The position numbers and the translations under genes were made by a program. From IMG/VR virus record IMGVR_UViG_3300027861_000010: a DNA stretch of 64,000 nt. One strand, 5' to 3'. The number at the start of each line of letters is the position of its first letter. The first letter of the stretch is position 1. This DNA is from a virus. The notes beneath the pieces were generated by a model. It saw nothing but the letters and a program-made list of their open reading frames with translations, had not been told where the DNA came from and made no database searches. Positions 1-64,000 of the stretch are shown piece after piece.

Positions 1-33
1 GGATGATGAGCTCAACTTTAGCAAGGAAGGTCT

Positions 34-813
34 ATGGCTTGGTACAACGAAGATCAACCCGAAACATTGAATTTCATGGTGGTAGGAAACTGCCATTCGG
101 GACATGATCTGCTGCAAGCTTGCTTGTCAGCACATCCGACGATGGTTTGTCACGGAGATGTTCTGCATCCTGACGAGGCACTTCGCAAGGAAGAGCACGA
201 AGCCTACTTCGGCGATTCCGGTAAGGTTTCTGATTGGTATCAGCCTAAAGACCTGAGCGTTGAGCAATACCTGAATAACAAAATCTTCGACAATATGTTG
301 TTCGATGAAAAGGCAGTAGGTGTTCGACTGTCTTATGACAATTTTCTCAAGGCGGACCTGTGGGACTACGCCGAGCAGAAATGCAGACAAGGTGATTTTT
401 GCATCCTGCATGTGGCTCGAAATCCTGTGGCTTGTTTTGTTGACTACATGGCGGAGAACCGACGGAAAGGGTTGTTGGATTTTCCGGTCACTCCGAGCTT
501 TGGACATTCAGTATCCCTGGAGCCTGAGGAGCTGACTCATTTTGTAAGAGATCACTTAGCTACTGAGCTTAAGGTTAATCGGCTGTGTGGCGATCGAGCC
601 GTTATTCCCTATCATGAGCTTCTGTTAGACTCCAAAGGCACGTTGCAGCAGATCTTCAAGTTTTTGGATTTGCCTTACAGTCCGGCGTGTGTGCCCAACA
701 GGAAGAAGATTCACACAAGGGACATGAAAAGCCGAATCTCAAATTGGCATCATCTTAAAGCGGAACTTCCAATTGACGTACGCGACGTGCTGGAAAGCCC
801 AACACTGTTCTGA
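34..813 (+). CDS. Sulfotransferase-like protein (Stf0/Sulfotransfer-type fold), 5'-PAPS motif degenerate
   Basis: VVGNCHSGHDLLQACLSAHP..CHGDVL matches the layout xxxPRSGSTLLxxxLxxHP..CxGELF; HVARNP and YHELLLD..LQQIFKFLDL match the C-terminal sulfotransferase pattern; RSGS/T is replaced by HSGH. Confidence 0.6.
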   Translation: MAWYNEDQPETLNFMVVGNCHSGHDLLQACLSAHPTMVCHGDVLHPDEALRKEEHEAYFGDSGKVSDWYQPKDLSVEQYLNNKIFDNMLFDEKAVGVRLSYDNFLKADLWDYAEQKCRQGDFCILHVARNPVACFVDYMAENRRKGLLDFPVTPSFGHSVSLEPEELTHFVRDHLATELKVNRLCGDRAVIPYHELLLDSKGTLQQIFKFLDLPYSPACVPNRKKIHTRDMKSRISNWHHLKAELPIDVRDVLESPTLF

Positions 814-823
814 GCAGGGAAAC

Positions 824-1108
824 ATGGCAAACGAAAAAACAGAACTGACTAAGCGGGAGTTGCAGGTGGTAGCTCTGATCGGTCAGGATAAGAAGTACAA
901 AGAAATCGCAGAAGAGTTGGAGCTTGGTTATGAAACCGTAAAGACCTACGCTGCTCGAATCCGTAAAAAACTGGGTGTTGGCTCTAAGGTTGCCGTAGCA
1001 CTTTGGGCTCAACAGCACGGCCTGATAACAAACGAGGCCCAGAAAAACATGGACGCAATGTTGAGCGAAAAACCGTGGCTTGCACAAGGTAATAAAGATG
1101 AAGAATAA
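824..1108 (+). CDS. Solo LuxR/NarL-type helix-turn-helix protein
   Basis: LTKRELQVVALIGQDKKYKEIAEELELGYETVKTYAARIRKKLGV is a canonical LuxR HTH; start placed at ATG 824 after AGGGA. Confidence 0.85.
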   Translation: MANEKTELTKRELQVVALIGQDKKYKEIAEELELGYETVKTYAARIRKKLGVGSKVAVALWAQQHGLITNEAQKNMDAMLSEKPWLAQGNKDEE

Positions 1109-1646
1109 ACTTGGAACGTTTGCGGTGATCTACAGTAAGCCCAATTGGGATCAGTACAAGCACGAGACGTCCACGCAGTTAATCGGAGAGCATGTTAACT
1201 TGACTTCCGGTAATGTCAGTTTTCCGAAAGAGCCTGACAATTTTCCTTGCTTAGTTGCATCTATGCTCACACCGGTTGACCCGACCAAGGCTAATGCGTT
1301 CTGTCATTTTCGTGTCAATTGCTGCTTCGTCTATCCTGAGGACGCTAAACGACTACTGGACGCTCAATCTCAATTGGATCACTCGATCGTTTTTGACGAA
1401 CCTGATGAGTCGACTTACCCTGAAGACTATGACGACGAGGGCGGGTACCTGCCCACGCAGACTGGTGTATTGCTCTTGGCTTTAGTTAATGAGCTGGAAG
1501 CGGTTGGAGCCGTCAAACGCGAAAAGCTGCTCAAGGAAGTAGCTGTCGTCGAAGAGTGGTTGATCAATAACCAAGAAGATAATATGGGGGAGCTCTCTCT
1601 GGAGTCAGTCTTGGAACGCATGTGGAGGGACAAAGATGCTCGCTAA
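1098..1646 (+). CDS. Hypothetical protein
   Basis: Long ORF overlapping both neighbours in operon fashion; no recognised motif. Confidence 0.6.
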   Translation: MKNKLGTFAVIYSKPNWDQYKHETSTQLIGEHVNLTSGNVSFPKEPDNFPCLVASMLTPVDPTKANAFCHFRVNCCFVYPEDAKRLLDAQSQLDHSIVFDEPDESTYPEDYDDEGGYLPTQTGVLLLALVNELEAVGAVKREKLLKEVAVVEEWLINNQEDNMGELSLESVLERMWRDKDAR

Positions 1647-2256
1647 GTTGGATGCTCCAGGTTGGTGGTTTATGGAGTCGCCGCGGACAGGGACGTCAAC
1701 GATTGAGCGAACACTGAAGCATATTTTTCCTGAGGCCAAGGCTGTGTACGCCAAGCATTGGCCCATCCTTCCGCCTGAGGGATTCCTGAAACGATCAGAT
1801 ACGCTCAGTGTTATTTCAGTGCGGAATCCGTACAGCCGAGCAATCAGTTGTTGGCAATACTTCACTCGGCCAGGCGAGTTCACATTCCTTGAATGGACAG
1901 AAAAGCGACTCAAGGAAGGTTGGTTCGATACCCACATTGAAGCTCGGCCTCAGGTTTTTTGGTTCAATCTTTGGAAGTGGGATGTTATCATCGAACAAGA
2001 GAAGCTGGCCGCACATTTCTGGTCGTTTGTCCACAGGATCGACCCCGAAATCGACGCGTTTGAGCTTCACCGGTACAACGACATTAACGGCCAATGGGTG
2101 AATCGAGTGCGAGCCAAGACGCAACGTCATCGCCCTTGGCAGGAGTATTACTGTCCAAAAACGGAAGAAAACATACGAGAATTGTACGCCGCGGACTTCA
2201 TTTGCCTCTCCGATCAGTATCAAAAAGAGTTTCCAGGAATTGTCGCGGCGTCCTAG
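1636..2256 (+). CDS. Sulfotransferase family 2 protein
   Basis: FMESPRTGTSTI (5'-PAPS loop), SVRNPYSRAISCWQY (3'-PAPS motif), RPQ..WF, C-terminal WQEYY..IRELYAADF. Confidence 0.75.
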   Translation: MLAKLDAPGWWFMESPRTGTSTIERTLKHIFPEAKAVYAKHWPILPPEGFLKRSDTLSVISVRNPYSRAISCWQYFTRPGEFTFLEWTEKRLKEGWFDTHIEARPQVFWFNLWKWDVIIEQEKLAAHFWSFVHRIDPEIDAFELHRYNDINGQWVNRVRAKTQRHRPWQEYYCPKTEENIRELYAADFICLSDQYQKEFPGIVAAS

Positions 2257-2313
2257 CTTTGGGTGACACCGCGGCCTATACTTGAGGTGCCGTTAGCTCG
2301 GCGACACACTGAG

Positions 2314-2355
2314 GGAGCTGGGTGGGAAATGAATTCCTATCCAGCTTCTTTTTTT
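2314..2355 (+). terminator. Intrinsic terminator/attenuator-like hairpin
   Basis: 15-bp stem (2314-2328 with 2334-2348, three G-U pairs), ATGAA loop, then T7. Confidence 0.7.
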
Positions 2356-2367
2356 ATGGAGTTTCCG

Positions 2368-2643
2368 ATGCCACCTCTCAGGAAGAAGAGACCACCAAAA
2401 CGAGTTACCGCTACTATCCATTTTCGTCATGCAAAGAACGAAAAGGGTCATCGCCAACTTTGCGTATACGCTGAGTGCGATCTCGGAGGTACGGTTGTTG
2501 GACCTATCTGGGGCCACAGTGAACAGTCAGTCAAGAAAGCAGTCTCTACGTTGACTCGCGAATGTGACTGTCCTGCGAAATTCCACAAAGCTCAGGAATA
2601 CCACGGTAAACGCATCTTGAAGACAACTCGACGAAAGCCCTGA
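2368..2643 (+). CDS. Small basic hypothetical protein
   Basis: GGAG RBS 6 nt before ATG 2368; Cys/His residues near the C-terminus (CECD-like RECDCPAKFH). Confidence 0.55.
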   Translation: MPPLRKKRPPKRVTATIHFRHAKNEKGHRQLCVYAECDLGGTVVGPIWGHSEQSVKKAVSTLTRECDCPAKFHKAQEYHGKRILKTTRRKP

Positions 2644-2657
2644 CAAATCGCTATACT
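2628..2657 (+). promoter_or_regulatory. Sigma70-like promoter for the putative ncRNA
   Basis: TCGACG (2628-2633), 18 nt, TATACT (2652-2657); same 18-nt spacing as the promoters at 4155 and 23897. Confidence 0.5.
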
Positions 2658-2662
2658 GCCTC

Positions 2663-2865
2663 AGTGGCTTTACCGCAGGTACCGGTAGGTTAGGAGTCGA
2701 GGTGCGGCTAGGAGAGCCAGCGGTTCTCGGCGGGACGGTTGTGTGAGTGAAAAACGAGCAACCGGAGGAGTGTCGGTCGTACCTTCCAGACCGGCATAAG
2801 TTCGGTGGCTTAGCCGCTGCCGGATACTGGGCTCGAGGCAGGGGATCTCGAGAAGTCACTTTTTT
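2663..2865 (+). ncRNA. Putative ~200-nt structured non-coding RNA
   Basis: Starts 6 nt after TATACT; 5' AGTGGCTT pairs with 3' AAGTCACT followed by a T run; several internal hairpins; no credible + strand ORF. Confidence 0.55.
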
Positions 2866-2895
2866 ATTCTTCTCTTTCAAACAAGGAAGTTTGTA

Positions 2896-3390
2896 ATGAA
2901 CCAAGAAGGGCGTAGCGAGCGACAACAGTTAGAGGAAGTTCAAGATCGGCTGAAAGTTCTACAGGCTACGCCAGCAGAACAAAAAGAGTCACGAGCAGAT
3001 TGGTGTCATCAGGATGAGATCCTGGGCATCCTCGCAACTGTTACGGACACTTTGAGTGAGTCAGCCACTACTCGAAGCCACGAACTTGGGCGTATGGCTG
3101 AACGCCTCAGCAGCATTGAGCAAGATGTAAAACACATTCAGTCCGATATCCAAGCCCTGTGCAAAGTCGTACGCGACGGGAACGGACAGCCGTCCTTGTT
3201 ACAACGGCTGGCCAACCTGGAGGTGGTTGTGTCTAACAACAAAGGTGACATCGAAGAAGTCAAAGGGCACGCGAATTCGATCATCGCTGCCAAGGCTCTC
3301 AGTAAGTCGCAGGTGGTAGCCGGATTGATTGGTATAATTGTGACGGCCTTGTTATCCACGCTTGCGTTGGTTGCGACCCTATTGAAGTAG
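2896..3390 (+). CDS. Coiled-coil protein with C-terminal transmembrane helix (holin/XhlA-like architecture)
   Basis: Heptad-rich middle; hydrophobic C-terminus VVAGLIGIIVTALLSTLALVATLL; AAGGAAG RBS. Confidence 0.55.
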   Translation: MNQEGRSERQQLEEVQDRLKVLQATPAEQKESRADWCHQDEILGILATVTDTLSESATTRSHELGRMAERLSSIEQDVKHIQSDIQALCKVVRDGNGQPSLLQRLANLEVVVSNNKGDIEEVKGHANSIIAAKALSKSQVVAGLIGIIVTALLSTLALVATLLK

Positions 3391-3399
3391 GAACAAAAA

Positions 3400-3966
3400 A
3401 TGAGCCTGATCTCGACGACAGATATTCCGGACATCAAACAACTTCAGCTCTACACCGCGGTCAAAGACCTGGAAAAGCGATCGGCTGTCCGAATGTCTGG
3501 GTTACTGCAAGCGACAAAATCAGGCCATTTGATTGTGGGAGTTCCGACAGCCCTAGTCCGTGGTGTTTTTGACGCCATGGCTGAGCCAGGTATTTCCCTT
3601 CCCAATTCCGTAGACGGCGGAGCCCTTCGAGCTGGTGTCGTCGTCATGACTCCGGACGAGTTAGAGTCAATCGGCGGCCCAGACAAGGTCACTGAACGCG
3701 GCAAACAATTCCCGTATCACATGGGTGAACTGGAAGAGACTCCAGCACGCAATTGGCCTGGAGTTACCGTTTGCTGGCATTTGCGAATCAAGTCACCCGA
3801 GCTGGGTAAGCTGCGAAGAACCTATGGCCTTCCGACGAAATTATCGGGGAGTAACGATTTTTCGATCGTCGTGGCCTGCCGTAAGTCTGGAGTTTTGGCT
3901 GCTAATTCGACTAGCAAGTCGATTGAGCAGCAGTCGCAGACTCTGCCGGACTGGACTCGTCCTTGA
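3400..3966 (+). CDS. Hypothetical protein, possibly a degenerate 2H-phosphoesterase fold
   Basis: Two strand motifs ~77 aa apart (RAGVVV, DFSIVV) where Hx[ST]h motifs would fall, both lacking His. Confidence 0.35.
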
Positions 3967-4132
3967 GCAAAGCGTCGGCTATTGCTCGAGCAACTTCGTC
4001 TCGATGGACAGCGACATCCCGTGGGGCGTCAATGCCCAACCGAACTTTGTCGCCGCGAATCTCGACGACGGTCAAAGTGACGTTGTCGCCGATCGTAATG
4101 CTTTCGCCCTTTTTCCGACTAAGAACCAACAT
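3911..4132 (-). CDS. csrA: Carbon storage regulator CsrA/RsmA (RNA-binding translational regulator)
   Basis: [47 protein letters not shown] is the CsrA signature; GGAG RBS upstream on the minus strand. Confidence 0.95.
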
Positions 4133-4154
4133 GGTTAAATCTCCATCCATGAAA

Positions 4155-4203
4155 TTGAAATACCACACCCGTTTAACGTATACTCTTTTGGGTGACAGGT
4201 CAA
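4155..4203. promoter_or_regulatory. Overlapping divergent sigma70-like promoters (csrA leftward, SET/methyltransferase operon rightward)
   Basis: + strand TTGAAA(4155-4160)-18-TATACT(4179-4184); - strand TTGACC(4203-4198)-17-TACGTT(4180-4175). Confidence 0.6.
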
Positions 4204-4219
4204 TAAAGGTTGTACTGGA

Positions 4220-4687
4220 ATGAATTCGCTAACGCAACACCTACCCTGCAAATCTTCAAGCCCCGTACTTGATCAATTTTTGCCCGCTGAGAAGCAGGCA
4301 GAAGAAGACTGGTACATAGGCTCTTCCGACATTGAAGGTCAAGGCGTATTTGCCGGAAAGGATTACGAGGTTGGCGATACAATCGGCTTGGCTATGACGC
4401 CCGGCGACGAGGATGAATGGTCGGCTAAAATCTGGAATTTGACAACCTTGGCTCGTCACTGCAATCATCAAAGCAAGAACAATGTTGAAGTGAAGAAGGT
4501 TGACGGCAAGTTCGATCTGGTTGCATTGCAGCCGATCAGCCAAGATGATGAGCTGGTGTCAGATTACTATCAGGTGTCGCGAACAATGGGTCCACATTCC
4601 CGAATGATGTGGGACGGCAAAGATGTTCCGGTGACTGATCTCGACGGTTACATTGAGAAGGAAAGAGACGAAGATGAAAATACTTGA
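4220..4687 (+). CDS. SET-domain protein-lysine methyltransferase
   Basis: [11 protein letters not shown] (motif I), ARHCNHQ..N (NH motif), DDELVSDY (ELxxDY); preceded by a short leader ending EKQA. Confidence 0.85.
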
Positions 4688-5246
4688 AATCGGCCCGGGA
4701 ACTGCCGACGGTAAGTCCCTGGTTTTTCCCGACGCAGACACTGCAGATATCCAGGGCTCTGGTCCGACAGCAAAGGTTGAGCTGGGCCAGAGCCCTCTTC
4801 CGTTTGCGGACGAGTCTTACGACCTGGTCTTCATGTCACACATTCTCGAGCACATTCCCTGGTACCGTTCCGTAACAGCCCTACGCGAGGTTCACCGTGT
4901 GTTGAAGCCCGGTGGCGAACTGGAACTCTATGTGCCGGACTTTGCTTTCATTGTGCAGTGCTACCAGGAGCAACGTTGCGGTGATGATTGGCGAATCTTC
5001 AACGACGCTGGCGGGTGGATGACTTGGGTCAATGGTCGTCTTTTCACCTACGGAGAGGATGCAACTGAGTTGCTCAGTAAAGAACGACCGATCCCGCAGA
5101 CACACCACAAAGCCGTGTTCGATGAGCCGTACTTACTGGCTCGACTGGAGGATGCCGGATTCACTAAGGTTCAGGCATTACGCAAGCGGCGTAACGGTAA
5201 AGGACACGGCGTTCGTGAAGCTGGTGCTTTGGGTATCAAGCAATGA
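4674..5246 (+). CDS. Class I SAM-dependent methyltransferase (Methyltransf_11-like)
   Basis: ILEIGPG motif I; LPFADESYDLVFMSHILEH; EVHRVLKPGGELELYVPD. Confidence 0.85.
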   Translation: MKILEIGPGTADGKSLVFPDADTADIQGSGPTAKVELGQSPLPFADESYDLVFMSHILEHIPWYRSVTALREVHRVLKPGGELELYVPDFAFIVQCYQEQRCGDDWRIFNDAGGWMTWVNGRLFTYGEDATELLSKERPIPQTHHKAVFDEPYLLARLEDAGFTKVQALRKRRNGKGHGVREAGALGIKQ

Positions 5247-5821
5247 GAAAACTCGAAATCGGACCACACGAAACACGAAGAACTCCGGACGGTGCACATC
5301 CTTCGTCGTGGGATACCCTTGATGTTGCGTATCAGGCTACCCACAACGCCAAGTGGGGCGACGAACGGTTGCCGATAGCTGATGCAGCGTACGACTGGGT
5401 TCATGCTTCTCACGTTTTGGAGCATTTGACGTGGTGGAAGACGTTGCCTGCCTTGCAGGAGGTTCACCGCATCCTGAAACCTACCGGACGTGTTACCATC
5501 TGGGTGCCGGACGCGATGAAGATCATCCAGATGTACGAGCAAGATCCCGAGCAGTTCTTGAAACTGGAAGCTGATTGGTCTTGTGGCGGCAAGAATCCCG
5601 ACAAGGATCCGTGGGTGTACTTAAACGCTCGCGTTTTTTGGGGGGCTCGTCCTGGCGAGGCCGGACAGGAACAGCATTTCCATCGAGCCATGTTCGGGGA
5701 AGCCTCGTTGCGAGCTGTGTTGGAGAAGGCTGGGTTTAGGAATACCAAACGAATCGAACGCGACTGTCCTAGTGACCCTGGTCACGGTTGGATGGAGGTA
5801 GGGATGGAAGGGTTTCGATGA
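5243..5821 (+). CDS. Class I SAM-dependent methyltransferase, paralogue of upstream gene
   Basis: LEIGP; LPIADAAYDWVHASHVLEH; EVHRILKPTGRVTIWVPD. Confidence 0.85.
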   Translation: MRKLEIGPHETRRTPDGAHPSSWDTLDVAYQATHNAKWGDERLPIADAAYDWVHASHVLEHLTWWKTLPALQEVHRILKPTGRVTIWVPDAMKIIQMYEQDPEQFLKLEADWSCGGKNPDKDPWVYLNARVFWGARPGEAGQEQHFHRAMFGEASLRAVLEKAGFRNTKRIERDCPSDPGHGWMEVGMEGFR

Positions 5822-6678
5822 ATTTTGTCAGCGTACAGCAACTTTATGACGACATGGCTGCATGGGAGCGGACGTTACCGCACTTTGATGCGGTGTGCGG
5901 CGTACCTCGTAGCGGAATGATCCCTGCGGCATACATCTCTTTGCGGCGGAACATTCGGCTGGTGGAGCTGACCGATCTGCTTCGAGAACCTAAAGGTGCG
6001 ATCGAACGAGCCCCGCTGCGGGAAACCAATCCGATCGTTAAGTACAACAGCCGAGTGGGCAACCGACTGCTGATCGTCGACGATTCATCCAGTGAGAACA
6101 GCGTGACATTCACGGGGCTGCGGGAGCAACTGGCTGAGCAAACTGCCTTGGACGTCAGCTTCGGTGCCGTTTATCGAGCAGCTCCGGCCAGCAAAGTTGA
6201 CTTCTATCATCGAGAGATTACGCTGCCTCGCATGTTCGGTTGGAACTGGTACAGGCACTGGTGGCTGCAACATGCCCTGCTGGACATGGACGGTGTACTT
6301 TGCGAAGACTGGAAGCATCGCCCAGAGAAGAATCACGACGCCGAGTTTGTGCAGCACTTGAAGGAAGTCAAACCGCTGTACATTCCCGACGTACCGATCA
6401 GGGCGATCGTCACCAGTCGGTTGGAACGCTACCGTAAAGAGACTCAAGACTGGCTACGGAGACACGGGGTGACGTATCAGCGATTGATTATGCATCCTGC
6501 TCGGACACCGGAAGAGCGAAGACAACTCAATGATCACGCCGAACGAAAGGCCGCTGCCTATGCTGCACAGAAGGATGCTGTTCTCTTTGTGGAGAGCGAC
6601 ATCAGACAAGCAACGAAAATCAACCAAATTACAAAGAGACCAGTACTATGTATCGACACAATGGAAATGTTGAATTAA
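5818..6678 (+). CDS. Type I phosphoribosyltransferase fused to a HAD-superfamily phosphatase
   Basis: AVCGVPRSGMIPA and LLIVDDS (PRPP-binding loop) in the N-half; LLDMDGVLC (DxDG), AIVTSR, K, LFVESD in the C-half. Confidence 0.75.
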   Translation: MNFVSVQQLYDDMAAWERTLPHFDAVCGVPRSGMIPAAYISLRRNIRLVELTDLLREPKGAIERAPLRETNPIVKYNSRVGNRLLIVDDSSSENSVTFTGLREQLAEQTALDVSFGAVYRAAPASKVDFYHREITLPRMFGWNWYRHWWLQHALLDMDGVLCEDWKHRPEKNHDAEFVQHLKEVKPLYIPDVPIRAIVTSRLERYRKETQDWLRRHGVTYQRLIMHPARTPEERRQLNDHAERKAAAYAAQKDAVLFVESDIRQATKINQITKRPVLCIDTMEMLN

Positions 6679-6695
6679 CTCACTAGGAAATTGTT

Positions 6696-7259
6696 TTGCC
6701 CTTACACTTGGAAGAAGATTTTCGCTTCGCCACACCCGTGGAGGTAGCGAACTACTCGCCTGCTGATCTTGTCTGGAAACCACATCTGGCTGGTTTCGAG
6801 TTCAGCCAATTGCTTGACCAGTTGAACGGTCAAGTGATCGCAAGCAACCAGGCAGGTCGCCTATTTCGTGGGCTTGTGAAAGCCCCAGGAGGAACTGCAC
6901 TATGGTTGGCAAAGCACTTGAGTTCCAATGATTGTGAAAATGAGCTACTGATAACTACTGAGCCTGAATGTTCTGATCCACTGTTACTTTCTGAACTCCG
7001 TACTTTGGAGAATGTTGTTGACGCGACAGAAGACGCCGGTGACTTGCAACGCTTCGAGCATTACGACTCAATTGATTGCAGTGTCTTAGCGTGTCGTGTT
7101 GGACTCCTCGATCAGTTTCGATTGATTGAGACGCACCCTCGGTTACGCCGGAAACCGATCATCGCTTTTGACCCCGACCGTGCTCTAGTTTCTGAGGCTG
7201 AGGGCCGTGGTCGTTACTTTATGAACTCCGCAATATGGGTCTGCGATAATGGGAATTGA
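6696..7259 (+). CDS. Hypothetical protein
   Basis: ORF with AGGA RBS and TTG start, coupled to the next gene. Confidence 0.5.
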   Translation: MPLHLEEDFRFATPVEVANYSPADLVWKPHLAGFEFSQLLDQLNGQVIASNQAGRLFRGLVKAPGGTALWLAKHLSSNDCENELLITTEPECSDPLLLSELRTLENVVDATEDAGDLQRFEHYDSIDCSVLACRVGLLDQFRLIETHPRLRRKPIIAFDPDRALVSEAEGRGRYFMNSAIWVCDNGN

Positions 7260-7698
7260 ATGTCCAGCAGATCACCCCGAGTGGGTGAAAGACTTGATCC
7301 GAGAGGTGTCCGAAGAAATTCGACCGTTGGGTTTCATCGGACAGATTGGCTTTCGGTACCTACCTCCTGACGTACCACAAAACACGTTGAAACACTGGGT
7401 CATTGGTGTTTATCTCGTGCCGCACGAATTGGCCGGAGGGAGTCACGATGGTGCCGCAGCAGTTTCAGGTTTCTGTCTCAACATTTTCAAAGTGATAGCA
7501 CTTTTTTCTGAGCTCTTGACACTGGAATGGAGAGTCCCGAGAGGCTATACTGATGGGCTCGCTGGCCCAGAAGTTTGGTTAGAGGGACTTTATCGAGGAA
7601 AGCAGCAGGTTCAGCTCCATGTTTATGCTGAACCGCCTTCCGATGAAGCTCCCGCTTTGGTCCTGGATGTGACTACAAATACTCTGCGAGCTAAGTGA
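7249..7698 (+). CDS. Hypothetical protein
   Basis: ORF with ELAGGSHDGA..SGF..GPEVWLEG.Y motifs; recalled as similar to planctomycete hypothetical proteins, not verified. Confidence 0.55.
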   Translation: MGIECPADHPEWVKDLIREVSEEIRPLGFIGQIGFRYLPPDVPQNTLKHWVIGVYLVPHELAGGSHDGAAAVSGFCLNIFKVIALFSELLTLEWRVPRGYTDGLAGPEVWLEGLYRGKQQVQLHVYAEPPSDEAPALVLDVTTNTLRAK

Positions 7699-7736
7699 TT
7701 CAGTGTGTCAATCTATCGAGCTAACAGGAGAGTCTT

Positions 7737-10031
7737 ATGCTTACAGCAGAAGCCCGTGTGGAGTTGTTGTCTGAAGGCAGTGAAGAACGTCGTAACGGAA
7801 GCCTGACAGTCACGAAACGGAATAGCGATGTTGTTCCGTTCGACGTCCACCGGATTGAGAAGGCCATGCTTGCTTGCATGGTAGATGATCTCAGTTATGA
7901 GTTGGACAAAGCAGAGCCAATTGCGAAGAGTGTTGCCAAGCAGGTTCACAACCTGTTGTGTTTTGAGAAGCAGCCAGTCAGTGTTGAAGTCATTCAGAAT
8001 CTGGTTGAAGCCCAGTTGATGGCTTACGGTTACTATGATGTAGCCAAGCAGTACATTCTCTTCCGCGACGAGAAGCGAAGACTTCGCGAGTCAGCGGAAA
8101 TCCCTGATGAAGTTGTCGAAGCCTTCAAGGCCAATGACAAATACTTCTCTAACGAGATCCAGAAGTTTCAGGCTCTCGACAAGTTTGCTCGGTTCGATCA
8201 TGAACGGGGTCGTCGCGAAACGTGGCCAGAAACTTGTGCCCGTGTCATCAAGTACTTCAAGTGGCACTGCGACAATAAAGGCTACGAAATTACTCCGACA
8301 TATTGGGACCTGTTGGAGCGAAGCCTGCTCGATCTCAAAGCGTCACCCTCGATGCGTTGTGTGCAGATGGCAGGTCCGGCACTGGAGCGGTGCCAGGTCG
8401 GTGTCTACAACTGCTCATTCCAGTTTCTACAAAGCACCCGTGATCTTACCGAAGAGCTTTATGTTCTGATGCAGGGAACGGGTGTTGGCTTTTCAGTGGA
8501 GTACGAGTACGCGACTGAGAAGTTTCCTCGAGTCAAGCGACAGAAGAAGGACGCCGAAGTTGCCACTCACGTCATTGAGGATACGACAGAGGGTTGGTGT
8601 GAGGCATATCGTCTCGGGCTCGATACTTGGTGGGGCGGCCACGATATCAAGTTTGACTTCAGTCAAATTCGTGAAGCCGGTGCTCCGCTCAAGATTAAAG
8701 GCGGCAAGGCATCTGGCCCGGGTCCGTTGAAGGACCTTCTGGAATTTGCCCGTACTCGCATCTTGTTAAAACAAGGTAAGGCCCTTTCCAGTCTCGATCT
8801 CCACGACATCAACTGTTATGCCCACCGCATTGTCCGGATGGGCGGCGTTCGCAGAGCTAGTGGCATATCGTTGACCGATCTTCACGATCGAGAAATGCGG
8901 GATTGCAAGCAGGGCGAGTTTTGGACTCACGACGAGCAGCGAAATCAGGCCAACAATTCTGCCGTCTATAACGAGAAGCCTGATCCGTTGGTTTGGATGG
9001 AAGAGTGGTTAGCGTTGGCTCGAAGCGGGTCGGGAGAGCGAGGCATCTTCAACCGTGGTGCTCTGAAGGCTCAGTTTCCTAAGCGGCGAAAGACACGCGG
9101 TCAACTGTTTGGCACCAACCCTTGTGGTGAGATCATTCTGCGGCACAAGCAGTTCTGTAATCTCTCCATTGCTGTGATTCGTCCGACTGACACGTTGGAG
9201 ACTATTACTGAGAAAGTTATCCTTGCTACGATCTGGGGTACGCTTCAGTCCACAATGACTGATTTCCAGTACATCGGTGACGAATGGAAGAAGAACAGCG
9301 AGGAAGAGCGTTTGCTTGGTGTCGACTTACTCGGCTTCCTTGACCACCCGTTGTTTCAGGATGACGACAAAGCTGGTCCGATCCTGGATGAACTTCGCGA
9401 GGTTGTGAACCGAACCAACCAAGAGTGGGCTGACGCGTTGGGTGTTTCAGCTTCCACAGCTACGACCTGCATCAAACCTTCTGGCGACAGCAGTGTGTTC
9501 TTCGGGACCGCGGCTGGCTTCAAAGGGCACCACGGCGAGCACTATGTTCGTCGTACCCGAGCAAATAACACTAATCCGGTAGCTCAGATGCTGCGGGATG
9601 AAGGTGTTCCTTGCTTTACTGACTATGATGGCAGCGGGTTGGTACTTGAGTTTCCGATGAAGGCACCTAAAGGCGGCGTCTTACTGAAAGATCAAACAGC
9701 TCTGAGTCAGCTGGAGAAGTGGAAAACCTTCAAGCTTCATTGGACAGAGCACAATCCGAGCGTCACGATTTACGTGCGACCGGAAGAATGGCTGGACGTC
9801 GGCAAATGGGTTTACGACAATTGGAATATCGTTGGCGGACTCAGCTTTCTGCCGTATGATGGTGGTGTGTATCACTTGGCTCCGTACGAGGCGATTACTA
9901 AGGAAGACTTCGATAAACGCGTTTCGTTGTTTCCTGAAGTGAACTGGGCCAAGCTTGTTCGTTACGAAAAGTCGGACATGACTGATCTACACCAGCAGGT
10001 TGCGTGTACCGGGGGTGCCTGTGAGATCTGA
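7737..10031 (+). CDS. nrdJ: Class II (adenosylcobalamin-dependent) ribonucleotide reductase with N-terminal ATP-cone
   Basis: ATP-cone VTKRNSDVVPFDVHRIEKAM; RRETWPET; SPSMR; YNCSF; TNPCGEI; TCIKPSG; HNPSVT; C-terminal ACTGGACEI. Confidence 0.9.
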   Translation: MLTAEARVELLSEGSEERRNGSLTVTKRNSDVVPFDVHRIEKAMLACMVDDLSYELDKAEPIAKSVAKQVHNLLCFEKQPVSVEVIQNLVEAQLMAYGYYDVAKQYILFRDEKRRLRESAEIPDEVVEAFKANDKYFSNEIQKFQALDKFARFDHERGRRETWPETCARVIKYFKWHCDNKGYEITPTYWDLLERSLLDLKASPSMRCVQMAGPALERCQVGVYNCSFQFLQSTRDLTEELYVLMQGTGVGFSVEYEYATEKFPRVKRQKKDAEVATHVIEDTTEGWCEAYRLGLDTWWGGHDIKFDFSQIREAGAPLKIKGGKASGPGPLKDLLEFARTRILLKQGKALSSLDLHDINCYAHRIVRMGGVRRASGISLTDLHDREMRDCKQGEFWTHDEQRNQANNSAVYNEKPDPLVWMEEWLALARSGSGERGIFNRGALKAQFPKRRKTRGQLFGTNPCGEIILRHKQFCNLSIAVIRPTDTLETITEKVILATIWGTLQSTMTDFQYIGDEWKKNSEEERLLGVDLLGFLDHPLFQDDDKAGPILDELREVVNRTNQEWADALGVSASTATTCIKPSGDSSVFFGTAAGFKGHHGEHYVRRTRANNTNPVAQMLRDEGVPCFTDYDGSGLVLEFPMKAPKGGVLLKDQTALSQLEKWKTFKLHWTEHNPSVTIYVRPEEWLDVGKWVYDNWNIVGGLSFLPYDGGVYHLAPYEAITKEDFDKRVSLFPEVNWAKLVRYEKSDMTDLHQQVACTGGACEI

Positions 10032-10057
10032 CATTGCAAGGGAATGCAGGTCGATAG

Positions 10058-10086
10058 AGGTCACGCTCCGGCGTGGCCTTTTTTTT
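10058..10086 (+). terminator. Intrinsic terminator after nrdJ
   Basis: AGGTCACGC-TCCG-GCGTGGCCT followed by a T run. Confidence 0.85.
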
Positions 10087-10161
10087 GTTAATCTAGCGGC
10101 TTTGTCAGTCAATACGTTAAGCTGATACCGTCCCTGAAGCCGTTGGCCGGAGGAAAATAGA

Positions 10162-11271
10162 GTGACCACGGACGAGATCCACCTGAATCCGGAACAAGCC
10201 CTGGATGTTGGCCTTTGGGCTGATTTCCCAGGCACGATTGACCATTTGGTCGAGAAGTGTGCAGCACCTGCCCGGGATCTGCGTCAGGCCGTGTCGTCGA
10301 TTTATACCAAATCTGACATAGGTGTTTACTGGAATCCGACGTACGAGAAGGCCGGTTTGTACGTTCGACCTGAGTTGAACGAGGAGGAATTCGATTGGTG
10401 CCTAAACGCAATAATCGAAAAGGTCGGAGCCGACCATGTCAAGACTGAGCCGCTGACAAGCGACGACTTGCAGGATTGGTGGGTCAAAGTTGCTTACTCA
10501 CCAACGCTTCGACGGATAGCTGAAGCTCTTCAGTTCTTACCTTCCAAAGACATTCCAGGTTTCGGTGGCCGACCCATTGCGTCCTCCATTGCTTCTGGAC
10601 TGTTGGGAGCCGGATTGGGTTACGGCGGCGGCTACCTGATGGACAAGATGACGCCGAAAGGACTTGGCGACGGTCGAATGCGATACTGGGGTGCAGCTTT
10701 AGGCGGGCTGGGCGGAGCAGGATTGGGAGCGACACCGGGGCTCGTCAACTGGCACGACGGACGTAAGTTCAACGACAACACACTTTGGTCTGGATTTCCC
10801 GAAGACGGTTGGGAACCCGATCTACCGCAGTCCGAACAGTACAAGAAAGCAGTTGACGCCTTTGTTACGAAGAATGCATTCCAGGTTCATCCGACAGGGC
10901 ATGCGTCTACAATAGGTGGACCTTCGTTTGCAGAAGCTCCGCTGATCCGAACAAATGAACTCGGTAATGTCCTTTGGGGCACCCGAGCAAACCCACAGAC
11001 AACTGCCATGACTATGGGAGCTGTTTATGGTGCGAACCAGATGCCTGATCCCCGATCACGCCCTGGAGTTGTGACTCCCCACCAGACTGGTTTACTCGGT
11101 ATGGCTATGGGAGCAGCCGGTGGCGGCATCAAAGGGTACGCCACAGGCTACGTTGTTGGGAAAGGTCTCGGTATACTGACAGGCATGCCTGAAGGTACAC
11201 AACAAAAACTGAGGCAAACTGGTGCCACATTGGGTATCATCAATTCGCTGGTACCCCGCTTGTTCAATTAA
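10162..11271 (+). CDS. Putative virion internal/ejection protein with glycine-zipper segments and K-x-A sites
   Basis: GLLGAGLGYGGG, AALGGLGGAGLGA, GLLGMAMGAAGGG; sites KCAA, KVAY, KKAV, KNAF; GGAGG RBS with GTG start. Confidence 0.55.
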   Translation: MTTDEIHLNPEQALDVGLWADFPGTIDHLVEKCAAPARDLRQAVSSIYTKSDIGVYWNPTYEKAGLYVRPELNEEEFDWCLNAIIEKVGADHVKTEPLTSDDLQDWWVKVAYSPTLRRIAEALQFLPSKDIPGFGGRPIASSIASGLLGAGLGYGGGYLMDKMTPKGLGDGRMRYWGAALGGLGGAGLGATPGLVNWHDGRKFNDNTLWSGFPEDGWEPDLPQSEQYKKAVDAFVTKNAFQVHPTGHASTIGGPSFAEAPLIRTNELGNVLWGTRANPQTTAMTMGAVYGANQMPDPRSRPGVVTPHQTGLLGMAMGAAGGGIKGYATGYVVGKGLGILTGMPEGTQQKLRQTGATLGIINSLVPRLFN

Positions 11272-11284
11272 GAGGAACACTTAG

Positions 11285-11734
11285 ATGACAATTTACGACG
11301 ACTTGAAGGCCGGGATCGACAAGATCATCGCCGACTACAAAGCTGCCAATGCCGATGGTAAGCTTTCGTTCTCTGAAATCTTTACGCTGGTCGGCAATGC
11401 GATTGCAACTTTCGTCCAGCTGATTGAAAATTTCGGAAGCGGCACTGGAGCCGAAAAGAAAGCTGCTGTGTTGGCGGCGATTGACCAGTTGTTCGACGAA
11501 GTGATCATTCCGATCGACATCAAAGGGATTCCGAACATGCTGGAGGGTATCGTTGATAAGGCCCTCAAGCAGTTGGTCCTGACGTTGGCCGATGGTTGGG
11601 TCGATTCGATCGTTAACATTTTCAACAAGACCGGTTGGGGATCGCCAGGTGGCCAACCTGCCGGAGACCCAGAAAACCCACAAGGTGCCAGCCCTGGCAT
11701 TCCAGGCTCGCCCCCAGGATTTGAAGCCTACTAA
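11285..11734 (+). CDS. Hypothetical helical protein with Pro/Gly tail
   Basis: GAGG RBS; amphipathic helices; GAEKKAAVL. Confidence 0.55.
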   Translation: MTIYDDLKAGIDKIIADYKAANADGKLSFSEIFTLVGNAIATFVQLIENFGSGTGAEKKAAVLAAIDQLFDEVIIPIDIKGIPNMLEGIVDKALKQLVLTLADGWVDSIVNIFNKTGWGSPGGQPAGDPENPQGASPGIPGSPPGFEAY

Positions 11735-11744
11735 GGTTAGGTTC

Positions 11745-11758
11745 AAAATCCGGATTTT
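11745..11758. repeat. Dispersed 14-bp palindrome, perfect copy AAAATCCGGATTTT
   Basis: Perfect inverted repeat, intergenic, abutting the RBS of the next gene. Confidence 0.8.
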
Positions 11759-11769
11759 AGGAGACTCTC

Positions 11770-12168
11770 ATGGCGATGCTACTTGGTAATCAACACGGTG
11801 TGGTGTTCTTTGGACCATCAAAGAATCCAAAAGCGGTTCGTTGGTGGGCTGAACGAGGCCAGTTACACTGGGAAGACTCTCGGGATAATGGTTACGGCAC
11901 AGTAGGCATCAGAGAGTTTCTGCTTCGGCTTCAGGGGATCAACGACATGATCTCTAACGGCAAACGCAAGGACAATGAAGGGTTCATGCATGCCGATGAA
12001 ATCGAAAGACATCAACGGTTTATCGAGGAAGCCCTGGAACTGGTCAAAAAGGCCAAAGAACAGGGCGACCCCGATGACGTTCGCGTACGTAAACACAAGG
12101 CCCAAGATCGGCCTATGACTATGGTGATGCCCTCCAGTCTGTCGGCTGGCAAGGGTGTGGAATTTTAG
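11770..12168 (+). CDS. Hypothetical protein
   Basis: AGGAG RBS; 132-aa ORF. Confidence 0.6.
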   Translation: MAMLLGNQHGVVFFGPSKNPKAVRWWAERGQLHWEDSRDNGYGTVGIREFLLRLQGINDMISNGKRKDNEGFMHADEIERHQRFIEEALELVKKAKEQGDPDDVRVRKHKAQDRPMTMVMPSSLSAGKGVEF

Positions 12169-12178
12169 GAGAGCAGGG

Positions 12179-12565
12179 ATGCATCCACGAGAAGCGTTCA
12201 AAATTGGTTTTTTGGCCAGATGTGTCGAGCAGGGTCTCTCTCCTGAGGATACTCGTGCTTTGGCTAAGTCCGCTTCGGACTGTTTTGAGAAGGCGGGATT
12301 CTCCGGCTTCAAAGATGTACTCGACACCGCTAAAGGTATCGGGTACCCAGCATTAGCTGCGGCAGCGGCTGCTCCGATCGCTCTCGGCGGCGGGGCGGCA
12401 TACTTTGCCAATAAAGCAACAGACACCGATGCGACGGATATTGAGGAGATCAAGCAGAAAGAGCTGGTCGATACTTACCGTCGCATGGCTGATCAGTTGC
12501 GTCGACAACGCAAAATGCGAGATTACAAAGCAGAACGAAAGCGGACAGGCCAAGTGTTCCTGTAA
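12179..12565 (+). CDS. Putative processed virion protein with single hydrophobic segment
   Basis: AFKIGFLARCVEQG leader, KSAS and EKAG sites, ALAAAAAAPIALGGGAAYF segment, basic coiled tail; start placed at ATG 12179. Confidence 0.55.
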   Translation: MHPREAFKIGFLARCVEQGLSPEDTRALAKSASDCFEKAGFSGFKDVLDTAKGIGYPALAAAAAAPIALGGGAAYFANKATDTDATDIEEIKQKELVDTYRRMADQLRRQRKMRDYKAERKRTGQVFL

Positions 12566-12574
12566 GGAAAAGGC

Positions 12575-12955
12575 ATGTCAAATAGCTTGGTGAAGTTCAC
12601 CAGCCGGAAGGATGGAAATGGTCGTGGCGAATTATTCTGGGGAAGGGCGGACATTGATGGTCTACCGTTTCGTGGCCACAACCCTCCGTCCATGCGGCAG
12701 GATGAGTTTGAAGAACGAGTCGTTCGAGTCGCGGACCCTAAGAACGGGACGTTCTACACGGGTGACGACGAGGAGAATGCAGCTTTTCTGAAAGTCATGG
12801 ATGGTATCACCAACAGCTGGTACCACATGATCTTCATTGAGCGTTGGCGAGAAGAAGGCGACAAACATCATTACGTTTATGTGGAGTGGGTAGAGTTCTT
12901 CCTTGAGGATGGGAAGCCGACACCTTACGCCCCACCAAGTTCAACAGGGATGTGA
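12575..12955 (+). CDS. Hypothetical protein
   Basis: AAGG RBS; 126-aa ORF coupled to neighbours. Confidence 0.6.
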   Translation: MSNSLVKFTSRKDGNGRGELFWGRADIDGLPFRGHNPPSMRQDEFEERVVRVADPKNGTFYTGDDEENAAFLKVMDGITNSWYHMIFIERWREEGDKHHYVYVEWVEFFLEDGKPTPYAPPSSTGM

Positions 12956-13848
12956 TCATGGATCAGAAAACAGCTGAAGAGTTGCTCCAACAAGTGCGAG
13001 CAGCCGCGGAAGAGAAACAGGCCGAGACTGGTTACTCCGGCCTGACCGGTATGTTGTCTAGCATTGGCAAAAGCCAGCCGGACTACGATAACCTGGCTAC
13101 GGCTGTTCGATCCCAGGCAAACTCGAAGATGCAGCAAGGAGCCATGAGCAACGTCATCAAGGCGATGCTTTTGGCTGGCGGAGCTGGTGCTGGCCTTCGA
13201 GGGCTGACAGGTCTTCAACGCATGTTTTCTGGCCAATCTAAGCCGGTATCCAGTCGGACAGTGGACATGCCTGTGGCGTATCCGGTTTCTCCTGAAGAAG
13301 AAGAAGAGAAGACTGCGGAGATCGGTAACTCGAAAGCCACTGCAAACTACGGGTTGAACTGGTACATCCCGTCCATGGTGTTGGGAGCACCGCTGGCTGC
13401 TTACGGGGGCTGGAAAGGCGTCGATGCTATTCTGGATACACAGCGTCGAAAGAAGACCGAATCCGACCTTGATGATGCGAAGAAAAAGTACCAACAAGCT
13501 TTGTTGGGCTCCTACAAGATGTCGGCGGATGAGCAGTCACCAGAAGACGTGCTCGACGCTGTGTTCGACGAACATTACAGCAAGTCCGCTGAAGAAGAAG
13601 GATTCATCGGCGGACTCATCAATCGTTACGCTCCCAATCTTCCCGGCATCAGTCAAGGCTTGGCAGCAGCCTACGCCATTCCGGCCACGGTAGGTGGCTA
13701 CGCTGTTGTTAATTCAATCATGAAGAAGAAGAGCAAGCGAGCTTTGCTTCAGAAAGCCATGCGTGAACGGGCTCGACGACAAGCTCAATCGCAACCTGCA
13801 GAGCTGTATGCAATTCCGCATCCTAAGGAAGAAGAGCAAGAGGTTTAA
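12952..13848 (+). CDS. Putative virion polyprotein with three K-x-A-delimited hydrophobic modules
   Basis: KQAE..MLLAGGAGAGLRGL; KTAE..MVLGAPLAAYGGW; KSAE..GLAAAYAIPATVGGYAVV; each followed by basic residues. Confidence 0.55.
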   Translation: MIMDQKTAEELLQQVRAAAEEKQAETGYSGLTGMLSSIGKSQPDYDNLATAVRSQANSKMQQGAMSNVIKAMLLAGGAGAGLRGLTGLQRMFSGQSKPVSSRTVDMPVAYPVSPEEEEEKTAEIGNSKATANYGLNWYIPSMVLGAPLAAYGGWKGVDAILDTQRRKKTESDLDDAKKKYQQALLGSYKMSADEQSPEDVLDAVFDEHYSKSAEEEGFIGGLINRYAPNLPGISQGLAAAYAIPATVGGYAVVNSIMKKKSKRALLQKAMRERARRQAQSQPAELYAIPHPKEEEQEV

Positions 13849-13854
13849 CAAAGC

Positions 13855-16800
13855 ATGGAACCGCTCACGCCAAATCTGCTTGAGCCTTCGACTCCATCTT
13901 TGCTGTCCTCGGCTCCTATCTCTCCACCAAGTCCTCTGCCTGCTCAGCAGCCAGAGGATGATTTTCGTGAATTCGGTGATACCGACAAGACGCGGTCGAG
14001 CATTTACCAACGAGTGCTCCAGGCGGCTCAGTCAATTGAGCCAATTACCAATGAGCGTCACACTCTGCGATTGACCGGGGTCGACTATCAAGACCCCGAT
14101 CGCGTCAGTAAGCGAGATCAGAAAGCCGCTATCCTGGGCGGGTTAAGTCGAGGCCGGAGGCTCCGAGGAACTTGGGAGCTGATGGATAACGCCACAGGTC
14201 AGGTGCTGGATCAGAAGAAGTCCGTATTGATGACCGTGCCTCACATGACGGAACGAGGTACCTTTATCAACAAAGGGACTGAGTACACGTTGAAGAACCA
14301 GCAACGATTGCTTCCAGGAGTGTATACGCGAGTCCGTGACAACGGTGAGATTGAGTCCCACGCCAATATCATGCCCGGCAAGGGAGTTTCGCACCGTTAT
14401 TTCCTTGACCCAGAGAAGGGTGTATTCAAGATCCGATTGGGTCAAGGCACCGTCGGACTAATGCCACTGCTCAAGGCAATGGGAGCTAAACCGGGGCAGC
14501 TTAAAGAAGCCTGGGGCCGGGACCTTTTTGCGTCAAACTACAACGCAGACGACGCCACAGAGTATAAGAAACTCAAGCAGAAGTTTCTTACAAAGAAGGA
14601 ACTCGAAGGCGAAGAGAACGAACAACGGGAAGCGTTGGTCAACAAGTTTGCCAGCATGGAGATGGATCCGCAGGTCACCAGCCGGACGCTGGGCAAGCCT
14701 CATCAAGGGCTGACACTGGACGCTGTCCTGGATATTACGAAGAAGTTGGTTGCGGTCTCTAAGAATGAGGCCGAGCCAGATGATCGAGACTCACTGACGT
14801 TCCAACAGTTTGTCGGGCCGGAAGATTTGTTCGCTGAGCGAATCAAGCGGGACAAGGGTGGCCTGCGTCGAAATCTGTTGTGGAAGATGTCTGGTAAAGG
14901 CAATCTAAAAGGGATGCCGTCCTCGGCTCTCAATAAACAACTGATGGCCGCGTTGATGACTTCAGGTCTGGGTCAGGCGATCGAAGAGATCAATCCTGCT
15001 GAACTTTATGACAAGTCGACGGCAGTTAGTCGTTTAGGGGAGGGCGGCATTCCTTCAACAGATGCGATCCCGAAAGAAGCTCGGAGTGTCCAACCAAGCA
15101 TGCTGGGCTACATCGACCCAGTGCGAACGCCAGAGTCCGGCAAGGTGGGTGTAGACACTTACTTGGCTCGAGGTGCTCGTAAGGGAAAGGACGGAAAACT
15201 CTACTCACAGTTCCGCGACGTAAAGACAGGGAAACTGCTTTACAAGTCGCCGCAGGATGTGGCGGATATGACCATTGCCTTCCCAGGCAGTATGGATCAA
15301 CGCAGCAAACGAGTTGCAGCCATGCGTAACGGGAAGATGACGTACGTGCCGAAGGATGAAGTTGATCTGGTGTTGCCTTCAATGGAGGAGGCATTTAATC
15401 CGTTGTCCAACATCATTCCTATGAAGAGTCAGGTGAAAGGGCAACGGTTGGTGATGGCGTCTCGAATGACGACGCAAGCCTTGCCGATCGTGGACGCCGA
15501 AGCTCCGTTGGTACAGTCAGCAATTCCGGACACAGATGGCAACCAAAGTTACGAAGAACTGTACTCAAACAATATGGGAGCGTTGCGGGCTCCCCAGGGT
15601 GGTGTTGTCAAAAGTGTTGATGACGACGGGATCACAGTTCGATACGAAGACGGCACCGAGGAAACTCACGATCTGTATCAGAACTTCCCGTTCAACCGAA
15701 AGACGTTCATTCACCAAACTGCAAACGTAAAGCCCGGTGATCAGTTTAAGCCAGATCAGTTGCTGGCCTATTCCAATTACACAGACAAAGGTGGAGCAAC
15801 AGCTCTCGGTAGGAACGCCAGAACCGCTTACATTGCCTGGCAGGGAAAGAACTTTGAAGACGCTGTGGTTGTCTCAGAAAGCTTTGCTCGGAAAATGTCT
15901 TCTGAGCACATGTATCAACACGACTTGGAGGTCGATGATAAGACGAAGGTTGGAAAGAAGCAGTTCATCCAACAGTTCCCAGGTAAGTTCGACAAAGCGA
16001 CACTCGCTAAGCTCGACGAGAACGGAGTCATCAAACCTGGAACTGTCGTGAACTATGGTGATCCTTTGATTCTCGGGGTTACACAGCGAGAAGCGGCCCA
16101 CAACAAGGTTCACAAGAAAGGTCAATCGGGGTTTAACGATGCAACAGTCACTTGGAATCATCACGACGCTGGCACCATTACCGATGTGGTTATGGGCAAA
16201 AAAGGGCCGACTGTCGTTGTTAAAGCATCCTCCCCAACCCAGACCGGCGACAAGCTATCAGGCCGTTACGGTGACAAAGGAGTCATTGCTGACATCATCC
16301 CAGACGGTGAAATGCCGCATAACGGTGATGGTCAGCCCTTTGAAGTGTTACTCAATCCGCTCGGAGTAATCACTCGAACCAATCCGGCTCAGATGGCTGA
16401 GTTACTTCTTGGCAAGATTGCGGCCAAACGCGGCAAGCCGATCAAAGTGCAGGACTTTGACTCCCAGAAGGACATGGCTGCCTGGGTCATGGAGGAACTG
16501 GGCCGGGAAGGCCTATCCGATCTCGAAGATGTCCTCGATCCGTCCAAGGATCAGAAGGTCAAAGGAATCGCTACGGGCAACCGGTTCTTTATGAAGCTGC
16601 ACCACACAGCTGAGTCCAAGGGACAAAGCCGCGGCGGCGGGTCTTACACGATGGAGGACACACCGGCTAAGGGAGGGTCAGAGGGTTCCAAGCGTGTCGG
16701 CATGTTGGATACCAACGCACTGTTGTCTCACGGAGCTACGGCGACTCTGCAAGACGTCAGCTCTGTACGTGGACAGAAGAATGACGAGTACTGGATGCAG

Positions 16801-18309
16801 TTCATGGCCGGGTACAACCCGAAGGCTGCGAAAGTTCCGTTGGTGTACCGGAAGTTTGTCGATCAGTTGAGGGCCGCAGGTGTCAATGTGACCAAACAGG
16901 GTACCCAGACCAACATCATGGCCCTGACGGACAAAGATATCGACGAAATGGCTGGAGATCGTAAGCTGACCTCCGCCGAAGGTGTTGATTGGGGTGAGTC
17001 TCTTAAGGAGATTCCAGGTGGTTTGTTCGATAAGGCCAAGACTGGAGGTCATGGCGGCAACAAATGGTCGTACATGCAGCTGCATGAGCCCTTGCCTAAC
17101 CCTGTAATGGAGGAACCGCTTCGGCGACTCCTCGGACTCACGAAAAAGGACTTCAATGCCGTCATTTCAGGCGAAAAGCCGTTGGGATCGCACGGAGCAG
17201 GTCCTGGAGCCCTGAAAAAGGCTCTGGAGTCGATGAATGTTGATGCAGAGATCAAGAAAACCCGAAATATCATCCAAGCTGGGCGAGCATCGGAGCGGGA
17301 TGCCGCAGTAAAGAAGCTGGGCTACCTAAAATCAGCCAAAAAGCTCGGATTGAAGCCTGAAGACTATGTTTTGAGTAAAGTTCCTGTCCTGCCGCCGATG
17401 TTTCGGCCTGTCAGCATGATGAGCAACGATATGCCGCTCATCAATGACGCGAACTTTCTTTACAAAGAGCTTTTCGAGGCTAATTCCAACCTGAAAGCAA
17501 TACAGAAGGAGCTCGGCAACGACGCGTCGGGGCAAGAGCGACTCGCAACGTACAATGCCTTCAAGGCAGTGACAGGTTTGGGCGATCCGATCCATCAGAA
17601 GACCCGAGACAAGAACGTCAAAGGTATTTTGAAGACAGTGTTCGGCTCGAGCCCCAAGTTTGGCACGCTGCAACGTAAATTGATCTCCACAACGGTCGAT
17701 AATGTCGGTCGAGCGGTGATCACACCAAATCCTGATCTCGATATGGATTCTGTTGGCCTGCCAGAGGACAAAGCGTTCAAGGCGTACGACAAGTTCATCA
17801 CCAGGCGACTGGTGCGACAAGGAATGTCACTTCGAGCAGCTCGTAACGAAGTTGCAAATAAATCGAAGCTGGCTCGGAAACTTCTGTTGGAGGAAATGGA
17901 TGAACGACCGGTCTATATCAGTCGGGCTCCAGTTCTTCACAAGTTCGGTATCATGGCTATGAAGCCTCGATTAACCAAAGGTAGCACCTTGCAGGTGAGC
18001 CCTTTGATTGTGAAAGGTTTCAACGCTGACTTCGACGGCGATGCCATGAATTACAACGTCCCAAGTACGGAGAAGGCTCGTAAGGAAGCGATCGAGCGAC
18101 TTTTGCCTTCCCGTAACTTGTTCAGTCTGTCAGACTTCAAGTCTGTGATGCATGCTCCAGCTAACGAGTATGTTGGTGGTTTGTTTCATGCAACGAAGTC
18201 AAAAAGTGACCGTCCCAAGAAGATTTTCCGAACAGCCGCGGACGCGAGGAAAGCGTACGAGCGAGGTGATATCTCTATCGACGATCGCGTTCAAATCTTA
18301 GAATCGTAA
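13855..18309 (+). CDS. Phage multisubunit DNA-directed RNA polymerase: beta fused to N-terminal half of beta-prime
   Basis: beta motifs PHMTERGTFINKG, RTPESGKVG, NFEDAV, GDKLSGRYGDKGVI, LLNPLG, MKLHH; beta-prime motifs VPVLPPMFRP, GRAVITP, SRAPVLH, catalytic NADFDGD at 18022-18042. Confidence 0.95.
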   Translation: MEPLTPNLLEPSTPSLLSSAPISPPSPLPAQQPEDDFREFGDTDKTRSSIYQRVLQAAQSIEPITNERHTLRLTGVDYQDPDRVSKRDQKAAILGGLSRGRRLRGTWELMDNATGQVLDQKKSVLMTVPHMTERGTFINKGTEYTLKNQQRLLPGVYTRVRDNGEIESHANIMPGKGVSHRYFLDPEKGVFKIRLGQGTVGLMPLLKAMGAKPGQLKEAWGRDLFASNYNADDATEYKKLKQKFLTKKELEGEENEQREALVNKFASMEMDPQVTSRTLGKPHQGLTLDAVLDITKKLVAVSKNEAEPDDRDSLTFQQFVGPEDLFAERIKRDKGGLRRNLLWKMSGKGNLKGMPSSALNKQLMAALMTSGLGQAIEEINPAELYDKSTAVSRLGEGGIPSTDAIPKEARSVQPSMLGYIDPVRTPESGKVGVDTYLARGARKGKDGKLYSQFRDVKTGKLLYKSPQDVADMTIAFPGSMDQRSKRVAAMRNGKMTYVPKDEVDLVLPSMEEAFNPLSNIIPMKSQVKGQRLVMASRMTTQALPIVDAEAPLVQSAIPDTDGNQSYEELYSNNMGALRAPQGGVVKSVDDDGITVRYEDGTEETHDLYQNFPFNRKTFIHQTANVKPGDQFKPDQLLAYSNYTDKGGATALGRNARTAYIAWQGKNFEDAVVVSESFARKMSSEHMYQHDLEVDDKTKVGKKQFIQQFPGKFDKATLAKLDENGVIKPGTVVNYGDPLILGVTQREAAHNKVHKKGQSGFNDATVTWNHHDAGTITDVVMGKKGPTVVVKASSPTQTGDKLSGRYGDKGVIADIIPDGEMPHNGDGQPFEVLLNPLGVITRTNPAQMAELLLGKIAAKRGKPIKVQDFDSQKDMAAWVMEELGREGLSDLEDVLDPSKDQKVKGIATGNRFFMKLHHTAESKGQSRGGGSYTMEDTPAKGGSEGSKRVGMLDTNALLSHGATATLQDVSSVRGQKNDEYWMQFMAGYNPKAAKVPLVYRKFVDQLRAAGVNVTKQGTQTNIMALTDKDIDEMAGDRKLTSAEGVDWGESLKEIPGGLFDKAKTGGHGGNKWSYMQLHEPLPNPVMEEPLRRLLGLTKKDFNAVISGEKPLGSHGAGPGALKKALESMNVDAEIKKTRNIIQAGRASERDAAVKKLGYLKSAKKLGLKPEDYVLSKVPVLPPMFRPVSMMSNDMPLINDANFLYKELFEANSNLKAIQKELGNDASGQERLATYNAFKAVTGLGDPIHQKTRDKNVKGILKTVFGSSPKFGTLQRKLISTTVDNVGRAVITPNPDLDMDSVGLPEDKAFKAYDKFITRRLVRQGMSLRAARNEVANKSKLARKLLLEEMDERPVYISRAPVLHKFGIMAMKPRLTKGSTLQVSPLIVKGFNADFDGDAMNYNVPSTEKARKEAIERLLPSRNLFSLSDFKSVMHAPANEYVGGLFHATKSKSDRPKKIFRTAADARKAYERGDISIDDRVQILES

Positions 18310-18339
18310 CTGCTTGACGCAGATAAGGAGATCAAACAA

Positions 18340-19029
18340 ATGGGCATCAACCCAGAATTGCTGAAGCTGGCTCGCCATAATGTCGGTCAGCAAAAAGTTG
18401 CTTTCGTTCCCGCTGGTGATCCTACAATGGGTGGGGATCCTGCTGCTGGGGGTGCTCCAATGGACCCTGCCGCAGCTGGCGGTGCTCCGCCGATGGATCC
18501 AATGGCCGCAGGCGGAGCTCCACCGATGGACCCGGCTGCTGGCGGCGGTGATCCGCTTGCCGGACTTCAACCGATGATCCAACAAGCTGTTCAGCAGGCT
18601 ATGGCCGCTGGCGGCGGCGGTGGCGGCGGTGCTCCCGGCGAGGCAGCCATCAAGCCAAAGATCGACATCAACGTCGAAGTCATGCAGATGAAGAAACTGT
18701 TGGCCAAGCTGTGCGATGCGATGGGTGTTCAGATTCCAGCCGCTGAAATGGTTGCGACACCTGAAGACCTTAATCAAATGGCAGCAGGCGGTCCCGGGGC
18801 CGCGGCAGCCACTCCGGACGGCGGTGGCGGCATGCCTGGTGGAGATCCGGCAGCTGGCGGCGGAGCCATTCCGCCGATCGAACCGATGAAGGCTGCGGAA
18901 GACTGGGAAGCAGGCGTAGCGTTCACTCCGCCTGCGGCTTACGACTTCCAGAATTCACACTCGACCACAAAGAATACCGCTAACATGGCTGCGGCTATGC
19001 TCCTGCGGAATCGCACAAAGGTCTCTTAA
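18340..19029 (+). CDS. Gly/Pro/Met low-complexity protein with DPAA(A)GGAPPM repeats
   Basis: About four degenerate ~10-aa repeats at ~18430-18560; K-x-A sites KLAR, KVAF, KAAE. Confidence 0.65.
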   Translation: MGINPELLKLARHNVGQQKVAFVPAGDPTMGGDPAAGGAPMDPAAAGGAPPMDPMAAGGAPPMDPAAGGGDPLAGLQPMIQQAVQQAMAAGGGGGGGAPGEAAIKPKIDINVEVMQMKKLLAKLCDAMGVQIPAAEMVATPEDLNQMAAGGPGAAAATPDGGGGMPGGDPAAGGGAIPPIEPMKAAEDWEAGVAFTPPAAYDFQNSHSTTKNTANMAAAMLLRNRTKVS

Positions 19030-19256
19030 TGTTCATTGTTGAGATAGTTGAAGCCATCGGGAAGCCTCCATTACGTGTGGAGGCTTCCCAAGTTGTGGTC
19101 CGTATGCCTGACGGAACGCCCGTTAGTTTGGCCGCACTTTATGGAAGCTCCGAAAGTGTCCTGGTATCGCACTGTGAGGACGAGACTTTTAATGACAACC
19201 TCCGAAAACTAGGACTGAACGATACCGTAATCTCTGAAACCCTGAAGGTGAAATAA
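19029..19256 (+). CDS. Small hypothetical protein
   Basis: Stop/start overlap (TAATG) with upstream gene. Confidence 0.6.
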   Translation: MFIVEIVEAIGKPPLRVEASQVVVRMPDGTPVSLAALYGSSESVLVSHCEDETFNDNLRKLGLNDTVISETLKVK

Positions 19257-19257
19257 C

Positions 19258-19986
19258 ATGGCCGGACCACTCCGATCAGCTGACAAGGCGTACTACGCTT
19301 CAAAGCAACCCCTATTTCTTCGCGGCACTCGCGAAGGTCGAAAGAACCCTGCACCCAACCCGTCGTACAAGCAGAAAGCGAACGACGTGACCGCGTCGTC
19401 GAACAAGTATTACGCCGCAATGGAGCCAGTGGCTACTTCGGTTCAGCCTGCCGCAGGTCAGAAACTGCAGACGACGTTCGCTCCAGAAAAGGTCGCTACG
19501 CTTCAGGCAAAGGCACAGGTCTTGCCGGACGTAGTTGCTGCCTTTCAAGGTGGAGCCACAACCGTACGTATCGAAGGTGAGTCCGCAGACATCAACAAGT
19601 CACGAGCCGCGGTTGAAATGGCTGTTGGACGTAAGACGCTGACACGGGAGCAGTCTGACCGTGTTGTTTTTGTCCCGGTACAAAAGCCCGCCACTTCTAA
19701 CGAGGTGGAGGTAGTAAGTACCGAAGAAGCCCCAGCCGTTCCTGTTGAAGCGGAAGCCATTTTGAATCCACCTGCGGAAGTCACGAAAACGCCAAAGAAG
19801 AAGACGACACGTAAGAAGACGACCAGGAAGAAGAAGACCAACACTGCTGCGGATGTTCCTGCAAGTGTTCCTGCAGAAGTGCAGGAACCGGCAGCGGAAG
19901 ATGATTCAGTGACTGAAGCTGACATTGCAAGTGCATTCGGAGTCGCGGACGACTCGGATGATTTCGATGCTGACAGTGACGATTAA
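19258..19986 (+). CDS. Hypothetical protein with Lys/Thr-rich basic patch and acidic tail
   Basis: KKKTTRKKTTRKKK followed by a D/E-rich C-terminus. Confidence 0.65.
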   Translation: MAGPLRSADKAYYASKQPLFLRGTREGRKNPAPNPSYKQKANDVTASSNKYYAAMEPVATSVQPAAGQKLQTTFAPEKVATLQAKAQVLPDVVAAFQGGATTVRIEGESADINKSRAAVEMAVGRKTLTREQSDRVVFVPVQKPATSNEVEVVSTEEAPAVPVEAEAILNPPAEVTKTPKKKTTRKKTTRKKKTNTAADVPASVPAEVQEPAAEDDSVTEADIASAFGVADDSDDFDADSDD

Positions 19987-19998
19987 GTGAGTTTGTGA

Positions 19999-22900
19999 AT
20001 GCTCAACACTACAGTTGGACAACTGCTGGTCAACGAGGCCCTTCCTGACGAGCTTCGCGATTACAATCGCGTGCTCGACAATAAGGGTATGCATGCACTG
20101 CTCCAACAAGTGGCTCGAGAGCATCCAGACAAGTACCGTGAAGTTTCATTCAAGTTGAATCAGGTTGGTCAACGTTCCGCCCAAGACCAGGGCGGAATGT
20201 CGTTTAGTGCTCGACACCTGAAGCGTTCGCCGTATGCGAATGAAACTCGATCACGCATTCAGGCTCAACTGGGTAAGGTACTTGACGACGATTCCTTAAC
20301 TGACGAGCAGCGAGCGGCCAAAGTTGTTCGTATTGTTGGCAAAGAGATGGAACCTCAACAGAAGGCAATTCTGGAGGAGGCCATCAAAGACAAAAATCCC
20401 CTAGCGATGCAGGTGCTATCAGGTAGCCGCGGGAAGCCAATGAACTTGGCCAGCCTGTTGGGTGCTGACATGTTGTACTCAGATCATCGCGACGAGGTAA
20501 TTCCGATTCCGGTACTTCGCAGTTACAGCGAAGGGCTGACACCTGAAGAATACTGGGCCGGAACGTACGGAGCTCGTCGCGGCATTATCGCAACGAAGTT
20601 CGCCACTCAGGAAGCTGGTTTCTTATCTAAGCAGCTCAACCAGGCTGGACACCGGCTGGTGGTGATGGATGAAGAGGGCGAGGATGACGATCGCCGCGGT
20701 ATGGTTGTCGATACGGACGACATGGATAACGAAGGGTCATTACTGGCCCGCGACATGGGACCGTACAAGCGAAATACTCCGCTGACACCGAAGATTCTCA
20801 AGCACTTAAAGCGTCTCGGTAAAAACCGGATTTTAATCCGATCACCGCTGGTTGGCGGCTCGCCGGAAGGTGGAGTCTATGCTCGGGATGTCGGTATTCG
20901 AGAGACTGGTAAGTTGCCTGGCCGCGGCGAACAGGTCGGCTTGCAAGCAGCACAGGCATTAAGTGAACCGATCAGCCAAGGCCAATTGTCGGCTAAACAC
21001 TCGGGCGGCGTTGCTGGCCAAGAGAAAGCTGTCGGCGGTTTCCAGGCAATCAACCAGCTGATCCAGGTACCCAAGAAGATGCAAGGCGGAGCCGCTCACT
21101 CAGAAAAGGACGGCATCGTCCAACGAGTGGAGAAAGCTCCGGCTGGCGGACACTACGTCACGATCAACGATAAGCAACATTACGTTGGAGAAGGTTTTGA
21201 CGTCAAAGTCAAAAAGGGCGACGAAATCGAAGCGGGCGATCTGCTGAGTAACGGCATTCCTAATCCGGCCCTGATCGTGAAGTACAAGGGCGTAGGCGAA
21301 GGTCGTCGTTACTTTGTTAATGAGTTCCGCAAGGCGATGGCCGGAGGCGGAATGCAAGGGCATCGTCGTAACATCGAGCTGCTGGCTCGCGGACTCATCA
21401 ATCACGTCAAGATGACCGACGAGACTGACGAGCATGCTCCGGACGATATTATTCCTTACTCAACATTGGAGCACACCTATAAGCCGAGAGGAGACTCTCA
21501 GTTGTTGGCTCCAAAGAAAGCCGTCGGACAATACTTAGAGCGTCCGGTATTGCACTACACCATCGGCACCAAGATCCGCCCTTCGATGTTGAAAGACTTC
21601 GAGGAGTTCGGCATCACCGACTTGCCAGTCCATAAAGAACCACCTCCGTTCCAGCCGCACATGGTTCGAGGGATGTATACACTTCAACATGACCCAGACT
21701 GGATGACCCAGATGTACGGGTCTGGACTGAAGAAGAGTCTGTTGAATTCCACTGCTCGTGGTGCAACCAGCGATGCTCGAGGAACCAGTTTTGTTTCCAG
21801 TCTGGCTGAAGGCTCTGATTTCGGTGAGGTTGCAGATCGTGCTGTGATTCAGCCGAAGCCTTCGTACGAGTTGCCTAAGATTGAGCCACCTGCTCCTGAG
21901 GAAGAAAAGCTTCCGGCTCCTGCCGCTCCGCCTACACCGTCGTTCTTCGGTGGTCGGTTCAAGACTGGTATGCATAAACAGGCTGAGGAACCCAAAGTTC
22001 CGACAGCACCAAAAACGCCAGCAACGCAATCGCTTGCTGCACCATTGGCACCGACACCTGCTCCGACTGGGGCAGGTAATATGTCGTCGAATATCATGCC
22101 TTCGTCAGGACCTACAGCTCAGGATTTCATGCCAGCACCGGGTCAGTTGGGTTCACAAGAGAATCCCAACGGCATTATGCCTCCGGATCAGTTGCAGCAG
22201 TATGCTCAGAATGCTCAACAGCAGAATGACCGCGGGATGCGGATGGTGGGTGTAGACCCGATGTCTGATCCGTTCAGAACGCAGACAACTGCGGCAACGC
22301 CTCCGCCGTCAACTCCAGCTCAAGCCCGAGCCGACCAGGTACAGCAACAACGTAGCTACGGTAGTGGCAACACTCAAACGGATATGCGGACTTTGTTCGC
22401 TCAGGCACCTTCGAGAACCTTAGCTGGTAACTCCCTGGCACGGAAGATGCGTCGAGGGGATGCTCGTACAATGGGGATCCAGGCAGCTCGACAACGTGCT
22501 CAACAGATACAGAACGAGCAAGCTGCTCGCCGGAATCTGTACCAACAGGCCCACCCACAGCGAGCTTATGACCCTATACCGGGGCCGTCAGTCGCGGGAC
22601 CATTACCTGCAGAGCAGTCACAAAGTCCCGTACCGGCAACTGGCGAGATGGGTTATGGTGACGTGGCTGGCACTTTACTTGCCGGACAACATGCCTGGAC
22701 GCAAGGCGGTAGAGTTTGGAATGCGGCGGCTAAAGGTGAAATGCTTACGCACGGTTCACAGCTAGGCAAGTCACTCAATCCTGGAGCACAGAAAGGCGTT
22801 CAGACGGTAAATCAGTTGGCCCGTACCGCAGCACACAAGACCCCAGGACTCGGACGCTTTGTTGCTGCCACAAGTGATGATGCCGCCCGGGCTGCTGGAG

Positions 22901-23886
22901 CAAGCAGCAAAGGACTCTCAAAGGCCCTTGGTCCTGCTGCTTTTGTGTTGGAAGGTGGGCTTATCGGGAAAGACATTTACGATAAGACACAAGAAGGGCA
23001 ATCGTTTGGTCGGGCCTGGAAAGAGCAGGCGGATGAGCACGGAGCTAATACTCGAGGCCTGTTTACTGACTGGGATGGCGGTGCTCACGAGATATATCAG
23101 AAACCTATTGATGTGGCGATGCATGTGCTGAGCCCGGTAGCTACTGTGCAGGAAGGAACACAATTGGCCGCCGAAGTCGGCGGCGGTCTCGGAGATATGG
23201 CCACAGGTGCGTGGAACTTCGCGTCGGATGCTGAGGGACGTAACCGGGCAGCAGCAAAAGCCGAAACCGAACAAATGATGGCTGATCGCCAGGAGGCTCT
23301 ATCAGGAGAGCAGGACCAGATCCGGTCAACGCTGGAAAATAATAAAACAATCTCGCCGATGCAGAAAGAAGAGTTACGCCAACGCTCTGCCGAGTTAGAC
23401 TTACGGAAGCAGGAAGCCCAGTTGAAAGCTGACGCGGCCACGGACGAAACAGAAGGCTGGCAGCTCGGTAAGCAACACACATTTGGTACTGGTGGACATT
23501 ACTTTCGTGACGCAATGGCCGGGACAGGGAACCGGCTTTCAGCGAAAATCGAAAAATTACAGGCTAACCAGGATAGTCTGACACCAGAACAACAGTTCGA
23601 TTTGAAGAATATGATTCGCAGGCGTGACGAGATGAAGAGGCTGGGAGACTTTTACAGTCGCGAAGTTGGCTATTTTGGTGAAGGAGATTTCACTAAAATT
23701 ATGCGAATCCGTGTGCGAAACATAAAAGTCCAGTCAGTGGAACTCGCCCGGCGACTACGCGAGCCTGCTGTAAAAGGGAACCCTCAGCTTACAATGGAGT
23801 TGGAAGCTGAGATGCGACATCAACAAACCCGCCTTGCAAACATGAAAAGCTGGGCTAGACAGGCCAAGAATCAGAAGGTCAAGTAG
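19999..23886 (+). CDS. RNA polymerase beta-prime C-terminal subunit with ~630-aa appended domain
   Basis: TTVGQLL, SGSRG, bridge helix GLTPEEYWAGTYGARRG..T..GFL, trigger loop GLQAAQALSEP..SAKHSGG; similarity ends near aa 610; K660-Q-A precedes an unrelated extension. Confidence 0.9.
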   Translation: MLNTTVGQLLVNEALPDELRDYNRVLDNKGMHALLQQVAREHPDKYREVSFKLNQVGQRSAQDQGGMSFSARHLKRSPYANETRSRIQAQLGKVLDDDSLTDEQRAAKVVRIVGKEMEPQQKAILEEAIKDKNPLAMQVLSGSRGKPMNLASLLGADMLYSDHRDEVIPIPVLRSYSEGLTPEEYWAGTYGARRGIIATKFATQEAGFLSKQLNQAGHRLVVMDEEGEDDDRRGMVVDTDDMDNEGSLLARDMGPYKRNTPLTPKILKHLKRLGKNRILIRSPLVGGSPEGGVYARDVGIRETGKLPGRGEQVGLQAAQALSEPISQGQLSAKHSGGVAGQEKAVGGFQAINQLIQVPKKMQGGAAHSEKDGIVQRVEKAPAGGHYVTINDKQHYVGEGFDVKVKKGDEIEAGDLLSNGIPNPALIVKYKGVGEGRRYFVNEFRKAMAGGGMQGHRRNIELLARGLINHVKMTDETDEHAPDDIIPYSTLEHTYKPRGDSQLLAPKKAVGQYLERPVLHYTIGTKIRPSMLKDFEEFGITDLPVHKEPPPFQPHMVRGMYTLQHDPDWMTQMYGSGLKKSLLNSTARGATSDARGTSFVSSLAEGSDFGEVADRAVIQPKPSYELPKIEPPAPEEEKLPAPAAPPTPSFFGGRFKTGMHKQAEEPKVPTAPKTPATQSLAAPLAPTPAPTGAGNMSSNIMPSSGPTAQDFMPAPGQLGSQENPNGIMPPDQLQQYAQNAQQQNDRGMRMVGVDPMSDPFRTQTTAATPPPSTPAQARADQVQQQRSYGSGNTQTDMRTLFAQAPSRTLAGNSLARKMRRGDARTMGIQAARQRAQQIQNEQAARRNLYQQAHPQRAYDPIPGPSVAGPLPAEQSQSPVPATGEMGYGDVAGTLLAGQHAWTQGGRVWNAAAKGEMLTHGSQLGKSLNPGAQKGVQTVNQLARTAAHKTPGLGRFVAATSDDAARAAGASSKGLSKALGPAAFVLEGGLIGKDIYDKTQEGQSFGRAWKEQADEHGANTRGLFTDWDGGAHEIYQKPIDVAMHVLSPVATVQEGTQLAAEVGGGLGDMATGAWNFASDAEGRNRAAAKAETEQMMADRQEALSGEQDQIRSTLENNKTISPMQKEELRQRSAELDLRKQEAQLKADAATDETEGWQLGKQHTFGTGGHYFRDAMAGTGNRLSAKIEKLQANQDSLTPEQQFDLKNMIRRRDEMKRLGDFYSREVGYFGEGDFTKIMRIRVRNIKVQSVELARRLREPAVKGNPQLTMELEAEMRHQQTRLANMKSWARQAKNQKVK
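20821..20834. repeat. Palindrome copy AAAAACCGGATTTT (1 mismatch)
   Basis: Inside the beta-prime C gene; flanked by T and A. Confidence 0.6.
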
Positions 23887-23896
23887 GGTGCTTGTA

Positions 23897-23926
23897 TTGC
23901 GACATTCACACAGAACCGGCTACACT
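23897..23926 (+). promoter_or_regulatory. Sigma70-like promoter upstream of head module
   Basis: TTGCGA(23897-23902)-18-TACACT(23921-23926), intergenic. Confidence 0.5.
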
Positions 23927-23971
23927 GAGTAGGCAATCAGCCCTTTTTTTGTAAGAATTTGGACGGCCACG

Positions 23972-24229
23972 ATGACAGCTATGCCAACTCTAGGAGGTCT
24001 TGACGAGAAGTACGCGGGAGCGTACCTCATTCGACCGACCGCCAAACCGAAGAAAAAGAAGAAGAAGAAGTCCAAGCGTCCTACATTAAAGGGCCTTGAT
24101 AAGGCGGCTGCTGATGCGGCGGTGCAAGCGATTTCTGCTCAACAGATTGCAATGCGGCAGCGTTTACAGTCTGGCGACTTGGGTGGCGGTTGGAATCCAT
24201 TCGATCAACTGACTGACAACAATTCATAG
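23972..24229 (+). CDS. Small basic protein with poly-Lys tract
   Basis: KPKKKKKKKSKR. Confidence 0.55.
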   Translation: MTAMPTLGGLDEKYAGAYLIRPTAKPKKKKKKKSKRPTLKGLDKAAADAAVQAISAQQIAMRQRLQSGDLGGGWNPFDQLTDNNS

Positions 24230-24246
24230 GCCGGGAGCTGCTGCTC

Positions 24247-26772
24247 ATGGAAGGAACCATGCATACTTCAATTATTACAAAATCTGCCAACCTTGGCGGC
24301 AGTGGTGGCGAGACGGAATTTGAACAAGCATTTTCCAGCCTCGCATACGCTTACCTGCGGGACAAAGCTCCTCGATTGCTCGACCACATGGTCGGCTTTC
24401 AGCTTGTCGACCGCAACGAAGACAACACCAAAGCCATGGGGATCTTCGGATTCCAGATCGATAAGCAGTGGCTTTATGCTCCCGTCTTCTTCCTGAACGG
24501 TGACCTCAAGGGTCATGAGTTGTTGTACATGAAGAACAACGACTCCTTCGTTCCGATGAAGGAGAACTGGATCAACTACATCATGAGCCGCAAGCCTCAT
24601 GTATTGGGCGAGTCCTCTTCAGATCAACTGCGGGATCTTGGAGGCATCTACCCTGATATCCGGTCGCTTTCGATACCGCCTTCGGTTGGCGGCGGTAAGC
24701 GAGCATCGGATCAGGAGTGGCTGAAAGACGCTATGCCGATGCTGGCTGCGTTCAAAGTCAAAGCTGCCAGCTCGCTTTTCCCTGGAGCTGGAAACCGCAA
24801 ACTTAACCAGGCAGCTGTCGTCGAAGCTCCGCTTACTGCGGCATTGACCAAGCACGCTCAAAATCTGGATTTTAACCAGATCATGCCGACCAGCTTGGAA
24901 TTGATGAAGCAGGCACACGACATCGCTGAGATGTATCCGACCATTAAGCAGGCGATGCAGAAGTTCTACGGCGTCGATTGTTTCAGCCGATGGGGCCGAG
25001 AGTATCGCGATAACACGGCCAAAGAGGCTGGCAACATCATGCCAGAGAAGCGGGCTGCCGCTCGGCCATACATGCCTGGCAATTTGCTGATTCCTACGGA
25101 GCGACCGGCTGGTCCCGTCGACCACGAAAAATCCGGCAAGCTCCGGATGTATGTTTACGAAGAAGTCATTGTCAGCAAGGCTCCGGAGTTGGACGAGGAC
25201 GAGCGTGAGCGTCTACAGAAAGACACCGTCCTGATTAAGGATCACCGCGAAGGGGAAGAAGTCAGCAAGGCCTACAATACTCAGGTCGAAGCCAAACTGA
25301 CGAATCCCTCAGAGACCGCCCTCTACCGTGTGTTGGTTAAGCCGGGCGAGTTCAAAAAGATGCTGATCGCCATGAACGGCTCCAGCAATCGAGGTCGTGA
25401 AGCCATGGCGACAGTTGTCCGCCTGGAAGATAACGGCGACGGATCGAACAAGGCCTGGTTGAATACGCACCCGACCAATGTTTTCGCTGATCAGATCAGT
25501 GAACGTGATGAGTGGGAAGAGTGGTTCAACGGATTGGGCGATTCAAGTTCGCTGACTGAAGGTGCTGAGTACATCGCAGTCGCAGAGAACGGTTCAACCT
25601 CGGTGCCATTTACCGTGCAGTCCAGTTACGGCGATGATCGTTATCGTGTTGATTTCCGTACCGACATTAACTGGAACGAGACTCGACCAGCCACGATGCC
25701 TCGTGTTGCTGCTAACCGTTTCGATCAGTACGGTGACGACCAGGACCGGGCTCCGTCGCCGTACGGGGCAATGCTTTACATCAACAAGGAAGGCAAGAAG
25801 GGCACCAAGATTCGAGCGATCGGTGGCGAACTTCGCATTCCAGAGGACTTCAAGTTCCTTAAACTCAAAAGCCCACAGAAGTCGAAACCTGGCGAGCTCA
25901 TGTGTTGTAGCGATTACGAGACTCGTAGCGACATGCCGCCTATCAATCTCGGAAAGATCGACGACATCCAGTTGCTCTTCCACGAGAAGACAGCTCGATT
26001 GAAGGTTTTCAACAACGGCACTGACGTGTATATCTCGTCGCCGTTGGGTGAGCAGTGTCTATCTAAGAAGTCTGCTCTACTGAACCTGGTCGGTACGCAT
26101 GGCTTTCGTGAAAAGGTTGCCCGGGAGATTCTGACTTACGCCGAACAGAAAGGTAACGCGGTTTACCGTGCGTCTTATGCTCCCGGCTATGGGCCTGAAA
26201 AACAAGCTGCTCCGAACAGAAGTATGCTGGCTGGCGGGCCAAGTGCTCCGATGTACGATGACTTTGCCAACGAGCAGAGTGTGGAAGAATACGGTCCTCG
26301 AACGGCTGTACCAACTCAGTACGGTAGCGAGCAGGCTTACCGTGTCGACAGCATGACAGCAGATCAGACCGATCCGGCAGTATGGGACAATTGGCAGAAC
26401 TATTCTGCTGAGGATTTCCAAAGCAGCATGCAGGTTGCTCAGCAGGCCGGTGCCGAAGGTCAGAAAGAGGTTTTCGACACTTCGATGATCTCTGGAATGC
26501 TCAAGTCCGTTCGACAGGATTCGCTTGTTGAGCGACATCTTGGTAGTCTGGTCGAAGCGTTGGACGCTCTTGGGCGTTTGATCATGAACTTCTACTGGCA
26601 CCAGGAGGAGTTTGAAGATCGTTACGGTAAGAGCGATTTACCTGAACTGGAAGACAGCTTGCGGAATGCATTCGAGTCCCTGGGTGACATCACTCTGTTC
26701 CTCAAAGAGAAAACTATCGAATCGCCGTTCGACGAAGGCGATGTCGATCTCGAAGAAACTGCAAGGAATTAA
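24247..26772 (+). CDS. Large putative virion head-associated protein with many K-x-A sites
   Basis: KSAN, KRAS, KHAQ, KRAA, KTAR, KQAA; globular-looking N-domain (PVFFLNGDLKG) and helical C-domain. Confidence 0.6.
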   Translation: MEGTMHTSIITKSANLGGSGGETEFEQAFSSLAYAYLRDKAPRLLDHMVGFQLVDRNEDNTKAMGIFGFQIDKQWLYAPVFFLNGDLKGHELLYMKNNDSFVPMKENWINYIMSRKPHVLGESSSDQLRDLGGIYPDIRSLSIPPSVGGGKRASDQEWLKDAMPMLAAFKVKAASSLFPGAGNRKLNQAAVVEAPLTAALTKHAQNLDFNQIMPTSLELMKQAHDIAEMYPTIKQAMQKFYGVDCFSRWGREYRDNTAKEAGNIMPEKRAAARPYMPGNLLIPTERPAGPVDHEKSGKLRMYVYEEVIVSKAPELDEDERERLQKDTVLIKDHREGEEVSKAYNTQVEAKLTNPSETALYRVLVKPGEFKKMLIAMNGSSNRGREAMATVVRLEDNGDGSNKAWLNTHPTNVFADQISERDEWEEWFNGLGDSSSLTEGAEYIAVAENGSTSVPFTVQSSYGDDRYRVDFRTDINWNETRPATMPRVAANRFDQYGDDQDRAPSPYGAMLYINKEGKKGTKIRAIGGELRIPEDFKFLKLKSPQKSKPGELMCCSDYETRSDMPPINLGKIDDIQLLFHEKTARLKVFNNGTDVYISSPLGEQCLSKKSALLNLVGTHGFREKVAREILTYAEQKGNAVYRASYAPGYGPEKQAAPNRSMLAGGPSAPMYDDFANEQSVEEYGPRTAVPTQYGSEQAYRVDSMTADQTDPAVWDNWQNYSAEDFQSSMQVAQQAGAEGQKEVFDTSMISGMLKSVRQDSLVERHLGSLVEALDALGRLIMNFYWHQEEFEDRYGKSDLPELEDSLRNAFESLGDITLFLKEKTIESPFDEGDVDLEETARN
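24860..24873. repeat. Palindrome copy AAAATCTGGATTTT (1 mismatch)
   Basis: Reverse complement of the 36347 copy; 18 of 19 bp shared including flanks. Confidence 0.7.
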
Positions 26773-26775
26773 ACT

Positions 26776-27417
26776 ATGGCTGGTGGATACTCTCGAACAG
26801 TTGCCTTCACGGGCGTGGCAGCAACTCCTATTTGCGTGGAGTTGCCGCTGCCTCCTCGCGGTATTCTGGAGCGGCTGATTGTTACTCAGGTGTCAGGCAC
26901 ACCAGGCGGCGGTACGCTTTCGGTCTATAATCGGAAAGGGGCTTGTGTTGGCGAAGTTGACTTGAATGTCGACGAGTCCGGCTCAGTAACCGCCTCGGCT
27001 GGAAGCCCTGGAAATGTTCTTATCTTCTTCGCTGCGGACCACAATCTAAAGGTTGGTGATTCGTTCGAGGTCAAAGGGCACACTGAGGCAAGTGTCAATG
27101 TAACGCACGAGGTTGTCACAGTTATCAATTCTACTACTGTTATAACTGACATTGCGTTCGTAGGAGTAGGCACTGGCGGCGTTTGGCAGACTTCACCATT
27201 CTTTCCAACCCAACACCCAGACTCCCACCTTGTTTACGAGGGCACCGTAGCCGCTGGATCGCTGAAGGCTTTCGATATTGGCCGAGGCTATGAGAATCGA
27301 GACAACCAGAGTGAAACGATGCGAGCTCGGCACCAAGCCCTGTGGATGGAGTTTACCCCGGCGAACCCCGGCGACTACGAAGTCGCAGTTACTGCTGAAG
27401 CCGACACTGTGATCTAG
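26776..27417 (+). CDS. Beta-rich structural protein with inserted FCCH-like small domain
   Basis: FAADHNLKVGDSFEVKG..VVTVINSTTV resembles the H-x-L-x-x-G-D phage fibre module. Confidence 0.5.
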   Translation: MAGGYSRTVAFTGVAATPICVELPLPPRGILERLIVTQVSGTPGGGTLSVYNRKGACVGEVDLNVDESGSVTASAGSPGNVLIFFAADHNLKVGDSFEVKGHTEASVNVTHEVVTVINSTTVITDIAFVGVGTGGVWQTSPFFPTQHPDSHLVYEGTVAAGSLKAFDIGRGYENRDNQSETMRARHQALWMEFTPANPGDYEVAVTAEADTVI

Positions 27418-27426
27418 GAGAGACCC

Positions 27427-28452
27427 TTGAAGGTTTACAGGGACGTAAAATTAGCTGATCCTTTCTTAAGGCCAAACTGGCGACACGAGCGTGTTGTCAA
27501 GATGCTTGATAGTGTGCCGCCGGAACGTGTCAAGCGAACTGACGACGAGTGGATTGCTGGTTACAAGAAGTTCTTGCAGCAGTGGAGCAAAAGCGAAGCT
27601 AACCGGGACAAGCTCCTGTACGACAACCCTGGGTTGTACTTCGCTTACGTCATGTTCGATCGAATGTTCACGGAGCCTGAGCTTCGACTTATGATCGAAG
27701 CTCGGCTACTATCTGGCCTGACATACGCGGATATCGCAGAAGAATGTAAGACGATTCCGGAAACCATACAGTGGTATGAGCGGCTGTTCTTCAATGTGAT
27801 TGAGTTTTTACCCAACCACGATTGGATAATGAAGCACGTTCTCTTGCCATCCTCCGACCGTTTCGTGCAAGATGATACCGCGGATGATGACGAAGAAGTC
27901 GCCTTTGCCCCTAAACCTTCCAATGAAGTCGTCCGACCTCATCTTGATATGACGTTGAAGTTCTTCGCTTATTATGGTGGTCCAATGGTTTGCGACCAGA
28001 TGATCAGCGGATTCCGGCGAGATAAGCGAGTCACCTCGCATGAAGATCTTCCAGAGTATTTCCACGAACAATTCATGTCTCAAGTAACGCGTCGAAGTGC
28101 TCAGTCGTCAGGGCAATTCGAGATCAACAAGTACAACGTGATGGAGTTGTTCGCGACTCACACTAGAATTATCGAGATTCAACGATCGGCTGAGAGTGCG
28201 GAAGATCGTCACAACGAGTTTGAGAAACACGTCAATGCGATGTTGACTGAACTGCCATGGACTGTCGGCCTCGAAAGCAAGAAACTGTATGAAGGTTCTG
28301 AAATCGGGAAGTTCGACGCAGGTGCGTCTGAGCTGAACGAGGAAGAACTGATGCTATTCGGGTCGGGCAGAGAGCCGGAGTCGTTGGATGATGTTGCCGG
28401 TCTGACCATATCCAGCCGGAAGGAGCCGGAGAATAATGCAAAGTCTAAGTAA
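27427..28452 (+). CDS. Hypothetical protein
   Basis: GGAG RBS, TTG start, 341 aa. Confidence 0.65.
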   Translation: MKVYRDVKLADPFLRPNWRHERVVKMLDSVPPERVKRTDDEWIAGYKKFLQQWSKSEANRDKLLYDNPGLYFAYVMFDRMFTEPELRLMIEARLLSGLTYADIAEECKTIPETIQWYERLFFNVIEFLPNHDWIMKHVLLPSSDRFVQDDTADDDEEVAFAPKPSNEVVRPHLDMTLKFFAYYGGPMVCDQMISGFRRDKRVTSHEDLPEYFHEQFMSQVTRRSAQSSGQFEINKYNVMELFATHTRIIEIQRSAESAEDRHNEFEKHVNAMLTELPWTVGLESKKLYEGSEIGKFDAGASELNEEELMLFGSGREPESLDDVAGLTISSRKEPENNAKSK

Positions 28453-29827
28453 ATCTGATGAGCAGTTGCTGCTCGATGGCGTCAAGCAGGCGGTGGCCTT
28501 GGTGGATAACCAAGATCTATCGCCAAATGCTGCGATGCATAAGGTGGCTGAGGAGTTACAGTACTCCCCAGGCTTCCTCAAGGCAGCATGCAACGCGTTC
28601 AACAACGGGCGACAACTTGCCCAGTGGAACGCCAATGACTCCGTGTTGGATAAGTTGGCCAGCTTCCCGCTCGCCAATTACGACGAGATCCACGATACGA
28701 TGTGGGGTACGACACAGGAGAAGGTCGCATCTGTTTCATCGTTCGGCCCTAAGTTCGACACGTACGAAGAGCAATCTCGGCGGGAACTGTTGAACATGGA
28801 CCTGTCGAGCTTTGAGAAAGCCGCATCAGATGCTCCTGAAGTGCATCCGTTGGTGGCGGACGAACACGCTGATATGCGGTCCAAGCGAGCCTACTCTGAT
28901 TTTGAGTTCGCTCGGAGGGAGCTGGAAGAAGCTCGCCGCGAGAAGTCGTCCAATGACGACCGACTCAACCTGAAGATGCACTTGCTGGAGAATTACTTCC
29001 GCAAGTTTGCTTATGATCGTTTGCCGTTTGCCCAAGTAGAGCACGGCGTAGCGACTTATTTCGGGGAGCCCGGTAAAGCTCTGATGGGCTACATCGCCGA
29101 GCGATTTCCTCGAGAGAAGCGAGCTTCGGACCACCAATCAACTTGGGATGGTTTTCAGCAGCCGGTGAATCGACGACAAGAACCCTACGCTCTGATCGCT
29201 GATTGCATCAAGCAAGCCAAGGATCTGTATGCGGCCACAGTTCAACTCGCTGCCGCTGAGGAAAAGTTCGCCAAAGCAAAGGAAGGTGTTGCCCCTTTTT
29301 CACAACCCCGATCCCCAGAGTCGAATGGGAGCCAGCCTACCCTGACTCCATCGTTGATTGCTGATGGATCGGGGGAAAAGCAGGCCAACATTTTTGGAGG
29401 CATCGCTGGAGGCATGGGGCTTGGAGCTGCTAGGTCCATGACCGAAGGACTGGGCAGCGACCCGGAAGCTCGGATCGAGAAGCAGATTTCTGAACTGGAA
29501 AGCCCCGACCATCTGAACGAGATGCGAAAGATTCGAGCTCAGACCGTATTGACTCAGCTGATGAGCGATCCTGACAGCCCGCTCAGCGGCTACGATCCGG
29601 AAGAAGTGCTGACCGCATACAATGAAATGGTGCAACTGTCGCCCCGATTAGCAGATCAACCTGCGGCCATTGCTCCGCTCCTCAACAAGCGGTTGATGGG
29701 TAACACTGAGCCTTTCGAGGTTGGCGAGCAAGTCAAACTCGAGAAGGGACTCAAGGACGTACAGGCCCCACAGTCAGCACCCAAACCAGTGGACTTGATG
29801 AAAAATGAAGCCAGTATCATTAGCTGA
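28436..29827 (+). CDS. Putative virion head protein with K-x-A sites and a Gly-rich hydrophobic segment
   Basis: KLAS, KVAS, KAAS, KRAY, KFAY, KRAS, KFAK, KQAN-IFGGIAGGMGLGAA. Confidence 0.6.
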   Translation: MQSLSKSDEQLLLDGVKQAVALVDNQDLSPNAAMHKVAEELQYSPGFLKAACNAFNNGRQLAQWNANDSVLDKLASFPLANYDEIHDTMWGTTQEKVASVSSFGPKFDTYEEQSRRELLNMDLSSFEKAASDAPEVHPLVADEHADMRSKRAYSDFEFARRELEEARREKSSNDDRLNLKMHLLENYFRKFAYDRLPFAQVEHGVATYFGEPGKALMGYIAERFPREKRASDHQSTWDGFQQPVNRRQEPYALIADCIKQAKDLYAATVQLAAAEEKFAKAKEGVAPFSQPRSPESNGSQPTLTPSLIADGSGEKQANIFGGIAGGMGLGAARSMTEGLGSDPEARIEKQISELESPDHLNEMRKIRAQTVLTQLMSDPDSPLSGYDPEEVLTAYNEMVQLSPRLADQPAAIAPLLNKRLMGNTEPFEVGEQVKLEKGLKDVQAPQSAPKPVDLMKNEASIIS

Positions 29828-31052
29828 TATCACGTACGAGCAAGGACTCCAGTTGATTGTTCTGCGAAAGCAGGCTCTGGATTCTGGCAAAGTACGTCGC
29901 ATGCCCAAAGAGGCTCTGGACAGCAATTACCCGCTGCACGCTATCGGTACGCAAGTGCTGGAGAAGGTTGCAGAGGGTGGTTTTATGGACGGCATCGGTA
30001 AGTCGTTATCGAGCGGACTCAGCGGAGCCAAGGACTGGTTCGGTAAGTTGGATCCGACTGTGAAGTCCACGCTGATCGGCGGCGGACTTGGAGCAGGCAC
30101 CGGCTTGGCAGCATCCGCCATGAATCGGGATCGGCATTGGCTCCGTAACGCCTTGATGGGCGGTGTAGCCGGTAGTGCAATCGGTGGCGGTATTGGTGTT
30201 GCCCGTAACCCGGGTGCTGCTGACAAGATTCGAGACAAGCTCACTGGCTTCGCTGAGAGCTTCAATAACAAGGACGCCCCGAAACCAACAGCCGAAGCAG
30301 CACCTGGCGGCGGATCACCAACACCTGCCCCACTTGAAGACAAATCCGTTGCAGGTCGAGCTCGGCAACTGGTCGATGCAGATCCTGAAACTTCTGCCAG
30401 CCAGATTGATTCCCTGCGAACTGACGCTGAGAGTTGGGCTCCGGAAATTGTTCACGGAACTGGAGCGGCTGGAACGGTCGGAGCCACAGGTTACGCCCTG
30501 CGTAAGTTGCAGCAGATGAAAGGGTATGACCCTGACGCGATGCTGACTCACCTGGGTCAAATGGCTGACGATACTCCAAACCTTCCTCGTAAGTTGGATT
30601 CGATTGGTATTCGTACCATGGATCAAACTGACGAGGCGTTGAGAGGGCTGGGTCCAATCGCTACTCAGCCGGGTCGAGATGCAGCATTGTGGCGGCAATT
30701 TCGAGCCAACCCGCAAGACCCAGCTCTGCGGAAGCAGATTGAAAAACTGTTGGCTGCTCGGGGAATCAAACGTAATTTGATGGGTGGTGTCGCGGCAAAG
30801 GGTTCACCTGCACTGAAGAATTTCCTTGCAGGCAGCGGTGATGATGCCCTTGAAACCGTCCTGAGCAAAGGCTTCAGCGGCAGACGACCTGTTCGAGGCG
30901 GAGCTGCTGGTCTACTTGTCGGAGCTAGCGGGTTAGGGCTCAAGGGGCTATGGGACAGCTACAAATCACAGCAAGCTCACCGCACGGACGCTAAGAATGT
31001 TCTTGACGCCGTGCGAGCTGAACTAGCAAAACGAAATGCCGCAGGCGGGTAA
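29805..31052 (+). CDS. Putative ejection protein with glycine-zipper segments
   Basis: EKVA site, then LIGGGLGAGTGLAA, LMGGVAGSAIGGGIGVA, GGAAGLLVGASGLGL; no Cys. Confidence 0.55.
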   Translation: MKPVSLADITYEQGLQLIVLRKQALDSGKVRRMPKEALDSNYPLHAIGTQVLEKVAEGGFMDGIGKSLSSGLSGAKDWFGKLDPTVKSTLIGGGLGAGTGLAASAMNRDRHWLRNALMGGVAGSAIGGGIGVARNPGAADKIRDKLTGFAESFNNKDAPKPTAEAAPGGGSPTPAPLEDKSVAGRARQLVDADPETSASQIDSLRTDAESWAPEIVHGTGAAGTVGATGYALRKLQQMKGYDPDAMLTHLGQMADDTPNLPRKLDSIGIRTMDQTDEALRGLGPIATQPGRDAALWRQFRANPQDPALRKQIEKLLAARGIKRNLMGGVAAKGSPALKNFLAGSGDDALETVLSKGFSGRRPVRGGAAGLLVGASGLGLKGLWDSYKSQQAHRTDAKNVLDAVRAELAKRNAAGG

Positions 31053-32532
31053 CGATATGGGAATGGTCAAATTTGTCTCGCCTCTGGGTTGGGACTTTCA
31101 ACAACGGATTGTCACTCCAGTCAAGGTTAGCAGCCGGGGCTTAACGGGATCGGATCGTACCGAATTCCTGAAGTCAGCCAGTCATGCTTTTCTTCCTCAG
31201 CTGGACAACGTCAAATTCGCTAAAGACGAGATCCCGGTTCATTTGATCGCCCTGGGCTCGAGCGAAGCTTACGGTCCCAACCGAAATGGTGACGGATTTA
31301 AGGAAGCAGCTTGCCGACAGTTCCACGATACGTTCGTGAAGTTTGCCAAGTTCTACCGCAACCACAAAAACAAAGCGGAAAGGGGAGACCCTTTCTACGG
31401 CATCGTCAAAGCTTCAGCGTACAACGAAGACATGCGGCGGGTGGAATTACTTTGTGCCTTGAACGCCGAGAAGTCAGCAGCGTCCCGTAATGGCGGGTTC
31501 GTTGCTGATGCTGAGATTGAGAAGATTGCTCGCGGCGAGGACATTCCTGTCAGCATGGCTTGCCGTGTTCCGAACGATGTTTGCTCGTTCTGCAAACATG
31601 CAGCCCGTAATCGGGACGAGTATTGTACCGGCGAGAAGTGTGCAGCTGGCGGTTGTCGGTCCAACCTGACACGGTTGGTAAAAGTTGCAGGCGACCTACA
31701 TCATCTACATGTCGACAATCCTAATCCAACCTGGTTCGACATCAGCCGAGTGTTCCGTCCTGCAGATCGAATTGCTTACGGAGCCAAAGCTGACTACCTG
31801 ACTAAGTCTGCATCTGATGCGGCTTGGTTCGACTTGCAGGACTACATCAAGATGGCGGAGCACTCGACTGCTCCGTTGGATGTTATCCTTTATCAGACAG
31901 GAAATCACGGTCTTTGGTCAGAGAAGTATGCATCCCAGGTCCGACTTGGTTATGCTTTAGCGGCTCTGGAAGGCGAGCGGGGCTCTACAAATGAGTATCG
32001 TCCCTTCAACACCAAGCCGTTTCCTGTTGAGAAGCTGGCTGTATTCGGTTCAGCGGAGTGTGATACTCAGCTGGCCGCATTAGCCGATCGCAAGATCATT
32101 CTCAATGTGCAAGACTATGCCAGGTTGGCTGGGAGAGAGGAGCATGTTAAAAGTGCTGCTGCGATTCTGCCTGGTATTTACACCAGAATGACAGATGATG
32201 AGAGTCTTCCGCTTCGTGTTGAAGCTGGGGCTTGCTCGTTTGTCGAGAAGACAGCGAATGAGAATTCGCGTATGCTTGCTGCTTCGACTTTTGCAGAACA
32301 TTCTCTGCAGAAGTCAGCCTGCGAGGATCGTGGATACCTCAGTTGTATTCGGGAGCAACGCGTTCCTGAATTTATTTTGTTTGAAAAGTTAGCTTCCTGT
32401 GACAAGGACGGCGAAGAGTTAGCCAGAGACTACGCAATGTATAAACTGGCTGCTTTATGGCGTACCGCGGCAGAGGATTCTGAGTTTCCATTGACAGTTA
32501 GGTTAACTCTTCGTCAGAATCAGGTACTTTGA
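31036..32532 (+). CDS. Prohead maturation protease (HK97/herpes assemblin-like), with Cys cluster and K-x-A-rich C-terminus
   Basis: N-x-NGD, FYRNH (candidate His), PVSMAC (candidate Ser) followed by CSFC..C..C..C, FDISRVFRPAD; lies before scaffold and capsid genes; true start may be 31057 or 31063. Confidence 0.75.
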   Translation: MPQAGNDMGMVKFVSPLGWDFQQRIVTPVKVSSRGLTGSDRTEFLKSASHAFLPQLDNVKFAKDEIPVHLIALGSSEAYGPNRNGDGFKEAACRQFHDTFVKFAKFYRNHKNKAERGDPFYGIVKASAYNEDMRRVELLCALNAEKSAASRNGGFVADAEIEKIARGEDIPVSMACRVPNDVCSFCKHAARNRDEYCTGEKCAAGGCRSNLTRLVKVAGDLHHLHVDNPNPTWFDISRVFRPADRIAYGAKADYLTKSASDAAWFDLQDYIKMAEHSTAPLDVILYQTGNHGLWSEKYASQVRLGYALAALEGERGSTNEYRPFNTKPFPVEKLAVFGSAECDTQLAALADRKIILNVQDYARLAGREEHVKSAAAILPGIYTRMTDDESLPLRVEAGACSFVEKTANENSRMLAASTFAEHSLQKSACEDRGYLSCIREQRVPEFILFEKLASCDKDGEELARDYAMYKLAALWRTAAEDSEFPLTVRLTLRQNQVL

Positions 32533-32579
32533 AACCCTGAAGCTAACGGAGTCTTACCCGTTTCAGCAAGGAGTGCGTA

Positions 32580-33881
32580 ATGACCAACTCTGCAGTAGCG
32601 TCGATGAAATCCATCGACCGTTTTTTGCAGGAGGTCGCCGCTACCGAAAAGAAGGCTGCCGAGGCTAATACAGAGCCAGGTAGTGTCGGTGGCCCGACTG
32701 AACATCCTGTGAAAGATGTTGACGACTCAACTGAAGACGCGAAGGAAGGTGCCCGCTCTGCGGAAAATACTTCTGACGTGAAAGCCGACCAAGGCCCACC
32801 TTCTGTTGAAAACACACCGGATAATGTTGCCGCGAAAAAGGCGGTTGATGGCAAGTCGGAAGACGGGTCCGTCAATCCTCCTGGAACTGCGTCGGAAGAC
32901 CAGCTCCAGATCGGCACCAAAAAGGAACCCACGGGACAGGATCCCTCCGTCGAAACCTCCTCGGTAAAAGCCGAGAAGGAAGACCCAGCCGCGGCTGGTG
33001 ACGGATCGGTCGGTCACTCGACCCATCCTGCTCGTACAAATAACAGCGAGCTTGACGGCTACAAGTACGCTGAAATGGATCTGGATCAGTTGGCCAAGGT
33101 TGCGTCCGACATGGGCAACGACCTGCTGGTTAAACTTTCCCAGGCCCAGGACAGCGAACAGAAGCCAGTCAAGGCAGCCGAAGAAGACGACTCTTCGGAA
33201 GAGAAGGAAGCTGCTGCCGACGTAGCCGGTCAAGCCGGTTGGGAATTGGCAGGCCTCCTCAGCGGTGATTTTGACAAGAAGGCTGCTGATGCTCTGGTCC
33301 AGAATACTCTGGAAGAGATCATCAAGACTGCATCCGACGATGCAGAAAAGGTAGCTGAGTTCCTCCAGAGCTACTCGGAGGAAATGTCAAAAAAAGCAAT
33401 GGGTGAGATGCCGCAGGGCGTTGATCCTGCCGCGATGATGGGTGGCGAACCTGGTGCCGACCCTGCCGCCATGGGTGAAGATCCCGCTGCCATGATGGGC
33501 GGCGAGGGTGGAGCCGAAATGGAAGGCATGATGGGCGGTGGCGAGGAAGAGGCAGCCATGGGCGGTGGCGGTGACGACGTCGCACAATTGGCCGCGATTC
33601 TTGAATCTCTCGGCATCTCACCCGAAGAGCTTGAAGCAGCGATGGCTGCACAAGGCGGCATGGGCGAAGGCGGCGGGGAGGAAATGATGGGCGAAGGTGG
33701 CGGTGAAATGCCTCCTGGTCCACCTCCCGAAGAGGCTCCCGAAGACACTGCCGGTGAAACACCGGGAATGGAAGTGGAAGCTTCTGACAAGAGTGCCAAG
33801 ACGGCTGCGGCTAAGAAGGGTGCCGCTGAGAAGTCCACACGAGACTACATCCAGGAAGTCCTGGAACGGTCTCGACGTTAA
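32580..33881 (+). CDS. Head scaffolding protein
   Basis: Very acidic, low complexity, more than ten K-x-A motifs, DPAAMMGG repeats, C-terminal RDYIQEVLERSRR helix; between protease and capsid genes. Confidence 0.7.
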   Translation: MTNSAVASMKSIDRFLQEVAATEKKAAEANTEPGSVGGPTEHPVKDVDDSTEDAKEGARSAENTSDVKADQGPPSVENTPDNVAAKKAVDGKSEDGSVNPPGTASEDQLQIGTKKEPTGQDPSVETSSVKAEKEDPAAAGDGSVGHSTHPARTNNSELDGYKYAEMDLDQLAKVASDMGNDLLVKLSQAQDSEQKPVKAAEEDDSSEEKEAAADVAGQAGWELAGLLSGDFDKKAADALVQNTLEEIIKTASDDAEKVAEFLQSYSEEMSKKAMGEMPQGVDPAAMMGGEPGADPAAMGEDPAAMMGGEGGAEMEGMMGGGEEEAAMGGGGDDVAQLAAILESLGISPEELEAAMAAQGGMGEGGGEEMMGEGGGEMPPGPPPEEAPEDTAGETPGMEVEASDKSAKTAAAKKGAAEKSTRDYIQEVLERSRR

Positions 33882-33922
33882 TCCTTCATTTCATCAATCA
33901 AAACTCACGGAGGATTTCCGTA

Positions 33923-34363
33923 ATGAATACGAAGCTCGCAGCCCAGACGGTAGAGTTCATTGCCGCATCGTCGGCACTGAATGATCGCCTTATGGGTCAA
34001 GTGCAATCGTATCGTGAGAAAGAGAAGCAAGCCGCTGCGAAGCGGGATGCTGTTCTCGATCTCATGATCGAAACTGGCTCGGTTGCTCCCCATCAAAAGC
34101 AGGCAGCTGCTGAGATGTTGGCCAACCACGGTCAAAGTCTGGATCTCCTAGTCAACGCAATTAACAAGATGGCCAGCTATAAGCAGGCCAGCGAGAAGGC
34201 TGCGTCTGACCTGGGTCAAGCTGTTACTGAGAAGGAAGCTGGCATCAAAACCCAGCCCCAGGTCAAAGACAGCCTGAATGATCCTTATGTTGGACGTCGC
34301 ACTTCTGAAAAGAAGGCGTCGGACATGGCGATTCTGGCGGTTTTGGACGCTCCGCGTACTTAA
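33923..34363 (+). CDS. Small helical head-assembly protein with K-x-A sites
   Basis: KLAA, KQAA twice, KQAS, KAAS, KKAS. Confidence 0.6.
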   Translation: MNTKLAAQTVEFIAASSALNDRLMGQVQSYREKEKQAAAKRDAVLDLMIETGSVAPHQKQAAAEMLANHGQSLDLLVNAINKMASYKQASEKAASDLGQAVTEKEAGIKTQPQVKDSLNDPYVGRRTSEKKASDMAILAVLDAPRT

Positions 34364-34414
34364 CTTCAACATCTAAAGGCTACCAAGCTTTAATTGGTTC
34401 AAGGAGGACTAACT

Positions 34415-34957
34415 ATGGCCGCTCCACGGCAGATGACAGCCAACACCCTCAATGCGTTGAAGGGTTGGCCGCAAATGAACGCGGTTGATTACCACACGGA
34501 ATTCGATGCGTCGATTCCCGCTGGCGATCTTCCCGCCCTGGCTGGCTCAGTGGTTTCACTGAACAGCTCTGGAAACTTTATTCTGGGCGTCGGCACCACA
34601 AATGTGATGCCGCTGTTCTTGTTCAATAACTCGGACGATCCAGATGTCAGCAACGATGGTGGCGATGCCTCCACCGACGCTGGTGTCTTCATTCCGATTT
34701 CACCGACGGGCCAGGCAATGGCTCTCGTCGCTGTTGGTGCTTACGAGCTTGTGAGCACCGCGTACGTTGATGCTGCCTATGCTCCGAACGACCCGCTTAC
34801 CGCGGATCTCTCGGGCGGTGGTGCACCGGGTCAGCTGCAAGCTGGTACGTTGTACACCGACATGATTGTCGGCATTGTTTCTCGTGGCGTTGTCGACAAC
34901 GGGTACGGAAAGAACGCTTTGGCGTTCTGGCCATTCCCTGTGTTCCCGACTCCGTAA
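34415..34957 (+). CDS. Capsid decoration/cement-like protein
   Basis: Beta-rich, directly upstream of the capsid gene, strong AAGGAGG RBS. Confidence 0.55.
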   Translation: MAAPRQMTANTLNALKGWPQMNAVDYHTEFDASIPAGDLPALAGSVVSLNSSGNFILGVGTTNVMPLFLFNNSDDPDVSNDGGDASTDAGVFIPISPTGQAMALVAVGAYELVSTAYVDAAYAPNDPLTADLSGGGAPGQLQAGTLYTDMIVGIVSRGVVDNGYGKNALAFWPFPVFPTP

Positions 34958-35021
34958 CTTATAAGTCTCTGATCCGGCCTGATAAGCATCAGTCGGACGT
35001 AATACAAGGAGGTTTCCTCAA

Positions 35022-35969
35022 ATGGCTAACTCAACAGTCATGACTCAAGAAGAATCCAAACTTCTGAGTCAAGCGATCTTTGAGAAGCTGTCCTCGCGAG
35101 ATCCAAGTCTCGAGAAGCAGGCCGTTGACGCTGTCAACGACTTCACTCGTACGAAGATGCGTGAAGACGGATTCTACCGTCGGATCATGCCGCCGATTCC
35201 AATCGCCAATGACGATCTCGATCGTCAAGTCGATACGGACAAGCCGGTCAAGATCGTGGACAAAGAACCGGACAGCCCAGCTGCTGTGTCGATTCCGTTC
35301 GCCACGTTGCCGACGAATCTTTACATCAAGGGCGACCGTTACCGGGTGCACTTCGACCGAATCGTGACTCCCAAGTTCACGAAGGACGTCGACGAGTTGC
35401 GTACCTGGTACATGGATATTCGCCAGGTCCTTTCGGACAACGCGATCAAGGACATGCTGGCAGAGGAAGATGGCAAGTTCATCTCCGCCGTCAACACCGC
35501 GTTGGTCGGTCCTGGTCTGGTTGTTCCCACTTCGGGAACGGTTCAGTATCAGCAAATCGCTGGTGGCATCACCCGCGATACCCTGTGGGATTCGCTCAAG
35601 ATCATGCCCAACACGCCGTCGAACCTTGAAGTTCACTGCGTGCTGCTCAACAACATCACCATCAAGGAAGTGGCTAAGTTCAGCCGCAACGAGATGGGTG
35701 GTGACCTCTCCGAAGAGATCATGCGTAACGGCTGGACTCTGAGCGAGGCGATGGGCGTCAAGTGGGTGATTACGATCAAGAAGGGTCTCGTGCCAACCAA
35801 CACGATGTACCACTTCGCTGATCCCAAGTTCATAGGCAAGAGCTATATGCTCGAAGATACAACGATGTACATCCGTCGAGAGGCGTATTTCATCGAGTTC
35901 TTCGCCTACGAATCCCTGGGTGGAACACTGGGTCATACCTCTGGTTTGGCTCGCGTCGACTTCACCTAA
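35022..35969 (+). CDS. Major capsid protein
   Basis: AAGGAGG RBS, strongest codon bias in the window, position after protease and scaffold; leader ends EKQA (K32-A34). Confidence 0.8.
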   Translation: MANSTVMTQEESKLLSQAIFEKLSSRDPSLEKQAVDAVNDFTRTKMREDGFYRRIMPPIPIANDDLDRQVDTDKPVKIVDKEPDSPAAVSIPFATLPTNLYIKGDRYRVHFDRIVTPKFTKDVDELRTWYMDIRQVLSDNAIKDMLAEEDGKFISAVNTALVGPGLVVPTSGTVQYQQIAGGITRDTLWDSLKIMPNTPSNLEVHCVLLNNITIKEVAKFSRNEMGGDLSEEIMRNGWTLSEAMGVKWVITIKKGLVPTNTMYHFADPKFIGKSYMLEDTTMYIRREAYFIEFFAYESLGGTLGHTSGLARVDFT

Positions 35970-35988
35970 TCGTCATGGTTGCGGCAAA

Positions 35989-36018
35989 GGAGCCCGGTGG
36001 TTTCGGTCACCGGGCTCC
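35989..36018 (+). other. Stable UUCG hairpin 3' of capsid gene without U-tract
   Basis: GGAGCCCGGTG pairs with CACCGGGCTCC, two wobble pairs, TTCG loop. Confidence 0.7.
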
Positions 36019-36050
36019 CGACCCGGCTAACCCTTCATGGAGAAACAATC

Positions 36051-36326
36051 ATGGCAACTGCTTTTACAGGGTCTTACACTGATCAGAGTTTGACGACTCG
36101 AGCACCGTTCACGCCTCAGAGCCTTCCGGCTCCTGTCACGAATCCTCGTGATCTCGGTGAAAACCGAACCTACCGGAATGATCTGGCTGACTCCGCTCGA
36201 CAAGTTGATCTTTCTGCTCAGCAGGCCGATTCTAAACCTTTTCCTCCCAACAAGTGGGAACCTGGGTACGACCCTTACGCCAATGGCGGCGGACTGGAAG
36301 CGTACTTGGATAATTCAGGCGGGTAA
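36051..36326 (+). CDS. Small hypothetical protein
   Basis: GGAG RBS before ATG 36051. Confidence 0.55.
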   Translation: MATAFTGSYTDQSLTTRAPFTPQSLPAPVTNPRDLGENRTYRNDLADSARQVDLSAQQADSKPFPPNKWEPGYDPYANGGGLEAYLDNSGG

Positions 36327-36346
36327 CCGCTCACTTGCTGGAGGTT

Positions 36347-36360
36347 AAAATCCAGATTTT
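36347..36360. repeat. Palindrome copy AAAATCCAGATTTT (1 mismatch)
   Basis: Intergenic, directly abutting the GGAG RBS, the same geometry as at 11745. Confidence 0.75.
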
Positions 36361-36373
36361 GGAGAAATACGCT

Positions 36374-36772
36374 ATGTCGAAAGAAACGCAAGCAACCCTG
36401 CCAGATCCGGCAGATGCTTACAATCAGCTCTTCGACGGCGTGCACGCTCAGGTATTCCTCGGCAAACTTGCAAGTTACGGTATTCAGCCAAGCACTGAAA
36501 AGGAAGCCGCGGACTTGTTCACGCTTGCCGGACACCTGCGTCACGTCGATGGTCCTGAGAAGCAAGCCGCTGATCAGAGCCGCTTTGGGGGAGCTGTTAC
36601 GGCTCTCGATTCTGTTCTTGGTAACACACCTGAAGGTCGTCAGCAGTCCGCTGTCGAAGGCCAACAGGCAATCAAGCTGGCCGCTGCCGAGCTGATGCAA
36701 GACTCTAGCGTTTATGACGCTGTGCTCTCGCTGAAAGCTCACGAAGCTGCTGTCTTGGCTGGTGAGAAATAA
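36374..36772 (+). CDS. Small head-associated protein with K-x-A sites
   Basis: KLAS, KEAA, KQAA, KLAA. Confidence 0.6.
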   Translation: MSKETQATLPDPADAYNQLFDGVHAQVFLGKLASYGIQPSTEKEAADLFTLAGHLRHVDGPEKQAADQSRFGGAVTALDSVLGNTPEGRQQSAVEGQQAIKLAAAELMQDSSVYDAVLSLKAHEAAVLAGEK

Positions 36773-36783
36773 GGAGATTACTC

Positions 36784-37161
36784 ATGGCTCACACTTTTGA
36801 TGTCGACGGCAAGGTAATGGATACGTCTTGCCTGTATTCGACAGTAAAGAACATCTCTGGTGTGGCAAAGATCTTCGGATTCTTGCCGCCCCACGGACGT
36901 ACCCTTGCTGTCAATGAAGAGTTCACCGTTTTCGGTGACGTTCGCCAGGGTCTCGGTGGAAACCGAGGAGCTGAGCGAAGTGTCCATCGCCGAGATAACG
37001 CAGCCTTCGAGGCCGCGATTGAATCTGGTGATCTGGAAATTCTGCAGACTCCGAGTCCCGTCCTTCAGGATGTTGACACTGGTCTGCCGAAGATGCTCCA
37101 GTTGGCCAGCGGTGTACTTTCCGCAGTGGATCCTTGCTGGCACAATTCGATCAGTCAATAA
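36784..37161 (+). CDS. Hypothetical structural protein
   Basis: AAGGAG RBS; last gene before terminator. Confidence 0.6.
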   Translation: MAHTFDVDGKVMDTSCLYSTVKNISGVAKIFGFLPPHGRTLAVNEEFTVFGDVRQGLGGNRGAERSVHRRDNAAFEAAIESGDLEILQTPSPVLQDVDTGLPKMLQLASGVLSAVDPCWHNSISQ

Positions 37162-37185
37162 GACGATTGGATGCTGGCGAAATTC

Positions 37186-37226
37186 AAGGTCAATCGGTTA
37201 TCATGGTAACCGGTTGGCCTTTTTTT
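37186..37226 (+). terminator. Intrinsic terminator ending the head operon
   Basis: AAGGTCAATCGGTTA pairs with TAACCGGTTGGCCTT (G-U pairs), then T run. Confidence 0.8.
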
Positions 37227-37246
37227 CCACTTGGAGAGCGATCCAC

Positions 37247-38488
37247 ATGCTGAGCCTGATTACCCCAACACACAACCCTACTTACTTGACTGAGGCTTAC
37301 CACTCAATCAAGTTGCAGACGCACAAAGACTGGGAGTGGGTAATCGTCCCAAACGGGGAAGGCACGAAGATCCCTAATGTCATCACAGCAGACCCGCGGG
37401 TCCGCGTCATTGAAGGCGGTCGTGACCTACACAATGTAGGTGCTTTGAAGCGATTGGCTTGTGACAACGCTAAAGGCGATGCGTTCGTTGAGTTCGATCA
37501 CGATGACTTGCTTGTACCAGGAGTTAGTCTTCAACGCATTGCTGAGCGGTTTGCAGCAGGAGCCGGTTTCGTTTACTCCGACACCGCGGTGTTCCGCTAC
37601 AAGGCTCGACCGGAACAAAACAAGGAAGATTTTCCGACCTTCAGCAAGTACACGTACTCTGCTTTGCATGGTTGGAAAGAGTATCCAATTTACATCTACG
37701 GTCGCCACCTGTTAGCTACTGCCTGTTTTGAGATCACGCCGCGATCCTTGGCCGAGATCTATTACAGTCCTGACCACATTCGTTGCTGGTCTCGAAAAGC
37801 ATACTACGAAGCGGGCGGACACAATCCTGAGTTGCCAGTTTGCGACGATCACGAACTGATGATCAAAACGTACCTGACCGGCACCCCCTTTCACCACACA
37901 GGCGGCTGTAACTACCTGTACCGTTCGTTCGACCACAACACGGTTGTCATGCGGAACAAGCAGATTCAGAAGACTACTCGAGAGCTTAAGGAGACATACA
38001 CCCAGGCTTTGATTGAGTCCTGGGTAGCCCGCCACGGTCACGTCCAACTTGATCTGACTGAGCTGATCAATTCTGGTTGGAATGCAGATCGAGACCTACT
38101 AAAAGGGTTCGGGAATCAGCAAGTTGGGTACATCGTAGCGGACACCGAACTGCAGAAGCTTGAAGGTTGGCAAGTTCGGGAGTTCATGAACGAAGCTTAC
38201 GAAGCCCTGATTCCTGGGGGTTACCTCACAATCACGGTGCCTGAGGTCCACTCAGGTATGGGGTACGGCGACGTGGAGTGGAAATCACACTTCAGTGCGA
38301 CCAGCATGATGCCATATACTCGGAGAGCATTTGCCAGTAAGAACGGTAAGGTTACTTGCCGATTCCAGCAGATCAATTGCTTGGAGGTGTACCCATCAGA
38401 TTGGCACCGCGACAACAGCTTCAAGTACCTGAGGTTCGAGCTGGTAGCTCTCAAGGGGCAAAGGCACCCGGGGCTCCAGAACATTTGA
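37247..38488 (+). CDS. GT2 glycosyltransferase fused to a truncated class I methyltransferase-like domain
   Basis: SLITPTHN, Q..KDWEWVIVPNG, EFDHDD (DxD), CDDHELMIK; C-terminal EAYEALIPGGYLTITVP. Confidence 0.8.
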   Translation: MLSLITPTHNPTYLTEAYHSIKLQTHKDWEWVIVPNGEGTKIPNVITADPRVRVIEGGRDLHNVGALKRLACDNAKGDAFVEFDHDDLLVPGVSLQRIAERFAAGAGFVYSDTAVFRYKARPEQNKEDFPTFSKYTYSALHGWKEYPIYIYGRHLLATACFEITPRSLAEIYYSPDHIRCWSRKAYYEAGGHNPELPVCDDHELMIKTYLTGTPFHHTGGCNYLYRSFDHNTVVMRNKQIQKTTRELKETYTQALIESWVARHGHVQLDLTELINSGWNADRDLLKGFGNQQVGYIVADTELQKLEGWQVREFMNEAYEALIPGGYLTITVPEVHSGMGYGDVEWKSHFSATSMMPYTRRAFASKNGKVTCRFQQINCLEVYPSDWHRDNSFKYLRFELVALKGQRHPGLQNI

Positions 38489-38525
38489 GGTTGAATGAGG
38501 ATGCCTCATAGTTCAAAATAACCAT

Positions 38526-38555
38526 ACACTTTATCAGGTCTGAAAAGTGTTTTTT
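38526..38555 (+). terminator. Terminator-like hairpin
   Basis: ACACTTT-A-TCAG-GT-CTGA-AAAGTGT then T run. Confidence 0.55.
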
Positions 38556-38577
38556 AGCAAAACGAAAGGATTCGACC

Positions 38578-40560
38578 ATGGCGATTGCCGACGATTTTAG
38601 CGTGGCGGTTAACGGTGACATTCGTCACGTTTCCGGTACCACGACATACACTGTATTGGAATTTCACAGGTTTTTGCAGGACTTGGCAGACGATGCTCAA
38701 GCTTCCGGCAACGATCTTCTTGACATTACATCATCCACACCATCTGATCGCTCGACTGACAACATTATCTCGCTCAACTCCCCGTACAATGTTGATGATA
38801 CGGTAGCTGAGTACTTGTATGATGGTTCAATTACGCAGGGCGGTGGCAACACTGTTTACTCCGGTCTGCGGGTTCTTGGTGCTGTGAACACTGCCGCAAC
38901 GCAGTTATTCATCATTCAAGACAACGCTCTGTACCAATTCACCACAACACCGGCTTCTCCTTTCTGGGGAACGCAGGGTAGTGGTGGATACAACGGTAAC
39001 GCCGCTCAGGGTATTCTCATGCGTTGCCTTGTGAAGTCACGAGACAACGGTGCTGATATTGACGGGCAACGTATTCGAGTGCAAGCTCGACACTACGGCG
39101 ACACGTACGACTTTTTCAACGTGACCTTAGGGCAGGGCGAGTCTGTGGCTGCTATCTCGACCACGCCTGACGCACAGAACGATACGGCACAGGGAACTGT
39201 GACTGCGTACTCAGACGTGCTCAACAGTGGTGGAACAGCCAACGCACCGACCGGTGGTTATCAGACCATCGACCTGAACAATGGTAATGGTGCCCGTCCT
39301 TACTACTCGAAGTGGACCTACGGCTCTCAGGCAGATGGCTTGAAGGCGATTTGGGAATACACTAAGGACTTGACGGGGATGTCTCCGTCGCTGTCGTCTA
39401 AGTCGCTTGATTCGCTTGACGGTGGTTTGTTTCTTGGAATTACCCATGACCTCAATTACGACAACGAGGCGGGTGGTCCGTTTTCCGAGCGTGAAACTGT
39501 TGTGTGGGGAACAAAGATTTTCTACGACACACTGGTAAGTGGTCCGTTAACGGCTGGTAACTATGTCACGATCGGTTCCGGCGGTGCAGCTGGTCGCGTG
39601 ATGTACGACAACGCACTCGGTGGGTACTTGATCGTTGCATTGGAAGACACGTCGATTACCGTGTTGAATAACGATGTCATCACTGAGTTCTCTGGGCCAG
39701 GTGCAGCTGCTACCTCGACTACCGCTGCAGTTGACACAGGTGGCGGTGCTGTCCAGAACAATGACAAGTCTGGCGGTTCTGGCCTCCTACTTGCGTTGAA
39801 CGACACAGGAGCCGCTGGTGACATGTGGATTCAACTACTGACTGGCTCTGCTCCTTTGGACAATCTGCCACTGCTCGGTGTAACTTCCGAAGCTACAGCA
39901 GATGTGAACGGCTCGGCTCTGTCTCGTACGATTCCTAAAATCTTCACGGGTTCCTTTACTGGTTCGTACATCGGTGCGTTCGGTATCGGTATCGACGTAG
40001 CCGACTTGTCTGCTACTGACACGCTTGAGGATCTTCTTGCTGTTACACAGACTCCGCCTAACAACGTGACATTCACCGTTACTGGCTTGGTCTCCGGCGA
40101 GGACAGAGTTCTTGTTGGTCCTCGAAGTGCGGGTACGCTGAACAAGGCACAGGATACTCTAAACGGAACTTTGACTGATAACGTCACGACCAACGTCGCG
40201 ACTAACGTCGCGGTTCCGTCTGACACTCCTGCTTCGGGAACTGTTCGGATTGAAGATGACAACGGTGTCTACACCAGACAGGCTTACGCGTCGTACGCCG
40301 GATCAGCTTTCACGTTGTCGGCAGCCTACCAAGGTTCGGACAATGCGGACGCCAGTTCTGGGAACGACTTGTTCATCTCGTACATCGACCAGCTATCTTC
40401 GGGAAGCACAGCATCGTTCACGACGATCTATAGTTCTAACCGAGATCTCTTTGTTCGCGTTCGAGACGGGGGTGCTACTCCCATCAAGACGTTTGAAATT
40501 GGTGCGACTTTAACAGCTACCGGCGGTACGGTTGCTGCGATTCGCACGTCTGACGCGTAG
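38578..40560 (+). CDS. Tail fibre/appendage structural protein
   Basis: Gly/Thr/Ser/Asn-rich beta composition, no Cys clusters, heads the fibre module. Confidence 0.6.
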   Translation: MAIADDFSVAVNGDIRHVSGTTTYTVLEFHRFLQDLADDAQASGNDLLDITSSTPSDRSTDNIISLNSPYNVDDTVAEYLYDGSITQGGGNTVYSGLRVLGAVNTAATQLFIIQDNALYQFTTTPASPFWGTQGSGGYNGNAAQGILMRCLVKSRDNGADIDGQRIRVQARHYGDTYDFFNVTLGQGESVAAISTTPDAQNDTAQGTVTAYSDVLNSGGTANAPTGGYQTIDLNNGNGARPYYSKWTYGSQADGLKAIWEYTKDLTGMSPSLSSKSLDSLDGGLFLGITHDLNYDNEAGGPFSERETVVWGTKIFYDTLVSGPLTAGNYVTIGSGGAAGRVMYDNALGGYLIVALEDTSITVLNNDVITEFSGPGAAATSTTAAVDTGGGAVQNNDKSGGSGLLLALNDTGAAGDMWIQLLTGSAPLDNLPLLGVTSEATADVNGSALSRTIPKIFTGSFTGSYIGAFGIGIDVADLSATDTLEDLLAVTQTPPNNVTFTVTGLVSGEDRVLVGPRSAGTLNKAQDTLNGTLTDNVTTNVATNVAVPSDTPASGTVRIEDDNGVYTRQAYASYAGSAFTLSAAYQGSDNADASSGNDLFISYIDQLSSGSTASFTTIYSSNRDLFVRVRDGGATPIKTFEIGATLTATGGTVAAIRTSDA

Positions 40561-40584
40561 TGGGATAGATTATGGTTTGAAATT

Positions 40585-40620
40585 AGACCAGCAGGGAATC
40601 ACGCCCTGCTGGTCTTTGTA
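40585..40620 (+). terminator. Terminator-like hairpin
   Basis: Perfect 12-bp stem AGACCAGCAGGG/CCCTGCTGGTCT, then TTGTA. Confidence 0.7.
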
Positions 40621-40632
40621 TTGAGGGCTCTG

Positions 40633-41934
40633 ATGGCGTACAGCGACGACATAAACGCTTTGAACCCCGACCACTATTGGTCGTTTGATGGTAATTCTAA
40701 CGACGGCGTGGGGAGCCTTACCGGTACAAACACTACAGTAAACTTCTCAAACTCTGCTTTGACGAAAGATGCGACTAACTGTGCCACCATGACGGCTAAC
40801 GGTTCTCGCATTTCTTTTGCTTCTAGCACGGACTTGAACGGGCAGCTGAACCGCAAGTGCGTGGCCGGTTGGTTTAGCGTGAACAGTATTCAGCCGCCTC
40901 CGAAAAGAATTTACGGCGAGGGCACTGATGGGATATCTACTCCGCTGTTCCAGCTAGTACTAGCGTACGGCAATACCTTTATGTTTGAGGCAATTGATCC
41001 GTCTGGCATTAGTACCTATTTGTGCCAAGTGGTTGGCGAGAATGTCGCGGTTGCCAATCGGATCTACCACCTCTGTATGATATTTGAAGGTGATGCCTTT
41101 GCCGACGAGATTAGATTTTTCATTGATGGGGTTAGGCAGACCATTGAGATTCCTGACCCACCGACCATCGGCACATCGGACATAACTTCAAGAGGGCAGG
41201 CACAGCTGGGTGACCCGTCGGGTGCTTCCGGTGTTGGAGGTGGTACGCTTTTGCTACAAGCTGCCGACGAGAGCAGTTACCAGTATTGGGCAGCCTTCTC
41301 CGGTGCTGATGCAGTGTTGACCGAGACTGAAATCAGAGAAACGCTGTTTGAGCGAGGGGCTTTAGCTGACTTCACTGTTAGCACAAACACAGAAGCGAAC
41401 ATGCAGTCAGCGTTAAACGCGATCACTTCTTCGCAGGGTGACTCTCCTTGCTGCATTGAGATAGAGGCGGTGTCTGGCGGCGGCGACTTTACATTAACTA
41501 GCGATAAGGTCTTTGATGATTTAGCTTCTATTCACTTTCGGTATAACGGAACAGCAGATACTCTGACCCTTGTTAATACCACAGGAAACGCAAGTATAGG
41601 TGCGGCCCCGTTCGGAGGTACGCTACGAATTGCCGAACGGCAGACCTTAACTGTGACGGCTACTGATTTGAGAACTGGCGACCCTGTGCAGAATGCTCGC
41701 GTGTACATCGAAGCGGCTGCTGGTGGCGATTTAGCTGCGGGTACGGAGATCATGAACGAGCTAACAAACGTATCTGGAATCGCAACAGTTACATTTGATT
41801 ACGTAGTTGATCAACCGATTGTAGGTCGGGTCCGGCAAGGCACAACTGCACCGTACTACAAGACAGGAACCATAGCTGGTCCGCTGTCAGCGGAAGCGTT
41901 AGATGCTGTTATCCTGCTAGTGGAGGACGAATAA
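40633..41934 (+). CDS. LamG/concanavalin-like receptor-binding fibre protein
   Basis: PDHYWSFDG, AGWF, YHLCMIF, FFIDG, typical LamG strand pattern. Confidence 0.7.
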   Translation: MAYSDDINALNPDHYWSFDGNSNDGVGSLTGTNTTVNFSNSALTKDATNCATMTANGSRISFASSTDLNGQLNRKCVAGWFSVNSIQPPPKRIYGEGTDGISTPLFQLVLAYGNTFMFEAIDPSGISTYLCQVVGENVAVANRIYHLCMIFEGDAFADEIRFFIDGVRQTIEIPDPPTIGTSDITSRGQAQLGDPSGASGVGGGTLLLQAADESSYQYWAAFSGADAVLTETEIRETLFERGALADFTVSTNTEANMQSALNAITSSQGDSPCCIEIEAVSGGGDFTLTSDKVFDDLASIHFRYNGTADTLTLVNTTGNASIGAAPFGGTLRIAERQTLTVTATDLRTGDPVQNARVYIEAAAGGDLAAGTEIMNELTNVSGIATVTFDYVVDQPIVGRVRQGTTAPYYKTGTIAGPLSAEALDAVILLVEDE

Positions 41935-44417
41935 TGGCAATATCGAGAGTCGGCCACACTGCCGCTAGTACAGACAATGTGCCGAGTGCCACCGTGTCAG
42001 TTCCAGCAGGGACTACCACAGGCGATGTGATGATGCTTTATCTGGAGTGTGATGGTACCAGTGGCTACAACGCACCGGCTGGATTCACGCAAGTTTACGC
42101 CAACCAAATCGTAGGTACACACACTTCAAGCGTGCATTACCGAGTCATTCAGGCAGGAGATCCGTCTAGCTACGCAGTAAGCACGGGTGGTTCTAACGAG
42201 CGTGGCAACATCTACTTCATCACTTATCGTGACGTAGACACAACCAGTCCGGTCATTACTTCCAGCCGAAACACAGGATCAAGCAGCTCGACGGCGAACT
42301 TCACGAGCATGACGCCTGCCGAAGACGATTGCCGCGTCATCGCTTTCGTAGGCACCGAGTCTGGAAACAGCGGTAATTCCTTTACGAGCAGCTGGCCCAG
42401 TAATTTTACTGAGATCAGCGACAACGAGAACGGGCCACCGGGTTCTGGAGCCGGTTCATCGGGTGCCGCTTTTGCAGAGAGTCAACAGACTTCTGCCGCG
42501 ACTTGCAGTGGCTCTGTCACGATTTCGACGGGAAGCACGCAGTACGTCACTACGTTCATTGCGTTGCAACCGCCTTCCACAAAGCCGGTAGTACAGACCT
42601 GTCCAGATGTAGCTACGTCTAGCACTAACGTGACCTGCACAGGAGTCAATTTCGGAGCTATCCAAGGGATCGGTAAGCTAGAGCTGGCGAGTACCGCGAC
42701 TTATGCTTCGGCCACAAAAGTGACGCAAACAATTGATTCGTGGTCGGACACCAGTATCCAATTCGACGTAGTGCAAGGCGGTTTAACTAACGACTCGGTT
42801 GTTTACGTTTTTGTAACAGATGACAATGGCGATGTTAACTTAGTAGGACTGCCAATCAATCTAGGGCTGACACTTTATCTAGATTTGATTGACTCGTTAA
42901 CACCCGGCCACTATTGGCGACTCCAGAACACTTATACGGACACCGGAAGCAGTGCTTCGGGTCAGCGAGACATGGATAACGTCATAACCGGCGGCGGCGG
43001 AGCCATGACTACAACGGAAATTTGCGAGAACACCACTCATTCTTGGCAACTTACCAGCGTGACCGCTGCGAGAGAGATTCAAGATGTGGGCGACATGAAC
43101 ACTGGAACGGTCAACGAGCGAACGTTCTGCGGTTGGATAATGCTTGGAGGCATCCAGAAGTCCGCGTCCGTAATTTATAAAGAGGGCGGCGGCGTTCAAA
43201 ATCTGTGCTTCCTGCTCGCACTTGGCAACACTTTGACGGCCCAGATGGCTGACAGCGTTGCAGGCAACAATGTACAAGCTTTTGGCGATTTCAAATTAAC
43301 TCCAAATCGCCCTTACCACATTTGCTATCGTTATTCGTACACGGAGAGCCCGAAAGAATTTAGACTTTTCGTGGACGGCGAAGAGCAGACCGCGACTGAC
43401 GGGAATCCAATCACTGGCACACTCTTTTCCAGTCATAGTGGTGACTGCGTATGGGGCGACCCCGATAACAACTTGGAGACTGGCGGTACGGACATTGCGT
43501 ACGCTGGTCAAAGTGATTGCTATTACGCGGCTTGGGTACATTGGGCCGAGGCTGACAATGGCGGCAATGTCCCACTCGACAAGACGACCGAGATTCGTGA
43601 CAAGCTGTTTCGCAGAGGGGCGTTGCCGAACGAAACTATTACGGCAGGAACGCAGGCTGCGATGCAAACCCAGCTTGACGCCTTGGCGGATTCCGAGATA
43701 CCAGACTGGCCTTTAGGTCTGCGAATCGAGGAGGTATCTGGGGGCGGAGATTTAGAGCTGGAAGCAGACAACATAACTTTTAGTTCTCGTTGCACGTTAG
43801 ATTTGGAGTGGCGAGGGGCTGGCGTGCTGACGTGGGTCCAAAGGAACGGATCAAGTTTAGATGCGACCAAGATTTTCACATCACTAGGCGGAACTGTAAC
43901 CATCGTGAACAGCGTACCGGTGGTTATAACCGTGAAGGACGTGTCTACTGGTGGCGTGATCGAAGGGGCTCGGGTCTTGCTGACTTCGGACACTGGAGGC
44001 TCTTTGCCATACCAAGCTTCGGTAACTATTACCCGAGCCAGCACAACCGCGACTGTCACCCACACCGGTCACGGATATAGCACAGGGCAAAAAGTACTAA
44101 TTAGCGGAGCGTCGCAATACGAATACACTGGAGTAAAAACCATTACGGTGACGGGGACAAACACTTATACTTTTAGTGTAAGCGGTTCTCCGGCTACACC
44201 GGCTACGGGGACAATTACTAGCACGACTGTTTTGGCTGAAGATCTGACAGATGTGTCGGGACAGCTGACAACCGAGCTAAGGTACAGCAGCGATCAACCA
44301 GTAGGTGGTAGAGTTCGACGAGGAACAGACACGCCGTTCTACCGAACACAGCGTATTAGCTCTACGATTACTGCGGCTGGACTAAATCTAACTATTTTGA
44401 TGGTGAAGGACGAATAA
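41934..44417 (+). CDS. Multidomain LamG fibre protein (paralogue of upstream gene) with IPT/TIG-like and FCCH-like domains
   Basis: PGHYWRLQ, CGWI, YHICYRY, LFVDG; GVNFGA..DSWSDTSIQF (IPT-like); THTGHGYSTGQKVLISG (FCCH-like). Confidence 0.7.
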   Translation: MAISRVGHTAASTDNVPSATVSVPAGTTTGDVMMLYLECDGTSGYNAPAGFTQVYANQIVGTHTSSVHYRVIQAGDPSSYAVSTGGSNERGNIYFITYRDVDTTSPVITSSRNTGSSSSTANFTSMTPAEDDCRVIAFVGTESGNSGNSFTSSWPSNFTEISDNENGPPGSGAGSSGAAFAESQQTSAATCSGSVTISTGSTQYVTTFIALQPPSTKPVVQTCPDVATSSTNVTCTGVNFGAIQGIGKLELASTATYASATKVTQTIDSWSDTSIQFDVVQGGLTNDSVVYVFVTDDNGDVNLVGLPINLGLTLYLDLIDSLTPGHYWRLQNTYTDTGSSASGQRDMDNVITGGGGAMTTTEICENTTHSWQLTSVTAAREIQDVGDMNTGTVNERTFCGWIMLGGIQKSASVIYKEGGGVQNLCFLLALGNTLTAQMADSVAGNNVQAFGDFKLTPNRPYHICYRYSYTESPKEFRLFVDGEEQTATDGNPITGTLFSSHSGDCVWGDPDNNLETGGTDIAYAGQSDCYYAAWVHWAEADNGGNVPLDKTTEIRDKLFRRGALPNETITAGTQAAMQTQLDALADSEIPDWPLGLRIEEVSGGGDLELEADNITFSSRCTLDLEWRGAGVLTWVQRNGSSLDATKIFTSLGGTVTIVNSVPVVITVKDVSTGGVIEGARVLLTSDTGGSLPYQASVTITRASTTATVTHTGHGYSTGQKVLISGASQYEYTGVKTITVTGTNTYTFSVSGSPATPATGTITSTTVLAEDLTDVSGQLTTELRYSSDQPVGGRVRRGTDTPFYRTQRISSTITAAGLNLTILMVKDE

Positions 44418-44848
44418 TGACAAACGAAGACAAGCAGATTATTGACTTGGAAAAAGAAAAGAAAGCGGCAAAAAACGCTATCGTTTGTGACCGCGAAGGT
44501 AATCCATTAGAAATCAACAAAGGGCACCGGCTCCAGTTTGGTGAGAAGTTCTATGAATGGGACACCAGCCAGAAGATCGAGTACCTGATTAAACTTGCAA
44601 GCAGCATGAATCATGCAGCCGACATGATCCAGCGAGAAAGAGACAACCTTATGCAGAAGCATGAGCAACTGTTCCGGACACTGGAGAGCTGCGAGAAGAA
44701 CCTCGATACGCAGAAGCAGATCAGCATCAATACGATTACAACTGCAAACGCAAAAGAACAGAAATACATTAAAGACATACAGCTTTTGCAGTCCCGCGTC
44801 AGGGCTCAAGACGCTGTGATTGAAAAATTAAACGCGGAAGATAAGTAA
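44417..44848 (+). CDS. Coiled-coil hypothetical protein
   Basis: Heptad-rich, K/E/Q-rich; TAATG coupling on both sides. Confidence 0.6.
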   Translation: MTNEDKQIIDLEKEKKAAKNAIVCDREGNPLEINKGHRLQFGEKFYEWDTSQKIEYLIKLASSMNHAADMIQRERDNLMQKHEQLFRTLESCEKNLDTQKQISINTITTANAKEQKYIKDIQLLQSRVRAQDAVIEKLNAEDK

Positions 44849-46932
44849 TGGCTATCTCCATCGCGTGGGGTACCAAAGTCATCTATGTGCCGAAAGCTGA
44901 CACACAGATTGTCCAATCATTGCCAACCGAAGTACGCCAGCTTAACCTAAATGATTTTCGGCTCGACCTGAAAGCCCTAGAGGCTAGCGAGGAGGGTATG
45001 CCTGAGCTGGACACGCACGTACACATTGCTCCGATTACGTTCGGTGGTGTTACTCTGGCTCGCGTTGTCGAGATTATTAATGGATATACAGTAACGTTTG
45101 AGGACGGGTCGTACGCGGTCAACCTAGTCGGGGCAAACAGTAACGTTGCCGATGTGACAAATGTTAATCAAGTATCTATTCGATCCTCTAACTCTGCTGG
45201 TCTAACTTTTTCCGAGGCAATCAACCAACAATCTTTCACTGACAACTCTGTACATATCAGTACGACAGAGGGCTTACCTGGCACGAGATTTCCGCGAGGA
45301 ACTCCTAGAGATCCTGTAAGTAATTTGACGGATGCCGAATTTATCCTTTCGGAACAGAAGCTTAAAAAAATAACTATTTGGGATTACATAGTCGCAGAGC
45401 CTGTTAGAAATTTGTCAGGCTTGACAGTGATTGGCGACAACCCTTCCGTTAGCTGGATAAACTTAATTAGCGGTGTACCTACTGACGGTACGACTTTCCA
45501 CAACATATCTTTGTTTGGAGACGCCACGGGCACTTCTACGGTCACCCAAAGCGTAATTCTAAGTGGCGGATTGACGGGATTCTCTGGTGGTTTCTCAAGC
45601 TGCCTATTTTTAGGTGACGTAGCGGTAGACCCAACAGATCTAATTCCGTTTACTGTCTCAAACTGTGCATCTATCGGAAGCTATCGGCCCACGTTCGACT
45701 TTTCAAATTCAGTACATCCCGGTCATTTTGCCAATTGGTCTGGAAACTTGAAACTAACAAACGTGACCAGCGGCAATGTAATAACAATCGACATGATATC
45801 GGGCAGTGCGGAAATAGATGCAACCTGCACTGGTGGTACTATACTTGTGCGAGGTGTCGGTCAGATAATCGACACCTCTGGTGCGGGCTGCAATGTAGAC
45901 ACGACGTATTTACTGCAGAACGACTCCGGCGAGAGTGCCGCAGCTAACTACACTTACTTCACTGCAAGTAACCGTGCGGATGCATTTAAGGCTGATATCA
46001 CTACGCTAGAGTCGGCGGCGGCCAGCATCAAAAATATCACGGACCAAATGCGGTTTACCAAACCAAACGAAATCGACGCTAATGCGATCTCCGGCGGCGG
46101 TGGTACGCCCTCGGAACTTGCCGACGCTGTTTGGAATGCAGACGAGGATGACTATAAAACGTCGGGAACAACAGGGCGTGTGTTGTTCGACGCTAGTCAG
46201 GGCGGTGGCGGTGGCGGAGGCTCGGCCTGTGACCCAGACGCTGACCGGATATTCGTCAACCAAGACTACGGTGGAACAAACAATCTCGTCTACGTTCTAG
46301 GCACAATACCTGTCGGGCAGGCTACGATTGAGCTGTTTATGTACGACGATTACATGGCAGGCAACCGTGACGCTGCTTACCGGATTGGCAACAGTCGGCA
46401 GACCGATGACGGCTCGTGGGCAGTCCCGTTCTACCTCGACCCTAACACTTACATCCTGCAGTTCTATCGTCCGCAAATTGCAGGTCCAGATGCTTACAAG
46501 CTGGTAGTCAGCGAGAACCCTGCTGACATCGTATTCGAGCAAGTACCGATTCCGAGCACAGGTTTGTCTGGTCCTCTAACTCCCCCGATCCAGACAACGA
46601 CTGTGATTGAGACTGTGGTTGAAACAGAGGTTGCAGGGCTAGATACGTTTGCGGGAGCGGGCACGATCCTTGTGGACGAGAATTACGGCGGAACCAGGAA
46701 CCTGGTTTACGAGGTCAATGGTTCGCCCGTGAACGGAGCTGACATTCTGATTTTCACGTCGGCTGACTATAATGCTGGAAACCGGAGCAACTCGTTTATT
46801 GTGGCTGCGAGTCGCCAGTTATCGGATGGTCGCTGGCAGCAGGCGTTACGTTTGAATCCCGGCAGCTACAAGATGCAATTCTTCAAACAAGGAGTTGCAG
46901 GCCCAGACACGTTCGATTTAGTTGTGGAGTAA
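44848..46932 (+). CDS. Fibre/structural protein with C-terminal tandem ~90-aa domain duplication
   Basis: VNQDYGGTNNLVY..GPDAYKLVV and VDENYGGTRNLVY..GPDTFDLVV. Confidence 0.65.
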   Translation: MAISIAWGTKVIYVPKADTQIVQSLPTEVRQLNLNDFRLDLKALEASEEGMPELDTHVHIAPITFGGVTLARVVEIINGYTVTFEDGSYAVNLVGANSNVADVTNVNQVSIRSSNSAGLTFSEAINQQSFTDNSVHISTTEGLPGTRFPRGTPRDPVSNLTDAEFILSEQKLKKITIWDYIVAEPVRNLSGLTVIGDNPSVSWINLISGVPTDGTTFHNISLFGDATGTSTVTQSVILSGGLTGFSGGFSSCLFLGDVAVDPTDLIPFTVSNCASIGSYRPTFDFSNSVHPGHFANWSGNLKLTNVTSGNVITIDMISGSAEIDATCTGGTILVRGVGQIIDTSGAGCNVDTTYLLQNDSGESAAANYTYFTASNRADAFKADITTLESAAASIKNITDQMRFTKPNEIDANAISGGGGTPSELADAVWNADEDDYKTSGTTGRVLFDASQGGGGGGGSACDPDADRIFVNQDYGGTNNLVYVLGTIPVGQATIELFMYDDYMAGNRDAAYRIGNSRQTDDGSWAVPFYLDPNTYILQFYRPQIAGPDAYKLVVSENPADIVFEQVPIPSTGLSGPLTPPIQTTTVIETVVETEVAGLDTFAGAGTILVDENYGGTRNLVYEVNGSPVNGADILIFTSADYNAGNRSNSFIVAASRQLSDGRWQQALRLNPGSYKMQFFKQGVAGPDTFDLVVE

Positions 46933-46936
46933 CACT

Positions 46937-47926
46937 ATGCCATTGGAAGGCACACCTCCGGTCACGCCTCCGGCAACGGACGTGGACTGCGAGCAGCAGA
47001 ACATGATTACGCCGAAACAGACCGTCGTTGACGGCTGTCCGGTGTTGCCCAAACTTCAATGCCACGAAGTACAGATGGGACAAGATGCCCGACTACTTTG
47101 GAACTTCAAGAATGAAGGCGGCGACGAGGTCAACATCACAGACTGCATCAGTGCGTGTGAATCCCAGGGAAGTACCAGTAGTCAGACCGATGAATCGTTT
47201 GACGCAATTGGTACGCCGGATTGCGGAGTCGAGCTTCGTATGCGGGAATTGACTGGCTGTAACAGTCAAGACAAAGTCTACTGTATTCCCGCTGAGATCA
47301 TTGACGCAGGCACCGGTTATGTACGAGCAGCCTCGTTGCCAGAAGAGCTGGTTCGCAGCCCTGGAGTTTATCTGGAAGAGTGGGGTGTGTTTACCGCGGA
47401 TAAGCGAATGATCTTCAGCAACCAGTGCTGTACCTTCATCCGCCGAGGTCTGTTCGGGCTCAGCAACGACCCCACTAAGCGGAACCTGGGACCACCAACG
47501 ATCGAAGAGATTAGGTTGGCCCTGCGTGATAACGCGGCGGCGGATAACCTACTTATCGACGACGTTGAGTTCGATGCCGCTGAAATTGCTCAAGCAGTAT
47601 TGCGGCCACTTCAGTATTGGAATGAGATCCCGCCGCCGATTCGTCCCGTCATGACGACCAAGACGTTTCCGTTCCGAGAGATATGGATGCTGGGTATTCA
47701 GGCTTACCTGTTGGAAATTGCTGCTCACAACTACCGGCGTAATCACCTGCCGTACAACGCGGGCGGTGTGGCTGTTGATGACAAGAACAAAGAGCAAGCG
47801 TATGCTGCCAAGGGCATGCAGATGCTTCAGCGGTTCCAGGAGATGGCTCGGACGAAGAAGATTGAAATCAACATTTCTCTGTTCTCAGGTAGCGTCGGAT
47901 CGCCGTACTCTGGTCTGTTTTACTAA
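46937..47926 (+). CDS. Neck/head-tail connector-like protein
   Basis: Position before tail genes; C-terminal DNLLIDDVEF..WNEIPPP..DDK..Y pattern. Confidence 0.5.
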   Translation: MPLEGTPPVTPPATDVDCEQQNMITPKQTVVDGCPVLPKLQCHEVQMGQDARLLWNFKNEGGDEVNITDCISACESQGSTSSQTDESFDAIGTPDCGVELRMRELTGCNSQDKVYCIPAEIIDAGTGYVRAASLPEELVRSPGVYLEEWGVFTADKRMIFSNQCCTFIRRGLFGLSNDPTKRNLGPPTIEEIRLALRDNAAADNLLIDDVEFDAAEIAQAVLRPLQYWNEIPPPIRPVMTTKTFPFREIWMLGIQAYLLEIAAHNYRRNHLPYNAGGVAVDDKNKEQAYAAKGMQMLQRFQEMARTKKIEINISLFSGSVGSPYSGLFY

Positions 47927-47935
47927 GGGGAAGTC

Positions 47936-48829
47936 ATGGCGGACAACGGCCTACCGATCTCAACCAACTACGACATCTCGTGCGAGGACAACTATTGTCC
48001 GCCTGAGTGCGAGTTTGCATTTGCGTTGGTGCATGTGTCGTACTTGATTCGTGGCGGCACTCGGGTCATGTGGCAGCTCATCCCTGAGTTCAACGATCCA
48101 TTGCCCTGGACTTTCCAACTGCAGGTCGGCAAGACCGGTGGCGATGATGACGGCTGGGAAGATGTGGGACTGCCGATAGAGAATACCTGCTACGCCATTG
48201 ACTCAGAGAAGCGAGTCTACAGCAAGACGCAGAACACTCATTATCGGATCAAGCTTTCGACTCCGGCTGGGTTGTACTACTCACAACCGACTGCAAAGGC
48301 AGGCATCCTGGGTGTGCGGGACTGGCGACTTGCTCAAGAGATCGTCCGTAAGGAACGACTTCGATTTCGGTACGTCTCGCAGGATGGTTTCCTTCTCAAA
48401 CGACGGAGTACTGGGGAGAACTGCACTAGCTGCCTGGACCTTCAAACCAACGAAGTTACCAACCCGTACTGCCAGGAATGCTGGGGAACTGGTAAACAGT
48501 GCGGCTACTATTATCCGATGGCCTGCATCTGGGCAGATCTGTCGCCACGGACGCGTCGAATGCACATTGACGACCAGGCTCGAAGGGGCACGGTCAAAGA
48601 TATCGTTGTCACCGGACGCATGCTTATGCTACCGTTGATTGATGAACAAGACGTTTGGGTGTCGAGAAAGACGGACGATCGGTACTACATTCATTCGATT
48701 CAGAATGTTGCAGAGATCCGCGGAGTTCCGTTGGTTGCGAACGTGGAGCTGCGGCCAGCTCCGTTTACGGACGTGATCTACGAGATTCCGATCCCGCAAC
48801 AGGATGCCTGGCTTCAAGAACACTGTTGA
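47936..48829 (+). CDS. Neck/head-closure protein with paired CxxC motifs
   Basis: CTSC..CQECWGTG; beta-rich C-terminus RYYIHSIQ. Confidence 0.55.
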   Translation: MADNGLPISTNYDISCEDNYCPPECEFAFALVHVSYLIRGGTRVMWQLIPEFNDPLPWTFQLQVGKTGGDDDGWEDVGLPIENTCYAIDSEKRVYSKTQNTHYRIKLSTPAGLYYSQPTAKAGILGVRDWRLAQEIVRKERLRFRYVSQDGFLLKRRSTGENCTSCLDLQTNEVTNPYCQECWGTGKQCGYYYPMACIWADLSPRTRRMHIDDQARRGTVKDIVVTGRMLMLPLIDEQDVWVSRKTDDRYYIHSIQNVAEIRGVPLVANVELRPAPFTDVIYEIPIPQQDAWLQEHC

Positions 48830-48839
48830 GATAGAATCC

Positions 48840-49124
48840 ATGCCACACATTCCACGATCCATGGCCCCAAGCGGGATGATTGATCCAGCCACTGTGCCTC
48901 GAGCACCGCGGCGTCCGGTTACTCAGAAGAAGCCGCCAGTGCCTTACATGGGCAGCGGAGATGGGGAAGTGAATCCGAACAGTCGCCTGAGGACTGGCAA
49001 CAAGATGGTCGGAAAACTGAGCATGAAAGACTGGGACGTCGATCCGCTGAGAATTTTGAAGCAACTGCACGGTAAGGAGATCAAGGTCGATGAGCACAGC
49101 GGAATGGTGTCCGGAACCGGGTGA
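48840..49124 (+). CDS. Small hypothetical protein
   Basis: ORF between neck genes. Confidence 0.5.
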   Translation: MPHIPRSMAPSGMIDPATVPRAPRRPVTQKKPPVPYMGSGDGEVNPNSRLRTGNKMVGKLSMKDWDVDPLRILKQLHGKEIKVDEHSGMVSGTG

Positions 49125-49821
49125 TGCTCCGCAAAAAGATGCTTGCGGCACCCAGGGAACGGTAAATCCCAGCTATCTATGTGAGAACGGTTGGCAGCCT
49201 CTGCTGATCACCGGCTTTCTGCGTGACCTCCTCGTCCGTCAGTGGAGTGACCCAACCAACATTATCAGTCCGGAGATGAAGCAATATCTATGGAGTGAAG
49301 GACAGACCTCCGGTATACTGATCGAAAGCGTGTATCGTTACCGTGCGGACCTAGTGGAGAAGCGTCCGGCGATTATGATCAAAAGAAACTCCTTCAGGAA
49401 CATGCAGACCGGCTTCGCAGGCCAGATGCAGGGACTTGGAGCGGTGGCATACGAAAACGAAAAGGGTGCGATTAGCCGCCACACGACCTTGTTTGTAGGG
49501 TCACACACTCTTTTCTGCATCCATGGAACGGGTGCTTCAACAGAGATACTGGCATCGGAAGTGATGAGCCATTTGGTGGCTTGTCTTTGGCCGATACGTC
49601 GCCATCTCGGACTGAGACAATTCTCAGTGACAGAAGTCGGGGCTATTCAAGAAATTGAAGAGTCAAACGAAAATTACGTGATTCCGATCACAGTTGGCTG
49701 GGGATATGAACATGTCTGGCAACTGAAGGAAGAGTCGCTGCCCCTACAGTCAATCTCGCTCACGGGCTTGCTTGGTGGGAACGCAGAGGCAGCTCTGGGA
49801 ACCGATTACCAAGGTCCGTGA
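49090..49821 (+). CDS. Tail completion/terminator-like protein
   Basis: KRPAIMIKRN and alternating strands; directly upstream of sheath. Confidence 0.5.
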   Translation: MSTAEWCPEPGDAPQKDACGTQGTVNPSYLCENGWQPLLITGFLRDLLVRQWSDPTNIISPEMKQYLWSEGQTSGILIESVYRYRADLVEKRPAIMIKRNSFRNMQTGFAGQMQGLGAVAYENEKGAISRHTTLFVGSHTLFCIHGTGASTEILASEVMSHLVACLWPIRRHLGLRQFSVTEVGAIQEIEESNENYVIPITVGWGYEHVWQLKEESLPLQSISLTGLLGGNAEAALGTDYQGP

Positions 49822-49857
49822 TTTATCCCGAACAAATAAGGCAATGGAGGCCAATCA

Positions 49858-52689
49858 ATGGCGACTTATGTTCTACCACAAGTCCTGGTATTTCAGGACT
49901 TCACCACGCAGCCCGCTGTGGCTGCAAACCCGCTCTCAGCTCACATTGCTGGCGGGCATGCTTATCTGGTTCGCGAAAGCGACGAGGATGAGCGTGAGTT
50001 TGGAAACCTTGGCCTGTACGACAACGCGTCGGATGCGGCCAGCCTTTGGCCCAATCGACCAGCCGGTGCAGAAGTCGATCAGACTTACACCAAGCTGTTC
50101 ATTGAGAACGCTTTGCTTCAGTACTTCACGGATGACGTGAGTGCAGGCAGTGCGATCACGGTTGAAGGCAGTAACAAGATCAGTTCGGACACGGTCAACT
50201 TTGCCAGCAACGGAGTTTACGCTCGCGATGCTGACTTGTACGACCGTGACGTGAAGGTCGGCGACGTGATCCGTGCCCGCGGTGTTCCTACGGGAACCGG
50301 AGCCACGGGCGGAGCGGTTACGCTCTGGACTTATGTCAAATCGTTGGTCGCTGATACGATTGCGGCAGTTGTGGCTGCGGCTACTGCTGATGCATCGAAT
50401 GCGGCAACGCAGAGTTTCAGCGAGTCGATTTCGCAGACTGGTGGAGCTGAAAACTGTGTCACGGCTACTGTGACCGGTTCTGGTTACGATGGACTGCCCG
50501 ACGGACAGGTCAGCGAAACCTACACCATTACCGTTCTGGACGGTTCGGTGGCCAGCGATTATACCACTGCTCGTCTGCGGGTTACTTCGGCCAGTGGAAC
50601 TGACGACGTGGCGGAAGTCACTCCAGCTGCTTCAGGTTCGCCAACGGCAATCGGTACTCGCGGCTTGACTGTCACGTTTGCTGACGACGACACCGCGGCT
50701 TGCTCGTTGTCAGCTGACAACGACGTGGTCAGCTACAATGACCTGATCGCTGGTCAGGAATTTACTGCCACGGTCGCTCAGGACTTCACCGTCACTGCTG
50801 CTACTTCCGGCGGTACGTACGCGAAGTCTGGCGACACGACTTACATCGTGACCGTCAGTAAGGGTGGAACATTCGCCGCCAGTCCTGAGATCACAATCTC
50901 AACTACCAACGGTATCGACCAGAGTGGTCCACATATCGTTACCGGACTGACAACTGATGTAACCATCGGTACGGAAGCTGTCACTATTCAATTCTCCGGT
51001 TCAACCCAGGGCTTGAACAAAGGCGATCGCTTCTACGTCGACGTTACCGGTACCTCTTCGGGTCCGATCCGTACGATTGAGTTGGGAATCAACCTCGATG
51101 AAACGTACGAACTCAGTGTTGATGAAGTCGGCATCGAGCTTTACATCCGCAAGCCGTTGCTCGAGGTTTCGGCCAATCGTACTGGCATGGCTCCTCTGAC
51201 CAACTGGGAACAGTCGGAAACGGAGATCACGGTCAAAGCCAATATCTCGGCCTACGATGCCTCGTGGACCGACGGCGGTGTGCCATTGTCTTTGGATGTG
51301 TACTCGTCTGCTGACCTCGACTACGGTGTGGTCTACGTGGAGTATCGAGCCTGGTTGGCCGATCTCTGCAACAAGATCAACAGCATCTCGGATGTTGCTA
51401 ACATTGACGACATCGCTGGTTCGCTTACGCCTGATAACCCACTGAAGTGGGGCGTCTTCAAGGCTCTGTCCAACAGCAACGGTACTCCCGTTCTGTACAC
51501 GGCAGTTTGTGGCCCAGACGATCCTGACAACTGGGATGAGGTGTTTGACATTCTGCTGACGCGGGATGACGCCTACAACCTGGTGCCTCTGACCCGTAAT
51601 GCAACGGTCTTGGGGCTGTATCAGGCTCACGTCAACAGTGCTTCGGCAGCGACTGAAGGGTTGTGGCGAGTCGCCTGGTTCAACCTGTCCGGCGTACCGG
51701 AGATTCCTATCGTTTCGGCTGGTTCTACAGTGGTTAACCACCTGTTGGCCACGACCACGGACGGCGGAGAAGCTCTGGCAGTCTTCGAGGATGATCCTGA
51801 GACTGCCGGTACGCAGTACACGATCTGTCGTGTGCCCGCTGCCAATTCAGGGTTCGTCACCAATAACGTTCGTGCCGGTGACATCGTCCGCGGACTTTAC
51901 ACTGGTGACGGCTTCGGCAATTTCACCTACAGCGAGTTCGTTGTGGATGAGGTTCAGTCGGAGAACCAGATTCGCGTCAAGACTGGTCCTTCTGCTCCGC
52001 AGTCGGTCCCAGCCAAGATCGAAATCTGGCGAAACCTGTCCGCAGGTGAAGAAGCTGTCGAAATCGGCAGGAATGCTGGTGCTTGGAACGATCGCCGAAT
52101 CCGTGCCACCTGGCCTGATTTGATTGAATCGTCCGGCACAATCCAGGAAGGCTACCACATGAACGCAGCCCTCGCCGGGTTGTCTTCTGCGGTTCTGCCT
52201 CACCAAGGTCTGACGCACGTTGAACTGGCTGGATTCTCGGCTACTCAGCGTACCAACGACAAGTTTAACAAGCCTCAGCTTGATTCCATGGCTGTTACCG
52301 GCGTCTGGATCGTTCAGCAGCAGCTGGACGGTGAGATCTTCACTCGTCACGCTGTGACGACTGGTGATTACGAAGACATCAATCAGCGGGAAGAGATGCT
52401 GACTCGAAACGTGGATAGCATCAGCTATCGCTTCAGGGATTACTTCGAGCCATTCATCGGTGTGACTAACGTCACTCCGTCGATGCGAGACGTGATTCTC
52501 GGAGGCATGAACAAACTGATTCGGGTGTTGAAGACCGAGCGAGTGACTGTCCAGCTGGGCGGGCAGTTGATCGACGCAACAATCGACCGGTTCTTCGTGT
52601 CTGAGATCTTCAAGGATCGTTACGTCGCTTACATCATTTTGGAAGTGCCGTACGCTTTGAACAACATCGAACTGCACCTTGTGGTTTGA
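49858..52689 (+). CDS. Contractile tail sheath protein
   Basis: C-terminal sheath pattern HQGLTH..RHAVTT..REEMLTRNVDSIS..EVPYALNNIELHLVV; large inserted beta domains. Confidence 0.85.
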   Translation: MATYVLPQVLVFQDFTTQPAVAANPLSAHIAGGHAYLVRESDEDEREFGNLGLYDNASDAASLWPNRPAGAEVDQTYTKLFIENALLQYFTDDVSAGSAITVEGSNKISSDTVNFASNGVYARDADLYDRDVKVGDVIRARGVPTGTGATGGAVTLWTYVKSLVADTIAAVVAAATADASNAATQSFSESISQTGGAENCVTATVTGSGYDGLPDGQVSETYTITVLDGSVASDYTTARLRVTSASGTDDVAEVTPAASGSPTAIGTRGLTVTFADDDTAACSLSADNDVVSYNDLIAGQEFTATVAQDFTVTAATSGGTYAKSGDTTYIVTVSKGGTFAASPEITISTTNGIDQSGPHIVTGLTTDVTIGTEAVTIQFSGSTQGLNKGDRFYVDVTGTSSGPIRTIELGINLDETYELSVDEVGIELYIRKPLLEVSANRTGMAPLTNWEQSETEITVKANISAYDASWTDGGVPLSLDVYSSADLDYGVVYVEYRAWLADLCNKINSISDVANIDDIAGSLTPDNPLKWGVFKALSNSNGTPVLYTAVCGPDDPDNWDEVFDILLTRDDAYNLVPLTRNATVLGLYQAHVNSASAATEGLWRVAWFNLSGVPEIPIVSAGSTVVNHLLATTTDGGEALAVFEDDPETAGTQYTICRVPAANSGFVTNNVRAGDIVRGLYTGDGFGNFTYSEFVVDEVQSENQIRVKTGPSAPQSVPAKIEIWRNLSAGEEAVEIGRNAGAWNDRRIRATWPDLIESSGTIQEGYHMNAALAGLSSAVLPHQGLTHVELAGFSATQRTNDKFNKPQLDSMAVTGVWIVQQQLDGEIFTRHAVTTGDYEDINQREEMLTRNVDSISYRFRDYFEPFIGVTNVTPSMRDVILGGMNKLIRVLKTERVTVQLGGQLIDATIDRFFVSEIFKDRYVAYIILEVPYALNNIELHLVV

Positions 52690-52699
52690 TGCAAGCCAT

Positions 52700-52734
52700 G
52701 TAACCAGGGGCAAGCCAGCCCCTGGTTACTTTTT
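52700..52734 (+). terminator. Intrinsic terminator between sheath and tube
   Basis: 12-bp stem GTAACCAGGGGC/GCCCCTGGTTAC plus T5. Confidence 0.8.
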
Positions 52735-52795
52735 CCTTTGCGACAAAACGTCTGCGGGTGGCTCCGCGACTTAATCCGAATCAAGGAGTGATTCC

Positions 52796-53344
52796 ATGCC
52801 TAGTGTTTATTCAAGACAGCAAACTGGTTTTGGTGGCTCGTTTGCCTCCGACCTTGCTGCACTTACCATTGCGGGAAGCGTGACGCCTTTGGGCATCGTG
52901 CAGAACGTACAAGTTCAGTTCTCTCAGCAAATCGCTCGCATCTATGACGTCTCCAATGGCGGCACGGCGGGAGCAGCTGGCGGACTGGTTCCAGTTTTCT
53001 ACGTTGGTGGTCGAACTCAGGGGCAGGCAACCATTGCTCGCGTCCTGGGTCCGCAGTCGGGTGCTCTCTGCAACTTTTACGCAGAGATGGGCAACGTCTG
53101 TTCTCCACAAGATTTGACATTCACATTCAGCGGCGGTTGTGGTTCTTCAGGTGAGGGTGCAAGCCCGACCGAGCAGATTGATATTACGAACGCAACTGGC
53201 CCTGGCAACTTCAAGTCGGTAGCTTATACCATTGAAGCGGCGGTGATGACGAACTTGGGGATCCAGGTCGGTTCTCAGGACATGATCGTGAATGAAAACA
53301 TTTCGCTCATGTTTGCCAACCTCAAGTGCGAAGAAATCGCCTAA
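52796..53344 (+). CDS. Tail tube protein
   Basis: LGIVQNVQVQFSQQIARIYDV..YVGGRTQGQATIARV; follows sheath; AAGGAG RBS. Confidence 0.75.
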   Translation: MPSVYSRQQTGFGGSFASDLAALTIAGSVTPLGIVQNVQVQFSQQIARIYDVSNGGTAGAAGGLVPVFYVGGRTQGQATIARVLGPQSGALCNFYAEMGNVCSPQDLTFTFSGGCGSSGEGASPTEQIDITNATGPGNFKSVAYTIEAAVMTNLGIQVGSQDMIVNENISLMFANLKCEEIA

Positions 53345-53369
53345 CCAGGCAACACGAATCTGGCGATTC

Positions 53370-53383
53370 AAATTCCGGATTTT
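53370..53383. repeat. Palindrome copy AAATTCCGGATTTT (1 mismatch)
   Basis: Intergenic, between tube stop codon and terminator. Confidence 0.75.
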
Positions 53384-53387
53384 AACG

Positions 53388-53424
53388 AGGCTGGCCTGGC
53401 CCTACGCCGGGCCAGCCTTTTTTT
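53388..53424 (+). terminator. Intrinsic terminator after tube gene
   Basis: 13-bp stem AGGCTGGCCTGGC/GCCGGGCCAGCCT plus T run. Confidence 0.85.
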
Positions 53425-53462
53425 GGGTCTTGAACCCCTAAACGCACCGTAAGGTGAGATAC

Positions 53463-56249
53463 ATGCCAGTGAACCACGGTGCAAGCACCGATAGTAGGCC
53501 CGCGGTCTACAATGAAAAATCGACAGGAGTTTCTCCGAGCGATCAAGGACCTTTATCGGACCTGCAGACGCAACAGGAAGCTCAGCCGGTACTCGCACAG
53601 CAGAATGCTGGCGACCAGGCCAGTGATACGCACCACACGGCAGCTAATCAAGCCAATTCGCTTCAAGCCGACACTCCAATCCGAATGGGACGTGTCCTTC
53701 TCGCTCTCCCGTATGTCCACTGCTACAAGGTCCAACTGAGCGGACGCCAGGGAACTTGCATTGCCTCAGCCACGGCCCGCGAATCTCACATGCCGTTGGG
53801 CGTCAAAGCTGGCGAGGTCATTCCGCCGAACTCAACGGTTCTGGTTTGGAAGCCAAACACCGGGACGTTGTCCTACATCCTCGCGGTGATTCCAACTCCG
53901 ACGATGCATGATGACTTCAACGCGTCGGACCATCTCCAGCAAGGCGGCAACTCCGGCCCGAAGAAGGTAGAAGCCTACCGCAATATCGTTAAATCCACCA
54001 AGAATGCTCATGGTTGGGTGCCTCAATCATCAGGACGCCCAATGGATGGGCTCATTGGTGAATACTCTCGCATGTCAGAAACAGGCATTGGCCTGCTGAT
54101 CGACTCATTCCAAGCTTATCTTCGCGTCAATGAAGTCTGTGGTCTCTGGCTCAACTACTTCGATAACTACGCCAAGCTGGCTGCCCTCTCGTTGCAGGTG
54201 ATGTCGTATTGCGAACACAACATGCAGATGTACGACGAGGGTGAGCTGTTCTCGATGAAAGGTTACGCCACGTACCCCTGGGAAGCCACCGGGATGTACA
54301 GCGATGGCGAGAAGTTCTCCAAGACCAACGGAGCTGAAGAGGTCCAACTGGATAAGCAGTTTCCTTTTGCTCTTGAAGACATCGAAGATCACGCCCAAAC
54401 GCCGGTTTATCGGCTGACGGAATATACTGGTTACCTTGGGCAGGGCTTCAATCGCACGCTGATGAAGCCAGCCAAGGAGTCCGGCAAGCGGCTGCTTACG
54501 GACGAAGACAAAGATGTCGGGCTATTCCAGGAGTTGCTGGCCTTGGACGGCGGATATTCAATTCGCTCCGCCAAGCAGGTCACGATTGCCAAGTATCCTC
54601 TGATTCCAAACCCGCGACGAAAGCGGCAGGTTGAGGACGCTAAAGGCGACGACCTGACCGAAGAGAATGATTATCGTTTCAGCGGCAAGTTCGGCGGCGG
54701 CGATCAGCACAAAGTCAAAGAGTGGCAAGATGGTGACGTCTCTGAGTTGAAGAACCTGATGCGTCCGTCCGGCGTGCAGGATCTAATGGCTCACCATTAC
54801 AACTGGAAGTCAACGCACCCATTCGAGTACCACACGAAAGATTACGAGTACCCTGAGGAGGACGAGGGAAAACTTAGTTCGGTCAAGTTCTATCGTGGCA
54901 ACTTCGGACAATCCTACGTCGAAGTCGGCCCCGAGAGTCAACTAAAGATCGACGACAGGTACGACAACGTCAACTACTACAACACTGCTTCGTTCTTTTC
55001 GCTCACGGAAGACGGCAGTGTCGTCATTGGCGACGGGTACGGGTCTCAGATCACCATGACGGGCGGGCAAATTCGGCTCGAGGCCGGTGGTGACGTGATG
55101 TTGATGTCCGGTTCCCGGGTAGTGGCTCTAGGTAAAGAAGCTCTTGTTCGGGCCAAAGGTAGTGTCGACATTTCTTCCAGCGACAAAGATGTCCGCATCA
55201 AAGCTGAGAAGAACTTACAGATGCTGGGAGCCAACAGCGGCAGCGGCGGAGTGCTTATCGAGTCGAAAGGGAAAGGTACATCCCAGGATTACGATCAAAA
55301 GATCGGTGAAGAAGTTAATGCGTCCGGCATCGTGTTACTGTCCCGCGGCGGCAGCGTTAGCACTATGACCAAGACCATCTATCTTCGCAGTGGTGTAGAT
55401 GAAGGTAATGCCGAATCTACAGGAAATATCATCGTTGACTGTGCCAATGGTCGATCGAACCTGGTGTCGTACGCCAACGCCCACGCATTTTTCAATAGGC
55501 AAGGGCTGGGTATTTGGCACCAACCGCAGGGCCAAGACGACATCAACATCGACAAGTCGCACTTCTTCGGGCCATCGTTTGCCAAGATCAACGGACCTAC
55601 GGTGATGTCGAAGGACGTGGTAATCTGCGAGAGGGGAAGTCTTGGTGTTGATCGTAACATCTTTGCCAAGGGAAACATATTCGCCTTGAAGTCGATGGCC
55701 TGTAAGGACGGCTCGGTTGGAGACAGTTCAACAAATAACATTCCAGAAGACGTTAACAACTTCATTGATGAATCATGCAAATTCGCTGAAGGTGTTACTG
55801 AGTTTGGCTTGCCGTTCTTTGAGCATTACACGAGCTTCATTTGGATAGACAAGCAACCAGGCAATACCGATTTGTTGAACGACCACATAGGATTCTCCTA
55901 CCGGGATAAAAGTTCGGAGGGGGATACGGTGTATGACTACCAGTCGGAGAAGTTCTTTTTACTCGAAACTCGATGGCAACAGCTCGGACGTACGGGATTG
56001 GTATCAGGTGGGGGAGAAACTTGGACCGAGAAACCAGTAGAATACCAAGGCAACGAACTGTATCCCTGGCCTGGCAAGAAAAACTGGGTCGACCGGGATG
56101 CGTTGCTTCAGTATGAGAATCAAGGAGGATTTCTGTTGTTTGACACAGGCGGTTTCGCCAAAAGTCGTGAGGATACTCGCGAAGATTACGAAGAACCAAA
56201 GTTCAGTGACTGGAAGAAAGATCCATGTGACTCAACTTACAAGCTGTAA
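53463..56249 (+). CDS. Baseplate central spike (gp5/VgrG-like OB-fold plus beta-helix)
   Basis: GRVLLALP..CYKVQL OB-like start; SFFSLTEDGSVVIGDGYGSQITMTGGQIRLEAGGDVML beta-helix repeats. Confidence 0.6.
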   Translation: MPVNHGASTDSRPAVYNEKSTGVSPSDQGPLSDLQTQQEAQPVLAQQNAGDQASDTHHTAANQANSLQADTPIRMGRVLLALPYVHCYKVQLSGRQGTCIASATARESHMPLGVKAGEVIPPNSTVLVWKPNTGTLSYILAVIPTPTMHDDFNASDHLQQGGNSGPKKVEAYRNIVKSTKNAHGWVPQSSGRPMDGLIGEYSRMSETGIGLLIDSFQAYLRVNEVCGLWLNYFDNYAKLAALSLQVMSYCEHNMQMYDEGELFSMKGYATYPWEATGMYSDGEKFSKTNGAEEVQLDKQFPFALEDIEDHAQTPVYRLTEYTGYLGQGFNRTLMKPAKESGKRLLTDEDKDVGLFQELLALDGGYSIRSAKQVTIAKYPLIPNPRRKRQVEDAKGDDLTEENDYRFSGKFGGGDQHKVKEWQDGDVSELKNLMRPSGVQDLMAHHYNWKSTHPFEYHTKDYEYPEEDEGKLSSVKFYRGNFGQSYVEVGPESQLKIDDRYDNVNYYNTASFFSLTEDGSVVIGDGYGSQITMTGGQIRLEAGGDVMLMSGSRVVALGKEALVRAKGSVDISSSDKDVRIKAEKNLQMLGANSGSGGVLIESKGKGTSQDYDQKIGEEVNASGIVLLSRGGSVSTMTKTIYLRSGVDEGNAESTGNIIVDCANGRSNLVSYANAHAFFNRQGLGIWHQPQGQDDINIDKSHFFGPSFAKINGPTVMSKDVVICERGSLGVDRNIFAKGNIFALKSMACKDGSVGDSSTNNIPEDVNNFIDESCKFAEGVTEFGLPFFEHYTSFIWIDKQPGNTDLLNDHIGFSYRDKSSEGDTVYDYQSEKFFLLETRWQQLGRTGLVSGGGETWTEKPVEYQGNELYPWPGKKNWVDRDALLQYENQGGFLLFDTGGFAKSREDTREDYEEPKFSDWKKDPCDSTYKL

Positions 56250-56257
56250 GGAACCTT

Positions 56258-57196
56258 ATGATTGATCCAAACAAGATGTCCGATGAAGAGCGGAAAGTCT
56301 TGGAGGAAGTTGCCAAGGCCAAAGGTCAGACGCTTGAAGAGGCGTTGATTGACCTCGGTCATGCTATTACTCCTGCCCAAGACGAAACCGTTTCTCTCGA
56401 AGGACAATCTCAACCGGAGCCATTGGCCGCTCCTGTCATGGTTGAAGAGCCGATCGCTGTTGTCGAAGCTGATAACGCGGTAGCGGACAAGGACCTGACA
56501 ATTGAAGTGACTCCCGACGTCGATCCGCCCATGCCTCCAGCGGCAGAGGATGATGAACCGGAAGTAGAAGAGGAAGCTGAGGAGCCAGAAGATGAAGGCT
56601 TCGGCACCATCAAGCAGGTCTGCGTGCAGTGCGGTTGGGACCAGGATGAGCCTACGATTCCTGAACCAGAGCACAAAGATAAGATCGGTTTTCTGCAGTC
56701 TGTGTTAGGGCACAAGGTCTTCAGCAAGCGTTACTCTATGTTCGGTGGTAACCTTCGTGTTACCTTCCGATCCCTGACTGTTCGGGAAATCGACACGCTT
56801 TATCAGGAAGCTTTCCGAGCTCAAAAGGAAGGTCTGATTGCAACACCTGCCGACTATTACGAATACCTGAACCGGTTGCGGCTGTATCTGCAGATTCAGG
56901 GTTTCTCTGCTCAGTCGACGTCGCTTCACATTAAGTTGCCGGATGGGTTGTCGGAAGATACGCATCAAGGTGCGGCTTCTTACTGGGAACCGTTTCTGCA
57001 GAAAGCCAGCAAACTAAAAGAGGACGTACCGCTTATTAAACAAATTGAGGACTACGTGGTTGAGGAAGTCCTCAAGACTGAACATTTACAGCGAACCATC
57101 ACCCACGAATGCTCGAAGTTCAACAAGCTCGTAGCAAAATTGGAGGCCGCAGTAGACAATCCGGATTTTTGGAAAGAGACCGAGCAGCCGTCTTGA
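56258..57196 (+). CDS. Tail assembly chaperone (G-like)
   Basis: Upstream of tape measure; acidic N-region, CxxC, VTFRSLTVRE; ends just after a candidate slippery site. Confidence 0.6.
   Translation: MIDPNKMSDEERKVLEEVAKAKGQTLEEALIDLGHAITPAQDETVSLEGQSQPEPLAAPVMVEEPIAVVEADNAVADKDLTIEVTPDVDPPMPPAAEDDEPEVEEEAEEPEDEGFGTIKQVCVQCGWDQDEPTIPEPEHKDKIGFLQSVLGHKVFSKRYSMFGGNLRVTFRSLTVREIDTLYQEAFRAQKEGLIATPADYYEYLNRLRLYLQIQGFSAQSTSLHIKLPDGLSEDTHQGAASYWEPFLQKASKLKEDVPLIKQIEDYVVEEVLKTEHLQRTITHECSKFNKLVAKLEAAVDNPDFWKETEQPS
57156..57169 (+). promoter_or_regulatory. Palindrome copy ACAATCCGGATTTT that also contains candidate -1 slippery heptamer G_GAT_TTT (57163-57169)
   Basis: Codons CCG GAT TTT in the chaperone frame; the -1 frame is open to 57702. 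Confidence 0.6.
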
Positions 57197-57702
57197 CCCT
57201 TAGGTCGGCTGTGCGAGGTGTGGTGGATTACACCAAGACCGACCAGCACAATCCGACCTGGTGGAAACATTGGCGGTTTTTGATTCGAGCCATGGATGAT
57301 GCAGAATACGGTGATCTGCTACAACGGGCTTTCGAGTTTCAATTGGCTTTGGTCTCCAACCCCAGAATTTCAGCAGATGACTTCACCGCAACACAACGAG
57401 AAGCAAAGGAGATCTTTAGGGACATAGAGGGTGCGTTGCGGCCTTGGTTGGGACGTACAAAAGAAGACCGTAAAGCGGAAGAAACTAAGACTTTCAAGCA
57501 ACAGTGGGAAGAACTCGCCGGTTGGAGCATTGATGACAAAGATGCAATGGACGAGTGGGCTCAGGAGATTAAGCAACACACTGATGCTAAGCAGCAGGAA
57601 CGACTCAAGGATGAGCAAGAGGAAATGAATCGTCAAAGCTCATTCCACGCGAAGATTGAAGCTGTGAGACAGAAACGGCTCAAACAGCAAGGACGCAAAT
57701 AA
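57163..57702 (+). CDS. Tail assembly chaperone C-terminal extension (GT-like, -1 frame)
   Basis: ORF in the -1 frame relative to 56258-57196 with no good RBS/start of its own; ends adjacent to the tape measure start. Confidence 0.55.
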   Translation, partial: GFLERDRAAVLTLRSAVRGVVDYTKTDQHNPTWWKHWRFLIRAMDDAEYGDLLQRAFEFQLALVSNPRISADDFTATQREAKEIFRDIEGALRPWLGRTKEDRKAEETKTFKQQWEELAGWSIDDKDAMDEWAQEIKQHTDAKQQERLKDEQEEMNRQSSFHAKIEAVRQKRLKQQGRK

Positions 57703-60700
57703 ATGGACCCGATGCAACTACAATTGATGCAGCAAATGGGGCTGGGCCAAGTTCCAGGCATTCCCGGTATGCAAGCACCGCTCAGTGCGGGTGGTGCTGG
57801 TCAGTTGGCGATGATGTCGCAACCTGGAATGAGTCCGTACGCTCCTGCAATCGCAGGCAATGCGTTTCCTGATGTGTCGCCTTTGGCTCCCCTTCAACCC
57901 CAGCTGCAACAGTTTGGAATGATTGGGATGCTTGGAGGCATCGCCGGAAATGCGTACCTGACGAGCATGATGAAAGAGAACGGTGTCTTGCCTATGGGTA
58001 ACGCCGGTTCTTACATGCAGGCGTATCGGGCTCGCGAATTTCAACAGATGCAGCAAGCCGTGGGTCAACAAGTTGCCGGACAAGATTCCGAGAGCTTTTA
58101 CCGTACGTTCCGCGGCATGGCTGCCATGACAGGTATGCCCTTCAACAGGGAACAGCGGAGTGCTGCTCGCGGCTTGGCTAACACCATGGCCGAATACGGC
58201 CCGATGTTGGCGATGGCTGCTCCTGGATTGCTTGACGCCTTTGCTGGAGAGCGTGGAAGTGTCCAGGCCATGTCAGCTCAAATGATGGAGGCCAACCGTT
58301 ATCGGATGGATCCACTGACAGGCCGTATGGGTTACGGCACTGAGGCTAACGCTGACCTGGTGAACAACGTCTTCGAGACTATGTTCGACGAAGATAATAT
58401 GGCCCGAATGCAGGGGATGCGAGCAGGCGATATGGGTCAGCTGTATCGTCGCCTAGCTGGAGAAGGGTTGGCTGGTCCTCGCGGCAGCACTCAAGACCGC
58501 ACACTGTTGGCGTTGAATGCGGCCCGAGGTGCGGGTGAGCTTGAGGCTATCGGGGAAGAGGCCGGAGTCAACGTTGACGGCAACTTGGCAGCACTTTCCA
58601 GTGAAGACCTAACAAAGCTGCGGCAAACCAATTCAATGCGGCAACGGATGTCCGACTCCGATGCCCGACAAGTCTCGGACCAACTCCAGGACTATGTCGG
58701 TACGTTGTCGGCAATGCGTGAGGTGTTCGGAGAAAACGGTAATCCTAATGCTCCGATTCCGCAGTTGATCAATGCCTTGGAGTCACTGACCTCTGGTCAG
58801 ATGCATAAATTCGACGCGTCCCGCCTGAATACAATGGTTCGCGACATGCAGTCATTGTCTCAGATGTCTGGCAAGAGTGTTGATCAGATCCTGGCTATGA
58901 ATCAGACGGCTGCGGCCCAGGGTCACCAGTTCGGGCTAGGCACTACGTTTGCCCCAACCGCAACAAACGTCGGCTTACTCACTGGAATGGCTTTCCAACA
59001 GGAAGGCGGAGCGACAGGCTTCGGAGCTTTGAACCGGGAAGGTGCCGAACAAGCTGCGATGAGCTATTTCAATCGCGGTATGGCGTCAGAGATGGCCAAC
59101 ACGTTAGGAGCCCTTGGTCGCATCGAAGAGGCCGGGGGTTTTGCCGACAACGACGCCGGTCGCCGGTTGAGTGCCGTCATGGAAGCGGCCCGGGCGGGCG
59201 AGTCGACCTATATCGACCCCAATACAGGTACTGAGCGAGCTTTGCCGACCAAGGAAGCCGAGTTTCGGTCGTTCATTACTGCTGACGCTGTACCTGGGAT
59301 GAACCGGGCCAGCTTCAACATGATGTTGGCAGATCGTACGTCGAACCTTCGGATGCTAAATGAAGATCCGGAACTGCAACAGGCTGCATTCAATAACCAG
59401 GCTCGGGATATCAATAAAAACATTGCTCGGCAGATCGGCAATCGTCTATCGAGTGAAGATGCTCTGATGGATTCAGGGCTGGATGCTCGGGGTCGCAATG
59501 CCGCAGCCAGAGCGATGGGTACAGCTGCCACCCAAGCACTGGGCGATTTGTCGCCGCAGGATGTGCAGAATGCAGGCGTACGGAATCGAGCAATCGCAGA
59601 TGCTTTGATGGTTGAAGCCGGTAACCAGGGCGTGGAGATGACCGATAAGGAAGCCTTGACGATGGCTGCCGGAGCATTTGGTCAAGCTGAGAATGGTGCT
59701 CGTCGCTTTGGCTTCGAGTCCTACACAGCTTTCTCGCAGGTCATGGGTGATAATGTTTCAGGCGTACGGGCAGAACGTGCAGCTCAAGCTCGAGCCCGAG
59801 CAGGGGTTAATGAAGCGTTGTCTGGAATGGGACCACGCGGCGGCATCATGGAGCGGTTCTTCAGTGCTGTCCAGAAACAGGGCGACCGCGGCAGCGAAGC
59901 TAACCTGGAAACACTTATCCAGGATATGTTCGGTGCAGACATGGACCAGGCCAAGGAACGCCTGATGCCAGAGTTACAAGCCGTGGCTGATCAAAAAGAA
60001 GAGATCGACAGAATGACAGCAGAAATCGACGGAGCAACGCCTGCTCGTCGTCGGGAACTGCAACGCGAAATTAAACAGAAGACCAAGGACCTCAATGCCC
60101 GTGTCGTTGAACTGCGAGACATCGGCATGGATATGGGTATCGGTGGCGGCGAAGAAGTCTTTAACCGTGAAGACCTCTATCGGGCAGAAGACGCCAGTCG
60201 GGACCTTGAGAACATCAACCGAAGTGACCAGGTGCGTTTGCTTGCTGCTTCAGGTTCTGTGTCGGATGCTGAGCGAATAGCTATCGCTGACGCTGATCTG
60301 ACTCGGGCTGACTACGAGGCACTTGCTGTCTCAGACCGTCAAAAACAATTGGAAGAAGCCGACACATTGTCCGCTGGCGATATCGAGAAGCTGCCAGACG
60401 AAGTTAAGTCGCTGTACGAGAAACTGAAAGGGCGTGGTGTCACCGAGAAAGCCGCTCGAGCTCGCGTTAAGGAAGTGATGCGGAGTCGGGTTGGCGGAAC
60501 CGAAGACATCGCTATCGGTCTGGCAAACACTTACGGCGACGAGATGAAGGCCGGTGGACTGAGTAAAGCAGAACAAGATATGTTGGTCAGAAACCGACGA
60601 GCTGGAATGCAGATCGCTCCAAGCGATGCTGACATCGAAGATCGTATGGATTCCATGCGGGAGGTGATGCAACTACCTGCCAACGAAGACATGACGAGCA

Positions 60701-62559
60701 AGGAGCGGATCAGTTTCATGCGAATGGCTGAGGATCAGCTGTTGGCTGAAAATCAATTGCGTGCCTTGGGTCAGTTGGGAGAAGATCAGACTCTCAACGC
60801 TGACGCCGCTGACCTCGGACAGTATGGAGATTTGAACGTCGATCTGAAGCAGAAGCTGGTTGCAGCCAAGCCGGAAGAACGAGCTGAAATTGTCAAGAAG
60901 TATCTGGACCAACAACAGCTTGAGCAGTTCTACGGTAAAGATCCCGCAGAGATCGAGAAGAATCGCGTGGCTGCTGTGGAGCAACTGGGTACGGCTGCCG
61001 GACAACGTTCCATCAGCGACACCGAAGCTAATCTAGCAACGATGATGGATGCTCGTCGTGAGTTCCTTCTGGATGAAGACGCCGCGACTCGCTTGGGTGC
61101 AGCTCGGTCTGTCCGTGCAGTGAAGCGAAGTCGTGCAGCTGAAGAGGGACTACAAGATCTTGCCAACCGATACTTCAACGGTTCGGTCGGCAGCATGGTC
61201 AGCAGTGGTGGGCTGGCTATGGATGCCGAAGGTGCCGCTAAAGCTGAAGCTGACTTCGGGCGACTGACCGACGTTCAGAAAGAGACCGTTGCTGCTCGAC
61301 TATCTCAGGCTGGTCCAGAGGTTAAAGCTGGCGATCTGACAGCTCAGAACTACAAGGCGTACCTCGGACTGCAGGCTCGAGATTACACCGACGAATTGAC
61401 GGCTGCCAATGAAGAACTGTCCGGAGCAGCTGATCAGTCGCTGATGGCGGAAGAGCTTGGAGTGACACAGGAAGAACTCGGAGCCCTGCAAAAGCTGGCA
61501 ACGCTTGAAATCAGTGACGTCGAAGGAGCTGCCAAAAAGCTTGGCATGACGGAAGACGAATACCGTGAGGCCATGCGTGGTGGAGAAATCGACAAGAGTC
61601 TTCGATTGTTCTCCGGTGAAGATGCTGACAAGCAATTAGTCGCGGCCAAGTCAGACGAACGACGACTGAACGCCCTTCAGGTTCGACGGCAGAAGATTCA
61701 AGCCGAGCGGCAAACGGACGCCGGTAAGGATTCTGCTTCACTTGCTCGGGAAGAAGAGAGACTGACTGCTTTGATGGAGCCGATGCAGGAACGGCAGAAC
61801 AAGCGAATGGAAGATGCTGGACTGGATCCGAGCAAAGCTGAGGATGTCGAAACGTACAAGAAGCGACTCAGCAACCAGGGAAGCCTACAACAGCTGGAGA
61901 AGAAACGAGAAGAATACTTGACTCAGCGACAAGTCCTGAAGGATCAGGGAATGTCAGAAGCGGAGATCGACACACAGTTGGGATCCATGAAGGAGCGAGA
62001 AGAAGAAGCTCAGGCTCAGTTGAAGGCTTTCCGCGATGCTGATCTGGGAGCAACCGACTTGGCCTTGGCTGACGCCTTCGGTTTGGATACGACTGAAGTG
62101 ACAGACGAATTGACAGCCTTCAAGTCCGGCATCACTGATGCAGGACCTGGGGCGAAGCGTACGCAAGCCATGGTTGCACGAGCCTTGGACAAGGTTGGCA
62201 AGTTGGACATTGGCGATGCTGATTCAACCGCAGTTGAGAAGCTCGACATGCTGACCGATCAGTACCGAGATGCCTCCGCAGATGAACGCAAGGTCCTGGC
62301 TCAGAAACACGGCATGGACGTCAAGGATCTTGATCGCATGATGAGTCAGACCGAGTTCCTCGGTATGCGAGAAGATAAGGGTGATTACACCCAGGACGAT
62401 TTCAAGGATGCTTTGAAGCGAGTGGGCGGACGCGACGTTGAAGCAGAAGTCGCAAAGGAAGAGGAACGACAGATGAAGCTCACCGGTACGGTCAACATCA
62501 CAGGTGTTGTCAACGGTGAAGGTACGTTCCAGGACGCCCTGGGAGTCACCGTCAGGTAG
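57703..62559 (+). CDS. Tape measure protein
   Basis: 1618 aa, Ala/Glu/Gln-rich helical, follows chaperone pair, no Cys seen. Confidence 0.8.
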   Translation: MDPMQLQLMQQMGLGQVPGIPGMQAPLSAGGAGQLAMMSQPGMSPYAPAIAGNAFPDVSPLAPLQPQLQQFGMIGMLGGIAGNAYLTSMMKENGVLPMGNAGSYMQAYRAREFQQMQQAVGQQVAGQDSESFYRTFRGMAAMTGMPFNREQRSAARGLANTMAEYGPMLAMAAPGLLDAFAGERGSVQAMSAQMMEANRYRMDPLTGRMGYGTEANADLVNNVFETMFDEDNMARMQGMRAGDMGQLYRRLAGEGLAGPRGSTQDRTLLALNAARGAGELEAIGEEAGVNVDGNLAALSSEDLTKLRQTNSMRQRMSDSDARQVSDQLQDYVGTLSAMREVFGENGNPNAPIPQLINALESLTSGQMHKFDASRLNTMVRDMQSLSQMSGKSVDQILAMNQTAAAQGHQFGLGTTFAPTATNVGLLTGMAFQQEGGATGFGALNREGAEQAAMSYFNRGMASEMANTLGALGRIEEAGGFADNDAGRRLSAVMEAARAGESTYIDPNTGTERALPTKEAEFRSFITADAVPGMNRASFNMMLADRTSNLRMLNEDPELQQAAFNNQARDINKNIARQIGNRLSSEDALMDSGLDARGRNAAARAMGTAATQALGDLSPQDVQNAGVRNRAIADALMVEAGNQGVEMTDKEALTMAAGAFGQAENGARRFGFESYTAFSQVMGDNVSGVRAERAAQARARAGVNEALSGMGPRGGIMERFFSAVQKQGDRGSEANLETLIQDMFGADMDQAKERLMPELQAVADQKEEIDRMTAEIDGATPARRRELQREIKQKTKDLNARVVELRDIGMDMGIGGGEEVFNREDLYRAEDASRDLENINRSDQVRLLAASGSVSDAERIAIADADLTRADYEALAVSDRQKQLEEADTLSAGDIEKLPDEVKSLYEKLKGRGVTEKAARARVKEVMRSRVGGTEDIAIGLANTYGDEMKAGGLSKAEQDMLVRNRRAGMQIAPSDADIEDRMDSMREVMQLPANEDMTSKERISFMRMAEDQLLAENQLRALGQLGEDQTLNADAADLGQYGDLNVDLKQKLVAAKPEERAEIVKKYLDQQQLEQFYGKDPAEIEKNRVAAVEQLGTAAGQRSISDTEANLATMMDARREFLLDEDAATRLGAARSVRAVKRSRAAEEGLQDLANRYFNGSVGSMVSSGGLAMDAEGAAKAEADFGRLTDVQKETVAARLSQAGPEVKAGDLTAQNYKAYLGLQARDYTDELTAANEELSGAADQSLMAEELGVTQEELGALQKLATLEISDVEGAAKKLGMTEDEYREAMRGGEIDKSLRLFSGEDADKQLVAAKSDERRLNALQVRRQKIQAERQTDAGKDSASLAREEERLTALMEPMQERQNKRMEDAGLDPSKAEDVETYKKRLSNQGSLQQLEKKREEYLTQRQVLKDQGMSEAEIDTQLGSMKEREEEAQAQLKAFRDADLGATDLALADAFGLDTTEVTDELTAFKSGITDAGPGAKRTQAMVARALDKVGKLDIGDADSTAVEKLDMLTDQYRDASADERKVLAQKHGMDVKDLDRMMSQTEFLGMREDKGDYTQDDFKDALKRVGGRDVEAEVAKEEERQMKLTGTVNITGVVNGEGTFQDALGVTVR

Positions 62560-62568
62560 GAAACTGTT

Positions 62569-63057
62569 ATGCCAGTAGTTTTTGCACGTAATACAGGCAG
62601 AGTGATCTCTGTTGAAGATAAGGTTGCCGCTGGAGCAATTCAGCTGGGTAATGTTGTTGGCGAGGGTGGACGGATTACGTATCAGGCCCACAACACGATC
62701 ATCACTCGGCTGGGAATCTCCGCAGCGGGGAACTTTCAGTTCTTACACACCATCGGTAATGACGTTTACGTTTACGTGTTCGGTGACCGCATGGGGCAGG
62801 TGCAATTGCACGGGTTGAGTTTCTCAGATAAATGTCCTGACAGCGGAGGAGGCGAAGATCATGGATTCGAGTTGCTGTTTCGGTGGTACACTGCAAACCG
62901 AATCGCAGCACGTAAAGCACCGGTGCGAGTGACCATCGGGCGTGGGACCAACTTCAATGGGTTTGTGACTGCGTTAACCGGCGATGTGCAGGATGCACTT
63001 CACCGCACGATCCAGTTTCAAATGACCATTTCCTTACTGCCTGACGTTGTGAATTGA
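62569..63057 (+). CDS. Baseplate/tube-initiator-like protein
   Basis: YVYVFGDRMGQVQLHGL; follows tape measure. Confidence 0.5.
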   Translation: MPVVFARNTGRVISVEDKVAAGAIQLGNVVGEGGRITYQAHNTIITRLGISAAGNFQFLHTIGNDVYVYVFGDRMGQVQLHGLSFSDKCPDSGGGEDHGFELLFRWYTANRIAARKAPVRVTIGRGTNFNGFVTALTGDVQDALHRTIQFQMTISLLPDVVN

Positions 63058-63064
63058 GGTCCAG

Positions 63065-63862
63065 ATGTATAACCACGCTCGCACATTGTTGATGAACATC
63101 GACGGCAGTTCTCGAACTTTCGACAACTACCCTGGCGATGAACTGATCCCAGAAGCTTATCGTCAGCTGGAGTTACCGACGTACCTGGATATCTTCCGGA
63201 TGCGGTTCTTTGGGGCGATGCCGGATCGTACCATGTTGAATTACCGCGTGGCTCAATTGTTGACGATGATTGAGTCAACTGAGTTACAGAGTCATGTCCT
63301 AGCCTTGGACTCTCGGCTCACTTATCCAAGTTCAGATACTCGGTTGTTCGACCCGGCAACGTTCGGCCCTACCGTTCGGCCACTGAATTTAGAGCCGGAT
63401 CCGGCAGCAGTGCTGACGTTGATTGGTTCAGCCATTTCGCCGGATTCCAGTGGGATTTGCCAGTACCAGTACGAGATCGTGACTGCAGGACCTGCCGACG
63501 TCAATATCGAACGTAAAACTACTCCGCCAACTACCGTCCAGAGCTCCTTTACGTTCACGGACGGATTGAGCAGCGTGATTGATCTCCCAATGTCTGGTTA
63601 CAAGTTTCGTATCAATTCGCAAGAAACTGACTTGAAGTGGCGAGTTGAGGGATTTCTGCGTCCGACAAGCGATCTGTACTCGATCGAAGAAGGCTTGCGA
63701 AGTGTCGGTGAGCCCTATCTGCTGCAACTGTTCGGAGTCTCCAACGAAGAACCCTATCTCACGTTCCGAAACTGCTGGGAGCGGCACCCTGAATTTGCGT
63801 ACCGACTTGGTGGTCTGGTGTTGGCCATGATTTACCGTACTGAGGAGATTATGAATGGCTAA
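63065..63862 (+). CDS. Hypothetical baseplate-region protein
   Basis: GAGG RBS; coupled to neighbours. Confidence 0.5.
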   Translation: MYNHARTLLMNIDGSSRTFDNYPGDELIPEAYRQLELPTYLDIFRMRFFGAMPDRTMLNYRVAQLLTMIESTELQSHVLALDSRLTYPSSDTRLFDPATFGPTVRPLNLEPDPAAVLTLIGSAISPDSSGICQYQYEIVTAGPADVNIERKTTPPTTVQSSFTFTDGLSSVIDLPMSGYKFRINSQETDLKWRVEGFLRPTSDLYSIEEGLRSVGEPYLLQLFGVSNEEPYLTFRNCWERHPEFAYRLGGLVLAMIYRTEEIMNG

Positions 63863-64000
63863 CCAGTCAGCCTTCTGGGCTTTGACAGACTTTTCCGGCC
63901 AAAACAATGGCGGCGGGGCTGAACTTTTTGTGATCGTGGCGGAAACTGAAATTCCGATTGCTCAGTTCTCGATGACATACGGACTCAATGCAATTCCAAC
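63855..64000 (+). CDS. 5' end of a probable baseplate hub protein (truncated by window edge)
   Basis: ATG 63855 after GAGGAG; MANQSAFW..FSMTYGLNAIP, open to the end. Confidence 0.45.
   Translation, partial: MANQSAFWALTDFSGQNNGGGAELFVIVAETEIPIAQFSMTYGLNAIP

Follow-up and report, generated by a model that had tools for sequence, protein, structure and literature searches.

The window analysed here, the whole 64-kb stretch under study and part of the ~170-205 kb genome of an uncultured phage, carries a dispersed 20-bp dyad, TTTAAAWTCCGGAWTTTAAA, that is almost certainly a real element under selection: it is symmetric, conserved, evenly spaced and found in lineage-specific variants. From these properties we infer that a protein binds the motif, what this protein might be and what its binding would do. 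The motif is very probably recognised as double-stranded DNA by a symmetric protein, and the retention of the same dyad even within genes points to a single DNA-binding protein that docks there. The sites may control expression genome-wide in an operator-like manner, a reading that we hold with somewhat less than even confidence and whose main rival is a role in replication or DNA organisation.

The motif was originally noticed as a 14-bp core. A preliminary description of this DNA had listed six copies, perfect at 11745 and with one mismatch each at 20821, 24860, 36347, 53370 and 57156, and it had the coordinates, sequences and contexts right (two copies at a ribosome-binding site, 53370 before a terminator and three within open reading frames). 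Six matches with at most one mismatch in the 64-kb window compare with a mean of 0.03 in dinucleotide-preserving shuffles, none of 100 of which reached six, and the count is thus unexplained by a Markov background. Conservation and symmetry continue into the flanks of the core (T,T on the 5' side and A,A on the 3' side, with T35/C14 vs A35/G14 at mirrored positions), and the dyad as a whole spans 18-20 bp. Scoring with a symmetrised 20-bp matrix gave a bimodal distribution and six sites in the window, at scores of 22.7-28.5. Five of the six listed copies are among them and the site at 4424 is gained; the copy at 57156 is doubtful, its score being 5.3 vs at least 22.7 for the other sites, and falls outside the set scoring at least 9. 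The elements, none of the motif copies being assigned to a strand, are:

4424..4443, motif site within the SET-domain (Pfam) gene 4220-4687; core 4427-4440 with two mismatches, matrix score 23.8
11742..11761, motif site, intergenic; perfect 14-mer at 11745-11758
20818..20837, motif site within the RNA polymerase beta'-C gene 19999-23886; phase 0, peptide GKNRILI
24857..24876, motif site within the gene 24247-26772, encoding 841 aa; phase 1, score 26.1
36344..36363, motif site, intergenic
53367..53386, motif site, intergenic, past the stop at 53344 and directly 5' of an intrinsic terminator
53387..53424, plus strand, terminator-like element; G+C-rich hairpin with a 14-bp stem, then a run of seven T
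57156..57169, doubtful copy within the gene 56258-57196; one core mismatch, non-matching flanks

Related phages, found through their RNA polymerase genes and placed in a tree, carry 20-34 motif sites each vs 0-1 for a control pattern. By the matrix there are 34 sites in G004, 31 in G002 and 23 in G007 (about 0-1 in shuffles), and the motif was matched in 19 of 23 related records, with control counts of 0-1. The abundance of sites in independent genomes answers the worry that the motif had been defined after it was seen. One sister lineage has an altered motif centre, CCGC (type B, TAAWW-CCGC-WWTTA; 12 sites in G001, 5 in G229, 4 in G230 and none elsewhere), and a more distant lineage has a different palindrome, TAAGYRCTTA. 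We read the type B variant as co-evolving specificity.

The sites occur at a density of roughly one per 5-6 kb, more evenly than random (CV 0.53-0.62, P ~0.002), with no gap below 1 kb in the phages. Intergenic positions are strongly over-represented, accounting for 35 of 92 sites (38%) vs 4-11% of the DNA (p ~1e-15), and some 60% of sites are found well within genes. These intragenic sites reappear at equivalent codons of orthologous proteins that are only 34-71% identical, have their encoded peptides in different phases, and arose through point changes, without insertions. Third-codon positions are identical at 63 of 73 places within sites (86%) vs 262 of 659 in the flanks (40%), so that the copies within genes are retained at synonymous positions too. 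The site at 24857 has orthologous sites in G004 (92287) and G002 (120856), where the proteins are 58-71% identical and third-codon identity is 7/7 vs 18-29/60 in the flanks. Orthologous codons of the SET-domain gene bear sites in G002 (score 26.0) and G004 (16.3), with proteins only 50-59% identical; this site, at 4424, does not figure in the earlier list. The site at 20818 is retained in G004 (88981) and L001 and is absent from G002 and G001, in which a similar peptide is encoded by different DNA.

The intergenic site at 11742 lies 7 nt past the stop at 11734 and adjoins the AGGAG of gene 11770-12168, with counterparts at the equivalent junction in G004 (79839) and G002 (108083); that at 36344 lies 17 nt past the stop at 36326 and adjoins the GGAG of gene 36374-36772, at a junction also occupied in G004 (103730) and G002 (132303). 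Both cores (11745 and 36347) end at these Shine-Dalgarno sequences, 11-13 nt 5' of the ATGs at 11770 and 36374. About half of the intergenic sites in the relatives adjoin a ribosome-binding site, and in short junctions the sites keep a fixed distance of 7-16 nt from the start codon, the slack of 0-19 nt being upstream. Several sites stand directly 5' of a strong terminator in an arrangement conserved in three phages: the site at 53367, which has the top matrix score of the window (28.5), is followed by 76 nt that fold as RNA at -39.2 kcal/mol, hairpin first, and both the arrangement (G004, 126762; G002, 140396) and the hairpin are found in G004 and G002. The equivalent junction of G001 has a degenerate copy of the motif.

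The position of many sites next to a Shine-Dalgarno sequence, including two in the window, together with the GGA in the motif, could suggest that it acts in RNA, as a hairpin, terminator, processing site or CsrA-type GGA site, a proposal that we find scarcely credible. Paired W positions 4 and 11 of the core show no covariation across the sites (AA 38, TT 33, AT 32, TA 9), mismatched combinations being in excess, and the hypothetical stem would consist of A-T (A-U) pairs only around a 4-nt loop. GGA is missing from the mRNA strand at several sites adjacent to a ribosome-binding site (CCAGA variants, such as window 36347), and the asymmetric variants occur in both orientations on the coding strand. 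The first two points also leave the earlier suggestion of N4-type extruded hairpins unsupported. The asymmetric variants split evenly by orientation (38 vs 33), sites next to a ribosome-binding site included, and this equality, with the absence of covariation, argues for recognition of double-stranded DNA by a symmetric protein rather than for a hairpin or an oriented promoter. The dimeric-protein site put forward in the preliminary description thus gains support from the extension of the dyad into flanks that had not been selected, from orientation-independence and from retention at synonymous positions.

In our model, a phage-carried, dimeric, sequence-specific protein would recognise each double-stranded site through TTTAAAWTCC half-sites joined at the central CG. 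Selection would maintain about one site per 5-6 kb along the unidirectionally read genome, at gene junctions where possible, usually against the Shine-Dalgarno sequence of the next gene, and otherwise within genes by synonymous or conservative codon choice. The sites might then act as a global set of operators or roadblocks that gate gene expression, rather than as promoters. The fixed distance to the start codon in short junctions counts for such control; the location of ~60% of sites deep in genes, the absence of the clustering seen in classical operators and the sites directly before a terminator count against it.

Several known systems resemble this arrangement in part. The stoperators of cluster A mycobacteriophages (bound by L5 gp71; also present in the lytic phage D29) occur in dozens of copies, most of them in the short gaps between genes and a few intragenic; each is an asymmetric 13-bp site oriented with transcription, and the protein that binds them is a known immunity repressor. 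The D29 stoperators have been described as operator-like elements dispersed throughout the genome (PMC12266134). The likeness lies in the many copies of one short operator-like site across a phage genome, which in stoperators are thought to gate transcription, whereas the site described here is a 20-bp dyad without orientation bias, in a phage that looks lytic and has its own polymerase, and its binder is only a candidate. The KorB operators (OB) of the IncP plasmid RK2, a 13-bp palindrome in ~12 copies per 60 kb bound by a dimeric global regulator, are similar in density (about one per 5 kb) and in lying in some cases by promoters and in others far from them, but KorB belongs to the ParB family and the sequences are unrelated. 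A search for the ParB N-domain, positive in 10 of 14 known control genomes, gave no match in five phage genomes related to the window, so the parS-like site suggested earlier would be missing its defining partner. The conserved inverted repeats (CIRs) of the Streptomyces phage phiC31 are 17-bp elements, likewise at many dispersed places, mostly intergenic and bound by the phage repressor; that phage is temperate and has a 41-kb genome, and to our knowledge neither intragenic conservation nor even spacing has been described for CIRs.

The same placement next to ribosome-binding sites (half of the intergenic sites) could mark promoters, or promoter cores, for the multisubunit RNA polymerase of the phage:

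13855..23886, plus strand, multisubunit RNA polymerase (Pfam); beta and beta'-N fusion 13855-18309, beta'-C 19999-23886

A dimeric specificity factor would direct the enzyme, and transcripts starting inside the motif would have a 15-20 nt leader. The phage has a ~190 kb genome read in one direction, with all the window phage genes on one strand, sigma-70 region 2 was undetected in four close relatives, and sigma-70-like promoters were not enriched (12 found vs 11.6 expected). No other promoter motif was found upstream of genes, which leaves room for this explanation, and, as with T7-group promoters, a single conserved motif has narrow scores, intergenic and intragenic copies, about one-operon spacing and lineage variants. 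We nevertheless consider it unlikely. T7-type promoters lack symmetry and share a single direction, whereas the dyad symmetry here is complete and asymmetric variants face both ways (7 vs 5 for type B). Moreover, strong terminators directly follow several sites, no site precedes either of the two conserved minus-strand genes, and many sites are distant from any gene start. The promoter element for the phage polymerase proposed in the preliminary description, if read as oriented, fits poorly with these features.

Turning to the binder, one candidate that we examined is encoded in the window:

824..1108, plus strand, stand-alone GerE/LuxR-type helix-turn-helix gene (Pfam GerE, 5e-15, 55 bits)

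Proteins of this family, as dimers, generally recognise palindromes of 18-20 bp, which would suit the motif, and an initial comparison placed the gene in motif-bearing genomes and not in G001, G003 or G005; in all it was found in the window, G006, G004, G002 and G008. However, G007 has another gene in this slot and yet 23 sites, G001 has the type B motif, and the motif-rich Planctomycetota islands described below have no close homologue, the sole match being elsewhere on the chromosome. The gene does not track the motif in its distribution; we largely reject it as the binder and regard the sites as very improbable operators of its product.

Our best, tentative candidate is a Rep/IS91-like zinc protein of 264 aa that has four invariant cysteines and is encoded in G004 at 804-1598; its gene was not seen within the window, the 64 kb covered of its parent genome. 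Type A or type B sites are present on all 12 IMG/VR contigs that bear the gene, and G003 and G005 have neither the gene nor either type of site, a co-occurrence among the phages that shared ancestry could explain. The nearest folds are HUH Rep origin-binding/endonuclease domains, at Z scores of 6.9-5.2, below the level of 8 that separates true relatives from the common ferredoxin-like arrangement, and the nearest named protein-atlas clusters (Rep_1 and Zn_Tnp_IS91, scores 0.93-0.94) are leads only. The gene is also found, together with its neighbour, in integrase-bounded islands of one Planctomycetota genome. There, motif sites are confined to four such islands rather than spread over the chromosome; the islands have 35 type A sites, in long intergenic regions, convergent ones included, at irregular spacing. 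The Rep-like gene was found in only two of the four, both on contig C2, where the sole tight cluster of sites flanks it (825.7-829.6 kb); one island examined on C11 has seven sites and no Rep-like match.

The sites could be pads on which the Rep/IS91-like protein initiates replication, nicks or organises DNA, their position on the DNA mattering rather than the genes, an option that we rate as rather unlikely. It would account for the even spacing with no two sites within 1 kb, the orientation-independence, the many conserved sites deep within long genes and the occurrence of motif and gene in a non-phage integrative island; the origin-binding domains of Rep, E1 and T-antigen, which share the nearest fold, bind palindromes as dimers. 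On the other hand, no HUH centre or catalytic Tyr motif is evident in the protein, which makes nicking doubtful, we know of no precedent for thirty origins in one phage genome, island spacing is irregular, and the abutment on Shine-Dalgarno sequences in short junctions is left unexplained. The flanked gene in the C2 island also recalls REP/RAYT systems, in which an HUH-superfamily-like gene accompanies a dispersed short palindrome. REP elements lie outside genes, fold into hairpins and multiply by being copied, unlike the phage sites, 60% of which are intragenic products of point changes with no pairing covariation, and the candidate is closer to Rep_1/IS91 than to the IS200-type Y1 RAYT proteins.

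Finally, a nucleoid-associated or regulatory factor of the host, probably a member of the Planctomycetota, might bind a signal that phages and islands have copied. Planctomycetota assemblies have more than their share of matches to the exact 18-mer of the motif (14 of 71), and the variants differ between phage lineages that may have different hosts. We judge this improbable: across 185,579 species, multiple exact copies were seen in no other genome, the other Planctomycetota matches are single copies or binned phage contigs, and in the many-copy genome the sites are limited to the four integrase-bounded islands.

Our analysis recovered the 14-bp palindrome of the window at all six positions for which it had been described, with at most one mismatch per copy, and in the contexts attributed to it, two copies abutting a ribosome-binding site (RBS), one preceding a terminator and three lying inside ORFs. 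A Markov background does not account for this count, since dinucleotide-preserving shuffles gave a mean of 0.03 copies and none of 100 reached six. Allowing two mismatches brings in one more window copy, at 4427. An alignment of all matches with up to two mismatches from the window and from two related phage genomes, G004 and G002, showed that the 14-mer is preceded by T,T and followed by A,A, and that the minor bases of these flanks are mirrored (T35/C14 vs A35/G14). This makes the true motif a dyad of 20 bp, TTTAAAWTCCGGAWTTTAAA, and a symmetrised 20-bp matrix gives a bimodal score distribution with six sites in the window (4424, 11742, 20818, 24857, 36344 and 53367). Five of the original six sites are retained by this matrix, while the copy at 57156 scores only 5.3 and the site at 4424 is added. 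With genes called by our own simple caller, the copies are placed as follows.

11745 (14-mer): ends directly at AGGAG/GGAG, 11-13 nt 5' of the ATG at 11770
36347 (14-mer): ends directly at AGGAG/GGAG, 11-13 nt 5' of the ATG at 36374
53370 (14-mer): before a G+C-rich hairpin (14 bp) with seven T after it, 53387-53424
20821, 24860 and 57156: within ORFs
4424 (matrix site): within a SET-domain gene, 4220-4687

The palindrome is not itself an intrinsic terminator, as it lacks a G+C stem and the T-run belongs to the dyad itself; the true terminator adjoins it at 53387-53424.

Nearly all genes of the window are called on the plus strand, and they include the following.

34-813: sulfotransferase-like gene
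7737-10031: class II ribonucleotide reductase with ATP-cone (Pfam)
13855-18309: multisubunit RNA polymerase, beta + beta'-N fusion (Pfam)
19999-23886: RNA polymerase beta'-C, a separate gene (Pfam)

No near DNA match was found among named phages; by polymerase protein the nearest are Salmonella phage Arash and Vibrio phages D181, D148 and D69, at about 31% identity. In Arash virions, both polymerase subunits rank with the most abundant proteins (PMC10585845). Closer relatives are found in IMG/VR (157-205 kb, polymerase identity 83-40%), several of which were taken whole, and the polymerase tree, with the window as WIN and relatives as G numbers, is (G005,(G003,((WIN, G006, G004, G001 unresolved),(G007,(G002,G008))))). 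The group consists of uncultured viruses of ~170-205 kb that probably have Planctomycetota as hosts. These hosts are hinted at by four phage contigs of the window family (C20, C47, C76 and C132) binned into the Gemmataceae MAG G027, with motif sites and a polymerase 71% identical, and by homologues, in the cultured Planctomycetota Allorhodopirellula and Rosistilla, of a phage-encoded 264-aa Rep/IS91-like zinc protein (hereafter the Rep-like protein).

The preliminary description would have fallen had the motif been absent from related phages. The matrix finds 34 sites in G004, 31 in G002 and 23 in G007, as well as 18 in 78 kb of G015, and none in G005; shuffles of the window, G004 and G002 give about 0-1. 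The load of this window-type motif, which has a CCGG centre (type A), is 20-34 sites per genome. G001 appeared motif-free at first; weak matrix matches then exposed a second form, TAAWW-CCGC-WWTTA (type B), of which G001 has 12 exact copies and seven other genomes none. Type B is read either way (7 CCGC vs 5 GCGG on the coding strand) and recurs in contigs G229 (5 copies) and G230 (4), both of which lack type A sites; the G001 junction orthologous to window 53367 holds a degenerate copy of the motif. A third palindrome, TAAGYRCTTA, occurs as 20 exact copies in G003, a relative at 56% identity that has neither the gene for the Rep-like protein nor a GerE gene, and at most once in other genomes. 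Nine of these 20 copies are intergenic, often right before an RBS, and their spacing is irregular (CV 1.1); examples are G003 (L072-L081) 45043, 107349, 107773 and 123284, in reversed coordinates. No dispersed palindrome of this kind was found in G005.

The sites are strongly enriched between genes, where 35 of 92 lie (38%) vs 4-11% of the DNA (p about 1e-15, the related genomes being non-independent samples), and the gene junctions of the three intergenic window sites are also occupied in G004 and G002. Synonymous-site conservation at the intragenic copies, proposed beforehand as a check, is borne out by their recurrence at matching codons of orthologous proteins of only 34-71% identity. The test of constraint is how often an orthologous position holds a site, and this is far above the chance rate of about zero. 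Third-codon identity in shared sites, 63/73 (86%) vs 262/659 (40%) in the 90-nt flanks, illustrates this constraint rather than tests it, because the sites compared were picked for being shared. Further sites are particular to one lineage and came about through substitutions within ungapped alignment. Insertion of a mobile element is rejected, as orthologues without a site align gap-free and differ by substitutions; so is a repeated coding element or peptide motif, since the sites within genes occur in all three phases and encode different peptides. Restriction-site avoidance does not fit either, TCCGGA (23 occurrences) and CCGG (288) not being rare in the window. The spacing of the sites is more even than random (CV 0.61 in G004, 0.62 in G002 and 0.53 in G007, each P ~0.002), and in these genomes no gap is below 1 kb and many are of 5-6 kb. 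Taken together, these data show that the DNA site is under selection, symmetric, evenly spaced and lineage-specific; its synonymous-site conservation is relevant to annotating or recoding such genomes.

The placement of the sites follows the layout of the junctions. In short ones, the 20-mer ends 7-16 nt from the start codon and abuts or overlaps the Shine-Dalgarno sequence, and the spare nucleotides (0-19) are upstream of the site. In long intergenic regions the site is at either edge; several such sites sit after a stop codon and before an intrinsic terminator, an order seen at window 53367 and its orthologues and at G004 186374. No site lies upstream of the two large conserved genes on the minus strand. 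Because of this junction placement and the fixed abutment to the RBS, with sites about one operon apart, we tentatively predict, at somewhat less than even confidence, that the palindrome serves genome-wide control of expression, as an operator or a roadblock. What is at stake is gene control in these polymerase-encoding phages, in whose DNA the palindrome is the sole strong regulatory-type signal found. When a second motif was sought de novo, nothing emerged beyond RBS-like words, coding repeats and pentapeptide-repeat genes, and sigma-70 region 2 was not found in G001-G004. Two genes of G001 (168.1-169.1 kb and 197.7-197.9 kb) are made up of long pentapeptide-repeat runs, with a 15-nt period and a GGCCAACCTT core, and dominate the k-mer statistics of that genome. 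We also observed in G004 an uncalled ORF for a small hydrophobic protein (41106-41250), with a site at 41086 and, 11 nt after it, AGGAG and the ATG that opens this ORF.

How the site is read can be judged from positions 4 and 11 of the 14-mer, a would-be hairpin pair, which do not covary: the mismatched AA (38) and TT (33) prevail over AT (32) and TA (9). AA and TT represent one asymmetric site turned either way and are used equally on the coding strand (38 vs 33), also among RBS-adjacent sites. Mixed half-site pairs (AAAATCC with AAATTCC) make up 71 of the 112 sites of all type A genomes, vs ~54 expected under independence. The lack of covariation and the equal use of orientations rule out an RNA or DNA hairpin, argue against an oriented promoter and fit a dimeric protein, the binder predicted in the preliminary description, with two independently recognised half-sites and a dyad that extends into the flanks. 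The suggestion of a hairpin promoter for an N4-type virion RNA polymerase was therefore not upheld: N4 promoters form a stable hairpin with a 5-7 bp stem that stays complementary and a 3-nt loop, whereas the stem here would be A-T only around CCGG. The suggestion of an oriented phage RNA polymerase promoter element fits poorly, as the promoters of T7/SP6 and of the phiKZ/AR9 non-virion polymerases are asymmetric and have one fixed orientation, whereas the motif is a complete dyad, flanks included, and both its types are used in either direction. A putative promoter read through a dimeric factor has just two points in its favour, that no other promoter signal was found and that the sites have a T7-like distribution, and we consider it improbable.

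Comparison with other dispersed elements gives a mixed picture. The proposed likeness to parS holds insofar as the motif is a dispersed palindrome of 14-16 bp with some copies inside genes, but fails on the protein: a six-frame search of G001-G005 for ParB_N (Pfam) gave no match, with a control search positive in 10/14 genomes, and ParB is rejected as a binder. Operator sets of the stoperator, CIR or OB type share with the motif both many near-identical element-wide copies and intergenic enrichment. REP sequences of REP/RAYT systems are extragenic, hairpin-forming imperfect palindromes, whereas of the phage sites about 60% lie within genes, arose by substitution and show no pairing covariation; moreover, the HUH Y1 transposase gene of those systems is flanked by REPs, whereas such flanking was seen here only in a Planctomycetota island, around a gene for a non-Y1 protein.

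This island came from a scan for the exact 18-mer in one genome per prokaryote species, which gave 71 matches, 14 of them in Planctomycetota and 8 of those in one assembly, G024 (Planctomycetota MAG CAVXOB01). G024 has 35 sites vs 0 for a control pattern, all of them within four islands, each about 100-130 kb long, on two contigs.

C2:806-932 kb: motif-rich island
C2:1457-1582 kb: motif-rich island
C11:1646-1729 kb: motif-rich island
C11:3144-3246 kb: motif-rich island

Tyrosine integrases delimit two of the islands, which are in part inverted copies of one another; the one examined has such integrases as its bounds and restriction/defence genes inside. In the islands the 20-mer sits within a repeated unit of ~80-100 bp with inverted repeats of its own (GGCAGA ... 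TCTGCC). The examined island and G004 have only four proteins in common, two of which form an adjacent pair, the Rep-like protein (G004 804-1598) and a 177-aa neighbour, and in the island the sites cluster tightly only on the flanks of the gene for the former.

The Rep-like protein is a candidate binder; its gene was located in the relatives, the window covering only 64 kb of its own genome. In six sequences C81, C95, C101, C104 and R107 are invariant, in the C...CPWC..RR arrangement that corresponds to the N-terminal Cys-rich zinc module of Rep_1/IS91-type proteins (C...CPxC..RR), and the nearest named protein-atlas clusters are Rep_1 and Zn_Tnp_IS91. The only invariant His is that of a GPH, and there is no HUH triplet among the invariant columns. 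Among structures, the predicted fold (pLDDT 78.6) best matches HUH Rep endonuclease and origin-binding domains, but with Z of only 6.9-5.2 and with further ferredoxin-like folds interspersed among them. Neither Pfam nor PDB yielded a sequence match, a profile search of solved-structure sequences gave nothing below E 0.6, and Foldseek gave nothing at E <=0.001. The partner of 177 aa has no protein-atlas match and an unusable predicted structure (pLDDT 46.7). Type A or B sites accompany the Rep-like gene on all 12 IMG/VR contigs that bear it, gene and sites alike are missing from G003 and G005, and the gene occurs in only 1 of 201 genomes of the order of G024. This co-occurrence is a correlation that partly follows phylogeny, with the island as the one independent case.

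Other candidate binders were largely rejected. A GerE-type HTH protein (window 824-1108) is missing from G007, which keeps 23 sites, from G001, which has type B, and from the islands; we count a GerE operator, a host factor and an RNA-level role as minor readings of the motif. A PD-(D/E)XK/RusA-like gene beside the best site is in neither G001 nor G003, and no further link turned up. A profile of 17 genes present in G004 and G002 and not in G001 lost its premise, G001 having type B. For the same reason, the absence of a tubulin/FtsZ-like gene from G001 lost its meaning as a link, and G003 has tubulin without type A or B sites. This tubulin/FtsZ-like gene (G004 38725-40002; G002 69587-70882; 84% identical between the two) is found in 19 IMG/VR contigs, is also absent from G005, and is preceded by a gene for a 192-aa protein.

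A role of the site in DNA metabolism or organisation, exerted via the candidate Rep-like protein, would agree with how regularly the sites are spaced, with their conservation deep inside genes and with the occurrence of the motif in a non-phage island; we hold it to be possible, if rather unlikely. Should the Rep-like protein bind, a rolling-circle initiator fold would have been reused as a genome-wide DNA-binding factor, common to viruses and chromosomal islands. A broader and, as a whole, doubtful proposal is that a Rep/IS91-like zinc protein devoid of the HUH nuclease centre and a palindrome of 18-20 bp make up a portable 'genome-marking' module, common to a clade of large RNA-polymerase-encoding phages and to integrative islands of Planctomycetota. 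Each element would keep one site per few kb, through synonymous selection even inside essential genes, and specificity would drift among lineages, as from CCGG to CCGC. If true, this would be a new element-wide system of control or replication derived from a rolling-circle initiator fold. An experimental handle is at hand in a 20-bp probe, a few candidate binders and the natural type A and B variants for swaps.

Downstream of the terminator that adjoins window site 53367, the leader 53425-53462 of a gene for a 931-aa protein (53463-56249) holds a stretch of ~25 nt, CCAAACGCACC.TAAGGTGAGATA, that is near-identical in four phages (the window, G004, G002 and G001) whose proteins are 52-68% identical, which suggests a conserved translation-control or RNA element.

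Follow-up and report, generated by a model that had tools for sequence, protein, structure and literature searches.

Polymerase genes and their surroundings

The stretch of 64,000 nucleotides analyzed here (the window) belongs to an uncultured phage of ~210 kb in which a bacterial-type RNA polymerase (RNAP) is encoded by two genes (Table 1). An earlier note on this DNA had spoken of two subunits, but these are not simply beta and beta'; the first is beta fused in frame to the N-terminal part of beta' through the catalytic motif (beta::beta'-N), and the second, a separate gene downstream, is the C-terminal part of beta' (beta'-C) extended by a tail of ~675 aa. Pfam matches on the 1484-aa chain comprised Rpb2_6 (PF00562, E 4.7e-49, aa 581-933), i.e., the beta catalytic domain (Rpb2 domain 6), as well as Rpb2_3, Rpb1_1, and Rpb1_2 (E 6e-24), while the motif position together with the Rpb1_2 match places the beta' double-psi beta-barrel with its Mg-binding NADFDGD in this chain. 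Domains 3 and 6 of beta are thus shared with bacterial RNAP (Pfam), and the NADFDGD motif, the bridge helix, the trigger loop, and the fold of the C-terminal half are in common with beta' of E. coli, Salmonella, and Thermus. The trigger-loop histidine (H334 of beta'-C) is invariant in alignment A1, and judged by its catalytic motifs the RNAP looks intact. The AlphaFold2 model of beta'-C reached a pLDDT of 85 (81-95 over the former second zinc site and 86-95 over its remnant at 20839..20895), and Foldseek searches with this model returned Thermus and E. coli beta' at the top (TM 0.73). The tail had no RNAP homology, no Pfam match past aa 478 of beta'-C, and no paralogue within the window; therefore, the polymerase accounts for about 2100 of the 2779 residues. 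Total lengths of beta'-C homologues vary between 643 and 2577 aa.

Table 1 Positions of the RNAP genes, their sites, and neighbouring features in the window
Feature	Position	Strand	Details
Strong intrinsic-terminator-like hairpin after ribonucleotide reductase gene	10056..10081	+	11-pair stem then T run
beta::beta'-N fusion gene	13855..18309	+	1484 aa, 0 Cys; Pfam on single chain
Scar of deleted beta' N-terminal zinc-binding domain	17020..17082	+	GLFDKAKTGGHGGNKWSYMQL; alignment with Salmonella RpoC
Catalytic NADFDGD motif	18022..18042	+	aa 1390-1396 of beta::beta'-N; aligns to bacterial NADFDGD
Pair of small conserved ORFs separating the RNAP genes	18340..19986	+	18340-19029 (229 aa, 1 Cys); 19258-19986 (242 aa, 0 Cys)
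beta'-C gene including long tail	19999-23886	+	1295 aa, 0 Cys
beta' C-terminal half (bridge helix, trigger loop, jaw)	19999..21858	+	aa 1-620; Pfam Rpb1_5 E 1e-19; 0 Cys
G227, position of E. coli beta' zinc ligand C814	20677..20679	+	alignment
Second zinc site remnant	20839..20895	+	RSPLVGGSPEGGVYARDVG; G286, Y294, D297 for C888, C895, C898
beta'-C C-terminal tail	21859..23886	+	~675 aa, 0 Cys; Pro/Gln/Ala-rich linker then helical part
Arash Gp218 'structural protein' homologue	24247..26772	+	tblastn matches to Arash and D181
Arash major capsid protein Gp226 homologue	35022..35969	+	29% identity over 310 aa, E 9e-34

The same two-gene organization, with beta fused to beta'-N and beta'-C encoded apart, occurs in Salmonella phage Arash (Gp206 + Gp216; PMC10585845) and in the Vibrio phages D181, D148, and D69, whose RNAPs align over nearly the full length (96% of the query for Gp206) at 25-31% identity; Arash (31%) is the closest cultured relative. 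Arash beta'-C is 606 aa long and has no long tail, in contrast to the 1295 aa found here, and Arash has clear sigma factors, whereas Pfam scans of the window ORFs revealed no clear sigma factor. No alpha or omega family was among the matches of the Pfam scan of these ORFs either. In three complete relatives (G001, G002, and Arash), one RNAP set each was found with PF04998, PF00623, and PF00562, models that missed part of the known phiKZ/AR9 sets. The two chains are the phage's own RNAP and probably its only one. The phiKZ virion set (gp178, gp149, gp180, gp80) and the non-virion RNAPs of AR9 and phiKZ are likewise related to beta/beta', but in these phages both subunits are split, two sets are present per genome, and the sequences are far more diverged from bacterial RNAP, being barely detected by phmmer. 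A split RNAP of the phiKZ/AR9 type was ruled out by the unsplit beta fused to beta'-N, and the relatives show a single set.

The two small ORFs between the RNAP genes had no Pfam or PHROG match. ORFs of similar size occupy this position in L005-L011, and the first one has a homologue (46% identity) in L008, where more ORFs separate the RNAP genes. Upstream, the hairpin after the ribonucleotide reductase gene has the longest stem among the plus-strand matches between 9500 and 27000 (others ≤ 8 pairs) and forms the upstream limit of the block with the RNAP genes. These head a co-oriented series that reaches homologues of Arash structural proteins and of its major capsid protein, the Gp218 homologue being located two ORFs downstream of beta'-C, past an 85-aa ORF (23972-24229). 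Both the synteny with Arash structural and capsid genes and the terminator upstream locate the RNAP genes in the virion/late gene block; a head-gene neighbourhood is shared by the Arash and Vibrio phage RNAPs, and the virion RNAP subunits of phiKZ are annotated as head proteins.

Loss of the zinc sites and of cysteine

Two zinc ions are coordinated in bacterial beta', one by C70/72/85/88 and the other by C814/888/895/898. The latter four-Cys site is regarded as a scaffold for folding and assembly, and Markov et al. (1999, Genes Dev) reportedly found it necessary for assembly. The loss of both sites, which the earlier note had claimed, was confirmed by alignment with Salmonella RpoC (E. coli numbering). 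From GLF to GHIEL there are 53 residues in the bacterium vs. 21 here, a 32-residue deletion by which C70, C72, C85, and C88 are all gone, and the scar sits exactly where the note had placed it. The second site likewise reads RSPLVG..GVYARD as described, with RSPLVG starting at 20839 and GVYARD ending at 20889. At the position of G227, the clade has G, D, A, E, Y, and others, with Cys in 0/250 beta'-C representatives, in which the consensus of the whole site is x-G-Y-D; D297 is nearly invariant, and both replacement residues, Y294 and D297, are conserved in the clade alignments. Together, alignment and structure prediction show the second site as replaced by a conserved metal-free segment, GG..GGVYARD, which in the model retains the bacterial fold.

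The N-terminal zinc-binding domain is described as common to all multisubunit RNAPs in the statement of Lane and Darst (2010) quoted in PMC7618050, and it is also missing from the AR9 non-virion RNAP (PMC7618050). In the alignments, its deletion extends to Arash, D181, L012 (an IMG/VR phage at 40% identity), L008, and L006, and a short motif of the scar fits 111/120 cluster representatives of beta-beta'N. On whether homologues keep Cys and zinc ligands, which the earlier note regarded as counting against its reading, they divide. The first domain is missing from Arash, D181, and L012, but their second site still has its four ligands, at positions where the window RNAP has G, G, Y, and D; these ligands are the only Cys of beta'-C in Arash and D181 as well as in the 520 aa of L012 present at the locus. 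In the window's own clade, 250 beta'-C representatives (48-100% identity) contain 15 Cys in 152,891 aligned residues (0.010%), none of them at a zinc position, and 120 beta-beta'N representatives contain 24 in 168,769 (0.014%). Most Cys of intein-bearing members, counted by interval, fall within the inserts, and the residue following the listed intein junctions is Ser in all but one. The aligned sequences show that the N-terminal zinc-binding domain was lost already in the common ancestor with Arash and the Vibrio phages, and that the second site was lost later, in the clade of the window. They also support the view that a Cys-free, zinc-site-free RNAP has been selected for throughout the clade and is not an accident of one genome. 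No paper describing such a phage RNAP was found in the literature searched.

The claim that 2779 residues hold no Cys is correct as well (0 in 1484 aa and 0 in 1295 aa), compared with 22 Cys in beta and beta' of Salmonella. With the other ORFs of the window as background (176 Cys in 17,982 residues, 0.98%), the probability of this outcome is 1.3e-12. Cysteine loss is not genome-wide, as Cys makes up 1.58% of all residues in G001, a complete relative, and 2.1% of the ribonucleotide reductase of these phages. Cys-free ORFs of at least 200 aa nevertheless exceed expectation, both in G001 (9 vs. 1.5) and in the window (7 vs. 1.1). Several other Cys-free proteins of the window are Ala/Gly-rich, aromatic-poor, and helical- or disordered-looking, a composition by which such neighbours would be Cys-poor anyway.

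The residues of beta that contact rifampicin are mostly changed (in E. coli numbering, F514A, D516E, H526K, R529A, and I572D, which are five of the main contacts), and the RNAP is for this reason probably insensitive to the drug.

Proposed virion packaging and competing explanations

The earlier note regarded the RNAP as a virion-packaged, injected enzyme. In favour of this stand the Arash homologues in the virion proteome, the synteny with the structural block, the precedent for Cys suppression, and the altered rifampicin contacts, while the Cys kept by the virion RNAP of phiKZ, the composition of the other Cys-free proteins, and the lack of a clear sigma factor among the window ORFs scanned tell against it; from these comparisons, packaging in the virion is plausible. 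In the Arash virion proteome, Gp206 had the highest spectrum count (3516) and Gp216 the fifth-highest (1210), although Arash is only 25-31% identical and the list comprises 116 proteins, ribonucleotide reductases included, and its authors allow for carry-over of abundant proteins (PMC10585845). For ejection proteins of Schitoviridae, Cys suppression has been published as a signature and explained by their passage across periplasm and envelope (PMC11445570). The virion RNAPs N4 gp50 and DEV gp71 are giant proteins encoded among virion/ejection genes, in which suppression is family-wide (PMC11445570); the N4 enzyme is indeed Cys-free, as the earlier note had stated (0 in 3500 aa). The window RNAP differs from the N4 enzyme in being multisubunit, the latter being single-subunit, T7-like, and without homology to beta/beta', and packaging and ejection are experimentally proven for N4 while they are inferred here. 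T7 provides a similar case, as gp15 and gp16 have 0 Cys in 2065 aa and the portal, capsid, and tail proteins 0.5-1%. Family-wide suppression of this kind is present in the window's clade and, nearly total, in the Arash and Vibrio phage RNAPs, but it is not universal: 16 Cys occur among the 2614 aa of the phiKZ virion RNAP (0.61%), whose beta'-C, gp80, keeps a C..C..CxxC pattern and so probably the second zinc site. The pattern is also kept by phiKZ gp74 and by AR9 gp153, which has exactly four Cys. Packaging therefore neither requires nor predicts total Cys loss.

We consider it fairly probable that the phage packs its own two-chain RNAP, stripped of all Cys, into the capsid, and that this enzyme enters the host with the DNA. 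The RNAP would be made late, alongside head and tail proteins, would be packed into the capsid and go into the host with the DNA, and would start phage transcription there without the host polymerase. Free thiols and zinc-thiolate clusters would be counter-selected because, as we propose, the protein is stored outside the cell and must pass, or refold after, the tail and envelope; the envelope-passage rationale is the one published for N4-like ejection proteins. That rationale is weakened by the fact that Arash is a myovirus, the contractile tail tube of which could spare ejected proteins the periplasm. For the same reason, periplasmic exposure being less obvious, one may ask whether a packed RNAP lost its Cys so as to stay stable during long storage in oxic surroundings, water or soil, where it would escape thiol oxidation, zinc loss, or disulfide cross-links to dense internal proteins and may enter folded or partly folded. 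Such a cause draws on the same packaging evidence, and proteins of the tail/baseplate block, outside the head, keep many Cys (10 in the ORF at 46922-47926 and 11 in that at 47936-48829). However, N4 and T7 capsid-shell and portal proteins face the same outside conditions, and several of them keep some Cys, and the phiKZ RNAP is stored in the head with its Cys intact. Differing from envelope passage in the selective cause only, and inseparable from it by sequence alone, storage stability appears to us an improbable driver.

Slightly better, yet still unlikely, are the prospects of an ordinary intracellular, unpackaged enzyme, in which the loss of Cys and zinc would be an adaptation to the cell or habitat (e.g., to oxidative or thiol-reactive stress, host defence against thiols or zinc sites, or zinc sparing) and not to virion transport. 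If the RNAP is the sole set, as the complete relatives suggest, it must also serve for transcription inside the cell; phiKZ packages a multisubunit RNAP with its Cys kept, and the Arash proteome list is broad enough for carry-over. Stress should, however, also hit the other enzymes, which are Cys-normal or high, zinc sparing covers eight ligands and not every Cys in ~2100 structured residues, and the RNAP genes are found in the structural block and not among early/replication genes. A neutral or compositional accident or a gene-calling artefact can be set aside as highly improbable: even though the beta'-C tail and several neighbouring ORFs are of low complexity and Cys-poor by composition, the 2104 structured RNAP residues alone give a probability of 1e-9 for zero Cys, the ORFs cover RNAP domains end to end (Pfam), Y294 and D297 are conserved replacements, and Cys amounts to 0.01% over ~320,000 aligned residues from 370 cluster representatives with identities as low as 48%.

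A wider proposal, to which we give less credit than to packaging and entry of this RNAP as such and which we offer tentatively, is that a cellular-type multisubunit RNAP was rebuilt metal-site-free and thiol-free for storage in the capsid and delivery through the tail. If true, the proteins ejected into the host would be the Cys-free ones of these phages, namely the two RNAP chains, the products of the small ORFs lying between and ahead of their genes, and the proteins of 415, 433, and 1618 aa, and the 'universal' zinc sites of beta' would be dispensable for folding, assembly, and catalysis. Family-wide Cys suppression may then predict ejected proteins from sequence, far beyond the N4-like phages.

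Loss of cysteine and of both zinc sites in the window RNAP

Both beta' zinc sites are regarded as near-universal structural features of multisubunit RNAPs, and the second is thought necessary for assembly. The beta' parts of the window enzyme were aligned with Salmonella RpoC and the homologues of the Salmonella phage Arash (the closest cultured relative) and the Vibrio phage D181, and the alignment bore out the earlier note's claim that both sites had been lost: between GLF and the GHIEL equivalent, 32 residues of the bacterial protein are missing, C70, C72, C85, and C88 (E. coli numbering) among them, and in the second site G227, G286, Y294, and D297 take the places of C814, C888, C895, and C898. 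The peptides quoted in that note lie exactly at the positions it gave, and its count of no Cys in 2779 residues was reproduced (0 in 1484 plus 0 in 1295). The sole correction concerns its description of two subunits, as there are indeed two Cys-free chains, but they do not correspond one-to-one to beta and beta': the 1484-aa chain joins a whole beta in frame to the N-terminal half of beta', reaching past the catalytic NADFDGD at aa 1390, and the other chain is beta'-C. Because the other ORFs of the window run at 0.98% Cys, the probability of finding none in 2779 residues is 1.3e-12 (1e-9 for the ~2100 polymerase residues alone).

The NADFDGD motif, the beta motif GDK..GR.G.KG and the trigger-loop His are intact. 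When beta'-C aa 1-620 was modelled with AlphaFold2 on an alignment of 49 sequences, the mean pLDDT was 85 (81-95 in ten-residue blocks spanning aa 221-300), and the top Foldseek matches of the model were the Thermus and E. coli beta' (TM 0.73, ~625 columns); judging from this confidence and these bacterial matches, the former zinc module seems to hold its fold in the absence of metal. For the rifampicin pocket, the conserved motifs NP and GxGG served as anchors of the alignment. Among the E. coli beta positions of rifampicin contact and resistance, F514, D516, H526, R529, and I572 are changed to A, E, K, A, and D, and Q513, S531, and L533 are unchanged. Given the changed drug-contact residues, rifampicin insensitivity is predicted and seems likely.

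Features of the window discussed in the text
Feature	Coordinates	Strand	Remarks
Ribonucleotide reductase gene	7737-10031		16 Cys; adjoins the Cys-free block
Strong terminator	10056-10081	+	Ends the preceding nucleotide-metabolism genes
Fused RNAP chain (beta::beta'-N)	13855-18309	+	1484 aa; Rpb2 domains 3 and 6, then Rpb1 domains 1 and 2 (Pfam)
N-terminal stretch of fused chain	13855-14040		~60 residues, Pro/Ser/Leu-rich
First ORF between RNAP genes	18340-19029	+	Gly/Pro/Ala/Met-rich, with MDPxAAGGAPP repeats
Second ORF between RNAP genes	19258-19986	+	Lys/Thr-rich stretch and acidic C-terminus DDSDDFDADSDD
beta'-C	19999-23886	+	1295 aa; Rpb1 domain 5 within first 480 residues (Pfam)
Tail of beta'-C	21859-23886		Pro/Gln/Ala-rich, then helical
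Structural-block ORF	31036-32532		13 Cys
Structural-block ORF	46922-47926		10 Cys
Structural-block ORF	47936-48829		11 Cys
1618-aa protein	57703-62559		0 Cys, 0 Trp, 0.2% His

Every long ORF of the window lies on the + strand. The tail of beta'-C, which begins at ~aa 620, had no family match in Pfam and varies greatly in length among close relatives (total protein 643 to 2577 aa), the polymerase part staying 50-88% identical in relatives whose tails differ; the idea that it arose by duplication of a virion protein encoded nearby was rejected, as the window holds no paralogue. The N-terminal stretch of the fused chain aligns in close relatives and lies outside the tblastn alignment to Arash, which begins at window residue 63; it could be a targeting signal or a processed leader. 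Neither of the two small ORFs separating the RNAP genes matched a family in Pfam or PHROGs, and in close relatives their positions are taken by ORFs of similar size; they could encode accessory proteins of the RNAP or proteins packaged with it. Pfam and PHROGs on ~50 window ORFs gave no sigma factor. Sigma factors are clear in Arash and in the complete relative G002, and the search of window-like genomes yielded a weak region-4 match; the candidate in G001, another complete relative, has 441 aa and 5 Cys, so a Cys-free sigma factor is not claimed.

Distribution across the clade and order of the losses

Relatives were collected with beta'-C aa 1-620 as query, using a word-indexed search together with an exhaustive profile search. 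The 250 distinct cluster representatives of beta'-C (48-100% identity) hold 15 Cys in 152,891 aligned residues; all four zinc-ligand positions are free of Cys and have the consensus x-G-Y-D, and the segment RSPLVGGSPxGGVYARDVG is nearly invariant among them. For the fused chain the count is 24 Cys in 168,769 aligned residues (120 representatives, 59-100% identity), and 111 of these representatives match the short motif marking the first-domain deletion. The gene order of the window and Cys-free RNAP chains recur at six IMG/VR loci with flanking sequence, which represent five distinct relatives (two of the loci come from near-identical contigs).

The Cys-rich members of the clade carry intein or homing-endonuclease domains (Pfam), and when insert intervals were counted, the Cys of insert-bearing members fell mostly within the inserts. 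In nearly all junctions inspected, the intein opens with Cys, ends in ..SN and is followed by an extein Ser, which would leave the polymerase free of Cys after splicing. The RNAP genes of the clade are an intein hotspot (homologues of 19999-21858 and 13855-18309; examples are the proteins P0060, P0068, P0092, P0135, P0309, and P0334), with at least five recurrent sites in beta'-C (after ~aa 186, 201, 209, 321, and 330 in window numbering) and up to three inteins in some proteins; the window genes themselves have none.

The first zinc domain shows the identical deletion in Arash (31% identity), in D181 and in the IMG/VR phage L012 (40%), all of which retain the second site. The beta'-C chains of Arash and D181 contain exactly four Cys, all of them second-site ligands, and the 520 aa of beta'-C present at the L012 locus contain the same four and no further Cys. 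The fused chain has a single Cys in ~1500 residues in Arash and in L012 and two in D181, where a homing endonuclease splits it. In the relative L008 (56% identity) the second site is already gone. As relatives without the first domain keep the second site, Cys suppression and first-domain loss are old in the lineage, and the second-site ligands were the last thiols lost, in the common ancestor of the clade to which the window belongs. Enzymes with and without the second site are divided at between 40% and 48% identity.

The RNAP of Arash and the Vibrio phage is the closest known, with the same architecture and first deletion, and differs by keeping the second site. The C..C..CxxC pattern in beta'-C was present in all multisubunit phage RNAPs examined outside this lineage, namely phiKZ gp74 (non-virion), phiKZ gp80 (virion), and AR9 gp153 (non-virion). 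The phiKZ subunits were taken from record annotation (the non-virion tally is partial, without gp55), as phmmer, jackhmmer, and a DFDGD regular expression did not detect them because they are too diverged. AR9 gp153 (L015 / L086) has exactly four Cys (C300, C356, C363, and C366) in the second-site pattern, so the reduction of Cys to zinc ligands also occurs outside the Arash lineage and in a non-virion enzyme. The first zinc domain has been reported as lost in the AR9 non-virion RNAP and retained in that of phiKZ (PMC7618050). The literature searched yielded neither an earlier case of second-site loss nor an account of a multisubunit RNAP lacking Cys or zinc sites.

Gene-specific cysteine suppression and proposed virion packaging

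Genome-wide questions were addressed with the complete relatives G001 (204.8 kb, terminal repeats, CheckV 100%) and G002. A generally low Cys content was rejected as the cause, given 1.58% Cys overall in G001 and the content of the other window ORFs. Cys-free ORFs of at least 200 aa are in excess in both (9 observed vs. 1.5 expected in G001, 7 vs. 1.1 in the window), and Cys-rich genes adjoin the Cys-free block, which indicates that suppression is gene-specific and does not extend to all virion genes. The Cys-free neighbours of the RNAP genes were left without identity by PHROGs and Pfam on ~50 window ORFs, where nearly the only ORFs named were ribonucleotide reductase, methyltransferase, sulfotransferase, and glycosyltransferase. 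The 1618-aa protein, which had no match in either database, is Ala/Met/Gln/Arg/Glu-rich with a Met/Gln/Pro/Gly-rich N-terminus and appears largely helical; its G001 counterpart (1174 aa) is likewise Cys-free, and the protein may serve as a tape measure or as an internal/ejection protein.

That the RNAP is packaged in the virion and delivered, as the earlier note proposed, seems to us moderately probable on indirect evidence. In the Arash virion proteome, the fused-chain homologue Gp206 ranks top by spectra (3516) and the beta'-C homologue Gp216 is in the top five (1210), in a list of 116 proteins for which the authors allow possible carry-over of abundant enzymes (PMC10585845). The window RNAP genes are syntenic with the Arash structural block; besides the strong terminator upstream, the + strand sites resembling terminators up to position 27000 have stems of at most 8 pairs. 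For the ejected proteins of N4-like phages, Cys suppression has been published as a signature and attributed to crossing the disulfide-forming periplasm (PMC11445570). The N4 virion RNAP, closest in working principle and unrelated in fold, is Cys-free as had been claimed (0 in 3500 aa), with 1.0-1.4% Cys in most N4 replication enzymes checked and 0.75% in the N4 SSB. The ejected T7 proteins gp15 and gp16 contain no Cys in 2065 aa, and the T7 portal, capsid, tail, and fibre 0.5-1%. Only one RNAP set was detected in the complete relatives, with search models that a control showed to miss diverged sets. Against the packaged reading, the proven phiKZ virion RNAP holds 16 Cys in 2614 aa, Arash is a myovirus, and several further Cys-free window ORFs are Ala/Gly-rich and aromatic-poor, a composition that would make them Cys-poor anyway.

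The uncultured phages of this clade, which is large, abundant, and diverse, have a bacterial-looking RNAP without either zinc site and without any thiol, and the clade's living relatives retain an intermediate in which the first site is gone and the second accounts for the sole Cys of beta'-C. Together they are a natural experiment on the purpose of the zinc sites, with GG..GGVYARD as a short conserved replacement motif open to testing and the window enzyme as a candidate Cys-free polymerase for in-vitro use. If packaging is true, two published ideas would widen: virion-delivered transcription would reach a near-bacterial RNAP, beyond the single-subunit N4 and the diverged phiKZ enzymes, and Cys avoidance by ejected proteins would cover a new enzyme class as well as myoviruses.
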